From Alphaproteobacteria bacterium (lineage in GTDB: Bacteria > Pseudomonadota > Alphaproteobacteria > Rs-D84 > CACZYB01), in contig WQWV01000003.1 of assembly GCA_009785175.1 (NCBI GenBank), positions 1-55,598 on the forward strand: 55,598 nucleotides of DNA, read 5' to 3'. Below, one piece after another: positions 1 through 55,598 of this stretch. The notes beneath the pieces are model-generated. The model was not told the origin of the DNA. It saw only the letters and a list, made by a program, of their open reading frames with translations, and ran no database searches. Numbering within the stretch: the stretch's first letter is position 1; each line of letters opens with the position of its first letter. The translations under genes and the position numbers were made by a program.

Positions 1-246
<246 letters not shown>

Positions 247-256
247 GGAGCTTATC

Positions 257-3200
257 ATGTTGAATGAAATTATGAATGCTTTCAAAACCCCGGCGCCCGA
301 AGACATCTTCTCGAAGCTGAAAATATCAATCGCGTCCAAAGAGCAGATGTTGCAGTGGTCGAACGGCGAGGTCAAGAAGACCGAAACCATAAACTACCGC
401 ACCTTTAAGCCCGAGAAGGAAGGCCTTTTTTGCGCCAAAATCTTCGGCCCCGTGAAGGACTATGAATGCTTGTGCGGAAAATACAAGCGAATCAAATACC
501 GCGGTGTCGTGTGCGAAAAGTGCGGCGTCGAGGTCACCCTTCAAAAGGTTCGCCGCGAGCGCATGGGGCACATCGAGCTTGCGTCGCCTGTTGCTCACAT
601 CTGGTTTTTGAAATCGTTGCCCTCCAAAATCGGCGCGCTTCTTGATATTCCCTTGAAGCAAGTCGAGAAGGTGTTGTATTTCGACAACTATATCGTTATC
701 GAGCCTGGATTGACCCCTTTGAAACTGCATGAATTGTTGTCGGAAGACCAATATCAGCAGTGCCTTGAGGAATACGGAGCGGATTCGTTCCGTGCCGGAA
801 TCGGTGCCGAAGCGCTAAAGGAAATGCTTGCCGGAATCGATTTGGCCGAGTCCGCCGCCGCGCTTCGCGTCCAGCTTGCCGACCTTAAATTCTCGATGGC
901 GCGCAAGAAAATAATCCAGCGTTTGAAGATTATCGAGGCGTTCCTTAATTCGAAATCCAAGCCCGAGTGGATGATTATGGACGTCATACCGGTAATCCCG
1001 CCGGAACTGCGCCCACTTGTCCCCTTGGACGGCGGACGTTTCGCGACCGCGGATTTGAACGACCTTTACCGTCGCGTCATCAACCGCAACAACCGCCTGA
1101 AGCGCCTTATGGAACTTAAAGCGCCCGAGATCATCGTTCGCAATGAAAAGCGTATGTTGCAGGAGGCCGTGGATTCGTTGATGGACAATTCGCGCCGTCC
1201 GCGCCCCGTGCTTGCCAACAACCGCCGCATGCTCAAATCTTTGTCCGACATGCTAAAGGGTAAGGCCGGACGTTTCCGTCAGAACTTGCTTGGTAAGCGC
1301 GTCGACTATTCCGGTCGTTCGGTTATCGTATCGGGTCCGAACCTGAAGCTTCACCAGTGCGGATTGCCCAAGCGTATGGCGCTCGAGCTGTTCAAACCTT
1401 TCATCTATTCCAAGCTCGAGGCGTATGGCTATGCCAACACCATCAAGTCTGCGAAGAAGATGGTGGACAAGGAGCTCCCGATGGTTTGGGACATCCTTGA
1501 GGAAGTTATACGCGAGCACCCGGTCCTTTTGAACCGCGCGCCGTCGCTTCACCGCCTTTCGATACAAGCGTTTGAGCCCGTGCTTATCGAGGGCAAGGCG
1601 ATCCGCCTTCACCCGCTTGTGTGCACTGCGTTCAACGCCGACTTCGACGGAGACCAGATGGCGGTTCACGTGCCGCTTTCGCTTGAGGCCCAGCTTGAAG
1701 CACGCGTGCTTATGATGTCCACGAACAACATATTGCACCCCGCGAGCGGCAAGCCCATCATCACGCCCACACAGGACATCGTGCTTGGCATATACTATAT
1801 GACATTCGGCATCGAAAAGGCCAAGGGCGAAGGAATGGCTTTCGCATCGATGGACGAGCTTAAACTCGCGCTTGCCGACAAAAAAGTCGACATGCACGCC
1901 AAGATCAAAGTCCGCATCGACTATTCCGAGGGCGGACAGATCAAAAACGGCGTCATAGAAACGACCGCAGGCCGCGCGCTTGTATACGAAGTCGTTCCGG
2001 TAAACGCCGGCGTGCCCTATAGCCTTGTCAACCAGCCGATGACGAAAAAGAAAATCGGCGAGCTCCTTTCCATGGTTTATAAAAACTGCGGGCAGAAGGA
2101 AACCGTCCTGTTCTCGGACAAGATCATGCGCCTTGGATTCAAGAACGCGATGCTTGCCGGAATTTCGTTCGGCAAGGACGACATCGTAGTCCCGGAAATC
2201 AAGGGCGACCTTATCGCTAAAACCGAGAAGCAGGTCGTCGAGTTCGAAAAGCAATACCAAGACGGACTTATCACCAGCCGCGAGAAGTATAACAAGGTCG
2301 TCGACGCGTGGGCACATTGTTCCGACGTGTTGGCCGACAAGATGATGGAAGGATTCGCGAAGCAGGAAGTCGGAAAGGCTCAGAACCCGCTTTACATGAT
2401 GGCCAACTCGGGCGCCCGCGGATCGAAGGCTCAGGTGAAACAGCTTGCCGCAATGCGAGGCCTTATGGCCAAACCTTCGGGCGAGATTATCGAAACGCCG
2501 ATCATCTCGAACTTTAAGGAAGGCTTGACCGTGGCCGAATACTTCAACTCGACTCACGGCGCCCGAAAGGGTATGTCCGACACCGCGCTTAAGACCGCGA
2601 ACGCCGGATACCTTACCCGCCGCCTTGTCGACGTTTCCCAAGACGCTATCATCACCGAAGCAGATTGCGAAACCACGCGCTTCATCACCGTTTCCGCGGT
2701 GGTCGACGGAGGTTCCGTCATCGAAACGTTGCCTGAGCGCATACTCGGCCGTATCGCTGCTGAAGATATCAAGGGCGCGGACGGTGCGGTAATCGTTGCG
2801 ACCGGCAATCAAATCGTCGAAGAGGACATCTCGAAAATCGAGAAAGCCGGAATCCAGGCGGTAAACATACGCTCGGTTCTTACCTGCGAAGCAAAAGACG
2901 GCATCTGCACCAAGTGCTATGGCCGCGACCTTGCCCGCGGAACGATGGTCAACATCGGCGAAGCCGTCGGTATCATCGCCGCGCAGTCGATCGGAGAGCC
3001 CGGAACCCAGCTTACCATGAGAACCTTCCAAATCGGAGGAGTCGCGTCGAAGACGGCCGAAAAGTCGTCCATCGAATCGCCATACGAAGCGAAAATCAAG
3101 CTTTACGGCGTATACACGACCACCAACTCGGTCGGCGAGTCCATAGTCATGGGCAAAGAAGCCTCGCTTGCCTTCGTCGACGGTGCCGGCAAGGAAATCA

Positions 3201-4399
3201 ACCGCCAGAAGATCCCTTACGGCGCAAAGATGTATGTCGCCGACGGCGCGTCCGTTTCCAAGATGCAGAAGATCGTCGAGTGGAACCCCTATATCCGTCC
3301 CATCATCGCGAACGCTTCGGGCAAGCTTAACTTCGTCGATTTGATCGACGGTGTTTCCGTTGCCGAATCCAAGGACGAGGCGACCGGAGTATCCTCGAAG
3401 GTGGTCGTAGACTGGAAGACCTCTTTGAAGAAGAAAGACCTCAACCCCTCGATCTATATCGTAGATGCGAAGGGCGAGGCGGTCAAACTTTCCAACGGAA
3501 ACCAAGCGAAGTTCATTATCTCGACCGGCACAATCCTTAGCGCCTCCAACGGCGACGAGGTCAAGGCCGGCGACGTCATCGCCTTTATCCCGCGCGAAGA
3601 TTCCAAGTCCCGCGACATTACCGGAGGTTTGCCGCGTGTGGCCGAACTTTTCGAAGCTCGTCGTCCCAAAGAAGCCGCCATCGTCGCCGAAAAGGACGGC
3701 GTGGTGCAATTCCGCGAGGACTTCAAATCGAAATACAAAATCGTCATCGTGCCCACCGACGAATCGGCCGAGGTCGAATACCTTATCCCCAAGACCGCCG
3801 CGATCAACGTCCAGGACGGATACATCGTCAAGAAGGGCGACAAGATCACCGACGGCAAGGTCGCGCCGCACGATATCTTGCGCATCTTCGGCGTCGAAGA
3901 GTTGGCGAAATACCTTGTCGGCGAGATCCAATCGGTCTATCGCATTCAGGGTGTTGAAATCAATGACAAGCACATCGAAGTCGTCGTCAAGCAAATGCTA
4001 CGCAAAAAAGAAATCGTCGATGCCGGAGCCACCACCTTCGTCGTCGGCGAACACGTGGACGAAGAAGACCTTGTCGAAGAAAATACCCGCGCAATCAACG
4101 CCGGCGGAAAGCCTGCGGTTTCCCGCCCGTATTTGCTTGGTATAACCAAAGCGTCGCTTCAGACCCGCTCGTTCATTTCGGCCGCGGCGTTCCAAGAGAC
4201 GACCAAGATCCTTATCGAGTCGGCCATTGCCGGCAAGGAAGATCCGCTTATCGGCCTTAAAGAAAACATCATAGTCGGACGCCTTATACCCGCCGGAACC
4301 GGTGCGTATATCGACCGCCTAAAGGCAATCGCGAAAGCCCAGGACATCGAGCTTGGCGCGGCGGCTGCGACTACCCCTGCTTTGCCTGCGGCAGAATAG
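257..4399 (+). CDS. rpoC: RNA polymerase beta' subunit
   Basis: 1380 aa; [12 protein letters not shown] catalytic motif, N-terminal zinc finger [26 protein letters not shown]; SD AAGGAG upstream. Confidence 0.99.
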
Positions 4400-4420
4400 G
4401 GAGAGGGATTACATCGACGG

Positions 4421-4456
4421 AGGGGGGCTTGCATGGCAAATGCGGGTCCCCCTTTG
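4421..4456 (+). terminator. Probable intrinsic terminator/hairpin after rpoC
   Basis: AGGGGGGCTTGCAT...ATGCGGGTCCCCCT inverted repeat followed by TTGT; U-tract is short. Confidence 0.55.
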
Positions 4457-4478
4457 TATAAAACGAAAGGAAACGAAA

Positions 4479-4652
4479 ATGGTAAGAATCGATGTTAAAA
4501 TAGGTGCCATACACGGCGCCAACGCCTGCATGAGATCGGGACAGGGAGGCTGGGTCGCGCGCGACAATAAGAAGTCCGAAGAAGCCCTTGTCCGAAAGGG
4601 ATTCAGGAACAAAACCGCACAAAAACTGAAACAAAATAGCAAAGGAAAATAA
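4479..4652 (+). CDS. Small hypothetical protein (57 aa)
   Basis: GAAAGGAA SD before ATG 4479; ends NSKGK*, as does the next ORF. Confidence 0.45.
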   Translation: MVRIDVKIGAIHGANACMRSGQGGWVARDNKKSEEALVRKGFRNKTAQKLKQNSKGK

Positions 4653-4653
4653 G

Positions 4654-5106
4654 ATGAAAGTAAGCAAAAAAACCCAGGCCCAGGCCTATGCCCAAAGGAA
4701 ACTTGAAGAACAATTCGTGGAAAAATTCCGCGATGTCCTTATCTTTGCAGGGCACAAAGGAAACATAGCCGAAACAGTCGCGATTCCCAATGTCAGATAC
4801 GAATACCTTATCAGGGAAGCGCTTGGCGATTATGCCAAGGGCGAATTGTTCAGGGACCAGGACGAGAAGAGCCTTGTCGTATCGATATCGCATAATGACA
4901 GCTTCGTCAGGGCCGCAGGAGTCGAGATTGAACTTGGTCAAGATACCATCAACACGATGGTTTTCGACATTCGGGCCAAGCTCCCGGAAAAGAATTATGG
5001 AAGTAAAAAGAGAATAGCAACAGAGTTCGAAAAGTGGGCGGCCGGAAATTTCAAGGCGGTATGCGACAAGCTGGCCGTTGCCGAAAAAAATAGCAAAGGA
5101 AAATAA
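4654..5106 (+). CDS. Hypothetical protein, tandem paralog family A copy 1
   Basis: 150 aa, SD AAAGGA; N- and C-terminal blocks near-identical to 5108..5566. Confidence 0.8.
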   Translation: MKVSKKTQAQAYAQRKLEEQFVEKFRDVLIFAGHKGNIAETVAIPNVRYEYLIREALGDYAKGELFRDQDEKSLVVSISHNDSFVRAAGVEIELGQDTINTMVFDIRAKLPEKNYGSKKRIATEFEKWAAGNFKAVCDKLAVAEKNSKGK

Positions 5107-5107
5107 G

Positions 5108-5566
5108 ATGAAAAAAGTAAGCAAAAAAACCCAGGCCCAGGCCTATGCCAAGGAGCAAGCCCAAAAGAAACTTGAAGGACAATTAGTGGAAAAATTCCGC
5201 GAGATGCTTCCTTTCGCCGAGCGCAAGGGAAATATAACCTATGTGATCATCAATCCCAACAGACTCGCATACAAATATGTTATCAAGGAAGCGCTTGGCT
5301 ATTATACCAAGGGCGAATCGGACAAGGAAAAGGCCGCGAAAGACCTTGTGATATCAAGCGAAATGTATAACAATATGATTAGCACGGGCGCAGGAAACCT
5401 TATAATATTGAGCAGCTCAACCATTAGCTCGATGCAAATCGACGCACTGCTTATACACAACGAACGGAGCCGCGCCAAGAAAGTGCTCATGACAACATCG
5501 ACTGAAAAGTGGGCGGTCGGAAACTTCCGCAAGGCATACGAACAACTGGCCGTTGCCGAAAAATAA
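5108..5566 (+). CDS. Hypothetical protein, family A copy 2
   Basis: Start MKKVSKKTQAQAYA after a duplicated RBS; shares VEKFR, IxEALGxYxKGE and EKWAxGNF...LAVAEK with copy 1. Confidence 0.8.
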   Translation: MKKVSKKTQAQAYAKEQAQKKLEGQLVEKFREMLPFAERKGNITYVIINPNRLAYKYVIKEALGYYTKGESDKEKAAKDLVISSEMYNNMISTGAGNLIILSSSTISSMQIDALLIHNERSRAKKVLMTTSTEKWAVGNFRKAYEQLAVAEK

Positions 5567-5585
5567 TCGCGAAAAGGAGCTTGAA

Positions 5586-5999
5586 ATGACAGTGATGGAA
5601 CAAGAAGCAATAGAACTTTTCGACGATGTCCTTAGATACGCGTCGTGGGAAAAGAGGATTTCCCTTCCGCATCGCGACGACAAGAACCTACTATACCGAC
5701 TCTTTATCGCCGACGCTTTGGGAAAAAGCAAGCCGCATGCGCCGAGAGCATTAAGGGCCGAGTATGACCTTGTTATAATGCGGAGCGGCGCAATCTATCG
5801 CGTCGCCACACCGTTGCATACGCTTGAGGCCAGCCCCGAGCTTAGCGAAGCGATGTATGACAAGACCTTGGCCATATTCAGTCATGGCGCGAAGGGCAAG
5901 ACTCTTTACGGTGATAAAGCAAAAATCGAAGAGGAATGGAAAACTAACACAATGGCTTTTGCGGAAAAATACAAAGCAGTTGCGGTTAAAAACTATTAA
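5586..5999 (+). CDS. Hypothetical protein, family A copy 3
   Basis: SD AAGGAG; motif ELFDDVLRYA...KRI and C-terminal FAEKYKAVA. Confidence 0.75.
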   Translation: MTVMEQEAIELFDDVLRYASWEKRISLPHRDDKNLLYRLFIADALGKSKPHAPRALRAEYDLVIMRSGAIYRVATPLHTLEASPELSEAMYDKTLAIFSHGAKGKTLYGDKAKIEEEWKTNTMAFAEKYKAVAVKNY

Positions 6000-6014
6000 A
6001 GAAAGGGAACCGAT

Positions 6015-6494
6015 ATGATAATGGGCGACAATATCAGAAACGGCGATAAAAGCGAATACAGGGCGACGAAAGAAGCCGCGGTCAAGGATAAAAAATCCAA
6101 GAACGGCAAGGATAAGGAAGCGCAGGCCTTAGATGCCTCGGTGCTTGTCCTTTTTGCGCAGCTGCTCGAGCTTGCCGAACAAAAAGATAAAATAACCGTG
6201 CCGTGGCAATACGGAAAAACCGTAGCCTACGACGTTTCCGACATAATTCAGATCCACAACAACCGTCTCGGCGGCGGATGCTATTCCGAACTGTTCGGAG
6301 GCAAGGCCGTGTCAAGCAGGTCGATGGCCGAAAAAATGTTCCCTATGGTTGCGGTGGCGCGCAAAAGGCAGGTTGAGAAGAAGATCGATTACATAGATGA
6401 CGAAGATGCGGAAATGGCATGGCTTAATTCCTGGATCGAAACGAAGAAAAAATTCTTGGCAAAATACAAAGAAGCCGCCGCGAACAAAAAATAA
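6015..6494 (+). CDS. Hypothetical protein, family A copy 4
   Basis: SD GAAAGGGA; motifs VLFAQLLELAEQKDKI, MAEKMF, FLAKYKEAA. Confidence 0.75.
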   Translation: MIMGDNIRNGDKSEYRATKEAAVKDKKSKNGKDKEAQALDASVLVLFAQLLELAEQKDKITVPWQYGKTVAYDVSDIIQIHNNRLGGGCYSELFGGKAVSSRSMAEKMFPMVAVARKRQVEKKIDYIDDEDAEMAWLNSWIETKKKFLAKYKEAAANKK

Positions 6495-6512
6495 TTTTCG
6501 AAAGGAACCCGA

Positions 6513-6962
6513 ATGTTAAGAAAAGACAAACCCGTCGCAAAAGCAAACGAACTTGCCCGGCTGTTCGACGAGATAATAGCGTTCGCAGCCGAATACGGAC
6601 TGATCAAAGTAATGAGAATGGGCAAGACCGGACGGGTCGCCAAATTCCGAATCGCCGGAAGGTGGACGACCGAGCGCTCGGGTCCATATCGCAAAGACTA
6701 TAGCGCAGATATGTGGAACGTCAAACGCCCGCTTCCGAAAGCTATGGCCGAAATGATATTCGAGCGGGTCGAGGCCGCCTATCTTGCGTGGTATAAGAAA
6801 AATAGGGTGGCGATGCTTCTTGCAGAGCCCGTTTGCGACGACCTTGTCCCAGAATCTTATGAAGATCAAAAATTGAAAGACCAGCTTAACAAACGCATGG
6901 CAAAGCAGATAACCGATTTCGCGCAGAGATACAGGCAGCTTGCCTATGGCGCGAGAAGCTAG
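6513..6962 (+). CDS. Hypothetical protein, family A copy 5
   Basis: SD GAAAGGA; motifs RLFDEIIAFAAEYGLI, MAEMIF, FAQRYRQLA. Confidence 0.75.
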   Translation: MLRKDKPVAKANELARLFDEIIAFAAEYGLIKVMRMGKTGRVAKFRIAGRWTTERSGPYRKDYSADMWNVKRPLPKAMAEMIFERVEAAYLAWYKKNRVAMLLAEPVCDDLVPESYEDQKLKDQLNKRMAKQITDFAQRYRQLAYGARS

Positions 6963-6971
6963 GAGGCGACG

Positions 6972-7382
6972 ATGATGAAACCAGTAAGACCCAGCAAAAA
7001 GCAAAAGCGAAAAATGAACGAGGCCGCATTCATGGTGCTGTTCCACGACATACTTGCATACGCGGTGCGCGACAATGCCATAAAGCCGGTCCTATGCCCG
7101 GACGGAAATATTTGCGGATACGATATCGCAGGAGCGCTTGCCATCTGCAAAAAGGGCAGCGTCGGAACCGGATGTTGCGAAAGGGGCGACGAGAAGACAT
7201 CGCAAAAATTAAAAGGCAAGCCGCTTGCCGCAAAAATGTTCTTCCTTGCCAACGAAGCGTATTTCAGCGAGCGATATTCCAATGCGCCCGCAGAACCTTT
7301 GGCCGAAGAATCGATGTGGAGAAGGTTCGAGAAAACCAAGATCTTCAGGTTCGGAAGAATGTATAAAAACCTGATGAAATAG
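6972..7382 (+). CDS. Hypothetical protein, family A copy 6
   Basis: SD AGGAGG; motifs VLFHDILAYAVRDNAI, LAAKMF, FGRMYKNL. Confidence 0.75.
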   Translation: MMKPVRPSKKQKRKMNEAAFMVLFHDILAYAVRDNAIKPVLCPDGNICGYDIAGALAICKKGSVGTGCCERGDEKTSQKLKGKPLAAKMFFLANEAYFSERYSNAPAEPLAEESMWRRFEKTKIFRFGRMYKNLMK

Positions 7383-7391
7383 GAGGCGACG

Positions 7392-7709
7392 ATGAACAAG
7401 AGCTTTCCGGTTGCGATAAGAACGCCCAAGGGCGAAACGATCAGCGTCAGCACCACATTCGACAAGCTCACAGTTCTTGATAGGAAACTTGCCGGACTTA
7501 ACTTGGGCGGCGCGTTCGAAAAAATAGAGGTTTCGACCATAGTGTCAATAAAGGGCGGAAAGAAATGCGAAGTTTCGCGCGAATGGGGAAAGTGCGTGGC
7601 GTCCTGTATCTTTTGCCCGAGCGAACACGGGGAAAAAATCTTTGAGGAAATCCGAAAAACTTTCGACATACAACCACCGCAACAACTAAAACAAAGAGGT
7701 TCAACATGA
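7392..7709 (+). CDS. Small Cys-cluster hypothetical protein, family B copy 1
   Basis: Same TAGGAGGCGACGATGA junction as at 6960; contains IRTPKGETI and CEVSREWGKCVASCIFC. Confidence 0.7.
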   Translation: MNKSFPVAIRTPKGETISVSTTFDKLTVLDRKLAGLNLGGAFEKIEVSTIVSIKGGKKCEVSREWGKCVASCIFCPSEHGEKIFEEIRKTFDIQPPQQLKQRGST

Positions 7710-8032
7710 AGATAACCGTATCTACACCAAAGAAAGAAACTATCACCGGCAATACTACGTCCCAAAAGGTCGAGGCGCTTAAAGATTATATCAAGCGTTT
7801 AACCGTCAATAACATCTCGAACGAGCACAGCGAAAAGGTGGCGGATATAATCTTGATGGAATACGAAAACGGAGTAGGCTTAATAATCAAGGGCGGGTCG
7901 TGGTGCCTGGCTGCGCAAGATCGAGGAGATTGCGGTGCGCCGGGGGCAAGCTGCCTTAACTATTGCTCGTTCAGGTATATGCAGGAAAGCAGCGCCGAAA
8001 TCAAAAAAGCATTTGAGCTCCAGAGGAGCTGA
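7706..8032 (+). CDS. Small Cys-cluster hypothetical protein, family B copy 2
   Basis: ATGA overlap with the previous ORF; contains VSTPKKETI, CLAAQDRGDCGAPGASCLNYC and EIKKAFELQ. Confidence 0.7.
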   Translation: MKITVSTPKKETITGNTTSQKVEALKDYIKRLTVNNISNEHSEKVADIILMEYENGVGLIIKGGSWCLAAQDRGDCGAPGASCLNYCSFRYMQESSAEIKKAFELQRS

Positions 8033-8478
8033 TGTTCTCGTTTGGATACATAACGTTGAAGAAAATGGCGTGCTTCGTGCCGCTTGTTATCATGGCGCCG
8101 TGGTTCGCGCGCGATCCAAGCGAGGACAAGTTGGTGATCGCGGTCGTGCTTGCCGTTTACTGGGCCACGACGTTCCGCGCAACCGATTTGGTCGCAGTCT
8201 TCATCGAGAAGGGTTTCGGCATAAAGCTTAAATTCCCGCATGGATGGGGAACCAGCAAGCCGGCGCGAAAATCCTTTGGATTCGATATCGCGGATACGGA
8301 AATCCTCGGCTGGGTCGGATTCTTCTCTATGGTTGTATTTTCTGCGATATGCTTTTGGAGCCTGCCGCTTGAAAACGCGCTTGTCATGGGGCCGCTTGTA
8401 AGCTTGTTTTTCACAAGCGCGGTGATGATCGTCGCTACTGCTATTTTGTATCCTATCATGAAAGGTCGTTCGAAGTAG
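8032..8478 (+). CDS. Hypothetical membrane protein (about 4 TM segments)
   Basis: TGATG coupling, SD GAGGAG; four hydrophobic stretches. Confidence 0.7.
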   Translation: MFSFGYITLKKMACFVPLVIMAPWFARDPSEDKLVIAVVLAVYWATTFRATDLVAVFIEKGFGIKLKFPHGWGTSKPARKSFGFDIADTEILGWVGFFSMVVFSAICFWSLPLENALVMGPLVSLFFTSAVMIVATAILYPIMKGRSK

Positions 8479-8510
8479 GGTGCCTCGTCAATTTGAACGA
8501 ATAAGCTGAA

Positions 8511-9392
8511 ATGAAGTCTATTGAGCACTTTTTAGAGAAAGAGTTTTCGGGCAAAACCGTCTTGCCCCTGGCCGATGGTGTATATAGCCTTGCATATAAG
8601 GTTGGCGATGAAATAGTCCGTATCCCCAAAAACGGCTCTGTCGAGCTTTATGAATTCGATGCAAAAGTTTGTAATTTTGTCCGTCCATTTATGGCGCCAT
8701 TTCTTGTGCCAGATATAAAAATTATAACTTCAGAAATTCCATATTCCATACACAAGGAGATTTTCGGTCGCGCCGAGGATTTCAGTTTTATAAGCGAAAT
8801 CGATATGACTGCACAAGACCGAATATTCAAAGATTACGCCAAACTTTTAGCAGCGCTCCATAATATAAGTTTGGATACTGTTAAACAAGCAATCCCAGAA
8901 ATACGACTCAAAATCGCAAAACGCCTTCCGCCTGAAAAATGCGCCCGGGCGTTTCATGGATTTCTGAACCCTTCAGAAATAGACATCTTGATTTCAAAAT
9001 ATGCCAAACTTGAAGTAGACATGGCGGACATCGTATTCAGCCACAGGGATACTCATGGTAAAAATATGATTTATGATGATGACTTTCGCTTATCCGGTGT
9101 TATCGATTGGTGCAGTAGTGGCATGGGCCCGCCGGCTTGGGATTTTATAAGATTTTCAAACCCCGATGTGCCCGAAAGAGCGCTTGAAACAATAATACGA
9201 GAGTATTATGCAATAACGGGAAGAAGTGTTTCCATGAAAGCTGTGTATGAGGAAACCTTGGCGTTTATTGTTGGAAAGGGGTATAATTTGAATGAAATCG
9301 ATTTTATGCAGCCCCAACGCGAATCTGAAATGAACCGCTGGGTTATCAGTTATGCCCGCTGGATTACAAAACGGATGCGCGAGTATGAATAA
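8511..9392 (+). CDS. APH/choline-kinase family phosphotransferase
   Basis: Brenner-like HRDTHGKN, GVIDW and IVRIP motifs; visibly AT-richer than the flanking housekeeping genes. Confidence 0.8.
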   Translation: MKSIEHFLEKEFSGKTVLPLADGVYSLAYKVGDEIVRIPKNGSVELYEFDAKVCNFVRPFMAPFLVPDIKIITSEIPYSIHKEIFGRAEDFSFISEIDMTAQDRIFKDYAKLLAALHNISLDTVKQAIPEIRLKIAKRLPPEKCARAFHGFLNPSEIDILISKYAKLEVDMADIVFSHRDTHGKNMIYDDDFRLSGVIDWCSSGMGPPAWDFIRFSNPDVPERALETIIREYYAITGRSVSMKAVYEETLAFIVGKGYNLNEIDFMQPQRESEMNRWVISYARWITKRMREYE

Positions 9393-9473
9393 TTTATAAT
9401 TGAGGCGATTTAATTTTTTATGTGGAGCTTGTCGGCTATTGACTTTGCGCGCGCCGGTTCTATAATTCGCGGT

Positions 9474-10187
9474 ATGGAAAAAGCCCCTATCATCATCGGC
9501 GGGTTCGTGCCCTTCACCACCATCGACTATCCGGGTCAGGTCGCGGCGGTGGCTTTTTTACAAGGCTGTCCGTGGAGATGCGCTTATTGCTCGAACCCAC
9601 ACATGTTCGAACTTAGGAAGCAGACGGCCCAGGATACCGAAAATTATGCGGCGTTTTTGGATTTTTTGCGACGGCGAGCGCGCACGCTTGACGCCGTGGT
9701 ATTCTCGGGCGGAGAGGCGTTGATGCAGCCGGGGATAGTCGATGCGATCCGCGAGATCCGCGACATCGCTCAATTCAAAATCGGGCTTCACACGAACGGA
9801 TTTTATCCCGATATTTTGGAGCGCGTTTTGCCGACGGTCGACTGGGTCGGGCTTGACGCCAAGGCGCCCCTTCAAAAATACGACGAAATAACCGGTGTTA
9901 AAAATTCGGCCGCGCCGTTCGTGCGCTCGCTTGAAATCATGGCGGCATCGGGCAAACCTTTCGAGGTTCGCACTACCGCGTATCCGAAAACGCTTGGTAA
10001 AGAGGATATTCTCGAGCTGGCAGAATGGCTCTCGACGCGCGGAGTGAAAAATTACGCCGTGCAGTGCTGGCGTCCCGTCGGCATGAGCGAGGGCGAGGTC
10101 AATCCGCATTGCCAAATTTATTTTCAGGACAAGGAGTTCAAGGCGAAACTCGAATCGCTTTTTGAGAAAGTAATCTTTCGCACATAG
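9474..10187 (+). CDS. nrdG: Anaerobic ribonucleotide reductase activating radical SAM protein
   Basis: IGGFVPFTTIDYPG, QGCPWRCAYCSNP (CxxxCxxC), VVFSGGEA, LHTNG, FEVRTT. Confidence 0.88.
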   Translation: MEKAPIIIGGFVPFTTIDYPGQVAAVAFLQGCPWRCAYCSNPHMFELRKQTAQDTENYAAFLDFLRRRARTLDAVVFSGGEALMQPGIVDAIREIRDIAQFKIGLHTNGFYPDILERVLPTVDWVGLDAKAPLQKYDEITGVKNSAAPFVRSLEIMAASGKPFEVRTTAYPKTLGKEDILELAEWLSTRGVKNYAVQCWRPVGMSEGEVNPHCQIYFQDKEFKAKLESLFEKVIFRT

Positions 10188-10383
10188 ATTTCCGCGAGCG
10201 TGCACACACTCCCACCGCCCACATAAACGCCAACTGCTCTTGGCGTTTTGGGGCAAGATTCTTATATGTAGCTTTCCCCGCGCGCACCGAAGGTGCTTTA
10301 TAACATAAATCTTTAACAACAGAACCTTGCTCTCGTGGCCTCGAGCTCTCTGCTGGGGGGGGGATTTGGGTTGATGCTTGATT

Positions 10384-10411
10384 TGGATTCCGGCTCGGAG
10401 GCCGGAATGAC
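10384..10411. repeat. Palindromic REP-like repeat (solo unit, GTCAT family)
   Basis: TGGATTCCGGCTCGGAGGCCGGAATGAC; same consensus at 12984, 13556, 28422, 31826, 47061 and 55028. Confidence 0.85.
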
Positions 10412-10604
10412 GGGTGAAGGCGGGTCGGCGTGGTTTGCTGGAGCGCAAGCGCTTAGCTATAAATCTTGTCCAGCGGAGTCGGCGTTCTCCTACGTCGAGC
10501 TGTCCACCGGAGGGGGATTTGGGGTTATTCTTGACTTTTAATTTATCGACGCGTAAAATCCCCATATCGTTGAGGGGCGATTTAACAAGATTCGGAGGTC
10601 GCCC

Positions 10605-11780
10605 ATGATAACAAATCACAACACCGATATTTGCGTCGACGCACACCTTCACGCGCGCCAGCCCGGCACGAACGGTATATTCGAAGCGGTAGTGCCGACA
10701 TACGTCCGCAACTCGGCCGGCTTGTATATGATGAACTTTCCCACGCCGCTTGACCTTGGCGATACGCGCGCGGCGCTTGCCGAATGTTGGCGCTATTGGG
10801 ACGAGATAAAGAAAATCGCGGCGGTGGTCAATCCGAATCACAAGGCTATCCTTATGCCCGTGATGGCCGACAAGTGGACGCCGAAGCAGCTTGACGATTT
10901 CATAAAATCCGCGAAGGGCGCCGGTCTGCCGCTTGCGGGATTCAAACTTTTCCCACGCGGGCAGAGCACAAATTCCGATGACGCGCCGACGTTTGAAAAC
11001 GCGGTGAAGCTTATGGACGTTGTCGAGGACAATGGTCTTGTCGTCGCAATTCATGGCGAGAGTCTGGTCGAGCCGAACGCCAGCCATAAGGAAGAAAAGT
11101 TCGTCGAGCATATTTTGCCACATCTTCTTGTCCGCGAAGACGGAACGCCGCGCAATCCCAAGAAAATTTCGTTCGAGCACATAACAACTATCCTTGCGTT
11201 GAGGTTTGCGAAAGAGGCCGGGATTTACTATTCAATCACTCCGCACCACACGGTATTTTTTCAGGAGATGTTCGGGATTGCCAATACGTTCGAGGCCGAA
11301 AAAATCCTCCGTGAAAAATATCCGCATTTCTTTTGCAAGCCTATTGTGCAAACTGCGCTCAATGCCTTGGCTATGCGGAAAGAATGGATCTGTGGGAACA
11401 GCTCGCGGCTTATCATCGGGACGGACAACGCGCCGCACCTTGAGGCCAACAAAATCGCGCCCGACGCGTCAAAGCGTTTCGCCGGAATGTATTGGGGCGA
11501 TACGGTCGAGGGTTATACAACCGCGCTTTATCCCGACCTAGGTCCCGAGCGGGTCCTTGAAAACATAAGGAAATATTCTAAAAACGCGTGCAACCTGTAT
11601 TCCCATGTCCTTGATTACGACAAGCTTTCGCCCCGCGTGCCGGCGCCGATGAGCGAGGAAAAATCCGACATAGTCAAAAGTGTCGCGGATATGAAAGTTC
11701 CCATGAGCTGTGATGATGAGGTCTTTGCAACCGCAGCCATGGCTGCCGCGCGGAATATGCTGTTAGAAATCAACAGGTAG
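10605..11780 (+). CDS. pyrC: Dihydroorotase (divergent, E. coli PyrC-type)
   Basis: DAHLHAR, GFKLFP, IHGE, FEHITT, ITPHH, FCKP and GTDNAPH motifs. Confidence 0.8.
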   Translation: MITNHNTDICVDAHLHARQPGTNGIFEAVVPTYVRNSAGLYMMNFPTPLDLGDTRAALAECWRYWDEIKKIAAVVNPNHKAILMPVMADKWTPKQLDDFIKSAKGAGLPLAGFKLFPRGQSTNSDDAPTFENAVKLMDVVEDNGLVVAIHGESLVEPNASHKEEKFVEHILPHLLVREDGTPRNPKKISFEHITTILALRFAKEAGIYYSITPHHTVFFQEMFGIANTFEAEKILREKYPHFFCKPIVQTALNALAMRKEWICGNSSRLIIGTDNAPHLEANKIAPDASKRFAGMYWGDTVEGYTTALYPDLGPERVLENIRKYSKNACNLYSHVLDYDKLSPRVPAPMSEEKSDIVKSVADMKVPMSCDDEVFATAAMAAARNMLLEINR

Positions 11781-12816
11781 GGGTTGTGGCGGCGCACTTT
11801 ACAAAATGCGCGGCCAGATGGTGGTAATGCACGTGCATGCCGATATAGTCGTGCCGGCTTTGTCCCTCGACTTGACCAAGATACAAGTTCTGACCTTGGG
11901 CCAGAATGTTTTGCGGGCGCGTAATCAACTCCCCGAGCCGCCAGCGTTCGACAACCGCGGCGCCAAGCGTAGGTTTCAATTCTGTTTTTAGGAATTCGAG
12001 CAGCTCGATCGTCCTTACGGTGTTCAGCGACTTATGATCCATGCTATAAATTAATTCGACGAGCATAAAATCCTGGTCCTCGAGTTTCAAGCCCTGGGAC
12101 TTAAGGAATTCGCATGTTTCCCCGAACACGCGCAAGAACCCGTTGCATTTGCGGCCAGTGAACCTTAGATCGCTTTGCGAATCCCCGTGTTGGAAGTAAT
12201 TATAAAGCGGAATGTTAAGATGGCGCATGGAGCGCGCGTGGGCAAGGTATTGCAATACGAAAGAGGCGTCGTCCTGTGGCCCCGAGGTGAAACGAAGGGC
12301 GTGGCGGCGAACGATTTCCATTTTGAAAATCTTGTTCCATAAAACCTTGTTGATATGAAACTTGTCCCACTGGGTAAGGTTGTCGGTGCCGGCGGGCAGG
12401 GCATGGGGGGGGGTGCACATATACTGATAGTTGGATGCGGCGGAGGCGGAGTCGCCAACAACATGGCAATCGCAAACCGCAAGGTCGGAGCCGGATTCGA
12501 TCACGGTCGTCATAAGCTCGACGGCGTTTATTTCATACCAATCGTCCGCGTCGCAAAACATGAGGTATTCTCCGGTAGCGGCGGCAAGGCCGGTTTCGCG
12601 CGAATGGCCGGATCCCGGCTTGCTTTCGAACAGATACTTGAATCGCGGATCTGCGGCGGCGAAATCTTTGATTATACTTTTGGAGGCGTCGGTAGAGTTG
12701 TTATCGACGCAAATGACTTCTATATTTTCATAAGTTTGCGAACCAAGAGAATCAAGCGCGCGGGTCAACCAGGCTTCGGCGTTATAGACAGGCATTATGA
12801 TTGAAACGAGCGGCAT
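11770..12816 (-). CDS. Glycosyltransferase family 2
   Basis: MPLVSIIMPVYNAE...VICVDNNSTD...GEYLMFCDADDW...LWNKIF; contains a C9 tract at 12405..12413. Confidence 0.92.
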   Translation of the reverse strand: MPLVSIIMPVYNAEAWLTRALDSLGSQTYENIEVICVDNNSTDASKSIIKDFAAADPRFKYLFESKPGSGHSRETGLAAATGEYLMFCDADDWYEINAVELMTTVIESGSDLAVCDCHVVGDSASAASNYQYMCTPPHALPAGTDNLTQWDKFHINKVLWNKIFKMEIVRRHALRFTSGPQDDASFVLQYLAHARSMRHLNIPLYNYFQHGDSQSDLRFTGRKCNGFLRVFGETCEFLKSQGLKLEDQDFMLVELIYSMDHKSLNTVRTIELLEFLKTELKPTLGAAVVERWRLGELITRPQNILAQGQNLYLGQVEGQSRHDYIGMHVHYHHLAAHFVKCAATTPTC

Positions 12817-12849
12817 AATTCTTTCCTTTTGGATAGTATATTTGAGGAC

Positions 12850-12878
12850 TTGACAAATCGCAAGAGTCAATATAGAAT
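12850..12878 (+). promoter_or_regulatory. Sigma70 promoter upstream of the rpsP leader
   Basis: TTGACA-17 bp-TAGAAT. Confidence 0.75.
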
Positions 12879-12983
12879 TCGGGCAAATCTCCGTATTGGA
12901 GCTATGAGGCAGCCTGCGCCTTGAACGATGGGCATTGCAAACGACGAGTTTTCGCCCTTTGCAAGGAAATGCTTTATAACAAT

Positions 12984-13011
12984 TGGATTCCGGGTCGTTG
13001 CCCGGAATGAC
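12984..13011. repeat. REP-like repeat (solo unit)
   Basis: TGGATTCCGGGTCGTTGCCCGGAATGAC. Confidence 0.85.
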
Positions 13012-13038
13012 AAAGAAAGAAAAACGAAAGGACATAAT

Positions 13039-13548
13039 ATGTCAGTCAAAATACGCCTCGCCCGCTTCGGTGCAAAAAAACGCCCTTATTTCCACATCGT
13101 AGTGGCCGATTCCCGCAATCCCCGCGACGGTAGCTTTATCGAGCAGGTCGGAACATACAATCCCATGATCGAAAAAACCGCGCCGGGCGCGTTGGTTCTT
13201 AACGCCGAGCGTATCAAATACTGGCTTGGTGTAGGTGCACAGGCGACCGACCGCGTTGCCCGCTTTATCGCAAACGCAGGAATCGGTGCCGCCTATGTCG
13301 CGAAAACCAACCAGCCCAAGAAGTCCGCGCCCAAGGCCAAAGCCCAGGAGCGCCTGAAGCTTGCCGCAGCAGCCGCCGAGGAAAAGGCCGCAGCAGAAGC
13401 CGCCGCAAAGGCCGAGGCCGAGAAAGCCTTTGAAGCCGTGGTCGAGGAGAAAATAGAGGAGGCTACCGAGGTTGCCCCTGCTGAAGTTGCGGTTGAGGCT
13501 GCGCCTGTTGTTGAAGCCGCTACTGCGGAAGAGCCCAAGGCCGAATAA
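13039..13548 (+). CDS. rpsP: 30S ribosomal protein S16 with Ala/Glu-rich C-terminal extension
   Basis: [31 protein letters not shown]...VGTYNPM. Confidence 0.97.
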
Positions 13549-13555
13549 TTATCTT

Positions 13556-13638
13556 GTCATACCGGGCTTGACCCGGTATCCTGAAAATGATATATTTATA
13601 ACTGGATTCCGGGTCGCGTTATGCTTGCCCGGAATGAC
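13556..13638. repeat. REP-like inverted dimer
   Basis: GTCATACCGGGCTTGACCCGGTATCC...TGGATTCCGGG...CCCGGAATGAC. Confidence 0.85.
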
Positions 13639-13659
13639 ATTATGAAAGGCTGGCTTAAA

Positions 13660-14307
13660 ATGGGATTCCATAAAGTAAAAAGACAAGAAAACCATGCGCG
13701 AGAGGCCGTAATTGCGCTTAAGATTTTCGAGAAGGCGTCCGACATGCTTCGTTATCAAACCGGCAATCCGGTTGAAATTTATGAAATAGCGCCCGGGGTC
13801 AAGGCCGTGGTTGCCGAGTTCAAGACCGGAGAGCCGCACGAATTTATGCTTGAATATCATCAAGAAAACACCGTCGGCGAAAAGATACACGATGTCCATG
13901 TATATATATCGGGCAAGCCTTCGTATCTTTATGCCGGAAGGCCGGGACAATTTCCAAACGGATTGCGCCAAGATGGTTATGATCCCGCCCCGAATGCAAC
14001 AGATTTCCTTGCCGGAACGGCCAAAGACTATCGCGAAAAGTTGAAGATGCGCCGCCTTGACAAGAACACGTTCGCGCATTTCAAACCCGGAGAAGTTCAT
14101 TCGCAAAAAAATCACAACGTGCATTTGCGCGGATCGCTTGACGGCCGAAAAATCGTCTTCAAAATCGCCGAGGGCGCCCAGGTTCCATCGACCGACGACG
14201 TGCTTAAATTCATAGCCGAGATAGAGAGGCGAATCGACGCGCACGATCTTGTCGCCGGCAATGCCGCCAAAGCCGCAAGGGCGAAAAAACTTCGCAGGGG
14301 AAGATGA
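13660..14307 (+). CDS. Hypothetical protein inserted between rpsP and rimM
   Basis: About 215-aa ORF with an ATGA overlap to rimM; no recognisable motif. Confidence 0.7.
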   Translation: MGFHKVKRQENHAREAVIALKIFEKASDMLRYQTGNPVEIYEIAPGVKAVVAEFKTGEPHEFMLEYHQENTVGEKIHDVHVYISGKPSYLYAGRPGQFPNGLRQDGYDPAPNATDFLAGTAKDYREKLKMRRLDKNTFAHFKPGEVHSQKNHNVHLRGSLDGRKIVFKIAEGAQVPSTDDVLKFIAEIERRIDAHDLVAGNAAKAARAKKLRRGR

Positions 14308-14741
14308 TTCCGGTCCTTAAGATCGTCGGGTGCCACGCGCTTAAAGGCGGGCTTAAAATTCAATCTTATGTCGAAGATTTTGTCGGTTTGCCGTTGACGT
14401 TTTCCGACGGGCGGGCGGCGAAGGTGCTTTCGTTCAATCCTCATAACGGGGTAATTTTTTTAGAGGGCGTGGCCGATCGGAATGCGGCCGAGGCGTTGCG
14501 CGGCGCGGAGCTTTTCACCGCGCGTTCGAATTTGGTGGGCGATGGCGAAGTTTTGCTTGACGAAGTGATCGGATTTGCCGTGTCCGGCGGAGGGGTTGTC
14601 GTCGACCGATTTAATTACGGCGGGGGCGACGTGCTTGAAATCGAACGCGATGGGCGGCGCAAATGTATCCTCGTGGCGCAGGTGAAGGGGATTGATTCCG
14701 ACGCGAAATTTGTTGAAATTGACGAGGACTATCTTGTTTAA
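14304..14741 (+). CDS. rimM: 16S rRNA processing protein RimM
   Basis: IVGCHALKGGLKI, GVADRNAAEALRG, NYGGGDVLEI; located before trmD. Confidence 0.9.
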   Translation: MIPVLKIVGCHALKGGLKIQSYVEDFVGLPLTFSDGRAAKVLSFNPHNGVIFLEGVADRNAAEALRGAELFTARSNLVGDGEVLLDEVIGFAVSGGGVVVDRFNYGGGDVLEIERDGRRKCILVAQVKGIDSDAKFVEIDEDYLV

Positions 14742-14747
14742 TATTAT

Positions 14748-14843
14748 ATCAGAGCGAAGCCACCTAAGCCGGCAGGGCGGCGATGCCGTAAGGCGCGCAC
14801 CCCTGCGTGCGGCGGCGTGGTGCGCGCAGCTCTTCGAGCTGGA
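14748..14843 (+). repeat. GC-rich intergenic repeat family 2
   Basis: AGAGCGAAGCCACC..GCCGGCAGGG also at about 31473; GCGCGCAGCTC also at about 31783; inverted relative at 37504..37600. Confidence 0.65.
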
Positions 14844-14852
14844 ATAGCAATC

Positions 14853-15536
14853 ATGACTTTCAAAGCAAACATTCTAACCCTTTTCCCCGAAATGTTCGAG
14901 GCGCTCAAGCACTCGATCACCGGGCGTGCGATCGGCGAGGGGAAGCTCGCGCTTAATTTGATCAACATACGCGATTTTGCCGAAGGAAATTACAAGGCGG
15001 TCGACGATGCGCCTTATGGTGGCGGTGCCGGTCAGGTCATGCGCGCGGATGTGCTTGGCCGAGCGATTGATTCGGTCGGCGGTGCGGCGCCGATATTTTA
15101 TCTTTCGCCGCGCGGAGAAAAATTCTCGCAAAAGATGGCCGAGGAATGGGCGCGACTTGGCGAAGCTACTTTTATCTGCGGTCATTACGAAGGGATCGAC
15201 GAGCGGGTTTTGGAGTATTATGGCGCTCGCGAAATATCGCTTGGCGATTTTGTGGTTTCCGGCGGCGAGGTCGCGATTCTGCCTATGCTTGATGCCGTGT
15301 CGCGATTGGTCGACGGGGTTTTGGGCGCCAAAGAATCGCTTGACGACGAAAGCTTTTCCGCCTCACTTGACGGTGGGCTTGAATATCCCCAATACACCCG
15401 GCCCGAGGAGTGGCGCGGGCTTCGCGTGCCGGAAGTTTTGACTAGCGGTCATCATAAGAATATAGAAAAATGGCGGCGGGAGAAGTCAGAGGAATTGACC
15501 GCGGAACGTCGGCCGGATCTTAAGGATTTCAAATAA
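14853..15536 (+). CDS. trmD: tRNA (guanine37-N1)-methyltransferase
   Basis: VDDAPYGGGAG, YLSPRG, CGHYEGIDER, SLGDFVVSGGE, LEYPQYTRP, SGHH. Confidence 0.98.
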   Translation: MTFKANILTLFPEMFEALKHSITGRAIGEGKLALNLINIRDFAEGNYKAVDDAPYGGGAGQVMRADVLGRAIDSVGGAAPIFYLSPRGEKFSQKMAEEWARLGEATFICGHYEGIDERVLEYYGAREISLGDFVVSGGEVAILPMLDAVSRLVDGVLGAKESLDDESFSASLDGGLEYPQYTRPEEWRGLRVPEVLTSGHHKNIEKWRREKSEELTAERRPDLKDFK

Positions 15537-15728
15537 CGTATTCAGAAGCTTATGAATCGCGCGCGCCTAAAGGCGTAGCTTAAAATCCCCCAGGCGGAGC
15601 CTGCGCTCTCGTTGCCTCGAGCTCTCCGCCAGGGAGATTTGCTTGTGGGAAATAATGCTTGAGAATCCTAGTTGACAAATATTCCTATACGTCTTAAAAT
15701 CCGATAAATTTAATCAAAAAGGTAAAAA

Positions 15729-16118
15729 ATGAAAAAAGCCTTATTCTGTTTTATTTTGTGCTCGATACTAACTTGCGCGGGTGCAGCGGGCCGCGTGTCA
15801 AAGGGCGAAAACTTCCAATCGGGAAAAAACGCGCCCGAGCTTGCCTATGCCCCGGGATCCGACGTATGTCTTAGCGTGTCCGACTTATGGCTTGGCGGGT
15901 GTCCACAGCTTGCGCAAGAAGATTACGATTCCGTATACATCTATGCAACGCAATATTCAGACGACTATGTCCAAGATTCGCTTGTTTTCAAAATGAAAAA
16001 CGGGAAACGCATAAACCTTACGTTCAAAGGTTGCGGACCCGAGTGTTCGCGCGGGCTTCCGGTCGACGACGACAAGTTCGACCTTATTATCCGACAGAGA
16101 AAAGGGAAGCGGAAATGA
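15729..16118 (+). CDS. Hypothetical secreted protein
   Basis: Signal-peptide-like MKKALFCFILCSILTCAGA; own promoter TTGACA(15672)-17-TAAAAT. Confidence 0.7.
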   Translation: MKKALFCFILCSILTCAGAAGRVSKGENFQSGKNAPELAYAPGSDVCLSVSDLWLGGCPQLAQEDYDSVYIYATQYSDDYVQDSLVFKMKNGKRINLTFKGCGPECSRGLPVDDDKFDLIIRQRKGKRK

Positions 16119-16909
16119 AAAGGGTGAAAAACAAGATCCCCGAGGGTTTCTTCGATCTTAGCGGCATAGACATAAAGCCCATCGAAATCGGCCTTGCCCT
16201 TAGCTTGTTCGGGGACGATAAAGCCAAATACAACTTCAAGCCCTCGTTTATCGCGCGGATCGACAGTGTCCTTAGGGGTAGCCAAAGAAAAACCGCACGC
16301 GTAATAATGAAGCACGAGTTCCATCCGATATACATCACCTCGAACGGAGATATGCTTGATTTATCGGGCAGCCTTAAACTTGAAAACCTCAATTCCTCGG
16401 GGGACAGGTTCGCGACCCTTAAACACGGCGACGTCATCGAATACGAGGTCGGTCGCGACGGCAGGGCCCGAATAATCTCGGCGCTTCTTAGCGATAAGAA
16501 ATTCGCGTTCAGCTGTGATTGCGAAAAATGCGGAGGCGATAAGTGCATCATGCGCAAGAACGGATTTTGCGAACACGGAATCGTGGAATTTCATGGAGCT
16601 CCCGTCGGCGAAGTTAGGACCCATGAATGCTTTGGCAGGAAGGATACCGATATATCCGAGGTTTTTCGCATCGCGGAGCAGATCGTCCTTTTGCGCGACA
16701 ACCCGAAAATATTTGCCGAAGAGGTGGAAACAATCGACAATGAACTTGGGGGATATGCCGATAACTACACCTCTGTGCTTTATTTGGCCGAGCGTTATAA
16801 TGCAAGGAAGCGCATAAGGGCGCGTATCGCGGAAATGAGGGCCATGGGCGAACTTTATACCGAACATGCCGGCGCATCCTATCTTAAAGCCGTGCAAAAA
16901 GGGAATTGA
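16115..16909 (+). CDS. Hypothetical protein with Cys cluster
   Basis: ATGA overlap at 16115; contains SCDCEKCGGDKC...FCEHG. Confidence 0.7.
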   Translation: MKRVKNKIPEGFFDLSGIDIKPIEIGLALSLFGDDKAKYNFKPSFIARIDSVLRGSQRKTARVIMKHEFHPIYITSNGDMLDLSGSLKLENLNSSGDRFATLKHGDVIEYEVGRDGRARIISALLSDKKFAFSCDCEKCGGDKCIMRKNGFCEHGIVEFHGAPVGEVRTHECFGRKDTDISEVFRIAEQIVLLRDNPKIFAEEVETIDNELGGYADNYTSVLYLAERYNARKRIRARIAEMRAMGELYTEHAGASYLKAVQKGN

Positions 16910-17053
16910 AAAACAGGCCGCATGTATACGTCCCCATGGACAGCGCTCTTGCCGTCGAGGAAGCGATGCGGACGAGTGTAAAATAGGCTTGACATTTGGT
17001 CGCCCAGCCTATAGAATGTCGGCACTTTAATGAATTTGTAAAGGTTTATTACC

Positions 17054-17350
17054 ATGTCAAGAATTTGTGCAGTTTCGGGAAAAGCGCCTATGTATGGCCA
17101 TAACGTCTCCCACGCAGAAAACAAAACGCAGCGGATTTTCCGCCCGAACCTTCATGAACTTTCCTTCTTTTCCGAGATTTTGGGAGCGTTCGTGAAGCTT
17201 AAGGTTTCCTCGCGCGGGGCAAAAACCATCGAGAAAAACGGCGGTATCGACGCTTATGTGCTTGGGCTTAAACCCTCGAAACTTACACCCGAGCTTAAGG
17301 CCCTTAAGAAACGCATCGAAGGCGCAAAGGCCAAAAAAGGAGTTAAATAA
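17054..17350 (+). CDS. rpmB: 50S ribosomal protein L28
   Basis: MSRICAVSGK...GHNVSHAENKTQRIFRPNL; promoter TTGACA(16989)-17-TAGAAT. Confidence 0.97.
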   Translation: MSRICAVSGKAPMYGHNVSHAENKTQRIFRPNLHELSFFSEILGAFVKLKVSSRGAKTIEKNGGIDAYVLGLKPSKLTPELKALKKRIEGAKAKKGVK

Positions 17351-17526
17351 TGTCGAAAAAATCCAAAGGCTCGAAGATCCTTATCAAACTCCGCAATCCG
17401 GAAACCGGCACGTTCTATACGACCTATAGGAATACAAAATCCCAAAATACCCAGGAAAAGCTCAAGTTCCGCAAGTATGATCCTAAGACCCGCAAGCACG
17501 AGGAATTCGTGGAAAACAAAATCTAA
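17350..17526 (+). CDS. rpmG: 50S ribosomal protein L33 (below the ORF-track cutoff)
   Basis: Translated by hand: MSKKSKGSKILIKLRNPETGTFYTTYRNTKSQNTQEKLKFRKYDPKTRKHEEFVENKI*; TAATG-coupled to rpmB. Confidence 0.93.
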   Translation: MSKKSKGSKILIKLRNPETGTFYTTYRNTKSQNTQEKLKFRKYDPKTRKHEEFVENKI

Positions 17527-17546
17527 AAGCTTCTTTGTTGTTATGG

Positions 17547-17571
17547 GGAGCCTTTCGGGGCTCCTTTTTTT
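17547..17571 (+). terminator. Intrinsic terminator after rpmG
   Basis: GGAGCC-TTTC-GGGGCTCC followed by a T run. Confidence 0.8.
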
Positions 17572-17659
17572 ATGAAAGTTGTTATTGACAATAATTCATA
17601 TTATGTCTATAATGAAAATCGGCAAGTAGTTCATAGGGGCAAAAACCTAGGGGTTTTAA

Positions 17660-18979
17660 TTGAATAACAAGATACTTAAAAGAATAGTTTTCGTGGCGGC
17701 GCTGCTTGCGATGATTTGCGGCCAGAGTAGTCATATAAACGAAAAAACAAAACAGGAGTTGATGGCCATGGAACCGGACGCAAGCGTTGAAAACACTATG
17801 CATATCTATTCTTTCCTTAGGAACGAGGGGAGCAAGAAGCAGGCGGAAGATTTCTATACATTCGTGGAACTGACCAAACCCGGGCAGCTTAAATACGACG
17901 GGATACTTATGCACCACAGCGGCGGGCGGGAAAAGTATAGAAAGAAATTACAGGTCGGGGAAATAAGGGTGTTTTCGCTTCGCAATTCCAAAAACATTCC
18001 CTGTATAACCATCGAAATCGACGTTAAATCCAACCGTATCGGCCAAATCAGCGGGCACGGGGATACGAAAATAATCCATCCGAAATACCATGCGGCGATT
18101 TATGAATTCATGAAGTCGAAGGCCTTCGAGCTCGATTACAGATTCTATTCCCTGATACCCGTTATCGACATGCCCGACGGGTCCCACGTATTCCTTAAAC
18201 AGGTGGACGGCAATGTCGTCGCGAAAATGCGGGAAAATCCCGACGGGGTCAAGTTCCGGGGATTGGAGGGATATAAAAACGACGACGCCAGCCTGCGCCA
18301 GCTTTTGAAGGACGAGAGAATAGAGCATTTGAACATAGGCTCGCTTTCCGGGCTTGCGATTTTTGCGAATCTTTGGAAGTTCATTCCCGAGCGCGCCATA
18401 GACACCCTTGATTTCAAGGACAACTTCATACGCGCCGACGGAATGACATTGCTGGCCAGCGTATTGAAGGGCAACCCGCGTATTAAAAACCTGGACCTGC
18501 GTCGCAACTTCCTTAGGCTTGCCGGGGCGGAAACCTTGGCCGAATGCCTTAGGAACAACACCAACCTCGAGTTTATAAACATCACCGGAAACCATATTGG
18601 AAACGAGGGCGTCGAGGCGTTCGGGAGCGCGTTGAAGGACAACATGTCGCTTCGGCATCTGGACATATCCGAGAATGAAATAGGACGGCTCGATTTCAAT
18701 ATAATACTAATCTATCTGCTGACAAAGGCAGAATGGGCCCTGCAATTCGTGGATTCCAACATAAAGCATGCGGCAAGCGTGCGCGAACTTTTCGAAATCG
18801 CCGGCCGGCGCGGCGTGCCGCTTGAAATAAACCTCGACAAGAATTCCCTTGGACGCAAGGACAGGGATTTTGCGAACGACGTCTTTTATGAAACCAATGG
18901 AGATGTCAGGCATAATGCGGGGAAAAAAACGAGTTTGAGGGATGTCGCCGATTATGTCGCGCGGCGCCAGAGGTGGTAG
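17660..18979 (+). CDS. Leucine-rich-repeat protein (ribonuclease-inhibitor-type repeats) with a distinct N-terminal domain
   Basis: About 28-aa repeats [45 protein letters not shown]; promoter TTGACA(17585)-17-TATAAT; start codon uncertain. Confidence 0.8.
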
Positions 18980-19079
18980 GCCACGGGACACGAAGGGCCG
19001 TGCCCGGGCTATAAAAAATATCTTGCTTATTGGGGCGAACAATTCTAGTATCGAATCGAACGCTAAAAAAGGAGATAAA

Positions 19080-19568
19080 ATGGCTGGCTCAATGAACAAA
19101 GTTATACTTGTCGGAAACCTTGGAAACGATCCCGAAGTGAGGCATTCGCAGAACGGCGACAAGATTGTCACATTCAACATCGCGACTTCGGAAAATTGGA
19201 AAGACAAATCCGGCGAGCAGCAGACGCGCACCGAGTGGCACCGTGTCGTAATCTTCTCGCCCGGCTTGGCCGAGGTCGCGGAAAAGCACCTTCGCAAAGG
19301 CTCGAAGGCATACGTCGAGGGAACGCTTCGCACCCGCAAGTGGCAGGGCGACGACGGCAAGGACCGCTATACCACCGAAATTATTCTTTCGGGTTATAAC
19401 GGCTATATGATTCTTCTCGACAGGCCGGCGAATTCCGGTTCTGGATCGTATGGCGGCGAATCGCGCGGTGGTTCGGACGAAAAGCCCGCTGCGAAGTCTT
19501 CGGGCTGGGATAATTCGGACGCAGGCTCGACGGGGGCGGCGGCGCTTGACGACGAGATTCCGTTTTAA
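19080..19568 (+). CDS. ssb: Single-stranded DNA-binding protein
   Basis: [21 protein letters not shown]...TEWHRVV...LDDEIPF. Confidence 0.98.
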
Positions 19569-19684
19569 GATTTAATATAACGTAATAAACCTAAATCTCC
19601 ATTTGTGGGCGGGTAAGCTAGGCCAAAGGCCGCGGCGAACTCGTGTGTGCACACTCGCAGTAAAACATTTTCCTAAAATAATGC

Positions 19685-19715
19685 TTGACAAAACACTTCC
19701 GGGGGGGGGTAAGTT
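19685..19715 (+). promoter_or_regulatory. Promoter with G9 tract in spacer
   Basis: TTGACA-AAACACTTCC-G9-TAAGTT; spacer 19 bp. Confidence 0.65.
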
Positions 19716-19770
19716 TGTCTATAGATTCGCAATAAAGCGATTCGCAAATTCTAGAAAAAGGGTATTAAAA

Positions 19771-20352
19771 ATGAAAAACGGTGTTGTGAAAAAAGCTCTT
19801 CTTATGGTCATTGTCGCCGCTATGGCAATCGCCAGCGTCGGGTGTGCGGAGAGCAAAGCAAAGCGAATCACCCAAAAAGAGCTTGACGAATGGGGGCTTA
19901 CTTTCGAAGAGGTCAGCGATATCGCCGCGGCACGGGCTTATATATCCATGGACGATGGCGATCCCTGCCTTAAGCTTGAAAGTGTATACTGCGAATATAG
20001 CGGTGAATATCTTGGGGGCAACGGCGGGCGCAAGTTCGGAGATCACAAAGAGTATGAAGAATGCTATCAAGAATTCATAGACCCTATCATGCGCGAATAT
20101 GAAAAGATAAAAAGCAAAGTGTATCAGGATTTCGAAGAGAGGGAAACGGATTGCGGCACCTCAATATGCTGGGGCAGGGCGACGATATATTTAGACTATA
20201 TAGTCAATTCCAAGGGAAAGAGGCTTTATGTGTCGGAACGCGGTCCCGATCGGGATTACAGAAAGGCCTATGGAGGCGAACGGGCGTATGCACGTCGCAT
20301 AGCCGCGCAGCAAAGGGCGCTTGCCGAAGCTACCAAAGGCGTGCGTAAGTAA
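19771..20352 (+). CDS. Hypothetical lipoprotein
   Basis: Basic N-terminus, hydrophobic core, lipobox-like ASVGC. Confidence 0.75.
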   Translation: MKNGVVKKALLMVIVAAMAIASVGCAESKAKRITQKELDEWGLTFEEVSDIAAARAYISMDDGDPCLKLESVYCEYSGEYLGGNGGRKFGDHKEYEECYQEFIDPIMREYEKIKSKVYQDFEERETDCGTSICWGRATIYLDYIVNSKGKRLYVSERGPDRDYRKAYGGERAYARRIAAQQRALAEATKGVRK

Positions 20353-20360
20353 AATAAGAT

Positions 20361-20386
20361 ATCCCCGGTTCGTCGGGGATTTTTTT
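20361..20386 (+). terminator. Intrinsic terminator
   Basis: ATCCCCGG-TTCG-TCGGGGAT followed by a T run. Confidence 0.85.
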
Positions 20387-20439
20387 GCTTTGCGTCCGAG
20401 CAGATTTTATGCTATAATTCCATTCGGAAGAGAGGTAGT

Positions 20440-20988
20440 ATGAAGTTCAAACTCATTTATTCCGGAGAGCTGAAAATCAATCCCAAGAAACGCTCGAAGC
20501 ATATCAATGAAATCCGAAAAGTATTATCGCCACAACTAAAACGCCTAACTGAAATCACCCCTTATTCAATCATCAAAGAAAAGCTTATGAAGAACGAGCG
20601 CGGCGTGCGCTGTATCGGCGGGGTCAAATACTTTCCCATCATTACGCCGGAATTGAATTTGCTTGCGGAGCTTGACATACAAATCCTGCATCCGGAACTT
20701 TTGGAAACGCCGCGCGCGGATATAGACAATCGGCTGAAGACATTGATGGACGCGCTCAAGAGGCCGCAGTCGTCGCACGAGGTTTGCGACGATAACAAAG
20801 GCAAGATGATGTATACGCTTCTTGACGACGACCACATGGTCAAGGGGTTGTCGATCAACACCACACACCTTCTGTCCTCGGATTACAAGGACGGGACGCA
20901 CCCGGACGATTACAAATTGCTTGTGATAATAACTGTTGCAATCAAGGCTTCGAAGGGGACGCCGGATAATTTGGCTGTGATTGTTTAA
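20440..20988 (+). CDS. Conserved hypothetical protein with a RusA-like motif
   Basis: DIDNRLKTLMDAL and DDD resemble the RusA DxDNxxK...D...DD acidic catalytic pattern. Confidence 0.6.
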   Translation: MKFKLIYSGELKINPKKRSKHINEIRKVLSPQLKRLTEITPYSIIKEKLMKNERGVRCIGGVKYFPIITPELNLLAELDIQILHPELLETPRADIDNRLKTLMDALKRPQSSHEVCDDNKGKMMYTLLDDDHMVKGLSINTTHLLSSDYKDGTHPDDYKLLVIITVAIKASKGTPDNLAVIV

Positions 20989-21090
20989 CGCCTCGTGATT
21001 TCGTGCGCTGGCGTCGTCATCTGCGGGCAGTCCAAATCCTCATGGAGGCAAGAAGTCCATTGCGGTTTGTCCTCCCTTGCTTCCTAGCCA

Positions 21091-21633
21091 TCATCGCGAA
21101 CTGACGAGGCTTGACAAGCTCGTTTTAGATATGTTGATTAGGGCGGAGATTTTATCCCAGAGCTCGGCCTGCTCCCAATCTTTGACATACCGTTTGAAAT
21201 CGAGCGTTTTCAGCGTTTCAAAATTCACCCATTCGGCGCGGCTGCAATACTTTTTTTCGTCCTCGGTCGGAGTGGCGCAATCGCGCGAGCCGCCAAGAAT
21301 CTCGACCGAGTATACAAGCGATACCTGGTGAAAATGTTTGCTGTTCTTATGGCTTGTGAAAGATGTGGTGTAGGCGCCCATGATTTCGCCGGGTTTGACA
21401 TCGTATCCCGTTTCCTCTTTGAATTCGCGTATCAGCGCGTCGAGATGATCCTCGCCGACCTTCATTCCGCCGCCAGGAAAATCATAGCCGCCGAACATAG
21501 GAAGGATCAGAATCTTGCCGTCGCGAATCGCTATGCCGATTATGGCGTCGAGTTTTTTTTCAAGCTTGTCGAGTTCGATTTCGATTAACGATCCATCAAT
21601 CTGGCGCGATAAGATCTTTTTGCTGTCGGTCAT
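21091..21633 (-). CDS. NUDIX hydrolase
   Basis: Nudix box PGGGMKVGEDHLDALIREFKEETG. Confidence 0.9.
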   Translation of the reverse strand: MTDSKKILSRQIDGSLIEIELDKLEKKLDAIIGIAIRDGKILILPMFGGYDFPGGGMKVGEDHLDALIREFKEETGYDVKPGEIMGAYTTSFTSHKNSKHFHQVSLVYSVEILGGSRDCATPTEDEKKYCSRAEWVNFETLKTLDFKRYVKDWEQAELWDKISALINISKTSLSSLVSSR

Positions 21634-24600
21634 ATCCTTACCTCGATTCCGTTTATTTGGGAGAACAGAGAGAGAGTAGCGGTGGTCAACGCGTATTTTA
21701 GGGGCAGTGCCACCACGGCCTCTTTGCCCCCCTGTTGCACGATTAAATTTACCGCGGTCGAACCGGAGGGGAGCGAGGCGATGACTTTGCTTATCGCGCC
21801 GATCGAATCCTTGTTCGCGACGACGATATTTATCTCGCCGGCAAGGGGTTTGTCGACGCGAACGGGCTCGACGCTGGCGGTGAAAAAGCTCATGCCCCTA
21901 TCGCCGTTTTTCGCGTCGCAGAAGACCGCAACCACGCCGCCGGGTGTCAAAGATTCCTTGTCGATCATGCCGTATGTGCGTTCGGATAAAAAGAGCGAGG
22001 TCGAGCCGGATTTGTCGGAGAGGTTGAGGTTGTAATACTTCTTGCCCATCTTGGAAGTTTTGGGGATCACCTTGTCGAGTTGACCCACGACGGTAATCTT
22101 GCCGTCGGATTTTATATCCTTCATGTCGGCGATCGGCGTGGCGCGCATCATTTTCAATATATGCTCGTATGCGTCCATCGGGTGAGCGGAGAGATAGAAT
22201 CCAACGACCTCGACTTCGCGCTCGAGCAATTCCTTCGGCGTGAACGGCACCGCGTCGGCAAGCTTGATATCATCGCGGGATTCGATTTCGTCGGTCGCGA
22301 AAAGCGAGATCTGGTTCGCCTCTTTGTCCCTTGCTATCGCGCCCATTTGGGCAAGAATATAATCAACGTTCGCTATCATCTTAGCGCGGTTGGGCTCGAG
22401 GCTGTCGAACGCGCCGGCGGACGATAAACTTTCCAACATCTTGCGGTTGACAAGTGTGCGGTCGACGCGGCCTATGAAATCGGCGATCGAAGCGAAGGGG
22501 CCGTTCGCGTCCCGCTCGGCAACTATGCCGTTGACAACTCCTATGCCCACGCTTTTGCAACCGGCAAGGGCGAATCGCACCGCGCCGTTTTCGACCGAGA
22601 ATTCGGAAAACGATTTGTTTATATCGGGCGGAAGAACCGTCAGGCCGTTCTTGCGGCAATTATCCACGAACATGGAAATCTTGTCCGTATCGCCCATGTC
22701 GTAGGTCATGCTTGCCGCCATGAACTCGGCGCGGTAATGCGCCTTGAGATACGCCGTCTGATATGAAATCCAGCCATAGCACGCCGCGTGCGCCTTGTTG
22801 AATCCATAGTTCGCGAATTTCACCATCAAGTCGAAAATCGCGTTCGACGTGCGATCGTCTATTTTCGAGGTTTCGCTGCAGCCCTTAACGAAGACCGCGC
22901 GCTGCTTGTCCATTTCCTCTTTGATTTTTTTACCCATGGCGCGGCGCAAAAGGTCGGCTGAGCCAAGCGAATAGCCCGCAAGTTGGCGACCCATTTCCAT
23001 CACCTGCTCCTGATAGACCATGATGCCATAGGTTTCGCGCAATATCGGTTCCATCATCGGGTGAAGATAGTCGATCGCCTCGCCGCGTTTGTGGCGGCAA
23101 TAAAGCGGAATGTTGTCCATCGGCCCCGGGCGATAAAGAGCGACAAGCGCGAACAGGTCCTCGAGCCGTGTCGGCTGCATATCGCGGATCGTGCCGACCA
23201 TGCCGCCGGATTCAAGCTGGAACACAGCGGGGGTGTCGCAGGCGCGAATCATCTTGAACGTCGCCTCGTCATCAACGGGGATACGTTCGATATCTATTTT
23301 CACACCGTGGTTTTTATGGGCGAAGTTTACAGCCTTCTTGATGATCGAAAGAGTTTTCAAGCCAAGGAAGTCGTATTTCACAAGGCCCGTGTCCTCGATG
23401 TATTTCATATTATACGCGGATGCGGGAATGTCCGACTTCTCGTCTTTGTAAAGCGGTGTCAATTCGGTCAGCGGCCGATCGCCGATAACCACTCCTGCGG
23501 CATGCAGGCCGGCGTGGCGATACAGGCCCTCGAGCGGAATCGCTATGTTGATAAGCGCGCGGTATTGGTCGTCGGATTCGACAAGCTCCTTGAAATCGCG
23601 TTCGTATTTCAAAAGATTCGGAATCGTGTTCGGAATGTCCTCGCCTTGAAAATTATTAAGCTTGAACGGAATCAGTTTCGCAAGGTCGTCGCATTTGCCA
23701 TAGGGCATGTGGAGCACGCGGCCCACGTCCTTTATCACCGCCTTGGGCTGAAGCTTTCCGAACGTGATGATTTGACCCACCGCGTCGGTGCCGTATTTTT
23801 GCTGGACATAGCGGATCACCTCGTCGCGGCGGTCTTGGCAAAAATCGATATCGAAGTCGGGCATGGACACTCGCTCGGGGTTTAGGAACCGCTCGAAGAG
23901 AAGGCCGAAGCGAATCGGATCAAGGTTGGTGATCCCAAGCGCCCAGGCGACGATCGATCCTGCGCCGGAACCGCGGCCCGGACCCACGGGAATATCGTTC
24001 TTCTTCGCCCAGCCGATAAAGTCCGCGACTATTAAAAAGTAGCCCGAAAAGCCCATCTGTGTAATGACGCCAAGCTCGTAGCTCATGCGGTCTAGGTATT
24101 CCTTGCGCGTAGTTTCGTCGGTTATGTTTTCCTCGGCGAATCGCTGCTGTAATCCGGCGCGGGAATTTAGCATGATCAAATCGTTCTCGTCCATGTCCCG
24201 GCTGACGTGCGGCATAAGCGGTTTCGACTTCTTGATTTTGAACGAGCAGCGGCGCGCGATCTGGAGCGTGTTCGCGACGGCTTCGGGAAGGTCGGCGAAA
24301 AGCTCGGCCATCTGGGTCGGAGTTTTGAAGTAATGCTCGGCGGTTTCGCTGCGCCTATCGGGGTCGTTGAAGTGTTTGCCGGCTATTATACAAAGAAGAA
24401 TGTCGTGCGCCGTGTGCATATCGCGCGTGTCGAAAAAGCATTCGTTCGTGGCGACAAGCGGTATGTTATGTTTGTATGCAAGCTCGATGAAAAACGGCTC
24501 GGTCTTGTTTTCGGCGTGAAGGTTGTGGCGCTGGAGCTCGATATAAAAATTGTTTGCGAAGGCGGTATTGATTTTAAGCGCGATTTTCTCGGCGGCCTCG

Positions 24601-25046
24601 AATTTTTCCTCGGCGGCCAGGATTCCTATCGCCCCCTTGATGCCGCCCGAAAGAGCGATTAGGCCGTCCGCGTTTTCGGCGATGTAATCGAACGGAGCGT
24701 TCAGGGGCGTGCCGGGAATCTTGCCCGTATTGGCAAGCGATGAGATCTTCAGGAGATTTTTATAGCCCGTTTCGTTTTTTACCAGAAGCACCAGTTGTGA
24801 TAGCGGCAGGGTATCGCCGAAGTTCACGTCAAGCTGGATGCCGACTATCGGCTGAACCCCGGCGGCGTATACATACTGGCAGAATTCGGGCACGCCGAAC
24901 ATGTTGTTCGTATCCGTGATCGCAACCGCCGGCATTTCAAGCTCGACGCATTTGGCGGCAAGGTTCGGGATGCGAAGCGCCCCCTCGGCCAGGGAATAGG
25001 CCGTATGGTTTCGAAGGTGAACGAAGCGGGGCGTCGTGTCCACCAT
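21630..25046 (-). CDS. dnaE: DNA polymerase III alpha subunit
   Basis: FVHLRNHTAYSL, GPGRGSGAGS, FERFLNPERVSMPDFDIDF, YGFNKAH. Confidence 0.99.
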   Translation of the reverse strand: MVDTTPRFVHLRNHTAYSLAEGALRIPNLAAKCVELEMPAVAITDTNNMFGVPEFCQYVYAAGVQPIVGIQLDVNFGDTLPLSQLVLLVKNETGYKNLLKISSLANTGKIPGTPLNAPFDYIAENADGLIALSGGIKGAIGILAAEEKFEAAEKIALKINTAFANNFYIELQRHNLHAENKTEPFFIELAYKHNIPLVATNECFFDTRDMHTAHDILLCIIAGKHFNDPDRRSETAEHYFKTPTQMAELFADLPEAVANTLQIARRCSFKIKKSKPLMPHVSRDMDENDLIMLNSRAGLQQRFAEENITDETTRKEYLDRMSYELGVITQMGFSGYFLIVADFIGWAKKNDIPVGPGRGSGAGSIVAWALGITNLDPIRFGLLFERFLNPERVSMPDFDIDFCQDRRDEVIRYVQQKYGTDAVGQIITFGKLQPKAVIKDVGRVLHMPYGKCDDLAKLIPFKLNNFQGEDIPNTIPNLLKYERDFKELVESDDQYRALINIAIPLEGLYRHAGLHAAGVVIGDRPLTELTPLYKDEKSDIPASAYNMKYIEDTGLVKYDFLGLKTLSIIKKAVNFAHKNHGVKIDIERIPVDDEATFKMIRACDTPAVFQLESGGMVGTIRDMQPTRLEDLFALVALYRPGPMDNIPLYCRHKRGEAIDYLHPMMEPILRETYGIMVYQEQVMEMGRQLAGYSLGSADLLRRAMGKKIKEEMDKQRAVFVKGCSETSKIDDRTSNAIFDLMVKFANYGFNKAHAACYGWISYQTAYLKAHYRAEFMAASMTYDMGDTDKISMFVDNCRKNGLTVLPPDINKSFSEFSVENGAVRFALAGCKSVGIGVVNGIVAERDANGPFASIADFIGRVDRTLVNRKMLESLSSAGAFDSLEPNRAKMIANVDYILAQMGAIARDKEANQISLFATDEIESRDDIKLADAVPFTPKELLEREVEVVGFYLSAHPMDAYEHILKMMRATPIADMKDIKSDGKITVVGQLDKVIPKTSKMGKKYYNLNLSDKSGSTSLFLSERTYGMIDKESLTPGGVVAVFCDAKNGDRGMSFFTASVEPVRVDKPLAGEINIVVANKDSIGAISKVIASLPSGSTAVNLIVQQGGKEAVVALPLKYALTTATLSLFSQINGIEVRI

Positions 25047-25054
25047 GCGCGCAC

Positions 25055-27760
<2,706 letters not shown>

Positions 27761-27975
27761 TATTCTCTTCCTTGTTTTTTTCTTTTTATCCTACTATAAT
27801 ATAGTGATTGAATTCAAGGAAATAAAGTGCAACTTGTGAAATCGGGCGCCTACTCGGTTTTCAAGCAAAATAAAACGCTCGTAGCGCTAAGTACGCTTGC
27901 CTTTTATTTTACTTTCCAAACCTTCGTAATCACCTTGATTTGACAAGTTGTGTGTTTTTCCCTATAAGTAATGGA

Positions 27976-28437
27976 ATGAACGATGAGAAATATATGAAAA
28001 TGGCTTTGCGCGAGGCGGCGAAGGCGGCGGCGGCGGGTGAAATTCCGGTCGGGTGTGTGATCGTTTCGGCCTCTGGCGAGGTTTTGGCTCGGGCTCATAA
28101 TCAGGTCGAAAAGCGGGCAAATTCAACGCTTCATGCCGAGATGGTGGCGATGGGGCGCGCGATGAAAAAGGTGGGTGAAAAATACCTTATGGGTTCGACG
28201 ATTTACATTACGCTCGAGCCTTGTCCCATGTGCACTGCCGCGATTTCGTGGGCGAAAGTAGGGCGCATAGTTTATGGCGCCAAAGAAGACAAGAACGGCG
28301 GGCTGTTCGTGTTGGAACACGCGCGTCATTTTTTCAAGCCGAAGGTTGTGGGGGGAATTTGCGCGGAGGAATCTTCTGAGATGTTGAAGGAATTTTTCAA
28401 ATCTATACGGGGTAAGAATTCGTCATTCCGGGCTTGA
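27976..28437 (+). CDS. tadA: tRNA adenosine deaminase
   Basis: GEIPVG, HAE, TLEPCPMC. Confidence 0.9.
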   Translation: MNDEKYMKMALREAAKAAAAGEIPVGCVIVSASGEVLARAHNQVEKRANSTLHAEMVAMGRAMKKVGEKYLMGSTIYITLEPCPMCTAAISWAKVGRIVYGAKEDKNGGLFVLEHARHFFKPKVVGGICAEESSEMLKEFFKSIRGKNSSFRA

Positions 28438-28483
28438 CCCGGAATCCATACTTACTGGATACCGGCTCGAAGGCCGGTATGAC
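28422..28483. repeat. REP-like inverted dimer overlapping the tadA stop
   Basis: GTCATTCCGGGCTTGACCCGGAATCCA...TGGATACCGGCTCGAAGGCCGGTATGAC. Confidence 0.88.
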
Positions 28484-28489
28484 GGGGGA

Positions 28490-29182
28490 TTATACGAGTG
28501 TGCGGCGGATAAACGGCATATCCTTCTTGTGATTCGAATACACCCGTTCGCGCAGGAAAAATTCGAGGATTTTTAGGGCGTCGTTCAGGTCTTCGTCGGT
28601 CGGATTCGCGGGCGGCGTTTCACTCCAGATCGCGGGGATTTTGAAAAGCCGGTCTTTGTAAATCTCGCCGGCGGCCGCGCATACCGCGTGTCCTGTTTTC
28701 GGCGAGATATAAGCCAGATTTTCCGTGCAACCTGTGGCATTGCATTTGGTCAAATCCATCTTGAATCCAAGCTCGTCCAACAATTCCCGCTCCCATATAA
28801 TATAATTTTCGAGCGTGGGATTCAAAAGCAATATATTGGTGTTTTCATATAGTTTCCAATGGGGTTCGGATTCCGGGAGCGCGTCCGTCAAGACCGCAAG
28901 CGCGCAGGCAAGCGCGGTCGATTTTTTTATGTCGGTCAGAATCTCGGTCGCGACCTGTTTTTTAAGTTCCAAATCGAAGAAGCCCATCTGGCCCTCGGTG
29001 CGGGCGGTGAAACGAACCGCGACCTGGTTCCCGGTTTGTAGGGTTGCGAGTTTTTTCCTACTTTGACCTCCTTTGACAAGCGAAGTAATAAGTCCGTGCG
29101 AGGCTGTCAAAACACCAACCGTCGCGTCGGTCTCGCCGAATTTTTTCACGCCCAATACTATGCCGGAATCTTCCCACTTCAT
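28490..29182 (-). CDS. recO: DNA repair protein RecO
   Basis: [17 protein letters not shown]...[16 protein letters not shown]...[10 protein letters not shown]. Confidence 0.93.
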
Positions 29183-29246
29183 TTTAGCTTTACTTTCACC
29201 CGATTTAATTATATTCTCTCCCTTCGGGATTACAAGGAGAATTACC

Positions 29247-31469
29247 GTGGCGGAAAACATCAAACCACTGCAGCTTAAAGACGCTATATCCGAACGCTAT
29301 CTTTCGTATGCCATGTCGACCATAACCGCGCGGGCGCTGCCCGATGTGCGCGACGGGTTGAAGCCTGTGCACCGTCGTATTTTATATACCATGCGGCAGT
29401 TGCATTTGGATCCGGCTAAGGGCTTCAAAAAATCAGCCCGAGTCGTGGGCGACGTCATGGGTAAATACCACCCGCACGGCGATGCGTCCATCTATGACGC
29501 TATGGTGCGTTTGGCGCAGAGCTTTTCGGTTCGCTATCCGCTTGTCGAGGGGCAGGGGAACTTTGGAAACATAGACGGGGATTCCGCCGCCGCGATGCGA
29601 TACACCGAGGCCAAGATGACGCCGGCGGCCATGGGGATCCTTGCTGGTCTTGACGACGACGCGGTCGATTTTATCGCCAACTATTCCGGCGAGGATTCGG
29701 AGCCTGTGGTCATGCCCGGAGCTTTCCCGAACCTGCTTGCGAACGGCACGAACGGTATTGCCGTCGGAATGGCGACCAACATTCCGCCTCATAATATATT
29801 AGAAGTGTTGGACGCGACGGCGGCGCAGATTGCAAATCCTGCTATCACTGTTTCCGAGCTTGTGAACCATGTGCGCGCTCCCGACTTTCCCACAGGCGGA
29901 ATTATCGCAAATACGCGCGAGGAGATCGAGGAGATCTATGCTTCTGGCCGCGGCTCGTTCACTGTGTTTGCGCGTTGGGAGCGCGAGGATTTGGCCTATT
30001 CCAACTATCAAATCATTATCACAGAAATTCCATATCAGGTTCAAAAATCCCGCCTTATCGAGCGAATCGCCGAGCTTATGGGCGAGGGGAAGTTGCCCCT
30101 TGTCGGCGACGTCCGGGACGAATCGGCCGAGGATATTCGCGTTGTGATCGAGCCCAAGAACCGCACAGTCGAGGCGGACGCGGTGATGGCGCAGCTTTAT
30201 GCCAATACCGAGCTTGCAACACGTTTCGCGCTTAACATGAACGTGCTTGACTCGAAGGGCGTGCCGCGGGTCATGAACTTGCGCGAAGTCATCGCCGAAT
30301 ACATCGCGCATCAGGTCGAGGTTGTGCGGCGTCGCGCTTCGTTCGCGCTTGGCAATATCGAGCGGCGTTTGGAAATCCTTGGCGGTTTGCTTATCGCATA
30401 TCTGAACATAGACAAGGTAATCAAAATTATCCGCGACAACGACGAGCCGAAGCCCATCTTGATGGCGAAATTCGGTTTGACCGAAATCCAGGCGGAATCC
30501 ATTCTTAATATGCGTTTGCGTCAGTTGCGAAAACTCGAGGAGATGGAAATAAGGGCCGAGGAGGCGAAGCTTTCCAAAGAACGGTCGCGGTTGCAAAATT
30601 TGTTGAAATCCGACCGAGCGAAGTTGAAACAGGTCGGCGACGAAGTGTCCTCGATGCGTTCGCTTTTCGCCAAGGACAAAGCGCTTAGCGAGCGACGCAC
30701 AGAGATGGACGAATCGTTTGCCGAGATGGCCAGCGTGCCCTCAGAAGCCCTTGTGCCGCGCGAACCGATCACAGTCGTAATCTCGCAGATGGGCTGGATC
30801 AAAGCTTTGAAAACACACGTCGACGTGGCCGGGCCGTTCGCGTTCAAGGAGGGCGACTCGCTTGCTTACGCCTTCCATGCGTTCACAAACGACAAGATAA
30901 TATTCATGACCGACAAGGGGCAATCGTTCGCAATCGACGCGCACAAATTACCCACAGGCCGCGGGCATGGCGACGTGATACGAATCCTTGTCAATATCGA
31001 CGCTTCGTCCGACCTGGTTCGCGTGCTTGTCGCCGGGGACGAGGACGTGCTTGTCGTGTCGAACGCCGGCTATGGTTTCGTCGTGGCCGCGTCCGACTTG
31101 GTCGCCACCACAAAGCTTGGAAAGCAAATAATGAACCTTGCGGACGGGGATAAATTCGCCGACGCGGTCGTGGTGCCCCAGGGCGCGAACATGCTTGCCA
31201 TCATCGGAACGAACCGCCGCCTGCTTGCCTATCCTTTGTCCGAGATTCCGAAAATGACGCGCGGCAAAGGCGTGATTTTGCAGAAATACAAAGAGCGCGG
31301 AGTCCACTATTCCGACGCCGTAGCATTCGCAAAGCGCGAGGGAATTTCGTTCGCAAACGGCGCTAAGAATTACGTCGTGCAGGATATTTCCATGTGGCTT
31401 GGCAAGCGTGCGGACGTTGGGCACATGCCGCCGAACGGGTTTTCCAAATCGAATAAATTCGTGGCTTAG
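29247..31469 (+). CDS. parC: DNA topoisomerase IV subunit A
   Basis: [42 protein letters not shown]; about 740 aa, no GyrA box seen; GTG start with SD AAGGAG. Confidence 0.93.
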
Positions 31470-31624
31470 TAAAGAGCGAAGCCACCAACGCCGGCAGGGA
31501 GGAAGCGGTCTCTTGGAGCGCGCACGCGCAATAGAGCCCGCGAACTAGGTTTTATTTTCCTTTCTATAGCGTCCCCTGTTTCGGCAGGGGATTTTCTTTG
31601 TGAATATTGCGTTTTACCATATTA

Positions 31625-31680
31625 ATATGCTAATACGCTAGCGTGATAACATGATAGCGTGATATCATGATAGCGTGATG
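31625..31680. repeat. Degenerate 8-bp tandem repeat x7
   Basis: ATATGCTA ATACGCTA GCGTGATA ACATGATA GCGTGATA TCATGATA GCGTGATG. Confidence 0.75.
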
Positions 31681-31825
31681 AAATTTGAAGGGCTCGGGCG
31701 CAGCTTCCCCCTTCCCCACCCGCCAATCTCCATTCTTCGCTAAAGTTTCGAAGGACAGGGGGCGTGGGGGCGCGGCGGTCATGCGCGCAGCTCGCAAGCT
31801 CGCTGAAGGCTTCTATATACTTCAC

Positions 31826-31854
31826 TGGATTACCCGGTCGAGTCGGGTAATGAC
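31826..31854. repeat. REP-like repeat (solo variant)
   Basis: TGGATTACCCGGTCGAGTCGGGTAATGAC. Confidence 0.75.
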
Positions 31855-31871
31855 AGGGGGGGGAGAGCGAC

Positions 31872-32564
31872 TTAATTACGCGAGGTGTCGGACTTTATGC
31901 TATGCAAAAGCGCGGCTTGCTTTTCGCGCAACCGAAACTTGTTGTTTTTGATATCGTCCACTATGGCAACGGCGCCGCCCAGTGTTTTCGAATAGGTGCT
32001 ATGGATTTCGTGCTTATGCCTGATCTGGATATTATACCCGCCTTTGGGATAGGGGCAGATGTTTTTAAGGCGTGGTTTTTTCCGCTTGTTGCGCGATGGT
32101 TTCGATGACAGCGTGCGGTTTATGCGGGCAAGTTCCAAGATCAGCGGCGCGCGCAAATTTTTCATCTGTTCGCGGCGTTGGCAGTCGATACATTTTTCCG
32201 TTTTTTTATCAAGAAAAGATTGGGCTTCCTTAGGATAAATTTTGCCGCATTTTTTGCAAAGGAAAAGCCATTCGGTGTGGGACGCGACAACCGGATCGCG
32301 ATCGTTTTCATCAAGTTTGCAAAGAGCTACGAGGCTGCCTTGTTCAATGCCGGATCGCATTCTTGCCTCGGCTTGTTCCGCTCTTTCGTTATTATAACAA
32401 TCAAGGCACTGTGTAGTATTGCGTGCGACGACTTTGTAGGCGTTGACCTTATACGGCGGTTTGTTGCATTTCGTGCAATGGGCAAGCCAATAGGTGCCCC
32501 CTATTTTTTTTATAAACCTAATATGACCCTGGATAAGTCCGGGATATATTTTGTATTGCTTCAT
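31872..32564 (-). CDS. Phage-like protein with two Cys4 repeats and a C-terminal AP2-like domain
   Basis: WLAHCTKCNK...TTQCLDC and WLFLCKKCGK...TEKCIDC, then KNICPYPKGGYNIQIRHKHE...KTLGGAVA; promoter TTGACA-17-TATCAT on the minus strand. Confidence 0.6.
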   Translation of the reverse strand: MKQYKIYPGLIQGHIRFIKKIGGTYWLAHCTKCNKPPYKVNAYKVVARNTTQCLDCYNNERAEQAEARMRSGIEQGSLVALCKLDENDRDPVVASHTEWLFLCKKCGKIYPKEAQSFLDKKTEKCIDCQRREQMKNLRAPLILELARINRTLSSKPSRNKRKKPRLKNICPYPKGGYNIQIRHKHEIHSTYSKTLGGAVAIVDDIKNNKFRLREKQAALLHSIKSDTSRN

Positions 32565-32620
32565 ATTCCTATGATATGACGATTAGATATTTTTGTCAAT
32601 GTTTATTCGGCAAGGACTTT

Positions 32621-32643
32621 TGGCGGAGCGGGTGGGGTTCGAA
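32621..32643 (-). other. tRNA 3'-end fragment (Ser-like), not a complete tRNA
   Basis: Minus strand reads TTCGAACCCCACCCGCTCCGCCA (T-loop to CCA); the 5' T-stem strand and the rest of the tRNA are absent. Confidence 0.65.
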
Positions 32644-32665
32644 GAGCGCGCAGCGAACAAAATAC

Positions 32666-32692
32666 TTGACAAGTCGTGGGGGGGGGTAAACT
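32666..32692 (+). promoter_or_regulatory. Promoter with G9 tract in spacer
   Basis: TTGACA-AGTCGT-G9-TAAACT; spacer 15 bp. Confidence 0.65.
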
Positions 32693-32723
32693 TGAATTGT
32701 CAAACAAACAAAGGAGAAAAAAC

Positions 32724-33365
32724 ATGGGATTTGAAAACATAGTTAAGAACAATATAACGATGGATTATATTTTGAATAATTCCGACGAGGTTTTGGATAT
32801 AATGCTTAGACCTCAATATAACATATTGATGCGAGGACTTCAGGGTAAGGACAAATATGAAGTGCAGGAAGCTAAAGAGCGAATAAGCGAGATGGATAAA
32901 AAAGACGCCGCCATATTCATGGCCTATGCCAATATGCACAAACTGTTTGGAACGCATGACAGCTTTAATGAAGTATTAAGCCGACACTATGAAACCAAAT
33001 ATAAAAAAGACTCCTATTATAAAAATTCAAAAACGACATTCGAAGATTTCTTGGCCGTGCCCGATAATAAAAAAATGGTCCTGGACATACTTGGCAAACA
33101 CGTCGGGGAAATCAATATCATTTCTTTGGATTACAAAAATTATAGCAATGAAGGTCGCAGCGGATATTCTCAGGCGAGCATAGACGCTACTTTGGATGCA
33201 TATAAATCATTTCCAACCGCAAAGTCCATGGACGTTGCACAGAAGCTTTCGATAATGAAAGTGGAACAGCCGGATATGTTCAAACAGCTGGAGCAAGAAG
33301 TTGCGAAAGGACTTTCGGCGAAAGATGTGGCCAAAATCAAGGCAGGCGATAGCAGCAGAGGCTAA
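32724..33365 (+). CDS. Hypothetical protein (AT-rich)
   Basis: SD AAGGAG; 213 aa; no recognisable motif. Confidence 0.75.
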   Translation: MGFENIVKNNITMDYILNNSDEVLDIMLRPQYNILMRGLQGKDKYEVQEAKERISEMDKKDAAIFMAYANMHKLFGTHDSFNEVLSRHYETKYKKDSYYKNSKTTFEDFLAVPDNKKMVLDILGKHVGEINIISLDYKNYSNEGRSGYSQASIDATLDAYKSFPTAKSMDVAQKLSIMKVEQPDMFKQLEQEVAKGLSAKDVAKIKAGDSSRG

Positions 33366-33367
33366 GT

Positions 33368-36298
33368 TTACTCCGCCAGAATCTTACGCGCCGTTTCCTG
33401 ATCCGTATAGGGAATATCCGTGTGGCCGATTGTTATATAATCCTCGTGCCCTTTGCCGGAGATTAAAATAATATCGTCTTTGGTGGCGATTTCAATAGCG
33501 CGGCGAATCGCGTTCTCGCGGCCGGGAACTTCGGTTGCGCCCGGACAGTTGGCGGCGACCTCGGCGCGGATTTTCGCAGGGTCCTCGGTGCGGGGGCTGT
33601 CGTCCGTGATGATTTTCACGTCGGCGTATTTCGCGGCGGCGGGGCCAAGCTCGGCGCGTCTTATCCGCGTTTCGTAATTGTCGCCGCAGGTCGAGAAGAC
33701 CGAGATGATTTTGCCTCTGGCTACTTCGCGCAGAGTTTTAAGCGTGTGTTCAAGCGCGTCGCCCTTGTATGAAAAATCCACGAACACGTGCGCGCCCTTT
33801 TTCGTTTCGCCCATGTATTCAAGGCGGCCGGCAGCGTTTTTGAGTTGCGGAAGAAGCGGCATGATTTTCTTCCAATCCTTCTCGACCGAGATGAAAAGGC
33901 CAAGCGCGCAGAGCAGGTTCATAAGTTGGTATCCGCCGAGGATCGCGAGTTTCAAATCGAACTTCTCGCCGAAGATTTCGATCGTCGCGGTTTGACCGAA
34001 GAGGCTTGTGTCTTGAGAGAGGATTTTTATGTCGGCGTTGGCGGCGCGGCCATAGCTTATCACCTTTATACCGCGCGCGTCGCATATAGCCTTCAACGGC
34101 GCGAATTCGGGAATGTCGGCGTTTAGGACAGCTGTGCCGCCGGCGTCCAACATCTCGGAGAACAGGCGCGATTTGGCGGCGAAGTATTTCTCGCTCGAGC
34201 CGTAAAAGTCCACGTGGTCGTTGCCGAAGTTCGTGAACCCCGCGGCCTTGATTTTGAAATTCTTGGCCCTTTGCTGGTCGATGCCGTGCGAGGACATTTC
34301 AAGCACCGCGTGTTCGACGCCGCGATCCTTGAAATACGCCATGTCGCGGAAGAGTTCGTCGCCGGTGGGCGTCGTGTGGTCGTCGTTATACTTTATGGTT
34401 TTTTGGCCCGAGTAAACGTTGTCCACGATCGTGCCGAGCGTTCCGCTTGAGAGAGTTTTTTCGCCCAGAAGCGCCCACATCTGCCGCACGAAATCCGCCG
34501 TCGAGGATTTGCCGCTTGTGCCGGTAAGCGCTACTATAGTGTCCGGCTGCTTGGATCCATAGAACGCATAGGCGAGGTCCGAGAAAGCTATCCTTGGATT
34601 GTCGGCGCGCGCGACTGGTATGGATTTTTCCCCTATCTTAGCGTCGGTGGCGGAGTCGAATTTGTAATCGATAGGCGCAACTATCGCAGCTGCTCCGTGG
34701 TCGATCGCAGAGCCCGAGAAATCCGCTCCGTTTTTGACGTATCCGGGAATGCCCACGAAAAGCGAGCCGGGAACCGTGCGCGAGGAGTCCATCGAGATTT
34801 GGGAAATCGGGCGAGCGTCCGCGGCGGGGGTCGAGCTTAACCCTGCGGCCTTGAGCAACTTGTCAAGCGGGACGGAGGGGCGCGCGAGTTTGGCGCGAAT
34901 GAACTCTTTGTCCTTCTCATACATCGTGCCGCAGATGATAATCGAATCCCATTCGCGCGAGGTGTCGATGGTTTCGTTTATCGCTTCGTATCGGTTCGGA
35001 ATTTCGATCGCGCGCGGGCAATGGGCGAGGAGCGAGGCGCGGATTTTCGCCGGGTCCTCGGTGCGCGGATTATCGTCCGTTATTATTACCGTATCCGCAA
35101 GCCCGCCTATGACCTTGCCGATTTCGGTGCGGCGGATTTCCGGGCGGTCGCCCGAAGAGCCTATGATTAGAATAAGGTTGTGTTTCACATACGGCCTGAA
35201 TTCCGTGAGGAGTTTTTTCACGCCGTCGCCGTTGTGGCCGAAGTCGACATAGATCGGCGCGCCGTTCGGAGTGCTGGCCACGTATTCAAGTCGTCCGGCC
35301 TCGTTTTTAAGCGTGTCGAGTTTATCCGCGATACGCGCGAAATCCCCGCCGCCCACGATGAACATGCCAATCGCGCAGAGGAGGTTCATGACTTGGAACT
35401 CGCTTATGAGATTAAGCGTAAGATCGTATTTTTTGCCGAGGATATTTACGGCTACTTCTTGGCGTGTGTTTTTGATTTCGTATTTTTCGAGTCTTAAATC
35501 GCAATCGGCGCAGTGGCCATAGGAGAGGATTTTCACGCCACGGGCGCGGACGGTTTCGGCGACGCGCACCCCATACGGATCGTCGATGTTTACGACCGCC
35601 GTGCCGGAGGAGTCCAAGAGCTTGCTGAACAATATCAACTTTGCGGAGAAATATTTTTCTATGTCGTTGTCATAGTAATCAAGGTGGTCGTTCGATAGGT
35701 TCGTAAATCCTGCGGCGGCGATCTTGAGGCTGTCGACGCGGTGTTGTTCGAGCCCATGCGACGAGGTTTCGATGGCGACTTTTTCCACGCCCAAACTTTT
35801 GAGGCGAGAGAGGTTTTTCCGAAGCTCGATCGCGTCGGGGGTGGTAAGGCCTTTGCCTTCGGTGAATACTTCCGATTTTATTCCGACGGTGCCGATGGAG
35901 GCGGCGGGAGTGCCGGAGAGCTCGAATAACTGGCGCACGAAATTGACCACCGATGACTTGCCGTTAGTGCCGGTCGCGGCCGCTATGAACGACGGCTCGG
36001 ACGGATAGAAAATCTTGGCAAGCTCGGATTCAGCCTGGCGCATATCCATATCTAGGAAGGCGAATTCTATGCCTTGATACTGCGCTGCGATGGCCTTGTT
36101 ATCCGCATGCGCCACGATCGCGACCGCGCCGTTCTTGATCGCTTCGGGAATAAACTGCGCGCCGTCGAAAGCATAGCCCTTGATCGCGATGAAAAGATCG
36201 CCCGGTTCGACGCGTTTAGAATTATTCCTTAGCCCCGTGATTTCGATATCGTTTTTCGGCGCGATGCCAAAGGGCGAAAAAAGTTGGCTTAGCTTCAT
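33368..36298 (-). CDS. murE: Tandem MurE-MurE fusion Mur ligase
   Basis: Two full MurE-like units: TGTNGKSS/TGTSGKSS, ETSSHGLEQHR/EMSSHGIDQQR, FTNLSNDHLDY/FTNFGNDHVDF, DDNPRTEDP/DDSPRTEDP; final GKGHE. Confidence 0.88.
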   Translation of the reverse strand: MKLSQLFSPFGIAPKNDIEITGLRNNSKRVEPGDLFIAIKGYAFDGAQFIPEAIKNGAVAIVAHADNKAIAAQYQGIEFAFLDMDMRQAESELAKIFYPSEPSFIAAATGTNGKSSVVNFVRQLFELSGTPAASIGTVGIKSEVFTEGKGLTTPDAIELRKNLSRLKSLGVEKVAIETSSHGLEQHRVDSLKIAAAGFTNLSNDHLDYYDNDIEKYFSAKLILFSKLLDSSGTAVVNIDDPYGVRVAETVRARGVKILSYGHCADCDLRLEKYEIKNTRQEVAVNILGKKYDLTLNLISEFQVMNLLCAIGMFIVGGGDFARIADKLDTLKNEAGRLEYVASTPNGAPIYVDFGHNGDGVKKLLTEFRPYVKHNLILIIGSSGDRPEIRRTEIGKVIGGLADTVIITDDNPRTEDPAKIRASLLAHCPRAIEIPNRYEAINETIDTSREWDSIIICGTMYEKDKEFIRAKLARPSVPLDKLLKAAGLSSTPAADARPISQISMDSSRTVPGSLFVGIPGYVKNGADFSGSAIDHGAAAIVAPIDYKFDSATDAKIGEKSIPVARADNPRIAFSDLAYAFYGSKQPDTIVALTGTSGKSSTADFVRQMWALLGEKTLSSGTLGTIVDNVYSGQKTIKYNDDHTTPTGDELFRDMAYFKDRGVEHAVLEMSSHGIDQQRAKNFKIKAAGFTNFGNDHVDFYGSSEKYFAAKSRLFSEMLDAGGTAVLNADIPEFAPLKAICDARGIKVISYGRAANADIKILSQDTSLFGQTATIEIFGEKFDLKLAILGGYQLMNLLCALGLFISVEKDWKKIMPLLPQLKNAAGRLEYMGETKKGAHVFVDFSYKGDALEHTLKTLREVARGKIISVFSTCGDNYETRIRRAELGPAAAKYADVKIITDDSPRTEDPAKIRAEVAANCPGATEVPGRENAIRRAIEIATKDDIILISGKGHEDYITIGHTDIPYTDQETARKILAE

Positions 36299-36362
36299 GT
36301 TAGTCCTTGTCAATTCGCTATCCATTATATAAACTATGAGAGTTGTTTGCAAGGAGAATGAA

Positions 36363-37505
36363 ATGATTTCCGACTTGATCCGGGTTTTCGATACGGTTGC
36401 GTTTGAGCGTAATGTGAAGGCGGCGAAGGCTATGACACGCGCGCGGTTCGGGGCGACGCTTAAGGCCGATGCGTATGGTTTCGGTATCGGGCGCGCTGTG
36501 CCTGTGCTTGTTCGGAACGGCGTCGAGGATTTCTTTGTTCAGGACATAGTCGAGGCGGCGGCGGTGCGAGCGCTTGCACCGAAGGCGCGAATTTATACCT
36601 ATGCAGGAGTTGCCGATGGGCAGGCGGAGGAGTTTTTGCGGCTTGGCATTATCCCTGTTTGTATTTCTTTGGAACAGATTAAATATTATAATTCCGTAGC
36701 ACCGAAAGGCACGCCTGTTGCGATTCATTTCGACACGGGAATGAACCGGACCGGCTTGTCGCTTTCCGATGCGGCGGAATTGAAGAAAAATTGGACGAAG
36801 TGGTGCGGCAACCTTGATGTTGCGCTTTATATTTCGCATTTGCGCGGGCCGTATGCTTATGGAGATTATTCGGCGCGGCAGTTGGCGCGTTTCAAGGAGG
36901 TTTTGGCGATGTTGCCGAAGGCTCAGGTGTCGCTTGCCGGCTCTGCTGGATTGAAAATGGGAGCGGAGTATCACTTCGACCTGGTGCGGCTGGGCGAGGG
37001 GCTTTTCGTGCGCGGAGCGGAATGTGTCGCCTCGGTCTATGCTCGAGTGTTGCAAATCCGCGATGTGGCGAAGGGCTCGACGGTCGGCTATTCCAATCAA
37101 TTCGTGGCGCCGAGCGATATGAAAGTCGCTACGCTTTGCGTGGGATACAAGGACGGGTATTCGCGCGACCTGTCCCGTGTGAACGGGTGGAAGAACTCCC
37201 TGCGCGCCCGGCTTGGCGTTGGTGGGGCTGCTACGAAGGCTTTTGCGGATTTCGGGGGCGTCTTGGCGCCGCTTGTAGGGATAGTTTCGATGAACAACGC
37301 CATGTTTGATGTTAGCGCTGTGCCGGTTTCGGTTCTGGCGCGGGTCAAATATGCGGAAATTTTGGGAGCGCGAGTGAAGGTTTCCGATATGCGGACCGCT
37401 ATCGGCTATGCTCCGGTGGAGAATTTCGTGGGGCTTTTGCGGTATAATCCCAGCGCGGTCGATTTGACTCCTGAAGATTTCAAGAAAAATAAAATTCTTA
37501 TTTAG
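36363..37505 (+). CDS. alr: Alanine-racemase-family PLP enzyme (atypical)
   Basis: LKADAYGFG, DTGMNRTG, SHL, VGY, GYKDG. Confidence 0.8.
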   Translation: MISDLIRVFDTVAFERNVKAAKAMTRARFGATLKADAYGFGIGRAVPVLVRNGVEDFFVQDIVEAAAVRALAPKARIYTYAGVADGQAEEFLRLGIIPVCISLEQIKYYNSVAPKGTPVAIHFDTGMNRTGLSLSDAAELKKNWTKWCGNLDVALYISHLRGPYAYGDYSARQLARFKEVLAMLPKAQVSLAGSAGLKMGAEYHFDLVRLGEGLFVRGAECVASVYARVLQIRDVAKGSTVGYSNQFVAPSDMKVATLCVGYKDGYSRDLSRVNGWKNSLRARLGVGGAATKAFADFGGVLAPLVGIVSMNNAMFDVSAVPVSVLARVKYAEILGARVKVSDMRTAIGYAPVENFVGLLRYNPSAVDLTPEDFKKNKILI

Positions 37506-37600
37506 CGAGCTTGCTCGCTACGCGCGCTCCGCCGCCCCCACGCTGGACGCGCGCGGTATACACCGCTTGCCGCCCTGCTCGGCGTCGCTTGCTTTGCGAT
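37504..37600 (-). repeat. GC-rich intergenic repeat family 2 (inverted copy)
   Basis: Reverse complement GCAGGGCGGC...GCGCGC..CC.GCGTG..GGCGGCG..GCGCG.AGC..CAAGCTCGCT aligns with 14748..14843 and 31765..31804. Confidence 0.6.
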
Positions 37601-37616
37601 CATTTACACTTTTTGC

Positions 37617-37646
37617 TTGACAAAATTTTATGGGGGGGGGTAGGTT
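37617..37646 (+). promoter_or_regulatory. Promoter with G9 tract in spacer
   Basis: TTGACA-AAATTTTAT-G9-TAGGTT; spacer 18 bp. Confidence 0.65.
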
Positions 37647-37677
37647 ATGTCCAATAAGTTAACAAAAGGACTAACGA

Positions 37678-38388
37678 ATGAAACAGAAAACCAAACGTGT
37701 TGCCCGCGGCGTTATGAAATCCGTTGTCGCCATGATAGCGCTTGCCATACTTGTCGCCGGGTGCGGCAAGGGCGAGAAAGTCGAGGAGGAGGCCGCGCCT
37801 GTTGCCCCGAAAATTACTCCGGCAATGGTTGCCGAGGCCTTGCGGAGCTATATACTTACGATGGAAAAAGACGGCAACAAATACGGTTTCAACGCCTATA
37901 TCACAAACGAGAAGACGGGCAAGCGCTATAACGGCCTTGCCAACGATTTCGAATATGATTCCGAGGGCTCGGACGAGTTCTTTGATATGGCAGAAAAAGA
38001 GGGCGAAGAAGCGTTTCATTGCGCCGATGCCGGTAAGAACGAATTCGACTGTATCCGCATAGAGGCCGGGAAACAGAAAAACAAGCGTTTCGTTTTCAAG
38101 CCGATGGAATGGCCGAAAGAAGGCCGATGCGCCAAAGCGTCGCTTGTCGACGAGAAACACAACTATTTCGAAGAGCTATCTAACCTTATCGAGGACAATC
38201 CCGACTTCCTTACCAAAATAACCGCGTGCGGCGAGATTCGGGGCATGGGATCCAGCGCCTATGCCTGGCTTACCGGATACAGCAAGATAAAGGCCGAAAA
38301 CTATACCAATTTCGCGGGGCTTGCCGCAGAGAGAATCAAGGTGGACGCCGATTCCGCGCGGGCTTTGATTAGGAAGTATAGCCGTTAG
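37678..38388 (+). CDS. Hypothetical lipoprotein
   Basis: Lipobox LVAGC after a hydrophobic stretch; SD AAAGGA. Confidence 0.8.
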   Translation: MKQKTKRVARGVMKSVVAMIALAILVAGCGKGEKVEEEAAPVAPKITPAMVAEALRSYILTMEKDGNKYGFNAYITNEKTGKRYNGLANDFEYDSEGSDEFFDMAEKEGEEAFHCADAGKNEFDCIRIEAGKQKNKRFVFKPMEWPKEGRCAKASLVDEKHNYFEELSNLIEDNPDFLTKITACGEIRGMGSSAYAWLTGYSKIKAENYTNFAGLAAERIKVDADSARALIRKYSR

Positions 38389-38400
38389 CGTATATAGTGC

Positions 38401-38448
38401 ATGCGCGCCGCAGGCGGCCAACGTCCGCTCGCCCTCGGGCGTTGGCTC
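38401..38448 (+). repeat. Intergenic repeat family 3
   Basis: ATGCGCGCCGCAGGCGGCCAACG...CGGGCGTTGGCTC, also at 48729..48776. Confidence 0.85.
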
Positions 38449-38486
38449 ACACAGGTGTTCGCCCGCTCCGTAGCGGCCGTGTGGCC

Positions 38487-39383
38487 TTATGGAAGAAGCT
38501 TGAAAAACGCCTTATCTATTTCGGCTTTGACATTTAGCACGGTGAAGTGTTTCCGCAGAGCTTTTGGAATCTTCACATAATCCTTGGACGTAGTGATCAC
38601 GGGCGTGTGGGCGGCAACGGCTTTTAGTTCGGCATCTGTATATTTGTGGTGGTCGGGGAAGGCGAAGAAGTTTGTTATTTGTGTTCCCTGTTCTTCTATG
38701 AAATCAAAGAACTTGTTCGGGTTGCCGATGGCGGCCATGGCGGCGGCGCGGGGCGGAAGTTTTGTCGTTGAAACAAGGCGGCTTGTAAACCCTTTGCCTT
38801 TGCCGTTGGTGAAAATCACCGCGTCCATGTTTTTAAGCGCGCCCGGCAACTCTCGCATAGGACCGGCGGGAAGCGGTAGGGCGTTGCCGAATTTGGCCTT
38901 GGCGTCGATAACGCATATACGAAAATCCTTGGCCAGCGTATAGTTCTGCAATCCGTCGTCCATGATAATCACATCGACCTTGTTTTCGACGAGTTTAGCG
39001 CTGGCGGCGCGGTTGGCGCCCACGATCACTTTGGCCCAAGGGAGCGCGGTTTTTGTATCGATCGCTTCGTCGCCCACGGTGGCGGCTGTATCGGTAGCGC
39101 TCACTTCGCGATTGATTTTCACCTTGCCGCCGAAGCCCCTATATAAAATCGCGACGCGCTTGCCCCGGTCATGATAGAATTCCGCTATGGCGCGGACTAT
39201 GGGAGTTTTGCCGGTGCCGCCGACCGTGATGTTTCCTATGCAGATTACGGGGACTTTGGCTCTATATGGCGTTGCGAGTGCGCGTTTTATGGCGCCTATA
39301 GCCAGGTAAATTCCCCCAAACGGCAGTAAAAGCAGGGAAATTAACCCTTTTTTGTTCCAAAAACTTGGCTGTTGCAATCTCAT
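38487..39383 (-). CDS. lpxK: Tetraacyldisaccharide 4'-kinase
   Basis: PVICIGNITVGGTGKTP, GDEA, IMDDGLQN, LPAGPMRE, FPDHH, TSKD. Confidence 0.96.
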   Translation of the reverse strand: MRLQQPSFWNKKGLISLLLLPFGGIYLAIGAIKRALATPYRAKVPVICIGNITVGGTGKTPIVRAIAEFYHDRGKRVAILYRGFGGKVKINREVSATDTAATVGDEAIDTKTALPWAKVIVGANRAASAKLVENKVDVIIMDDGLQNYTLAKDFRICVIDAKAKFGNALPLPAGPMRELPGALKNMDAVIFTNGKGKGFTSRLVSTTKLPPRAAAMAAIGNPNKFFDFIEEQGTQITNFFAFPDHHKYTDAELKAVAAHTPVITTSKDYVKIPKALRKHFTVLNVKAEIDKAFFKLLP

Positions 39384-39407
39384 AAGCCCAAGTATATAAT
39401 TTTCGGC

Positions 39408-39797
39408 ATGACTTTGCAAGGCCTATACGATGCTTGGGATATGCTTCCGTCGGACGACGAGAGGCTCGAGTATCTTGTCGCGCTTGGAGGGCAGCTTGCC
39501 CCGATGACGGCCGAAGACAAAACCACTGAGAACGCCGTGCTTGGGTGCGCGGCGAACGTATGGATCGCGCCCAACTATGCCGGGGACAAGCTTGACTTTG
39601 CTTTTGCATCGGACGCTAAGATCGTTTCCGGGCTTTTGTTCATACTTTCACTTGTTTTCAACGGGAAAACCCGCGCCGAGGCGTTGGAGGTCGACGCGGA
39701 CGCCGTGTTCAAGCGGCTTGGCCTTGACGACATACTTACATCGAACCGAATCGTGGGCGTGGCGTCGGCGGTAGAGAAAATAAAAAACTCTTTATAA
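39408..39797 (+). CDS. sufE: SufE family sulfur acceptor
   Basis: ERLEYLVALG, VLGCAANVW, SDAKIVSGL, LTSNRIVG. Confidence 0.9.
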   Translation: MTLQGLYDAWDMLPSDDERLEYLVALGGQLAPMTAEDKTTENAVLGCAANVWIAPNYAGDKLDFAFASDAKIVSGLLFILSLVFNGKTRAEALEVDADAVFKRLGLDDILTSNRIVGVASAVEKIKNSL

Positions 39798-39810
39798 AAA
39801 GGATAAAAAA

Positions 39811-39921
39811 ATGAAACCGAGCATAAAAATCATTTGCGAAACGTTGTTGTTAGACGTTGAGCTTAGGATTTTGCGGCAAGGTTGCATGGGATCCTTGCAC
39901 ACAACTTCAAACAAAGGATAA
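39811..39921 (+). CDS. Possible 36-aa small ORF between duplicated RBS/start sequences
   Basis: MKPSIKIICETLLLDVELRILRQGCMGSLHTTSNKG*; preceded by the same AAAGGATAAAAAAATGAAAC as waaA. Confidence 0.35.
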   Translation: MKPSIKIICETLLLDVELRILRQGCMGSLHTTSNKG

Positions 39922-39925
39922 AAAA

Positions 39926-41209
39926 ATGAAACTACGACTTTACAGATTTTTAATGTTTTTAATCAAACCGCTGGTGCGTCCGATATTGTGGATACGCCGC
40001 ATGCGGGGCGACGAATCCCGCGACCCCAAGCGCTTTGAAGAGAGGTTCGGCACTGCGTCGGTTGCTCGTCCTAAGGGTCGCGTATTCTGGTTCCACGGCG
40101 CCTCGACGGGCGAATCGAGCCTTGTGATCCCAGTGGTAGAACGAATCCTTGAAAAGTATCCCGACGCGACCGCGCTTATCACCACAATGACTCTAATCGG
40201 CGCGGAAAACGTTGCTCGCAAGCTTGGCAAGAACAAGCGCGTGATCCATCAATTCCTCCCGATCGACCGCGGAGCGTATGCCCGCAAATTCCTTGACCAT
40301 TGGAAGCCGTCGGCCGGTTTCTTTGTCGGAAGCGACTTCTGGCCCAACATGTTGCGCGCGGCCGCGATGCGAAGCATACCCCTTGTCCTTTTGAACGGTC
40401 AGGTAAGCGACCGCTCGTTTAGGCGTTGGCAGCGGGCCAAGGGAAGCGCGCGCCGAATCATGTCCTATTTCATATATATGTTCGCGCGCAGCGAAGCCGA
40501 TAAGAAGCGATTGCTTGAGATGGGAGCCAAGATCGTCCTTAGCGTCGGAAACCTCAAATACGCCGCTCCTGCCGTAGGATTCGACGATGCCAAAGAGCGT
40601 GAAATGCGAGACATGATCGGCAAGCGTCCCGTATGGGTCGCGGGCGACATTCACGGTGTCGGGTTCAAGAAAATCGAGATCGCAGACTTGATCGTAAAGC
40701 TATCGCACAAAAACGCATTGTTGATAGTCGTGCCGCACAATCCTGCGCGTGGAAAGGAGTTCGAAAACTTTTTAGAATCTAAAGAGCTGAAGGTTGCGTT
40801 GCGTTCAAAGGGCGAAAAAATCACTTCGGACACCGACGTATACATCGCAGACACCGTGGGCGAGCTTGGCCTTTTCTATAAGGTGGCCGACGTGGCGTTC
40901 GTCGGCGGATCGCTTATGCCCATATATCGCGGGCACAATCCGTTCGAGGCGGCACATTTCGGCAAGCCCATATTGTCCGGGCCCAACGTGTCGTCTTATC
41001 GCGAGGCATACAACCTGCTTGAAAAAGAAGACGCGGTGATTTTCGTTAAAGACGAGAACGAGCTTGGGAACAATGTGTCGCGTCTTTTGGACGACGAGGA
41101 ATTGCGAAATGGATATGCCGAGCGGGCGCACAAGATCGCGCTTCGCGAAGAGGGAATTATCAACCGTATCATGGATAAGGTAGAACCCATTATCGACGCT
41201 ATCGGGTAA
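39926..41209 (+). CDS. waaA: Kdo transferase
   Basis: WFHGASTGE, HQFLPID, GNLKY, DTVGELG, FVGGSL, GHNPFEAA. Confidence 0.94.
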   Translation: MKLRLYRFLMFLIKPLVRPILWIRRMRGDESRDPKRFEERFGTASVARPKGRVFWFHGASTGESSLVIPVVERILEKYPDATALITTMTLIGAENVARKLGKNKRVIHQFLPIDRGAYARKFLDHWKPSAGFFVGSDFWPNMLRAAAMRSIPLVLLNGQVSDRSFRRWQRAKGSARRIMSYFIYMFARSEADKKRLLEMGAKIVLSVGNLKYAAPAVGFDDAKEREMRDMIGKRPVWVAGDIHGVGFKKIEIADLIVKLSHKNALLIVVPHNPARGKEFENFLESKELKVALRSKGEKITSDTDVYIADTVGELGLFYKVADVAFVGGSLMPIYRGHNPFEAAHFGKPILSGPNVSSYREAYNLLEKEDAVIFVKDENELGNNVSRLLDDEELRNGYAERAHKIALREEGIINRIMDKVEPIIDAIG

Positions 41210-41328
41210 AACTTTCCATAGCGGCGCATCTACGTCGTCAGATTGGAAATTTTATTGGTCGAGTATGTCTATATACACTTCCTCTAAAATTTCCAACCTT
41301 CCTAGTATCTGCATCACTCTGAAAAGTT

Positions 41329-41829
41329 TTACGGGTTTTTCTTTGGAGTTGTTTTATTTTTGAACTCCAACTTGACATTCTCCAACATATCGGGATAGAA
41401 ATCGCTTTCGCAGGTCCAGTTGTTCCAGAAGCCCGGGAGTAGGCCACTAAAATACCATTTGCGGCCGGCGTTTTTGAAACCTAGGTGTTTCATGATTTCC
41501 GTCGGCGCGCGGTTTTTCGGGCGGACGTAGGCGGACTTCCTATACCCCTTCGCGTTGTCGAAAATGATTTTGCCAAGGTGTTTGAGGTAAACGGAGTTCC
41601 GGAATTTCGGGAATAGAATCACCTCGAGGATATGGCAGCCTTCCGGGTTGAATTTCTTTAGCCCGGCGAAGTCGAGGAATACGACGCCAATCCATTCGCC
41701 GGTCGAGTATTGAAGCACGTAGCCCTTTAGCTTTTTCCAATGCTCGAGCAGGTATTCTTTGCTGCAGAAATCGGCGGCGGTGAATTCGTGCGCGGCCAGC
41801 CTTTCCCATTTGTCGAGGTCGGATTTCAA
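41329..41829 (-). CDS. Hypothetical, possibly GNAT-fold protein
   Basis: VILFPKFRN...NRAPTEIMKHLGFKNAG resembles GNAT motifs A/B; TTG start after ffh. Confidence 0.5.
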   Translation of the reverse strand: MKSDLDKWERLAAHEFTAADFCSKEYLLEHWKKLKGYVLQYSTGEWIGVVFLDFAGLKKFNPEGCHILEVILFPKFRNSVYLKHLGKIIFDNAKGYRKSAYVRPKNRAPTEIMKHLGFKNAGRKWYFSGLLPGFWNNWTCESDFYPDMLENVKLEFKNKTTPKKNP

Positions 41830-41858
41830 CAGGGGGCGATAGAATATTTTGCGGCGGG

Positions 41859-43193
41859 CTATGGCTGTCCCCCCTGCATGTTCTTCATCATCTCCATAAT
41901 GCCCTTGACGCCGCCCATAGATTTAAGGCCGGACATCATCTTCTTCGATTTCTCGAATTGCTTGATAAGTTTCTCGACGTCGTTTACGGATACGCCCGCG
42001 CCGGCGGCGATGCGTTTTTTTCGGCCCATTAAAATTATGTCGGGATTGCGGCGCTCGGACTTGGTCATCGAGAGAATCATCGCCTCCTGTTTTTTCACCG
42101 AGTCGTCGTTCATGCCGGCTTGTTGGAGACGGTCGGCAAGGCCGCCTATGCCCGGAAGGAATTTTATTATGCCGGACGCGCTTCCGAGTTTTTTGATTTG
42201 TCTTATGTGGTCAAGCATGGTGTCGAAGGTGAACGCGCCCTCGAACATTTGTTCGGCTATGCGCTCGGCCTCGGCGTCGTCGATTTTTTCCTGCGCCGTT
42301 TCGACAAGCGATACTATGTCGCCCATGCCCAAGATCCGGGACGCGGTGCGGTCGGGGTGGAACGCCTCGAGGTCGTCGATTTTCTCGCCGGTGCCGACGA
42401 ACTTCACGGGAATATTCGTGGCGCCGAAAAGCGATAATGCAACGCCGCCGCGCGCGTCGCCGTCCATGCGGGTGATGATCGCGCCGGTAAGGGATAGGGC
42501 TTCGTTGAATTGGGTGGCAAGCGTGAGCGCGTCCTGTCCGGCGAAAGCGTCGATGGTTAGCAGGATTTCCGTTGGCGCGAGGATTTTCTTCAGCGATTTG
42601 ATTTCCGTCATCATCTCGTCGTCGATGTGCAGCCGTCCGGCGGTGTCGAAAATCATGACGTCATAGTTGGAGGCGGCCTTTAGCGCGCGCTTGGCTATGG
42701 CTTCGGGGGTTTCGTTTTCGATTATCGGGAGTGAATCGATTCCAGCTTTTTCCGCGAGAATGGCAAGTTGTTCGCGGGCTTGGGGTCGGTATGTGTCGGC
42801 GGAGGCCAAAAGGACTTTCGCCCCGTCCTTTTTTAGCAATGCGGCAAGCTTGGCCGCGCTTGTCGTCTTTCCGGTGCCGTTCAATCCGGCCATCATAATA
42901 ATACCGGATTTCGCGACGGGTTTATTCTCGCCGCCAAGGATTGCGGTGATTTCGTCGCTGAAGATTTTCACTATTTGCTCGCCGGCCTTGACACCGTCGA
43001 TAATCTTTTCTCCGATCGCGCGGGCGCGGATTTTATCCACAAGCTCCTTGACCACCGGAAGCGCTACGTCCGCCTCGAGAAGCGCAATCCGTATGTCGCG
43101 CATGGAGGTGTCGAAGTCGGCGTCCCTTATTTTATCGCGGCCAAGGAGCTGCGCGAAGGCATTTGAAAAATTCTTGGTAAGGTTATTGAACAT
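41859..43193 (-). CDS. ffh: Signal recognition particle protein
   Basis: ALLEADV, GLNGTGKTT, DTAGR, DGDARGG, RILGMGD, SMTKSER. Confidence 0.97.
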   Translation of the reverse strand: MFNNLTKNFSNAFAQLLGRDKIRDADFDTSMRDIRIALLEADVALPVVKELVDKIRARAIGEKIIDGVKAGEQIVKIFSDEITAILGGENKPVAKSGIIMMAGLNGTGKTTSAAKLAALLKKDGAKVLLASADTYRPQAREQLAILAEKAGIDSLPIIENETPEAIAKRALKAASNYDVMIFDTAGRLHIDDEMMTEIKSLKKILAPTEILLTIDAFAGQDALTLATQFNEALSLTGAIITRMDGDARGGVALSLFGATNIPVKFVGTGEKIDDLEAFHPDRTASRILGMGDIVSLVETAQEKIDDAEAERIAEQMFEGAFTFDTMLDHIRQIKKLGSASGIIKFLPGIGGLADRLQQAGMNDDSVKKQEAMILSMTKSERRNPDIILMGRKKRIAAGAGVSVNDVEKLIKQFEKSKKMMSGLKSMGGVKGIMEMMKNMQGGQP

Positions 43194-43195
43194 GT

Positions 43196-44506
43196 CTATC
43201 TTCCTTTTTGTTTCTTTATTTTATCAAGTTCTTTTTGTCCCCGAATCGTCGTGTCGCCGCCCTTGACAAGGGAAAGCGCGAAGCGGGCGTAATAAAGCGT
43301 AGTTCCGACGGTTTTTGTCGACACTCCACCCCCCCCCATGGCGCGCGCTATTTCGATCGCCGAGGCCTTTCGTCCCGAGCCGTAGGCAAGCTCGAGCGCT
43401 TGGGCGTATCGCGGGCTTAGGTATTTGAAAAGCTCCTTGTCCGCCTCGAAGGTTTCGGGGGTTATTATGTCGGTGTTCGAGCAGTCGGGTTTCGATGCGG
43501 CATAATCCGCAGCCCCTTCGTCCAACTCTTGGCCAAGGCCGAACTCGTCGTATCTTTTCCTTATGTGGAGCAGGGCTTTGGAAATTACCGAGCGTATAGC
43601 TTCGGCCTTCTTGGCGTCCGAAAGGTTTCCCCCGTATCCCGCCTCGTCGCCCATTGCGGCGTAATCCGTGCGGCCGTTCCGGATGTGGAGCGAGAGCAAC
43701 TTTTGTTCGTATTGAGAGAGGAACGGGAAGAAACGTTTCATGGTCTTGAAATCGGAGAGGTCAAGCACGCCGGAGCCGTTTGCGTCCTGTTTCTTGTATC
43801 CGCGCATTTCATCGAAGGCGAGGCGTATTATTTGGGGAATGCGGACGCGCATGTGCTGCGACATTTTCCTTCGTTCGGTATAGTCGGCGATCTTACGGAA
43901 GTCGTATTTTTTATCAAGCAGCCCGTGGTCGATGAGAGCGGCTTGGATTTGGCTATAGGTAAACTTCTTTTCGAACCTTAGCTTGACGACAAGGCGGTAG
44001 AGGTCGTTGTCCACCAGTTCAAGGTATTTACTTAGGCCGGCGTATTCCACCTCGGTGTATTTGACAGAGGAGGAGAAGCGGTTTTTTTGCCCGGAATTCT
44101 TCGCGACCATTTCGCGCACATTGTCGGCGGTAAGGCCGAATTTCTCTAGGATAGAATTGTTTTTTTCGACCGGAGCGGCAAATCGGGCTGCGGCGATTCC
44201 TATGTTTCGCGCAAGGTGGAGGTCGAGGTTTGAAATGCCATTGGCGTTATAGCTTTTCAGCGCGTCGACTATGTTTTTTCGAATATGCTTTTCAAATGCG
44301 GCGCCAAGCGAGGCTCCCTTCGGCGTTCTTTGCGATATCAAGTTCGAGAAATGATCGCGTATAGCGTCGAGGATTTCGTCCCGCCTTTTGCCAAGGGTCG
44401 GATACCTTGCGCGGGTGAAAAAGCGGCCTTTGAGCTTTGATTCGACCTCGAGATATTCGCGGCGCAGGCCGGAGAGAAAAAGCGAAGTCTTGGCCTGGTC
44501 GAACAT
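43196..44506 (-). CDS. Hypothetical protein with a sigma70 region 2-like N-terminus and three sigma region 4-like HTH repeats
   Basis: Last repeat YLSPRYAQALELAYG...SAIEIARAMG...STKTVGTTLYYARFAL is sigma4-like; two weaker repeats precede it; IVDALKSYN segment. Confidence 0.55.
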   Translation of the reverse strand: MFDQAKTSLFLSGLRREYLEVESKLKGRFFTRARYPTLGKRRDEILDAIRDHFSNLISQRTPKGASLGAAFEKHIRKNIVDALKSYNANGISNLDLHLARNIGIAAARFAAPVEKNNSILEKFGLTADNVREMVAKNSGQKNRFSSSVKYTEVEYAGLSKYLELVDNDLYRLVVKLRFEKKFTYSQIQAALIDHGLLDKKYDFRKIADYTERRKMSQHMRVRIPQIIRLAFDEMRGYKKQDANGSGVLDLSDFKTMKRFFPFLSQYEQKLLSLHIRNGRTDYAAMGDEAGYGGNLSDAKKAEAIRSVISKALLHIRKRYDEFGLGQELDEGAADYAASKPDCSNTDIITPETFEADKELFKYLSPRYAQALELAYGSGRKASAIEIARAMGGGGVSTKTVGTTLYYARFALSLVKGGDTTIRGQKELDKIKKQKGR

Positions 44507-44510
44507 GGGC

Positions 44511-45086
44511 TTACCTTGCGGTTTGCGGTTTTGTATATTTTCGTTCGGCGGTGTGCTGTTCCATCGGTTTGTAAATCTTCGCGATGGCGCCAAGGCGGAA
44601 CGTTATAAAGTTGCGAATCAGACCGTCGCGCTCCTCGTTATACGACTTAAGTATTTCGTCAAGGCGGGTTAGCATGCAATTCTTGAAATCATCAATGTCG
44701 CGGGGGCGTATGTCATGGCGCTTTACAAGGGTCGATATGAATTGCCCGTAATATCCGGCCACCGTGTTAAGCAAATATTTTTGCATGGCGTTGAGGATTT
44801 CCGTTTGCTGTTCGATTTCGTTTTTGTCTTCCTTGGTTTCGGTCGCTATGAGGAGTTCCTCTCCGTCGTGCTTTTCAAGCTTAAGGCTGTTGTTCGCCAT
44901 TTTTATCAACTCGCGACGCCGTTCGGGGTCGAGCTTGCGGGCGCGAAGGAGGCGGAGTTCGTTTTCGTTGTCGATAAAGTGCCGCTGGATTTCAAGAAGT
45001 TCGGCGTCAAGCCGGCCGCTTGCAAGCAGCCTTGCGTAATCGGTGGTTTTGGTTTTGGCAATGGCCGCTGTTGTGTGTTCTGTCAT
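44511..45086 (-). CDS. Hypothetical protein with a sigma70 region 2-like segment
   Basis: YGQFISTLVKRH...DIDDF...LDEILKSYNEERDGLIRNFITFRLGAI; ATGA overlap with pgm. Confidence 0.55.
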   Translation of the reverse strand: MTEHTTAAIAKTKTTDYARLLASGRLDAELLEIQRHFIDNENELRLLRARKLDPERRRELIKMANNSLKLEKHDGEELLIATETKEDKNEIEQQTEILNAMQKYLLNTVAGYYGQFISTLVKRHDIRPRDIDDFKNCMLTRLDEILKSYNEERDGLIRNFITFRLGAIAKIYKPMEQHTAERKYTKPQTAR

Positions 45087-46675
45087 ATCGCTATCGTTAT
45101 CTTGGGGTTGTTGAACGTTTCGGCTACTTTGAATATCCTCTCGAATATTTCCATGAAGGGCTTCAGGTATTCAAGGTTGTTCATCGCGAATTTCGCCGGG
45201 TCGGCCTCGTGCTTTTCTATATAGAACCTAAGCGTTGCACCGTGCGTGCCCGTGCCGGAAAGCCTGAAGAATATGCGGCCCTTGTCGGCGGTGAAAAGTT
45301 GTATGCCAAGGCCGGGCGAGGGCACGGCGACTTCGCCGGTCGCCGGATCGGTATAGTTGAACAGCTCCTGTTTCACAACACCGAATTGTCCGACATAGGA
45401 AGTCGTCTTCATACGTTCGTAAAGGGCGGCGGCCTTTTCGGCGTCGACTCCTTCGAACGAGAATTGCGAGTAAAATACGCGGCCGTATTTCGCCCAAAGG
45501 TCGTGAAGGAGTTCGCCCGCGTTTTTGCCGGTCGAGCCCATCATGTTCAGCCAGTATAGGATCGCGAATATAGCGTCCTTTTCGCGGATATAGTCGCCGC
45601 CCTGGCCGAAGGATTCCTCGCCGCAGAGTTGTATAAGGCCAGCTTCGAGAAGAGAGCCAAGGAATTTCCATCCTGTCGGGGGAGTGTAGCATTTAAGGCC
45701 GATATCTTCGGCGACCAGGTCGAGCGCATTAGAGCTTGGCAACGTGCGTGCAACTCCGGTAAGGCGGTTCCTGTAATACGGAATATCCTTATAGTTCATG
45801 GCCATGACCGCAAGCGCGTCGGGCGGTGTGATGAACGTTTTTGCGCCAATGACCATATTGCGGTCGCCGTCGCCGTCGACAGCCGTGCCGAAGTCCGCTT
45901 TGCCGTCCATCATGAACTTGAAAAAGTCGGGGTTGTAGGCGGGATTGGGCTCGGGGTGGAGGCCGCCGAAGTCGGGCATGGGAGTGGCGCGCAGGATCCA
46001 TTCGTCCGGGCAGCCGAACTCGCCGCAGAATATGCGTTTGGCAAGCGGGCCGGCGGCGGCGTTCATGCAGTCCATGCGGAAAGTATTGCCAGCTTTGAAC
46101 CATTTGTGTATAGCCTCGAAGTCGAACATGGACTTCATAAGCTCGAAGTAATCCTCGTTCGCGTCGATTATGGTCGCACGCGACAATGCTTCGGCGTCCG
46201 TCATGTCCGCTATTTCATAGCTTGTCATTTTTTTAGTGTCTTCGTAAAGCGGGTTGGTGAAGCCCTCGGACGGGCCGCCGCCGTTGGCCATCTCGACCTT
46301 GATCCCATAATCTTTGTCTATGCCGGCCGGATTATGCGAGGCGGAAAGGACCAGGCCGAAGTCGGTGCCGTGATGCCTTATCATGTGCGAGATCGCGGGC
46401 GTTATACACACAAAATCCTTGTTCGCGACAAGAATTTTTTCGACCCCGTTCGCAAGCAGAACTTTTATTATCCGGGGCAGGACTTTGTCGTTGGGATATC
46501 TTCCGTCGCCGCCGATGGCGCAGGTTTTTATCGGCTTGCCGATAAGTTTTAGGCGGGTTATCACCGCCTGGACGAACGACTCGACATAGTGTGGTTGCGT
46601 GAACTCGCGCGTGGGGCGGCGAAGGCCACCTGTGCCGGGTTTTTGCGTTGTAAACGGCGTGAATTCGACCCTCAT
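45083..46675 (-). CDS. pgm: Phosphoglucomutase
   Basis: QKPGTGGLR, LSASHNP, DGDGDRN, TGWKF, CGEESFG, FRLSGTG. Confidence 0.95.
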   Translation of the reverse strand: MRVEFTPFTTQKPGTGGLRRPTREFTQPHYVESFVQAVITRLKLIGKPIKTCAIGGDGRYPNDKVLPRIIKVLLANGVEKILVANKDFVCITPAISHMIRHHGTDFGLVLSASHNPAGIDKDYGIKVEMANGGGPSEGFTNPLYEDTKKMTSYEIADMTDAEALSRATIIDANEDYFELMKSMFDFEAIHKWFKAGNTFRMDCMNAAAGPLAKRIFCGEFGCPDEWILRATPMPDFGGLHPEPNPAYNPDFFKFMMDGKADFGTAVDGDGDRNMVIGAKTFITPPDALAVMAMNYKDIPYYRNRLTGVARTLPSSNALDLVAEDIGLKCYTPPTGWKFLGSLLEAGLIQLCGEESFGQGGDYIREKDAIFAILYWLNMMGSTGKNAGELLHDLWAKYGRVFYSQFSFEGVDAEKAAALYERMKTTSYVGQFGVVKQELFNYTDPATGEVAVPSPGLGIQLFTADKGRIFFRLSGTGTHGATLRFYIEKHEADPAKFAMNNLEYLKPFMEIFERIFKVAETFNNPKITIAI

Positions 46676-46735
46676 ATTTTTTCCTTTGCTTAGGTTCCCA
46701 AAATTTGGTATAATATACCCCGTAAAGGAGCGGTT

Positions 46736-46948
46736 ATGCAAGCACAAATAATGAGCAAAGTGGAAAACTACCTTAGGTCCAAATTCGGGAATCAGGACAT
46801 ACGCCTTGTCGGTGCGAAGACCGATCCGAGCATGGCCGAGGTCTATATCGGGAGCGAGTTCGTAGGAACGCTTTACCGCGACGAAGACGACGGGGACGTG
46901 AGTTTCGACTTTAACATGTCCATATTGGCCGAAGACCTTGACATCTAG
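46736..46948 (+). CDS. DUF3126-like small protein
   Basis: YLRSKFGN...AEVYIGSEFVG..YRDEDDGDVSFDFNMSILAEDL matches the recalled family pattern. Confidence 0.75.
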   Translation: MQAQIMSKVENYLRSKFGNQDIRLVGAKTDPSMAEVYIGSEFVGTLYRDEDDGDVSFDFNMSILAEDLDI

Positions 46949-46973
46949 CGCCGGACTTTGTAGAATTGCGTTC

Positions 46974-47044
46974 GGCGGGCGCGGGAGCGACGCAACGGGT
47001 CAGAGCCGGAAGGCAGCAGCCCACTTTGTTTCCCGCGGGTCGCC
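46974..47044 (+). ncRNA. ffs: Signal recognition particle 4.5S RNA
   Basis: Helix 8 motif GGGTCAGAGCCGGAAGGCAGCAGCCC within a long hairpin (GGCG...GCGGGA / TCCCGC...CGCC); promoter TTGACA(46938)-17-TAGAAT. Confidence 0.9.
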
Positions 47045-47060
47045 ATTATTTATTTGTCCG

Positions 47061-47121
47061 GTCATTCCGGCCCCGAGCCGGAATCTATTCTTACTGGATA
47101 CCGGGTCGCGCCAGGTATGAC
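47061..47121. repeat. REP-like inverted dimer
   Basis: GTCATTCCGGCCCCGAGCCGGAATCTA...TGGATACCGGG...CCAGGTATGAC. Confidence 0.85.
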
Positions 47122-47132
47122 GAAAGCTTAAC

Positions 47133-48725
47133 ATGATATTCCTTGCCCTACTTTTCCTTTGCTTCATGTTCTTTGCCGGTGCGCGTTTGATCAAATCCGC
47201 GCAATTTTATCAGCAGCAGGGATATGAGGCGGGCGGATTCATACGTTTCGTCTTCAAGGGGCTGCGTCTTGTAGACAAGCGGCTTTCGCTCTGTGTTTTC
47301 ATATATGCAGTGGCGGCAAGCGGCGGGCTTTATCCTGTGTTGGATATTTTTGCGTTAAGCGTCTTTTTTATCATCGCCGGAATAGCCCACAAGAATCCTT
47401 TCAAGCATTCGCGCGAGAAGAAAAAGTTCGTGATGACCATGCGTGTTTGGCGCATGTGGGGCGTGGCGCAGGCTCTTAACGCCTTCATGTTCATCGTTTG
47501 GATCCGCGCGGCGTTCGGGGCGGCGGTCGGCTATTCGCTTGCGAATTACGTCGGTTATTTATTGTTGATTATCATTATGCAGCCGGTGTTGCTGGTGTTT
47601 GCAGACATGCTTCTTATGCCAGTGCAATGGCTTGTGAATTTACGCTATACGCGCGAGGCGGAGCGTAAACTGCGCGCTCTTAACCCTATCATAATCGGCA
47701 TTACCGGAAGCTATGGCAAGACCTCGACCAAGAATATTTTGCAACACATTTTGGCGGCGCTTTCGACCTCGGTTGCGACCAAGCGCAGTATCAACACGCG
47801 CCTTGGCCTTGTGCGTTTTATCCGCGAAGAAGTCGACGCTTCGCATAAGTTTGTAATCGCGGAAATCGGGGCGGGCAAGCCGGGCGATATCTCGGCTATT
47901 TCGCGTCTTATAGGACAGAAGCATGCTATCTTGACGGCGGTCGGCGACATGCATTACGCATATTTCAAAACGCGCGATGCGGTGGCGGCCGAGAAGTTCG
48001 CCATCTTCACTCCGGTCAAAGCACAAGGCGGAGAATTTATCGTAAATGCTTTGCAGGTCGCGGGTGAATATTCGGATAAATATGTAGGCGATTATGCGGC
48101 GGTTTCGTTCCTTTCGCCCGAGAGCATAAGCGACGTTTCGGTCGACGCGGCGGGCGTGCATTTCGTGCTTGACGGGGAGCGAATCGACGCGCCGATTTAT
48201 GGAAAGTATATGGCCTATAATATCGCGCTTGCCGTCATGATGGCAAGAAAGTTGGGCTTTGCTTTGTCCGATATACTGCGCGCGTTGGCGACGTTGCCGC
48301 AGACTTCGAAACGTCAAGAAGTTGTCCGCGAGGCGGGCAAGCCGATTGTGATTTTGGACAACTATAATTCCAATCCCGACGGGTTTATCTCGGCTATGGA
48401 AACAGCTAGGGCAATCGCGGGCGCCGGGCGCGTGATTTTGGTGAGTCCGGGCATGCTCGAGCTTGGCGATAAACACGCCGAGTATCATCGTCGCGTTGCC
48501 GTCGCCGCCGTCCAAAACGTAGACGTGCTTGTCGCCGTGGTGCCGGACAGGATCCGCGATTTGACCGACGAATTCGCGCGCCTTAAACGCGATGGGCAAG
48601 AGCTGGTCGAAGCCGAAAATTCGCTTGCCGCACAGGAGTGGGTTGCGGCGAACGCTACGCCTTCCGACGTTGTTCTTTACGAGAACGATATCGCCGATAT
48701 TTACGAAGAAAAGATTAGTATATAA
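47133..48725 (+). CDS. murF: MurF-like Mur ligase with an N-terminal multi-pass membrane domain
   Basis: IGITGSYGKTSTK, SINT, AEIGA, DNYNSNPDG, PGMLELG; first ~170 aa hydrophobic. Confidence 0.78.
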   Translation: MIFLALLFLCFMFFAGARLIKSAQFYQQQGYEAGGFIRFVFKGLRLVDKRLSLCVFIYAVAASGGLYPVLDIFALSVFFIIAGIAHKNPFKHSREKKKFVMTMRVWRMWGVAQALNAFMFIVWIRAAFGAAVGYSLANYVGYLLLIIIMQPVLLVFADMLLMPVQWLVNLRYTREAERKLRALNPIIIGITGSYGKTSTKNILQHILAALSTSVATKRSINTRLGLVRFIREEVDASHKFVIAEIGAGKPGDISAISRLIGQKHAILTAVGDMHYAYFKTRDAVAAEKFAIFTPVKAQGGEFIVNALQVAGEYSDKYVGDYAAVSFLSPESISDVSVDAAGVHFVLDGERIDAPIYGKYMAYNIALAVMMARKLGFALSDILRALATLPQTSKRQEVVREAGKPIVILDNYNSNPDGFISAMETARAIAGAGRVILVSPGMLELGDKHAEYHRRVAVAAVQNVDVLVAVVPDRIRDLTDEFARLKRDGQELVEAENSLAAQEWVAANATPSDVVLYENDIADIYEEKISI

Positions 48726-48728
48726 TAT

Positions 48729-48776
48729 ATGCGCGCCGCAGGCGGCCAACGCACGCCCCCACCCGGGCGTTGGCTC
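48729..48776 (+). repeat. Intergenic repeat family 3
   Basis: First 23 bp identical to those at 38401. Confidence 0.85.
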
Positions 48777-48823
48777 GAACAAGTTCTCACCTGCCCGGGA
48801 CGTGCTAGGCCTGACGTCGTTAA

Positions 48824-48888
48824 TAAAAAAAGCGACCGGAATGGCCGCTTTCTGTCTTTTGTTTTGTTGTTATATCCACTAGGGATAA
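48824..48888 (-). ncRNA. Candidate ~65-nt small RNA
   Basis: Minus-strand TTGACA(48921-16)-17-TATTAT promoter, then terminator AAAGCGGCC-ATTCC-GGTCGCTTTTTT; no ORF between them. Confidence 0.5.
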
Positions 48889-48981
48889 CTTCATAATATA
48901 GCGATTCGCAAACATTGTCAACAAAATGTTTGAACGCGACCTATTTTTATGCTATAATACAATCACCATAGGAGTGGAAAA

Positions 48982-49569
48982 ATGAACGTGTCAAAGAAAT
49001 TTCTTATCGCGAGCGGCATCGTGTCGCTTGTGCTTATAATCGCGGGGTTGGCGATTACTTATTATACCAAGAAAACGCCCGAGCAGAAGCAGGCCGAGTT
49101 CATGGCCGAGAGAAGGAGGTGGGTGCCGCTTACGCCGCCGCCGCAATCAGATCGGCTTGGTCAAGGGGCGAGGCGCGCAGAAAAGAACGAGCGCTTTGCG
49201 GTCGTAGGCGCCGACGGCAAAGCTAAGACAGATTATCGTTTCACCGCCATACGTCCGTTCGTAAACGGGCGCGCTATCGTGATGAAGGACGGCAAGTTCG
49301 GATTCATAGATGCAAACGGACGCGAAATCGGCAAGATAATATACGACTCGGTAAGCCAGTTCGCAAACGGACGCGCTATCGTGAACCGTGGCGGCAAGGC
49401 CGGAGTGATCGACATGAATGGCCGCGAGATCGTAGTGCCCGGATATTTCGATTCGATATCCCCGTTCACCTCGTATGGCGAAGCTAGGGCGGAAAACTTC
49501 ACGACCGGCACAATCGCTATACTCAACATGGATGGTAAAATAATCCAAAGGGCGGTAAGACAGCAATGA
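48982..49569 (+). CDS. WG-repeat (KWG-type) membrane-anchored protein
   Basis: Repeats F.NGRAIV...GK.G.ID.NGREI; N-terminal TM helix. Confidence 0.85.
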   Translation: MNVSKKFLIASGIVSLVLIIAGLAITYYTKKTPEQKQAEFMAERRRWVPLTPPPQSDRLGQGARRAEKNERFAVVGADGKAKTDYRFTAIRPFVNGRAIVMKDGKFGFIDANGREIGKIIYDSVSQFANGRAIVNRGGKAGVIDMNGREIVVPGYFDSISPFTSYGEARAENFTTGTIAILNMDGKIIQRAVRQQ

Positions 49570-49949
49570 AGAAACTTGTCGCAGCCCTTGGCCTTTTGCT
49601 TTTATCCGCATGCTATACCGTGCCGGATCAGGGCGACCTTGACGACGCGACCGTATATCATTGGGAAAACGAATTCATAACAATGGAGCAGTTCGTGCGC
49701 GACCACAAGGCATGCCTTGGCGTCCAAAAAACGCGGCGTCGCAACTCGTTCGAAAACCTATTATACGGACACGAGCCCGAAGTCGTGCCGCGCTGGGATT
49801 CGCTTTGGGCCACGTTCGAATCGCGCGGATTTCAAGAAGCCGGACAGCGCGTCATGTTCTCGATCCCGGCAGGGCAGGGCGATGTTAAACTTCACAACTA
49901 CCGCGCGTGCATGATCGGCCGCGGATACAGGCTCGCGTTCTTGCGATAG
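49566..49949 (+). CDS. Hypothetical lipoprotein
   Basis: MKKLVAALGLLLLSAC lipobox; D...C and Y..CM..RGY pattern. Confidence 0.8.
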   Translation: MKKLVAALGLLLLSACYTVPDQGDLDDATVYHWENEFITMEQFVRDHKACLGVQKTRRRNSFENLLYGHEPEVVPRWDSLWATFESRGFQEAGQRVMFSIPAGQGDVKLHNYRACMIGRGYRLAFLR

Positions 49950-49957
49950 GAGATAAG

Positions 49958-51148
49958 ATGGACGAATATTATAAAAGCAAGAAAGAGTTCATATTCAGAT
50001 ATGCGCATGATAGCAACGAAACTCCGATGTCGTTCGATACGACCGGCCGCATGTTTCTTCTTGACGAGAAAAACTACAAGACCTACTCCGAATTTCAGAA
50101 AAGAAGCGGCCTTACCGAAGGCCTTGTTTTCGAATTCGACGGCGACGAAGATCCAAAGCTTGGGGAAATGTTAGCGAAGCTTTCACGCGCAATGGCGAAA
50201 CTTGGCCCGGATGAAAAAATATCCGCGGCGGAATTCAATATCAAATCGGGACAGAAAAACAAGATCTCGGATCTGAAAAAATGCGTCGACTATCTTGAGC
50301 AAGAATACGGCGCAAATGAAAATGCCGAGGAAAAAGTTTCCGTGGACATAGGCGAAAAAACGCCGTCCGAGGACGAGCTTAAAAAAGTCCAGAGCGAGGG
50401 GCCGTCGGTGTTGCAGGATATCGCGGCGCAAACGGAGGGCTTCGGATCGACCCTTAAATACGAGGAATTCGGAAGCGAGGAGGACAGGGCAGCCGGCAAG
50501 CGCGACGGAGAGCACCTTGTCAACGACAACATGAAAATCACGCGCGGCGCGGGCTTCAATCCACGCAACCCCGCGATCTCGGTCGTTCGTAAAGCCGACG
50601 CGGAAATCGATCTGCGAGATATGCAGGCCATGGTCGCAGGAGTGCTTATCAACATCGAGCGCCAGCTTAAACCCGGCGAGCGTTTCGACTTTAACCTTAA
50701 CGCAATATCGCCGGCGTTCGCCGCAGCACTTGCCGACGCGATCGGAGCTTTTAGGGATTATTCGCCGAAAGAGGGCGAGCAGCCGAACGAGCATATCCTT
50801 AGGCTTCAAGGAATTCTTTCGCGAGCCGATATGAAACCCTCGGAGGATTTCGAAAAGAACCTTGTCGCATATAATGAAGAGCAGGCGAAGGTTGCGGCCG
50901 AAGAGGAGCAGAAGAAATCCGAGGCCATGAAGGGCGGGACGGAAAAAATAAAAAATCTTGCCGACAACATCGCGCCCGAGAATGCGGCGGAGTTTCACAA
51001 GCTTGCTCAAGAGGAGCTTCTTAAAAAAGCGAAAGAGGCGGCCAGCGATCCGGCGAAGGCCAAAGAATTAAGGGGTAAGCTGACCGACGAGCAGGCGCGG
51101 GACGGGGCGGCGCAAATCATGAGGGCTCAGGGCGGGAATGGTATTTGA
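49958..51148 (+). CDS. Hypothetical charged protein
   Basis: SD AGGAG; about 396 aa, Glu/Lys-rich. Confidence 0.75.
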   Translation: MDEYYKSKKEFIFRYAHDSNETPMSFDTTGRMFLLDEKNYKTYSEFQKRSGLTEGLVFEFDGDEDPKLGEMLAKLSRAMAKLGPDEKISAAEFNIKSGQKNKISDLKKCVDYLEQEYGANENAEEKVSVDIGEKTPSEDELKKVQSEGPSVLQDIAAQTEGFGSTLKYEEFGSEEDRAAGKRDGEHLVNDNMKITRGAGFNPRNPAISVVRKADAEIDLRDMQAMVAGVLINIERQLKPGERFDFNLNAISPAFAAALADAIGAFRDYSPKEGEQPNEHILRLQGILSRADMKPSEDFEKNLVAYNEEQAKVAAEEEQKKSEAMKGGTEKIKNLADNIAPENAAEFHKLAQEELLKKAKEAASDPAKAKELRGKLTDEQARDGAAQIMRAQGGNGI

Positions 51149-51180
51149 CTTGAAGCCTGAATTGGAGTAGAATTCATACG

Positions 51181-53163
51181 ATGAGGAAGTTTGGGAAAAT
51201 CGCGGTGTTCGGCCTCTCGCTTTTGGCGGGAGGTGTTGCCGTCAATGCTCAACGTGCATCTACAAGCGCCAGCGCCCGCGCGGCCGCCTCAACCGAAACC
51301 GTCATGCGCGTGCCGACCGAGGCGCAGTGTCAGCAGAAAATGGACTATTGCTTCAACGAATTCTGTTGGGGCGGGCTTGTCGGCGAGAGATCGCGCGGCA
51401 CGAACATCTGCTATCAAAAGGGAATTCCGCAAATCGTGGACGGCGTGAACGAATGCCTTAAACTCCGCGACGCGATCGAAAACGTTTCCTATAGCCGCAC
51501 GTGTCAACGCTGGGCATACAACTATATCGCGTCCTTGAAGGGGCGCATGCCGACTATGGACGCAATTCACGCCCAAGGAACCGGCGAGTGCCAGCGCGCC
51601 AGCCGACATCTTGACGCCGCGCGCCGCTGCTATAACATAATGATGGCGCACGACGGGTCGATCGATCCCGGACTTCGCGCAAGGCTTGACATGGCCTGCG
51701 GGCCGCTCGGCGGCGGAAACGACGATATGGTCGAGCGATTCTTGACCGCCGGCGATTACGGCAAGGCCAACATCGGAGCGCAAGAGGACATGCTTCGCAC
51801 CGGCCAGATGACCGCCAAACAATCCAACTGGCGCCAGCTTGTCGAAGCGGTTTTGGCAAGCTATATCGACATCGCGCAAAGCAAGTGCGGCCAAGAGGAC
51901 TACCGCATAACGCGCGTCAACGAATACGCCCCCGACGACAGAATGAACCTTGCCATGCTGCGCGAAATCGCGGCGGCCGAGGCGCAGGGGCGCGAGATGG
52001 GCAACCGAGCAGTCAACAACTTGTTCCGCGAGAGCGATTGTTTGAACACCCCTCTGCCCCACGGTGGCAAGCAATGGTATTACGCGTTCGGCCAATCGCC
52101 CGACTGCCGCATAATCTGTATCGACGGGTGGAGAGTTGGCAAGGATTCCGCAACATGCGAAGTCGACGAGGAGCTATTCAAACAGCGCGCCGGAATCGGC
52201 GGGTTCGAGGGGCCCTATTACGGCTTCAACGTTCACGGCGACTATCGCGCCATCATACGCCAAAGCTGGGATTTCCAGGGCGTGCCGGTAGAAGTCGGAG
52301 AAGTGCCGGAAACCGGAAACTTCGGCACGTGCGACAAGAGTATTGCGCCCTCGAGGACTTTCGCTATGAGCAAGGACGGAATCTGTGGCCTATTCAAGCG
52401 TCCGGACGGGACATGCCGTTCCTATTACCGCGTGGAGCTTAACGCGCCGACCCGCGTGCGGGCCCAAACCGTCGGGCAATGCAGCCGCGGGCACAACCGA
52501 TTCTGTATCGGAAATCCCGCCAACACCGGGCCCGAGCATTTCTGTTTCGGTCGCGCGGCCGGCCATCTTGGCAGCGTCGAATTCTGGGCCCAGGTGAGCG
52601 TCGCGGACATAGTGCGCGAGCTTAAATACACCGGAGCACACAACAACCTTATCGAATTCGATTATACGAAGGGGACGCTTTCCGGCTGGGTCGCGCAGGT
52701 GTGCGGCTGTCGTGTCGGCGGTGGAGGCGGCGGCGGAGCAAGGACTACTACGGCAACTCCCGCTCCGTCGGTCGATGCAACGACACCACCTGCAACCCAG
52801 CCTGGTGCGACCGCAAGACGCAGCGATACCCGTTTCGCCAACTGCAACGCTTTTTGGCAGCAAAGCACGGCCGCCTTCCGTTTTGTTGTCGAAGGCAAGG
52901 CCGCGGGCGGCTTAATGGGATTCCTCAACCGCGCGGAATGGAGAGTTTATATCGCCGGCACCGATCCTAAGAATCCCGCCAACACTATTGACGTCGCGAA
53001 ATATTTCACACCCAAGACGGGCGTTGAATACGATTGCAGAAGGGGCCGGCCGAATGAAAGCTTCCGATGTATGGGCGGCGGAAATACCTGGAGCATGAAT
53101 AAAAAGGAAGCCTGCCAAATCAACAGTCTTATCCACGGCCCGAACCTTCTTATCGGGATTTAG
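51181..53163 (+). CDS. Secreted Cys-rich protein
   Basis: Signal peptide; many cysteines; poly-Gly and Thr/Pro linker before a small C-terminal domain. Confidence 0.8.
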   Translation: MRKFGKIAVFGLSLLAGGVAVNAQRASTSASARAAASTETVMRVPTEAQCQQKMDYCFNEFCWGGLVGERSRGTNICYQKGIPQIVDGVNECLKLRDAIENVSYSRTCQRWAYNYIASLKGRMPTMDAIHAQGTGECQRASRHLDAARRCYNIMMAHDGSIDPGLRARLDMACGPLGGGNDDMVERFLTAGDYGKANIGAQEDMLRTGQMTAKQSNWRQLVEAVLASYIDIAQSKCGQEDYRITRVNEYAPDDRMNLAMLREIAAAEAQGREMGNRAVNNLFRESDCLNTPLPHGGKQWYYAFGQSPDCRIICIDGWRVGKDSATCEVDEELFKQRAGIGGFEGPYYGFNVHGDYRAIIRQSWDFQGVPVEVGEVPETGNFGTCDKSIAPSRTFAMSKDGICGLFKRPDGTCRSYYRVELNAPTRVRAQTVGQCSRGHNRFCIGNPANTGPEHFCFGRAAGHLGSVEFWAQVSVADIVRELKYTGAHNNLIEFDYTKGTLSGWVAQVCGCRVGGGGGGGARTTTATPAPSVDATTPPATQPGATARRSDTRFANCNAFWQQSTAAFRFVVEGKAAGGLMGFLNRAEWRVYIAGTDPKNPANTIDVAKYFTPKTGVEYDCRRGRPNESFRCMGGGNTWSMNKKEACQINSLIHGPNLLIGI

Positions 53164-53284
53164 AACTTGACTTTACCTTAATCCTCTCATATACTCCCGC
53201 ACGTCAACTGGGAGCGGCCATTGGCGCCAAATTAATCCGCTAAGCCGTGGCCTACGCCGCGCCAACCAAAAAAGAATATACAAT

Positions 53285-54970
53285 ATGACCAAAAAAAATG
53301 TCGCCACCATGGCAATCGACAGCAACTTCACGACCGGTGAAAACTTCGCGGAACTCTTCGCCGAATCAGAATCGAAAAACAAGAAACTCGAGGGCTATTC
53401 CACAAAGGGAACCGTCGTCGCGGTATCCGACGAATACGTCGTCGTCAACGTCGGCCTTAAGTCCGAAGCTCATATCCCCCTTAAAGAATTTAGGAACGAA
53501 GAAGTAAAGGTCGGCGACATCGTCGACGTATATGTAGAGCGTTATGAAAACGCCGAAGGCCTTATGCTTGCTTCGCGCGAACGCGCCCGCAAAGAAGAAT
53601 TCTGGCGCGAGATGGAATCGCAAATCGCCGACAACAAAATCCTCAAGGGAGAAATCGTCGAGCGCGTGCGCGGCGGATTCACCGTCGACCTCAACGGCCT
53701 TATGGCTTTCATGCCTTCGTCCCAGCTTGACGTCGTGCCGGTCAAGGACATCACCCCCTATCTCAACAAACCCATGGACTTCAAGGTCATCAAAGTCGAC
53801 AAGCTTCGTTCGAACCTTATTGTTTCCCATCGCGCAATCATGGAAGGCGACCGCGAATCCAAGCGCGCGGAAATCCTTTCCAAAATCAAGGTCGGCGACG
53901 TTATGGAAGGCGCAATCAAGAACATCACCGACTATGGCATGTTCATCGATTTGGGCGGCATAGACGGCCTTCTCCACATCACGGACATTTCGTGGAAGCG
54001 CGTTTCCAACCCCGCGGAAATCTTCACCATCGGTCAGAAATTGAAAGTGAAAGTAATCCACTTCGACATAGAAACCGGCCGCATCAGCCTTGGCATGAAG
54101 CAGCTTGAGAACGACCCGTGGACTTCGGGCTTCGGCTTTGAAATCGGCAAAACCTATACCGGAAAGGTTACCAACCTTACCGACTATGGCGCGTTCGTCG
54201 ACCTTGGCAACGGGGTCGAGGGCCTTATCCACGTATCCGAGCTTTCCTGGACCAAGCGCAACGTCGCGCCGAACAAAATCCTTAGCAACGGAGAGGAAGT
54301 CAAGGTCATGGTGCTTGAAATCGACATGGACAAGCGCCGCATCAGCCTTGGGTTGAAGCAGACCAAGCAGAATCCTTGGGCCGAGTTCGCCAGCAGCCAC
54401 GAGGCCGGCGACATCATTGAGGGCGAGGTCAAGAACATCACCGAGTTCGGCGTGTTCATATCCCTTGGCCACGACATGGACGGCATGGTGCACGTGTCCG
54501 ACCTTAGCTGGGACAAGACGCCCGATGTGGCCGTCAAATCATTCGCCAAAGGCCAGGTGGTCAAGGCCAAAATCCTTGAAATCGACACGGACAAAGAGCG
54601 CATTTCGCTTGGCATCAAGCAGCTTGAGAAAGACGTGGTCGCCGAGTCAATCGGAAACGTCAAGAAGGGCCAGGTGGTCACAGCCCACGTCATCGATACC
54701 CGCGACGACGGCGTTGTGGTCGAAGTCGACGGAATTCAGGGCTTCATAAAAGCGTCCGAGCTTTCCCGCAACCGTTCCGAGCAGAAGCCCGAGCGTTTTG
54801 CGGTCGGCGAAAAAATCGACGCGAAAATCGTCGGAATCGACACCGCCGGCAAAATGCTTTCGCTTTCCGTCAAGGCATACGAAATCGACGAAGAGAAGAA
54901 GCTTGCGAAGGAATACGGGTCGTCCGATTCCGGTGCGTCGCTTGCGGATATTCTTGGAGCCAAGCGTTAA
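53285..54970 (+). CDS. rpsA: 30S ribosomal protein S1
   Basis: Repeated S1 domains (KNITDYGMFIDLGGIDGLLHITDISW; RISLG.KQ). Confidence 0.98.
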   Translation: MTKKNVATMAIDSNFTTGENFAELFAESESKNKKLEGYSTKGTVVAVSDEYVVVNVGLKSEAHIPLKEFRNEEVKVGDIVDVYVERYENAEGLMLASRERARKEEFWREMESQIADNKILKGEIVERVRGGFTVDLNGLMAFMPSSQLDVVPVKDITPYLNKPMDFKVIKVDKLRSNLIVSHRAIMEGDRESKRAEILSKIKVGDVMEGAIKNITDYGMFIDLGGIDGLLHITDISWKRVSNPAEIFTIGQKLKVKVIHFDIETGRISLGMKQLENDPWTSGFGFEIGKTYTGKVTNLTDYGAFVDLGNGVEGLIHVSELSWTKRNVAPNKILSNGEEVKVMVLEIDMDKRRISLGLKQTKQNPWAEFASSHEAGDIIEGEVKNITEFGVFISLGHDMDGMVHVSDLSWDKTPDVAVKSFAKGQVVKAKILEIDTDKERISLGIKQLEKDVVAESIGNVKKGQVVTAHVIDTRDDGVVVEVDGIQGFIKASELSRNRSEQKPERFAVGEKIDAKIVGIDTAGKMLSLSVKAYEIDEEKKLAKEYGSSDSGASLADILGAKR

Positions 54971-54993
54971 GGTTGTTTTCGAGTGTAAATCGA

Positions 54994-55023
54994 ATCCCCT
55001 GGGCAGCCGGGGGATTTTTTTGT
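54994..55023 (+). terminator. Intrinsic terminator after rpsA (duplicated at 55435)
   Basis: ATCCCCTGGGCAGCCGGGGGATTTTTTTGT. Confidence 0.85.
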
Positions 55024-55027
55024 TTTC

Positions 55028-55090
55028 GTCATACCGGGCAACGACCCGGTATCTAGTCAGCTTGGATTCCGGCTCGGGGGCCGGAATGAC
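55028..55090. repeat. REP-like inverted dimer
   Basis: GTCATACCGGGCAACGACCCGGTATCTA...TGGATTCCGGCTCGGGGGCCGGAATGAC. Confidence 0.88.
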
Positions 55091-55104
55091 GGGATATTTT
55101 TCTC

Positions 55105-55135
55105 TTGACAAAATGATGGCGGGGGGGGGGAGATT
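55105..55135 (+). promoter_or_regulatory. Promoter-like element with G10 tract
   Basis: TTGACA-AAATGATGGC-G10-AGATT; downstream GTCTATAGA shared with the copy at 19685. Confidence 0.55.
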
Positions 55136-55167
55136 CGTCTATAGACAACAAATAAAAAGGACCCGAA

Positions 55168-55413
55168 ATGAAATGTATTTATAAAAATGACTGTGAGTGC
55201 GAGCAGAGCCAGGAATGCTTTAAGGTTATAGGAGCCGAAAATTTGGACCAATTAATGAAAAATGTAAACATGGCTCTTTATATGCCCTATAATGCGAGCA
55301 AAGGCGTTGACAAGTCCGCTCGCTATGAATTGGCGGGAGTTATGGTTTATGCCGCGGGCGGAGGCTTCTTTCAGCCGATACGTTGTATCAGAGCGACCGC
55401 TGTGCGCGGCTAA
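55168..55413 (+). CDS. Small hypothetical Cys-containing protein
   Basis: SD AAAGGA; 81 aa; followed by a terminator. Confidence 0.6.
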   Translation: MKCIYKNDCECEQSQECFKVIGAENLDQLMKNVNMALYMPYNASKGVDKSARYELAGVMVYAAGGGFFQPIRCIRATAVRG

Positions 55414-55434
55414 TCAATATAACTGTTTTTGAAT

Positions 55435-55464
55435 ATCCCCTGAGCAGCCGGGGGATTTTTTTGT
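55435..55464 (+). terminator. Intrinsic terminator, 29/30 identical to 54994..55023
   Basis: ATCCCCTGAGCAGCCGGGGGATTTTTTTGT. Confidence 0.85.
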
Positions 55465-55598
55465 ATCTCGTTATTACCCAAATCTTGAACTCCGGGCGGG
55501 TAAGCTAGGACGCAGGCCGCAGCGAACCGGGGTCCCGGGGTTGAAGATTTATAGCTTAGAGCACCTTCGGTGCGTGGGGCGCGCTTCGCTTAAATAAC

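Follow-up and report, generated by a model that had tools for sequence, protein, structure and literature searches.

Poly-G promoter modules upstream of ORFan genes in a reduced alphaproteobacterial genome: candidate slipped-strand switches

The window, a 55,598-nucleotide stretch of the 1.14 Mb genome of an uncultured termite-gut alphaproteobacterium, contains four promoters in which a G tract lies between the -35 and -10 hexamers (Table 1). Their coordinates, tracts and hexamers were rechecked and agree with the preliminary description. The motif TTGACA-N3-14-G7+ occurs four times in the window, against 0.01 expected, and none of 100 shuffles reached four. Modules 1 and 4 have CTTGACAAAA and GTCTATAGA in common, as had been noticed. 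Module 4 does carry G10 followed by AGATTC, but it is a G9+TAGATT promoter in which a T has changed to G: a copy on another contig (C6:35056) has G9 and TAGATTC and is identical to it over the 57 bases 5' of the tract. Module 2 has similar promoters at C10:27441 and C32:7105. A palindrome or tRNA fragment had been proposed upstream of each site: palindromes are present at three of the four, and site 2 showed neither a tRNA nor a fragment of one.

Each module precedes an unrelated orphan gene, as first described; the four proteins have no Pfam family and no similarity to each other. ORFan gene 1 has no PHROG and no match in five relatives, and its Atlas look-alikes reach at most 0.80. The product of ORFan gene 2 matches itself alone among 5.8 billion proteins, with no match in five relatives; such a self-only match is found for two of the four window ORFans. 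Module 3 and ORFan gene 3 together lie between alr and lpxK, in an interval of 981 bp (37506-38486); in the relative L011 the matches of these two flanking genes run into each other.

Table 1. Poly-G promoters, ORFan genes, further G/C tracts and an ordinary promoter in the window.
Feature	Position	Strand	Description	Comparison
G9 tract	10355..10363	+	within an intergenic mosaic of dispersed repeats (10188-10604)	
C9 tract	12405..12413	-	in family-2 glycosyltransferase gene 11770-13035, at about residue 208; reads TPPH	
Promoter module 1	19685..19721	+	-35 TTGACA 19685-19690; linker 10; G9 19701-19709; -10 TAAGTT 19710-19715; spacer 19; GTCTA box 19717-19721	
ORFan gene 1	19771..20352	+	193 aa; signal-peptide-like N-terminus ending in Cys (lipoprotein-like, as read from the sequence)	no Pfam
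G8 tract	31856..31863	+	directly 3' of a REP-like palindrome with AATGAC end	C7:10511 and C53:493 arranged alike
Promoter module 2 (short class)	32666..32692	+	-35 32666-32671; linker 6; G9 32678-32686; -10 TAAACT 32687-32692; spacer 15	
ORFan gene 2	32724..33365	+	213 aa	no Pfam
Promoter module 3 (main class)	37617..37653	+	-35 37617-37622; linker 9; G9 37632-37640; -10 TAGGTT 37641-37646; spacer 18; GTCCA box 37649-37653	
ORFan gene 3	37678..38388	+	236 aa; lipoprotein-like N-terminus	no Pfam
G9 tract	43329..43337	-	near 3' end of ORFan gene 43196-44593 (465 aa); reads MGGGGVS	
Ordinary promoter (internal control)	46938..47050	+	TTGACA-17-TAGAAT; SRP RNA gene (46971-47050) 5 nt further on	
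Promoter module 4	55105..55141	+	-35 55105-55110; linker 10; G10 55121-55130; degenerate -10 (G)AGATT; GTCTA box 55137-55141	
ORFan gene 4	55168..55413	+	81 aa; Cys-rich	no Pfam, no PHROG

The dispersed family suggested by these sites is real, but four members are too few: the pattern TTGAC(A/T), 6-10 bases, G8-10, TAnnnT is present at all four window sites and at 52 promoters genome-wide. A genome scan for TTGACA, linker and G tract gave 49 matches, against none with reversed-pattern controls. A homopolymer of at least about eight bases between the hexamers, the arrangement of porA and tp0126, is thus common to the four window sites and the 52 promoters. The anatomy of the module is directly observed and is constant in sequence and in position relative to the -10. 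The base after the tract is T in 51 of 52 promoters and the next is A in 51, so that the tract abuts TA; T occupies position 6 in 48, and the tract is exactly G9 in 47. In 52 promoters it is the non-template strand that carries the Gs, right next to the -10, and in seven the orientation is reversed. A GTCYA box is specific to this class (36/52, against 4/112 ordinary promoters). The median distance from tract to start codon, with a ribosome-binding site in between, is 38 nt. The four window sites are copies of one promoter module of sigma-70 type that is specific to the lineage. It is composed of CTTGACAAAA, a 9- (or 6-) base linker, a non-template G9 abutting a TAnnnT -10, a GTCYA box where transcription is expected to start, and a short leader of about 25 nt that carries an AAGGA ribosome-binding site.

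The modules fall into spacing classes that differ from those of ordinary promoters. Their spacers measure 15 bp (12 promoters), 16 bp (3), 17 bp (1), 18 bp (28), 19 bp (7) and 20 bp (1). Ordinary TTGACA-N-TAnnnT sites peak at 17 bp (60/173, against 1/52 in the modules; Fisher p = 2e-7), and ordinary promoters with 17-bp spacers stand 5' of S16, L28 and the SRP RNA. This bears out the earlier remark that G-tract spacers are off-optimum, and the five comparison promoters of the window (12850, 15672, 16989, 17585 and 46938) all have 17-bp spacers, as reported. The optimal 17 bp lies within reach of a small change in tract length: 31 of the 52 modules are one G away (28 at 18 bp and 3 at 16 bp), 19 are two steps away (12 at 15 bp and 7 at 19 bp), one is already there and one, at 20 bp, is three steps away.

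The genes downstream of the modules, at least 52, are unrelated, mostly ORFan and species-specific. All-against-all BLASTP of 52 downstream proteins returned a single weak pair. Of the 52 proteins, 40 lack a Pfam family, compared with 18 of the 48 other window genes (p = 1e-4). For each of five tested downstream genes, homologues were found in none of five relatives. Median GC of the downstream genes is 49.6%, against 53.0%. The view of the module as a reusable, stereotyped unit before unrelated accessory or ORFan genes thus extends to 52 copies.

The genome contains 160 G/C runs of at least 8 bases, a density of 141 per Mb. Runs of 6, 7, 8, 9, 10, 11 and 12 bases number 70, 5, 11, 121, 25, 2 and 1, a genome-wide spectrum with a sharp peak at nine and almost no G7, as in Campylobacter. 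The 160 tracts comprise the 52 promoter modules (about one third), their seven C-strand versions, about 60 coding tracts and a remainder in repeats. ORFs or repeats hold 101 of the 160, with the same length spectrum as the promoter tracts. In the window, four G8-9 tracts accompany the four noted sites (10355, 12405, 31856 and 43329, the last on the minus strand). Copy-to-copy differences in length are directly seen: in two of four near-identical repeat pairs one G is the sole difference, and in one such pair the flanking bases are identical at 159/159 positions. Contigs assembled at about 8x, from two runs that look like one data set, have the assembled lengths at 19701, 31856, 32678 and 37632. 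A search for a second strain of the organism found none. The genome encodes both MutS and MutL.

The carriers of the roughly 60 coding tracts include eight glycosyltransferases and secreted proteins. Among the tract-bearing genes are those for GT61 (three), GT8 (three) and GT2 (two) enzymes, a TupA-like ATP-grasp protein and radical SAM enzymes, and some tracts lie in signal-peptide regions; judged by these functions, the coding tracts fall in typical contingency genes. The glycosyltransferase tract at 12405 is in frame at length 9 (421 aa), and a length of 8 or 10 truncates the protein to 289 or 273 aa. Of 58 non-promoter tracts that were scored, ten are out of frame, and two of these ten lie in doubtful repeat ORFs; at about 8x depth these calls, like those of G10 and G8, may include assembly errors. 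G9 tracts are in frame in 43 cases and out of frame in four, compared with five and six for other lengths (p = 0.0017). At two loci the Pfam domain resumes part-way just 3' of the tract (GT61, profile positions 59-136; GT8, 72-250). Surface-structure genes thus carry both in-frame and out-of-frame tracts, the arrangement known from Campylobacter. Five 5' coding tracts were examined in the sister genome G001; as assembled, four of them are out of frame, and one G more or less would restore the frame. TA/AT flanks accompany tracts inside ORFs too. The product of the tract-bearing ORFan 43196-44593 has a weak match to sigma-70 region 4.

The module is also present in other assembled genomes of the order, at examined loci ranging from 26 to 56% GC across genera. 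T is nearly always the next base after G9 in these relatives, and in two of these genomes the 15-bp class is the most frequent. One orthologous-looking promoter, from two species of another genus, has G9 in both and a diverged linker.

We propose that the tracts are probably slippery switches for phase variation through slipped strands, of the kind known from porA and from the tpr genes of Treponema but on an unusually large scale. A G9 run would frequently gain or lose one G during replication by slipped-strand mispairing. In a promoter the change would alter the distance between -35 and -10: the main class, 18 bp at G9, would reach the optimal 17 bp at G8, and the short class, 15 bp at G9, would reach 16-17 bp at G10-G11. 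As tract length would set this distance, transcription of each gene could be tuned or flipped independently and reversibly; the 18-bp spacer may well be active itself. In a coding tract, slippage would shift the reading frame. How fast the tracts slip, where transcription starts and how expression responds to tract length are inferred. The stochastic switching suggested earlier receives indirect support from the run spectrum, the excess of out-of-frame coding tracts among lengths other than nine, the one-G differences between repeat copies and the out-of-frame tracts of G001. The uniform length of nine is best explained as a mutational equilibrium of poly-G tracts rather than a fixed code.

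A different reading, to which we give an appreciable minority chance, is that G9 is a fixed cis-element beside the -10 and slippage is incidental. The element would act as a rigid A-like spacer, as a surrogate of an extended -10 or through a dedicated factor together with GTCYA, and would set the promoters of accessory genes apart as a class of their own. Runs of oligo(dG) take up less length per base pair and are under-wound, which could let an 18-bp spacer behave as one of 17 bp, although this geometric argument runs the wrong way for the 15-bp class. Exact G9 in 47 of 52 promoter tracts and in both members of the orthologous-looking pair favours a fixed element and counts against slippage, as do the constant -10-abutting position and the strand bias of 52 to seven, which a mere slippery spacer would not need. 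A fixed element is also favoured by the two discrete spacing classes, in place of a continuum, and by the retention of the module across genera with T nearly always following G9. Slippage leaves the GTCYA box (36/52 against 4/112) and the TA/AT flanks in ORFs unexplained; also counting against it are MutS and MutL, and the 15-bp class, which needs two added Gs for 17 bp yet is commonest in two other genomes. The fixed element, in turn, is at odds with the G9 peak in the promoter-free tracts of ORFs and repeats (101/160), with out-of-frame coding tracts and with repeat copies of unequal length. Only two region-2 sigma factors (687 and 316 aa) were found in the genome, and no candidate reader of G tracts. 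Proven hypermutable systems likewise peak at G9 (PMC3401435, PMC7864442), and uniform G9 alone is therefore no argument for a fixed motif. Slippage is expected of any G9 run, so length variants must arise regardless. A bolder form is a lineage-wide cis-code, read by a factor or through DNA structure, made up of TTGACAAAA, non-template G9 abutting the -10, GTCYA as start box and an unvarying geometry of 18 or 15 bp, and marking as well as controlling newly acquired or newborn ORFans. We regard it as rather unlikely. If it held, a single switch system would govern about one tenth of the 1.1-Mb genome, coding tracts included, and new genes might receive copies of the cassette.

The module could also be a mobile or formerly mobile, copy-pasted promoter cassette that lands before new genes or arrives with them, which is compatible with slippage or a fixed element and which we consider improbable. 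BLASTN across the tract clusters 28 of the 52 promoters; C24:2654, C55:163 and C5:8255 have 57-60 further upstream bases in common, as do module 4 and C6:35056. The species-specific, mutually unrelated driven genes, the GC-rich hairpins that flank cassettes and the place of module 3 and its ORFan between alr and lpxK, which abut in L011, point the same way, as does an imperfect inverted repeat that can be read between TTGACAAA and a downstream TTTGTCYA. However, the similarity does not extend beyond some 40-60 nt, which are under functional constraint as well (-35, tract, -10 and ribosome-binding site). Neither terminal repeats with target duplications nor a conserved body of greater length were recognised, and the palindromic GTCYA-N0-2-TRGAC occurs at two tract promoters only. 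That the tracts are sequencing or assembly artefacts, or chance, is scarcely credible. Coverage is low (about 8x) and single-base homopolymer length calls can err, but the motif counts in window and genome far exceed expectation (4 against 0.01; 49 against 0), the sequence context around tracts is constant, and the same module recurs in other assembled genomes of the order.

Should slippage occur as expected, the genome would hold the densest poly-G switch repertoire found in print, with about one third of it acting on transcription through one standard promoter design. Contingency loci, mainly known from pathogens, could then prevail in the accessory genome of a commensal that is reduced and lives with a host; literature searches found no report of this. 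The organism may serve as a test bed for how spacer length and G-tract structure affect sigma-70 promoter strength, why tracts have nine Gs and how ORFans gain promoters.

Correia elements of Neisseria are promoter-bearing miniature repeats that give promoter parts to neighbouring genes. The modules resemble them in being short, dispersed and a source of promoter parts for adjacent genes, and differ in that no terminal inverted repeats, no target duplication and no conserved body of greater length were found. In N. meningitidis, tract length sets spacing and transcription at porA, where poly-G separates -35 from -10, and at opc, where poly-C lies at the -35 (PMC7864442); a study of this species predicted 115 phase-variable genes (PMC5084427). 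The modules share with porA and opc a homopolymer inside a sigma-70 promoter that sets the -35/-10 distance. Unlike these single loci, with tracts of about 9-11 and no shared module, at least 52 promoters here have one design, with the tract always abutting the -10, two spacing classes and a GTCYA box.

Treponema pallidum likewise has a small genome with several promoter poly-G tracts, before surface-protein genes (tprE/G/J, tprF/I, tprL and tp0126). PMC7864442 places poly-G between -35 and -10 of tp0126, with an optimum of 17 bp, and describes tprL tracts of mostly nine Gs (7-11 present), with G8 active and above G10, which is near background. The main class matches this, with 18 bp at G9 and a predicted 17 bp at G8; at tprL, however, transcription begins 4 nt past the tract, a geometry different from that of the module. 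Treponema has far fewer loci, mostly of one paralogous family, and the genes described here are unrelated ORFans. The length spectrum matches that of Campylobacter poly-G contingency loci. C. jejuni tracts have a modal length of nine, with 64-95% at 9-10 and few G7 or G8, and are biased towards insertions at G8-9 and towards deletions at G10-11 (PMC3401435). Tracts in glycosyltransferase and surface-structure genes, in on and off frames, are a further likeness to that description. C. jejuni genomes carry 11-29 tracts (PMC3401435), with 29 loci in NCTC11168 (PMC4965091), in contrast to 160 in the 1.14 Mb analysed here, about one third of them in promoters and in the presence of MutS and MutL.

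The window contains four promoters built from TTGACA, a linker, a poly-G tract and a -10-like hexamer, exactly as the preliminary description had them. The pattern TTGACA-N3-14-G7+ has four matches there against 0.01 expected, and none of 100 shuffles reached four. Eight G/C tracts of at least 8 bases lie in the window, with 16 overlapping G8 matches against 1.5 expected. A genome scan of the kind proposed with that description found the strict form TTGACA-N3-12-G8-TA 49 times and its reversed control not once. The dispersed promoter family is real, with 52 members genome-wide rather than four, and the original observation is confirmed and much larger than reported. The proposed mechanism, poly-G switching, is of a known kind. 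As far as the literature searched shows, the scale is new, and so are a module standardized in its spacing rule and start box and the link that this reduced gut symbiont shows between the module and ORFan cassettes.

Positions of the features discussed; plain numbers are window positions, and C-numbers denote contig:position elsewhere in the same genome
Feature	Position	Linker (nt)	Tract	-10 hexamer or following bases	Spacer (bp)
Site 1	TTGACA 19685-19690	10	G9 19701-19709	TAAGTT	19
Site 2	TTGACA 32666-32671	6	G9 32678-32686	TAAACT	15
Site 3	TTGACA 37617-37622	9	G9 37632-37640	TAGGTT	18
Site 4	TTGACA 55105-55110	10	G10 55121-55130	then AGATTC	
GT2 gene	11770-13035		12405		
REP-like palindrome with G run	31813-31863; C7:10511, C53:493, C44:140, C36:7301, C54:317				
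Tandem heptamer-like repeat	31636-31680; C7:1, C18:7432, C53:2802, C17:19223				
Mosaic repeat	10188-10604; C1:148895, C18:12447, C24:8114, other contigs				
ORF array after rpoC	4353-8478				
Leucine-rich-repeat protein	17660-18979				
Apparent MurE-MurF fusion	33368-36352 (minus)				
465-aa ORFan	43196-44593 (minus)				
SRP RNA gene	46971-47050				

The genome, whose contig 3 is the window (1.136 Mb in 58 contigs in all, 52.4% GC, estimated 93% complete), has 70, 5, 11, 121, 25, 2 and 1 G/C homopolymers of 6, 7, 8, 9, 10, 11 and 12 bases, respectively. The 160 tracts of at least 8 bases, or 141 per Mb, were sorted by simple rules and a home-made codon-usage gene caller. TTGAC[AT] lies 3-12 bases upstream of the G tract in 52 of them. 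Seven are a C-strand version (TTGACA, 1-6 bases, C9-12, 1-8 bases, TAnnnT). Dispersed repeats and other non-coding DNA account for 39, and coding regions for about 62, split into 41 near the 5' end and 21 internal, a noisy division. The caller overlooked the GT2 gene of the window. Tracts within 600 nt of contig ends number 21 of the 160, against 9.8 expected (p = 8e-4).

Promoter tracts are G9 in 47 cases, G10 in four and G8 in one. The TTGACA-to-TA spacer is 18 bp in 28 promoters (the main class) and 15 bp in 12 (the short class); 16, 17, 19 and 20 bp occur 3, 1, 7 and 1 times. Tract-free TTGACA-N-TAnnnT sites peak at 17 bp (60 of 173, or 40 of 87 with a better -10), and the share of 17-bp spacers differs between the two sets (Fisher p = 2e-7). 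The earlier statement that G-tract promoters never have a 17-bp spacer holds for the four window sites and for 51 of the 52, with one 17-bp case genome-wide; the five ordinary promoters it named all have 17 bp. One of them, at 46938 (TTGACA-17-TAGAAT), with 5 nt between its end and the SRP RNA gene identified with Rfam, serves as an internal control showing that this arrangement is read as a promoter in this organism. The main-class consensus (linker 9, n = 30) is CTTGACAAAA-tctt-c, G9 and TAnntT, followed 0-2 nt later by GTCYA and then by an A-rich leader with AAGGA and the ATG. The tract is followed by T in 51 of 52 promoters and then by A in 51, with T at the sixth position in 48, and lies a median of 38 nt from the start codon in the 45 cases with a ribosome-binding site. 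The -10 hexamers of the 15-bp class (TAGAAT, TAAAAT, TAAACT) are better than those of the 18-bp class (TATTYT, TAAGTT, TAGATT). In the 12 nt downstream of the -10, 36 of 52 tract promoters have GTC[ACT]A, compared with only 4 of 112 ordinary ones (p = 2e-19); the tract class therefore has an extra element absent from generic promoters. An antisense promoter using the downstream TGTCNA as its -35 was rejected, as the main-class consensus offers no -10 for it, and so was a palindromic operator at the start site, which only a few promoters have.

Upstream of sites 1, 3 and 4 lie the expected palindromes, which look like REP-like hairpins or terminators of the preceding genes; the tRNA fragment attributed to site 2 was not found. 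A promoter at C6:35056 is identical to site 4 over the 57 bases upstream of the tract and reads G9 followed by TAGATTC. The G10 of site 4 thus corresponds to G9 plus a T-to-G change at the first -10 base, and site 4 is a decayed copy. One relative (locus L011) has the same gene order, kdtA-sufE-lpxK-alr-murEF, with its alr and lpxK matches abutting. In the window, 981 bp (37506-38486) with hairpins, the module and an ORFan separate these two genes. The site 3 unit looks inserted.

The genes behind the module are unrelated, as had been claimed: all-against-all BLASTP found one weak pair among the 52 downstream proteins (median length 164 aa), a few of which are doubtful picks with a long gap or no ribosome-binding site. 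Their orphan status also holds for most, with no Pfam family (E <= 1e-3) in 40 of 52 (4/4 in the window, 36/48 elsewhere), against 18 of 48 other window genes (p = 1e-4). Families among the remainder comprise two DapB-like proteins, a radical SAM enzyme, an AIR-synthase-like protein, GNAT, SPFH, HNH, Ldh_2, a 226-aa sigma-region-4 protein, one weak phosphatase match and a second, divergent cytidylate-kinase-like protein. A housekeeping role of the latter was rejected, since the canonical copy is elsewhere in the genome; the DapB-like genes score weakly and are the sole DapB copies. A phage origin was rejected as well, as only 6 of 52 proteins had a PHROG match at 1e-5. About ten N-termini are, by eye, signal-peptide, lipoprotein-like or membrane sequences. 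Median GC is 49.6% in downstream genes and 53.0% in other genes (Mann-Whitney p = 6e-9). Searches of five relatives, two of them congeneric, found no match to the ORFans at 19771, 32724 and 37678 (downstream of sites 1, 2 and 3) or to the Ldh_2 and SPFH genes. ORFans 37678 and 32724 matched only themselves in a set of 5.8 billion similar-length proteins, and ESM Atlas look-alikes of two ORFans scored at most 0.80, which is uninformative. The module-driven genes are, on this evidence, species-specific.

Coding tracts read GGG or PPP. They occur in glycosyltransferases (GT61 three times, GT8 three times, GT2 twice), a TupA-like ATP-grasp protein, several radical SAM/SPASM proteins, two short-chain dehydrogenases, a periplasmic binding protein and the signal-peptide regions of ORFans. 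Frame was scored for the 58 non-promoter tracts that fall in an ORF of 150 aa or more, either as assembled or with one G more or fewer: G9 tracts were in frame in 43 cases and out in 4, against 5 in and 6 out for other lengths (p = 0.0017), two out-of-frame tracts being doubtful because they sit in repeats. A domain resumes part-way just after the tract at C26:8724 (GT61 profile 59-136) and at C33:4387 (GT8 positions 72-250). TA follows 31 of 62 coding tracts, against 4% of G5-6 runs, and within ORFs, too, tracts are preceded by AT; a TAA or TAG immediately behind a tract would close one wrong frame at once. Five 5' coding tracts were examined in the sister genome G001: as assembled, four are out of frame, needing one G more or fewer, and the fifth is in frame. 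A family of paralogous small genes (L080, L082, L084, L090) with a hydrophobic N-terminus and G9 or G10 about 20 nt after the ATG accounts for four of these five, and three of its four members are out of frame as assembled. Some genes (tracts at C15:20402 and C15:20664; L074 in G001) carry one tract in the promoter spacer and a second near the start of the coding sequence, which would provide double control. At C1:74421, the probable true start (MKIGIFDSG) of a glutamate-racemase-like gene is preceded at 7 nt by a G9 run, which may double as its ribosome-binding site. The 465-aa ORFan has a weak sigma-70 region 4 match, and its G9 tract encodes extra glycines (MGGGGVS) where the turn of the helix-turn-helix is expected; no homologue was found in 20 relatives.

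Tracts also lie in several dispersed repeats. A mosaic repeat, present in 14 copies and four more in the other orientation, combines a hairpin resembling a terminator, a -10-like AT-rich stretch and a conserved TAGCTATAAATC with a tract in its centre that is flanked by short GC hairpins. In either orientation this tract lies on the G strand, reading G8 three times, G9 11 times and G10 four times. Rfam at gathering thresholds, run on the window, matched only the SRP RNA and gave nothing for the mosaic repeat. REP-like palindromes of the CCGG...CCGG type ending in AATGAC or TATGAC often have a G8-G10 run directly after them, and a tandem heptamer-like repeat (GATAGCGT/GATATCAT variants) is part of another dispersed G8-G10 repeat, often at contig ends. 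Two of four near-identical copy pairs differ by one G only, one with 159 of 159 flanking bases identical; such pairs may be genuine repeats, or they may be variants from different strains that were assembled together in the MAG.

The 994-aa product of the minus-strand gene at 33368 contains two Mur ligase domain sets and is apparently a MurE-MurF fusion. Relatives found with it are gut-derived MAGs labelled Alphaproteobacteria or Rickettsiales, and its identity is 55-63% in ten of eleven fetched loci and 32% in the eleventh. Genomes of the same order measure 0.5-1.1 Mb. Exact G9 runs number 121 here, 107 in G001, 31, 22 and 22 in three genomes of one sister genus, 15 in a single genome from another family, and 0-11 in each of the remaining 35 relatives searched; among the matches listed for relatives, a T nearly always comes after G9. 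Relatives' loci with only 26-34% GC carry the same module. One promoter pair in two species looks orthologous: its linker has diverged in sequence but is still 9 bases long, and the tract is still G9. Of 400 other alphaproteobacterial genomes from outside the order, five had the strict pattern, with 1-3 matches. None of seven tract genes searched had a homologue in relatives, and no BLASTN match of G001 tract loci to this genome spanned a tract.

A run search located the DNA only in termite-gut metagenomes, with 99% of sampled words in two runs, apparently one data set sequenced to about 8x depth. Compared as contigs, which cannot show minority tract lengths, these runs span the tracts at 19701, 31856, 32678 and 37632 uninterrupted. 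The list of indels for 19600-39599 has only two entries, 28470 and 32701, both away from tracts, and the latter probably derives from a similar promoter region on contig C32. A metagenome scan found one locus for alr, 44% identical, and nothing for ORFan 37678.

Tract switching (phase variation) is the best-supported reading of the module, and we consider it moderately probable. The run spectrum bears the signature reported for C. jejuni. In PMC3401435, loci with G5, G6, G7 and G8 number 303, 18, 0 and 4, and tracts have a modal length of nine, with 64-95% at 9-10. Insertions are favoured at G8-9 and deletions at G10-11, and the authors state that mutational drivers set the mode. Since these hypermutable tracts are modal at nine, a uniform G9 is no evidence against switching. 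MutS and MutL are present in the genome, which is no bar either, because meningococcal tracts switch with mismatch repair present, according to the same paper (PMC3401435). Promoter precedents appear in PMC7864442: the poly-G of T. pallidum tp0126 lies between -35 and -10 and works best at 17 bp; tprE/G/J are active only at 8 G or fewer; tprL is 81% G9 in a near-clonal isolate, active at G8 and near background at G10; and N. meningitidis porA is discussed as well. By analogy with these promoters, the main class, with 18 bp at G9, would be stronger at G8, and the short class, with 15 bp, would be stronger at G10-G11.

A fixed G9 element, read by a factor or as a structure, stays a live rival to tract switching, since slippage alone leaves four features unexplained: the constancy of the tract's strand and position; the split into two discrete spacing classes, with 15 bp the commonest form in two other same-order genomes; the GTCYA box; and the flanking TA and AT, retained even inside ORFs. 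A search for region-2 sigma factors in the genome found only two, of 687 and 316 aa. Copy-and-paste spread is a possible origin of the module, but no transposon-like hallmarks were found at its copies.

Directly after rpoC in the window, ten consecutive small ORFs (99-162 aa) on the same strand, all lacking a Pfam family, make up an ORFan array that contains no G tract. The leucine-rich-repeat protein (LRR_6) is encoded behind an ordinary 17-bp promoter, and its eukaryote-like domain may point to host interaction.

Follow-up and report, generated by a model that had tools for sequence, protein, structure and literature searches.

A gene pair without detectable homologues in the pgm-ffh junction of a termite-gut alphaproteobacterium: a possible multi-headed sigma-4-type DNA binder and its candidate helical partner

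What is the function of two open reading frames tightly packed between the genes for phosphoglucomutase (pgm) and the SRP54 GTPase (ffh) in the reduced genome, of about 1.1 Mb, of an uncultured alphaproteobacterium from the termite gut? The original prediction had taken this pair, here called A and B, for a split or multivalent sigma factor or a decoy of one. The window, that is the whole 55,598-nt stretch of contig WQWV01000003.1 that was analysed, leads us to prefer another reading, to which we assign a probability of about one half: A and B would be an accessory pair lodged in the pgm-ffh junction, with B a multivalent DNA binder carrying helix-turn-helix (HTH) modules of the sigma-4 type and A a helical partner. 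The genes of the locus are arranged as follows.

45083..46747, minus strand: pgm (phosphoglucomutase), the upstream neighbour, with four PGM domains in Pfam (E 2.9e-24 to 4.9e-12)
44511..45086, minus strand: ORF A, a near-neutral, all-helical orphan protein of 191 aa
43196..44506, minus strand: ORF B, a basic, all-helical orphan protein of 436 aa from its ATG, with three or four HTH-like units
41859..43193, minus strand: ffh (SRP54 GTPase), the downstream neighbour, matched by Pfam SRP54 (E 9.9e-69), SRP_SPB and SRP54_N

The tight coupling of the two ORFs to their neighbours, on which the original prediction had remarked, is evident from the gene structure. The start of A and the stop of pgm share an ATGA, and the TAG of B is separated by 2 bases from the ATG of ffh. 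The stop of A lies 4 nt from the ATG of B, which is in a different frame and preceded by AAGG, a plausible ribosome-binding site. Ahead of this ATG the reading frame of B continues without a stop for 32 codons, and an alternative start at TTG 44593 would yield a protein of 465 aa. For pgm the true start is likely ATG 46675 (MRVEF...) in preference to TTG 46747; alignments with its relatives begin at residue ~25. No terminator-like site was found on the minus strand of pgm-A-B-ffh and neither A nor B has a promoter or terminator of its own that could be found, promoter-like sites numbering 7 across the four genes against 4.1 ± 1.9 in shuffles. A and B would then be read through from pgm and be translationally coupled to both pgm and ffh. 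Both ORFs are of coding-type composition with host-like codon usage: codon scores are 0.483 for A and 0.399 for B (0.379 ± 0.125 in 310 long ORFs), GC3 is 0.60 and 0.64 (0.654 ± 0.056 in the same ORFs), and the annotated frame ranks first of six by codon score in both cases. Since their composition is host-like, A and B do not appear to be a recent foreign arrival.

It may be asked whether these are functional genes at all. Young, fast-evolving or decaying ORFs of little function could be tolerated at this position by keeping pgm and ffh readable, and a single frameshifted gene now split in two would be one form of this. The absence of a homologue anywhere searched, the different frames 4 nt apart with that of B open upstream, and a slippage-prone G9 run within B are compatible with such an origin. 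However, frames of 191 and 436 aa with genome-typical codon usage have been kept, no homopolymer is present at the A/B junction, where AAGG precedes the B start, and the HTH- and EF-hand-type motifs described below are intact. Public contigs revealed no variants and no indels relative to the assembly, although they may be its source data: two studies carry an identical 6,571-nt contig, possibly the data from which the assembly was made, and a third has one identical 151-nt piece (44632-44782). No RNA data set was listed for the locus. Decay or splitting of a gene seems to us quite improbable.

The junction is otherwise conserved, and A and B are an insertion in it. In 13 of the 13 family-level relatives in which both genes were seen on one locus, pgm adjoins ffh without an insert, the congener G001 being considered separately. 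The gap spans 15-34 bp in five and 246-266 bp in three of the eight relatives with ORF-level coordinates, and no remnant of A or B was found in these relatives' gaps. In G001 the same junction harbours a different cargo of 1.6 kb, consisting of an Eco57I-type methylase (E 4.3e-7) and an unknown ORF, a methylase-led and possibly restriction-modification cassette. As pgm abuts ffh in the relatives while G001 carries another insert at this very position, we regard the pair as lineage-specific cargo at a variable spot.

Such cargo might serve an element and not the host, with the HTH protein acting as a regulator or as part of a toxin-antitoxin-like or defence pair of a mobile or defence hotspot. 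A junction that is methylase-led in G001 and empty in the others, occupied here by two orphans, is in keeping with this explanation, as is the weak match of A to JetA in PADLOC (E 1.8e-4, 18.3 bits). The flanks of A-B, on the other hand, have no direct or inverted repeats, integrase or transposase, no enzymatic or toxin-like domain was recognized, and B had no match in PADLOC. Viral contigs were empty of both proteins and PHROG gave no significant match for the pair. We consider a role in the service of an element doubtful at best. JetA itself was set aside as a reading of A, no other Wadjet component being present.

Both proteins are orphans. The sole match of B among 1.84 billion (1.84e9) representative proteins was B itself, and no homologue was found in 40 relatives or in the viral contigs. 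A had none in the 40 relatives, in 400 genomes of the class or in the viral contigs, and a word-index search covering near and longer lengths was also empty. Neither has a paralogue in its own genome, and a sigma-like pair encoded on contig C48 compared with A and B in hhalign at a probability of 0.2%. Sequence searches of the PDB were empty for A and likewise for units 1 and 3 of B. The one apparent relative of A in the genome contigs searched (33% over A70-132) proved to be a chance match of low complexity inside an unrelated protein of 442 aa. It had further been proposed that A and B share a paralogous segment marked by the string LKSYN. The peptide strings cited for this and for the sigma-like regions are indeed present in A (LVKRH at A120, DIDDF at A130, LDEILKSYN... 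at A142) and in B (IVDALKSYN... at B79, LVDNDLYRL... at B164, FLSQYEQ... at B262, YLSPRYAQ... at B362). The similarity between the two proteins is nevertheless within chance, the best BLASTP E value being 0.18 and the local alignment of the C-terminal part of A with the N-terminal part of B (z 1.69) being equalled in 24 of 300 shuffles; a common 5-mer arises in 502 of 5000 shuffles.

The case for the preferred reading is carried by B, along which the following features were delineated.

44066..44209, minus strand: unit 0 (U0), B100-147, ...ILEKFGLTADNVREMVAKNSGQKNRFSSS, a weak, possible extra HTH
43811..44053, minus strand: unit 1, B152-232, region-4-like by pattern (LVDNDLYRLVVKLRFEKKFTYSQI)
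43748..43786, minus strand: EF-hand-like loop, B241-253, DANGSGVLDLSDF, between units 1 and 2
43544..43747, minus strand: unit 2, B254-321, with a sigma-4-like fold in the model
43265..43459, minus strand: unit 3, B350-414, a candidate ECF-type region 4 HTH (YLSPRYAQALELAYG...AIEIARAMGGGGVSTKTV)
43329..43337, minus strand: G9 homopolymer (C9 on the plus strand), lying within B codons 390-393 (MGGGG) of unit 3

With a net charge of +22 and an all-helical prediction, B was matched by Pfam Sigma70_r4 (19.5 bits, cut-off 24.1; E 6.8e-4; best stretch B171-187), Sigma70_r4_2 (15.5 bits, cut-off 25.7; E 0.014; B361-408) and TIGR02937 (20.8 bits, cut-off 42.9; E 2.4e-4; B357-409). Every family match was sub-threshold and the curated score for region 4 (PF04545/PF08281) was not reached; the resemblance of B to region 4 is nevertheless real. 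Unit 3 was matched, below the cut-offs, by three independent profile sets. An HMM that we built from 25 ECF sigmas of Alphaproteobacteria placed B363-411 on its positions 130-173, the sigma-4 part, and its score of 5.0 bits for whole B was equalled in 0 of 200 shuffles.

For unit 2 the indication is structural. In a fold search of the B model with VIA-align against 48,161 PDB chains, 12 of the best 50 matches fell on B ~239-323, and nine of those 12 were sigma-factor region-4 domains (Z 4.6-5.3), drawn from SigA, BldN, SigF, SigD, SigW, SigR, CnrH, sigma-28 and SigK. Examples are region 4 of SigA (6ono_B; Z 5.3, 65 aligned, 3.4 Å) and SigD4 (3vep_D; Z 5.1, 68/68). The model, predicted from the single sequence, is of low confidence (mean pLDDT 42.6, about 52-65 in unit 2), and Z values up to 5.3 may, according to the tool, mean a common helical arrangement; Foldseek with the whole-B model gave no match at E ≤ 1e-3. 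The ESM Atlas feature neighbours of B, among the matches listed, were all sigma-70/HTH clusters with a score of 0.94.

The claim of three region-4 units in B thus held weakly for unit 2, through its fold matches, and for unit 3, through its profiles; unit 1 is supported by pattern alone. The best Sigma70_r4 stretch in unit 1, B171-187, aligns with positions 10-26 of the profile, and none of the stretches passes by itself. Its predicted helices are B152-164, 167-179, 184-193 and 203-231, and none of the other tests confirmed its likeness to region 4. Units 2 and 3 resemble each other weakly above shuffles (z 2.57, 9 of 300), and unit 1 resembles neither of them beyond shuffles. The N-terminus of B, for which a sigma-2 segment had been proposed, lacks support as such and looks more like a piece of a further HTH unit. 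This impression stems from the same genome, in which three tandem lineage-specific genes on contig C17 comprise 11 units of ~55 aa and match Mor (E 9.9e-12), HTH_23 (E 8.3e-8) and the Cbp1 array (E 1.5e-6). An HMM built from these 11 HTH units had its best domain in B at B121-143 (5.2 bits) and scored 6.9 bits over whole B, equalled in 0 of 200 shuffles. When the genome was searched with the NF040595 (Cbp1) and PF08765 (Mor) models, the C17 genes were matched (E 1.5e-6 and 3.0e-4) and B was not, and a jackhmmer search begun with a single C17 unit reached neither the other units nor B. Units 0 and 1, resting as they do on pattern and scores of 5-7 bits, are weak candidates. Taken together, weak yet concordant signals support the presence of sigma-4/LuxR-type HTH modules in B.

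A sigma-4-like head encoded immediately ahead of ffh also brings to mind a function in the signal recognition particle, in which the C-terminal head of B, in the manner of YlxM, would bind Ffh and/or 4.5S RNA and tune the SRP GTPase cycle. B stops 2 bp ahead of ffh, the 4.5S RNA gene is 3.8 kb away from the locus, and YlxM, whose gene accompanies ffh, binds both Ffh and SRP RNA (PMC8546722). The YlxM-family chain 1xsv_B was found on B345-436, at rank 50 of the best 50 fold matches (Z 4.5, 82 aligned, rmsd 5.3 Å), but any sigma-4-like fold would match it in this way. Moreover, PF04297 was unmatched on the contig at E ≤ 10 and in the Pfam scans, YlxM is a single small domain and B a multi-unit protein of 436 aa, and no relative has such a gene between pgm and ffh. 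An SRP accessory is therefore an extremely unlikely identity for B. Elsewhere in the genome, a UPF0122 (PF04297) match on contig C52 (E 0.05) fell on a coiled-coil/transmembrane ORF after ftsY and was taken as noise.

Two further features set B apart from a plain row of HTH units. The loop between units 1 and 2, DANGSGVLDLSD, fits a PROSITE-type EF-hand expression, and the genome, over 1,156,583 residues of six-frame ORFs, contains no other match to this expression. With phmmer against the PDB, the loop was matched to calcium vector protein 1c7v (E 0.0021), with calcyphosin and dockerin also listed, and Pfam EF-hand_1 reached 13.9 bits on B (cut-off 25.4; E 0.039). B showed no other EF-hand with which the loop could pair. 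The G9 tract lies in the turn of unit 3, and the gain or loss of one G would end the frame 33 or 36 codons on, before ffh. Runs of at least eight G/C number 160 in the genome.

For A, the sigma-2 question was addressed by profile and by model, and a single stretch was matched.

44565..44771, minus strand: A106-174, the sole sigma-2-type profile match, spanning LVKRH, DIDDF and LKSYN

This stretch was aligned to positions 6-74 of the 156 in NCBIfam PRK06759, 'RNA polymerase factor sigma-70', with E 0.1 and 12.4 bits, and it is the only NCBIfam match of the C-terminal half of A. Pfam Sigma70_r2 (PF04542) found nothing at E ≤ 10 in A, in B or in fragments of either. The genome also encodes two further divergent sigma-like proteins with a significant region 4 and a region 2 that Pfam misses, so that the absent region 2 match of A is weak evidence. 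Our ECF HMM scored A at 0.7 bits, which was equalled in 30 of 200 shuffles. In the Atlas, the model of A (pTM 0.59) is nearest to RpoD and SigA clusters (TM by query 0.59 and 0.50) and five of the 10 neighbours listed are sigma-related; these alignments carry the flag 'under the bar', and the best of them covers RpoD's non-essential region. The AF2 model (pLDDT 55.5, seven helices) gave no sigma among the best 50 matches of the VIA fold search of the PDB, the best being a membrane protein with Z 8.0, and with Foldseek against PDB and BFVD it had generic helical matches and none at E ≤ 1e-3, with no sigma factor among the PDB matches listed and two sigma-named phage proteins appearing in BFVD at ranks 45 and 47 with E about 3. 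Complex prediction of A with residues 1-365 of beta' (from an alignment of 25 rows) scored 0.00 and speaks neither for nor against. The sigma-2 likeness of A is hence weak, with one match at E 0.1 and the Atlas look-alikes in its favour and the absent Sigma70_r2 and the generic folds against it.

A split sigma factor is the next explanation to weigh. In it, A would be the sigma-2 module, sitting on the beta' clamp helices and reading the -10 element, and B would supply sigma-4, one head sitting on the beta flap and the -35 element and the extra heads serving as DNA contacts or decoys. The two genes are adjacent and tightly coupled, B has sigma-4-type units and sigma-70 clusters as neighbours, A has the NCBIfam and Atlas resemblances, region 2 can escape Pfam in this very genome, and natural split sigmas are documented (bioRxiv 10.64898/2026.10.01.756105). 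The sigma-type signals of A, weak as they are, also agree more with a sigma-like pair than with a simple regulator. Yet Sigma70_r2 is absent from both proteins, the ECF HMM cannot tell A from shuffles, the AF2 model of A resembles generic helical bundles alone, three or four region-4 heads are unlike known sigmas, and the pair lacks its own promoter region and is missing from all relatives. Nor does either chain combine sigma-2 and sigma-4 once each: the ORFs are two, in different frames, and B has three or four HTH-like units. Of the original prediction, the sigma-4-type HTHs in B find weak support, the sigma-2 of A is weak, the paralogy of A and B is within chance, and the sigma-2 of B is unsupported. 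Because no test ties A or B to RNA polymerase, an anti-sigma factor or promoters, a split or multivalent sigma or a decoy is not the best-supported explanation, and we regard a split sigma as unlikely. Its more elaborate form, a two-subunit sigma in which the stand-alone sigma-2 module A joins a multi-headed sigma-4 protein B that reads an extended multi-site promoter, responds to Ca2+ through its EF-hand loop, so sensing host signals, and is phase-variable through its poly-G tract, is very unlikely. If true, a split multi-headed sigma would be a new sigma architecture.

For the accessory pair of a multivalent DNA binder and its helical partner, we infer the following course of events. The three or four sigma-region-4/LuxR HTH heads of B would read several short DNA sites together, as in a composite or repeated operator or in the bridging of DNA, and B would regulate transcription and not confer promoter specificity on RNA polymerase. 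The small helical A, produced together with B, would probably be its partner. If the EF-hand-like loop that separates heads 1 and 2 binds Ca2+, the geometry of the heads could change with it, and slippage in the G9 tract could switch off the last of them. If B is indeed a multi-headed sigma-4-type DNA binder, it would add to the little-studied HTH arrays that are lineage-restricted and fast-evolving, and promoterless array genes would be seen to occupy places between essential genes in the reduced genome of a symbiont. The pgm-ffh junction would also be a usable marker of accessory-gene turnover in this termite-gut lineage. The practical value is modest, as the signals are weak and come from one genome.

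Among known systems, B is closest in its parts to region 4 of sigma-70 of the ECF type (PF04545/PF08281; 6ono_B, 3vep_D, 5fgm_A), whose four-helix HTH pattern is common to units 2 and 3; in the profiles it is the HTH core that is weakly matched, in the structures the whole sigma-4 domain. B differs in that it is sub-threshold, has three or four heads in place of one and contains no detectable sigma-2 in its chain. We know of no sigma factor with three or four region-4 heads, and a narrow literature search found nothing on sigma factors with tandem region 4 domains. In the Alphaproteobacteria, sigma mimicry is known from PhyR, in which a sigma-like domain is fused to a receiver domain. PhyR is similar in that sigma-like domains may be decoys and not initiation factors, but A and B contain no receiver or other signalling domain (Pfam, E ≤ 1).

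Split sigmas such as SigO-RsoA of B. subtilis, Sig7-Sig8 of Tn916, gp55/gp33 of T4 and gp33/gp34 of SPO1 (bioRxiv 10.64898/2026.10.01.756105) share with our locus an adjacent gene pair, a region-4-type HTH in one protein (B) and a small helical second protein (A) with faint sigma-2-type signals. In contrast to them, B is much larger and multi-headed, A is only a putative sigma-2, and the pair lies outside any phage or ICE and shows no autoregulated promoter. YlxM/UPF0122 (PF04297; 1xsv) resembles B as a sigma-4-like HTH directly upstream of ffh, although B has no profile match to it, another architecture and no counterpart in relatives; YlxM is described (PMC8546722) as a sigma-4-like SRP accessory encoded upstream of ffh in Gram-positives only. 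The Cbp1 (NF040595) and Mor (phage Mu Mor/C, PF08765) arrays, as represented by the C17 genes, share with B several small HTH heads on a basic, lineage-restricted and fast-evolving chain, and the C17 genes form clear arrays of three to four units in the same genome as B. The units of B are longer (65-80 aa), mutually dissimilar and interrupted by the EF-hand-like loop and an acidic linker.

Between pgm and ffh, all of them on the minus strand, lies a pair of genes, A and B, arranged as follows:

45083-46747, minus strand: pgm as listed, likely start ATG 46675
44511-45086, minus strand: ORF A, 191 aa
43196-44506, minus strand: ORF B, 436 aa from its ATG
41859-43193, minus strand: ffh, downstream of B

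The tight coupling described in the original prediction was borne out by the sequence: the stop codon of pgm shares an ATGA with the start codon of A, the TAG of B is followed after 2 nt by the ATG of ffh, and all quoted peptide strings were found in A or B. The TAA of A lies 4 nt ahead of the B ATG, which is preceded by AAGG. The two frames differ, and that of B is open 32 codons further upstream, to a TTG at 44593. No terminator-like site was found on the minus strand from pgm to ffh, and promoter-like sites numbered 7 against 4.1 ± 1.9 in shuffles, an enrichment that is not clear. Codon-usage scores (A 0.483, B 0.399, against 0.379 ± 0.125 in 310 long ORFs) and GC3 (A 0.60, B 0.64, against 0.654 ± 0.056) were host-like, and in both ORFs the annotated frame scored best of six. 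By these measures A and B look like real genes of the source genome; that they are non-functional ORFs is a less likely alternative. The pgm start is more likely ATG 46675 since the alignment of relatives begins at about residue 25; the TTG listed as start, at 46747, would run into DUF3126, a divergently oriented gene at 46736-46948.

B is basic (net charge +22) and predicted to be all-helical, with a mean model pLDDT of only 42.6. Its family matches were all sub-threshold and agreed with one another: Sigma70_r4 (19.5 bits, cut-off 24.1, E 6.8e-4, best stretch 171-187), Sigma70_r4_2 at 361-408 (15.5 bits, cut-off 25.7, E 0.014) and the sigma70-ECF model TIGR02937 at 357-409 (20.8 bits, cut-off 42.9, E 2.4e-4). 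An HMM for alphaproteobacterial ECF sigmas, based on 25 ORFs out of 28 (three outside 150-260 aa were dropped, and a locus from one unpublished genome was left out), aligned B363-411 on its sigma-4 part, and none of 200 shuffles reached the whole-protein score of 5.0 bits. When the B model was compared exhaustively with 48,161 PDB chains, residues ~239-323 accounted for 12 of the best 50 matches listed, and nine of these were named sigma-factor region-4 domains (SigA, BldN, SigF, SigD, SigW, SigR, CnrH, sigma-28 and SigK), the others being DosR, BrxC and a chain of the AfsR activation complex. The nine aligned over 57-68 residues at Z 4.7-5.3, a range in which the tool warns that a common arrangement may be reflected, and the model is of low confidence in this part of B; support for a predicted sigma-4-like fold in unit 2 (B254-321) is moderate. 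The ESM Atlas feature neighbours of B were all sigma-70/HTH clusters (score 0.94, only 148-156 shared features).

Three successive region-4-like units had been proposed in B. Unit 3 (B350-414) is carried by the sub-threshold profiles and unit 2 by the fold matches, while unit 1 (B152-232) shows only a partial Sigma70_r4 stretch and a fitting helix pattern. The units are not recognisably alike; units 2 and 3 alone reach z 2.57 (9 of 300 shuffles).

Besides B, the source genome has two other lineage-specific HTH gene clusters:

Contig C48, 3117-4641, minus strand (locus L082, 3117-3899 and 3865-4641): tandem pair of 260 and 258 aa between xseA and rplM-rpsI
Contig C17, 7964-10144, minus strand (locus L010, 175-2355): tightly packed tandem trio of 232, 280 and 210 aa

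The C48 proteins match Sigma70_r4 (E 2.5e-6 for 260 aa, 9.1e-13 for 258 aa), are 23% identical to each other and have no detectable region 2; neither 40 related genomes nor a search of 5.8 billion clusters yielded a relative. The C17 genes, flanked by rnhA/YgjP-like genes on one side and an NTP_transf_5 gene on the other, encode 11 recognisable HTH units of ~55 aa, each with a K/R-x-R-T/S-x-S-E-A-like tail end. They match Mor (E 9.9e-12), HTH_23 (E 8.3e-8), the Cbp1 array (E 1.5e-6) and also r4_2, and are without relatives in 40 genomes. The organism thus has several multi-HTH orphans, B among them, although B is not detectably related to the C48 or C17 proteins. An HMM from the C17 units picks B121-143, and none of 200 shuffles matched its whole-protein score of 6.9 bits; this suggests a fourth head within the segment originally read as sigma-2-like.

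For A, the evidence for the proposed sigma-2 protein is very weak. Its C-terminal half has a single NCBIfam match, a sigma-70 model over its sigma-2 part (A106-174, E 0.1, 12.4 bits). The structures nearest to its Atlas model (pTM 0.59) are RpoD and SigA clusters with TM by query of 0.59 and 0.50, from alignments flagged as under the bar, the best being to the non-essential region of RpoD. Against this, no Pfam family was found at a useful level, the ECF HMM did not separate A from its own shuffles, and the AlphaFold model (pLDDT 55.5) matched generic helical proteins only. The missing Pfam region 2 is not a strong negative, because the genome encodes two more divergent sigma-like proteins, with significant region 4, in which Pfam likewise detects no region 2; significant region 2 was found in RpoD and RpoH only. 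The paralogous segment claimed for A and B showed similarity within chance.

B also harbours an EF-hand-like loop at residues 241-253, DANGSGVLDLSDF. Pfam EF-hand_1 was sub-threshold here, and four of five PDB sequence matches at E up to 10 were calcium-loop proteins, with calcium vector protein at the top (E 0.0021). Across the six-frame ORFs of the genome (1,156,583 residues), a PROSITE-type EF-hand pattern matched this loop alone. A G9 run occupies codons 390-393, in the turn of unit 3; with one G gained or lost, the frame closes after a further 33 or 36 codons, ahead of ffh. No length variant was seen in public contigs, though these may be the source data. G/C runs of at least 8 number 160 in the genome, and the window has eight G/C homopolymers of 8-10 nt (10355, 12405, 19701, 31856, 32678, 37632, 43329 and 55121), one inside ORF B.

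When B was run through a full HMMER scan against 1.84 billion representative proteins, it matched nothing but itself, and 40 relatives and viral contigs gave no match. A found only itself in a word-index search at near lengths, nothing at longer lengths, and nothing among 40 relatives, in 400 genomes from the class or in viral contigs. No paralogue of either was found in the source genome. The sole genome-contig hit was rejected as a low-complexity accident.

In all family-level relatives with both genes on one locus (13 insert-free genomes and the congener G001), pgm lies directly upstream of ffh, and Ffh identity within the family is just 57-64%, so these genomes are far apart. At the ORF level the gap is 15-34 bp in G004, G007, G008, G011 and G013, 246-266 bp in G002, G005 and G010, and 1.6 kb in G001. 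The G001 insert (L036, 3552-5176) holds an Eco57I-type N6-adenine methylase (NPPY motif, E 4.3e-7) followed by a family-less ORF, and is probably a restriction-modification pair; its genes are packed as tightly as A and B. In seven genomes from other families of the order pgm does not adjoin ffh. Since relatives have an empty junction or another insert, and no remnant of A or B in their gaps, the junction is one subject to turnover, and the pair is its lineage-specific cargo. A and B may possibly be mobile or defence cargo; no flanking repeats were found around the insert, and its composition, being host-like, speaks against a recent origin in a donor of different composition. Only gene position and a fold match at rank 50 suggest that B is an SRP accessory protein like YlxM, and the YlxM profile had no match in the window.

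The source genome, of which the window is contig C3 (1.14 Mb in all, 58 contigs, 92.7% complete, 52% GC), includes LPS genes, DUF3126, rpoC and a 4.5S RNA gene, and public runs in which the stretch was found are labelled termite gut metagenome. The bacterial small SRP (4.5S) RNA gene lies at 46971-47050 on the plus strand (Rfam RF00169, 42.2 bits), 3.8 kb from ffh, with a near-consensus promoter-like site, TTGACA-17-TAGAAT, upstream at 46938-46966. The minus-strand ORF 33368-36352 (994 aa), in which Mur_ligase_M and Mur_ligase_C stretches each occur twice, is apparently two Mur ligases fused. Directly downstream of ffh, ORF 41329-41829 (minus strand, 166 aa) has no Pfam family and no match in twelve ffh-surrounding loci (6-10.8 kb) of relatives, and is thus another lineage-specific gene beside ffh.

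The original observation is confirmed in part, and its interpretation as a split or multivalent sigma or decoy partly supported. On the evidence, B is best read as a multivalent regulator that would bind DNA through predicted sigma-4-type heads; A would be a helical partner produced with it, both in co-expression with pgm and ffh. The finding rests on one genome and on sub-threshold signals. Split sigma factors are a known kind, those named in a preprint being SigO-RsoA, Tn916 Sig7-Sig8, T4 gp55/gp33 and SPO1 gp33/34 (bioRxiv 10.64898/2026.10.01.756105), and A and B may be likened to them; as a true split sigma factor the pair is a minority possibility, given very weak sigma-2 evidence and an absent link to RNA polymerase. 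A narrow literature search found no tandem region-4 sigma proteins. As a predicted multivalent regulator, B would belong with the known HTH-array or sigma-4-like DNA binders.
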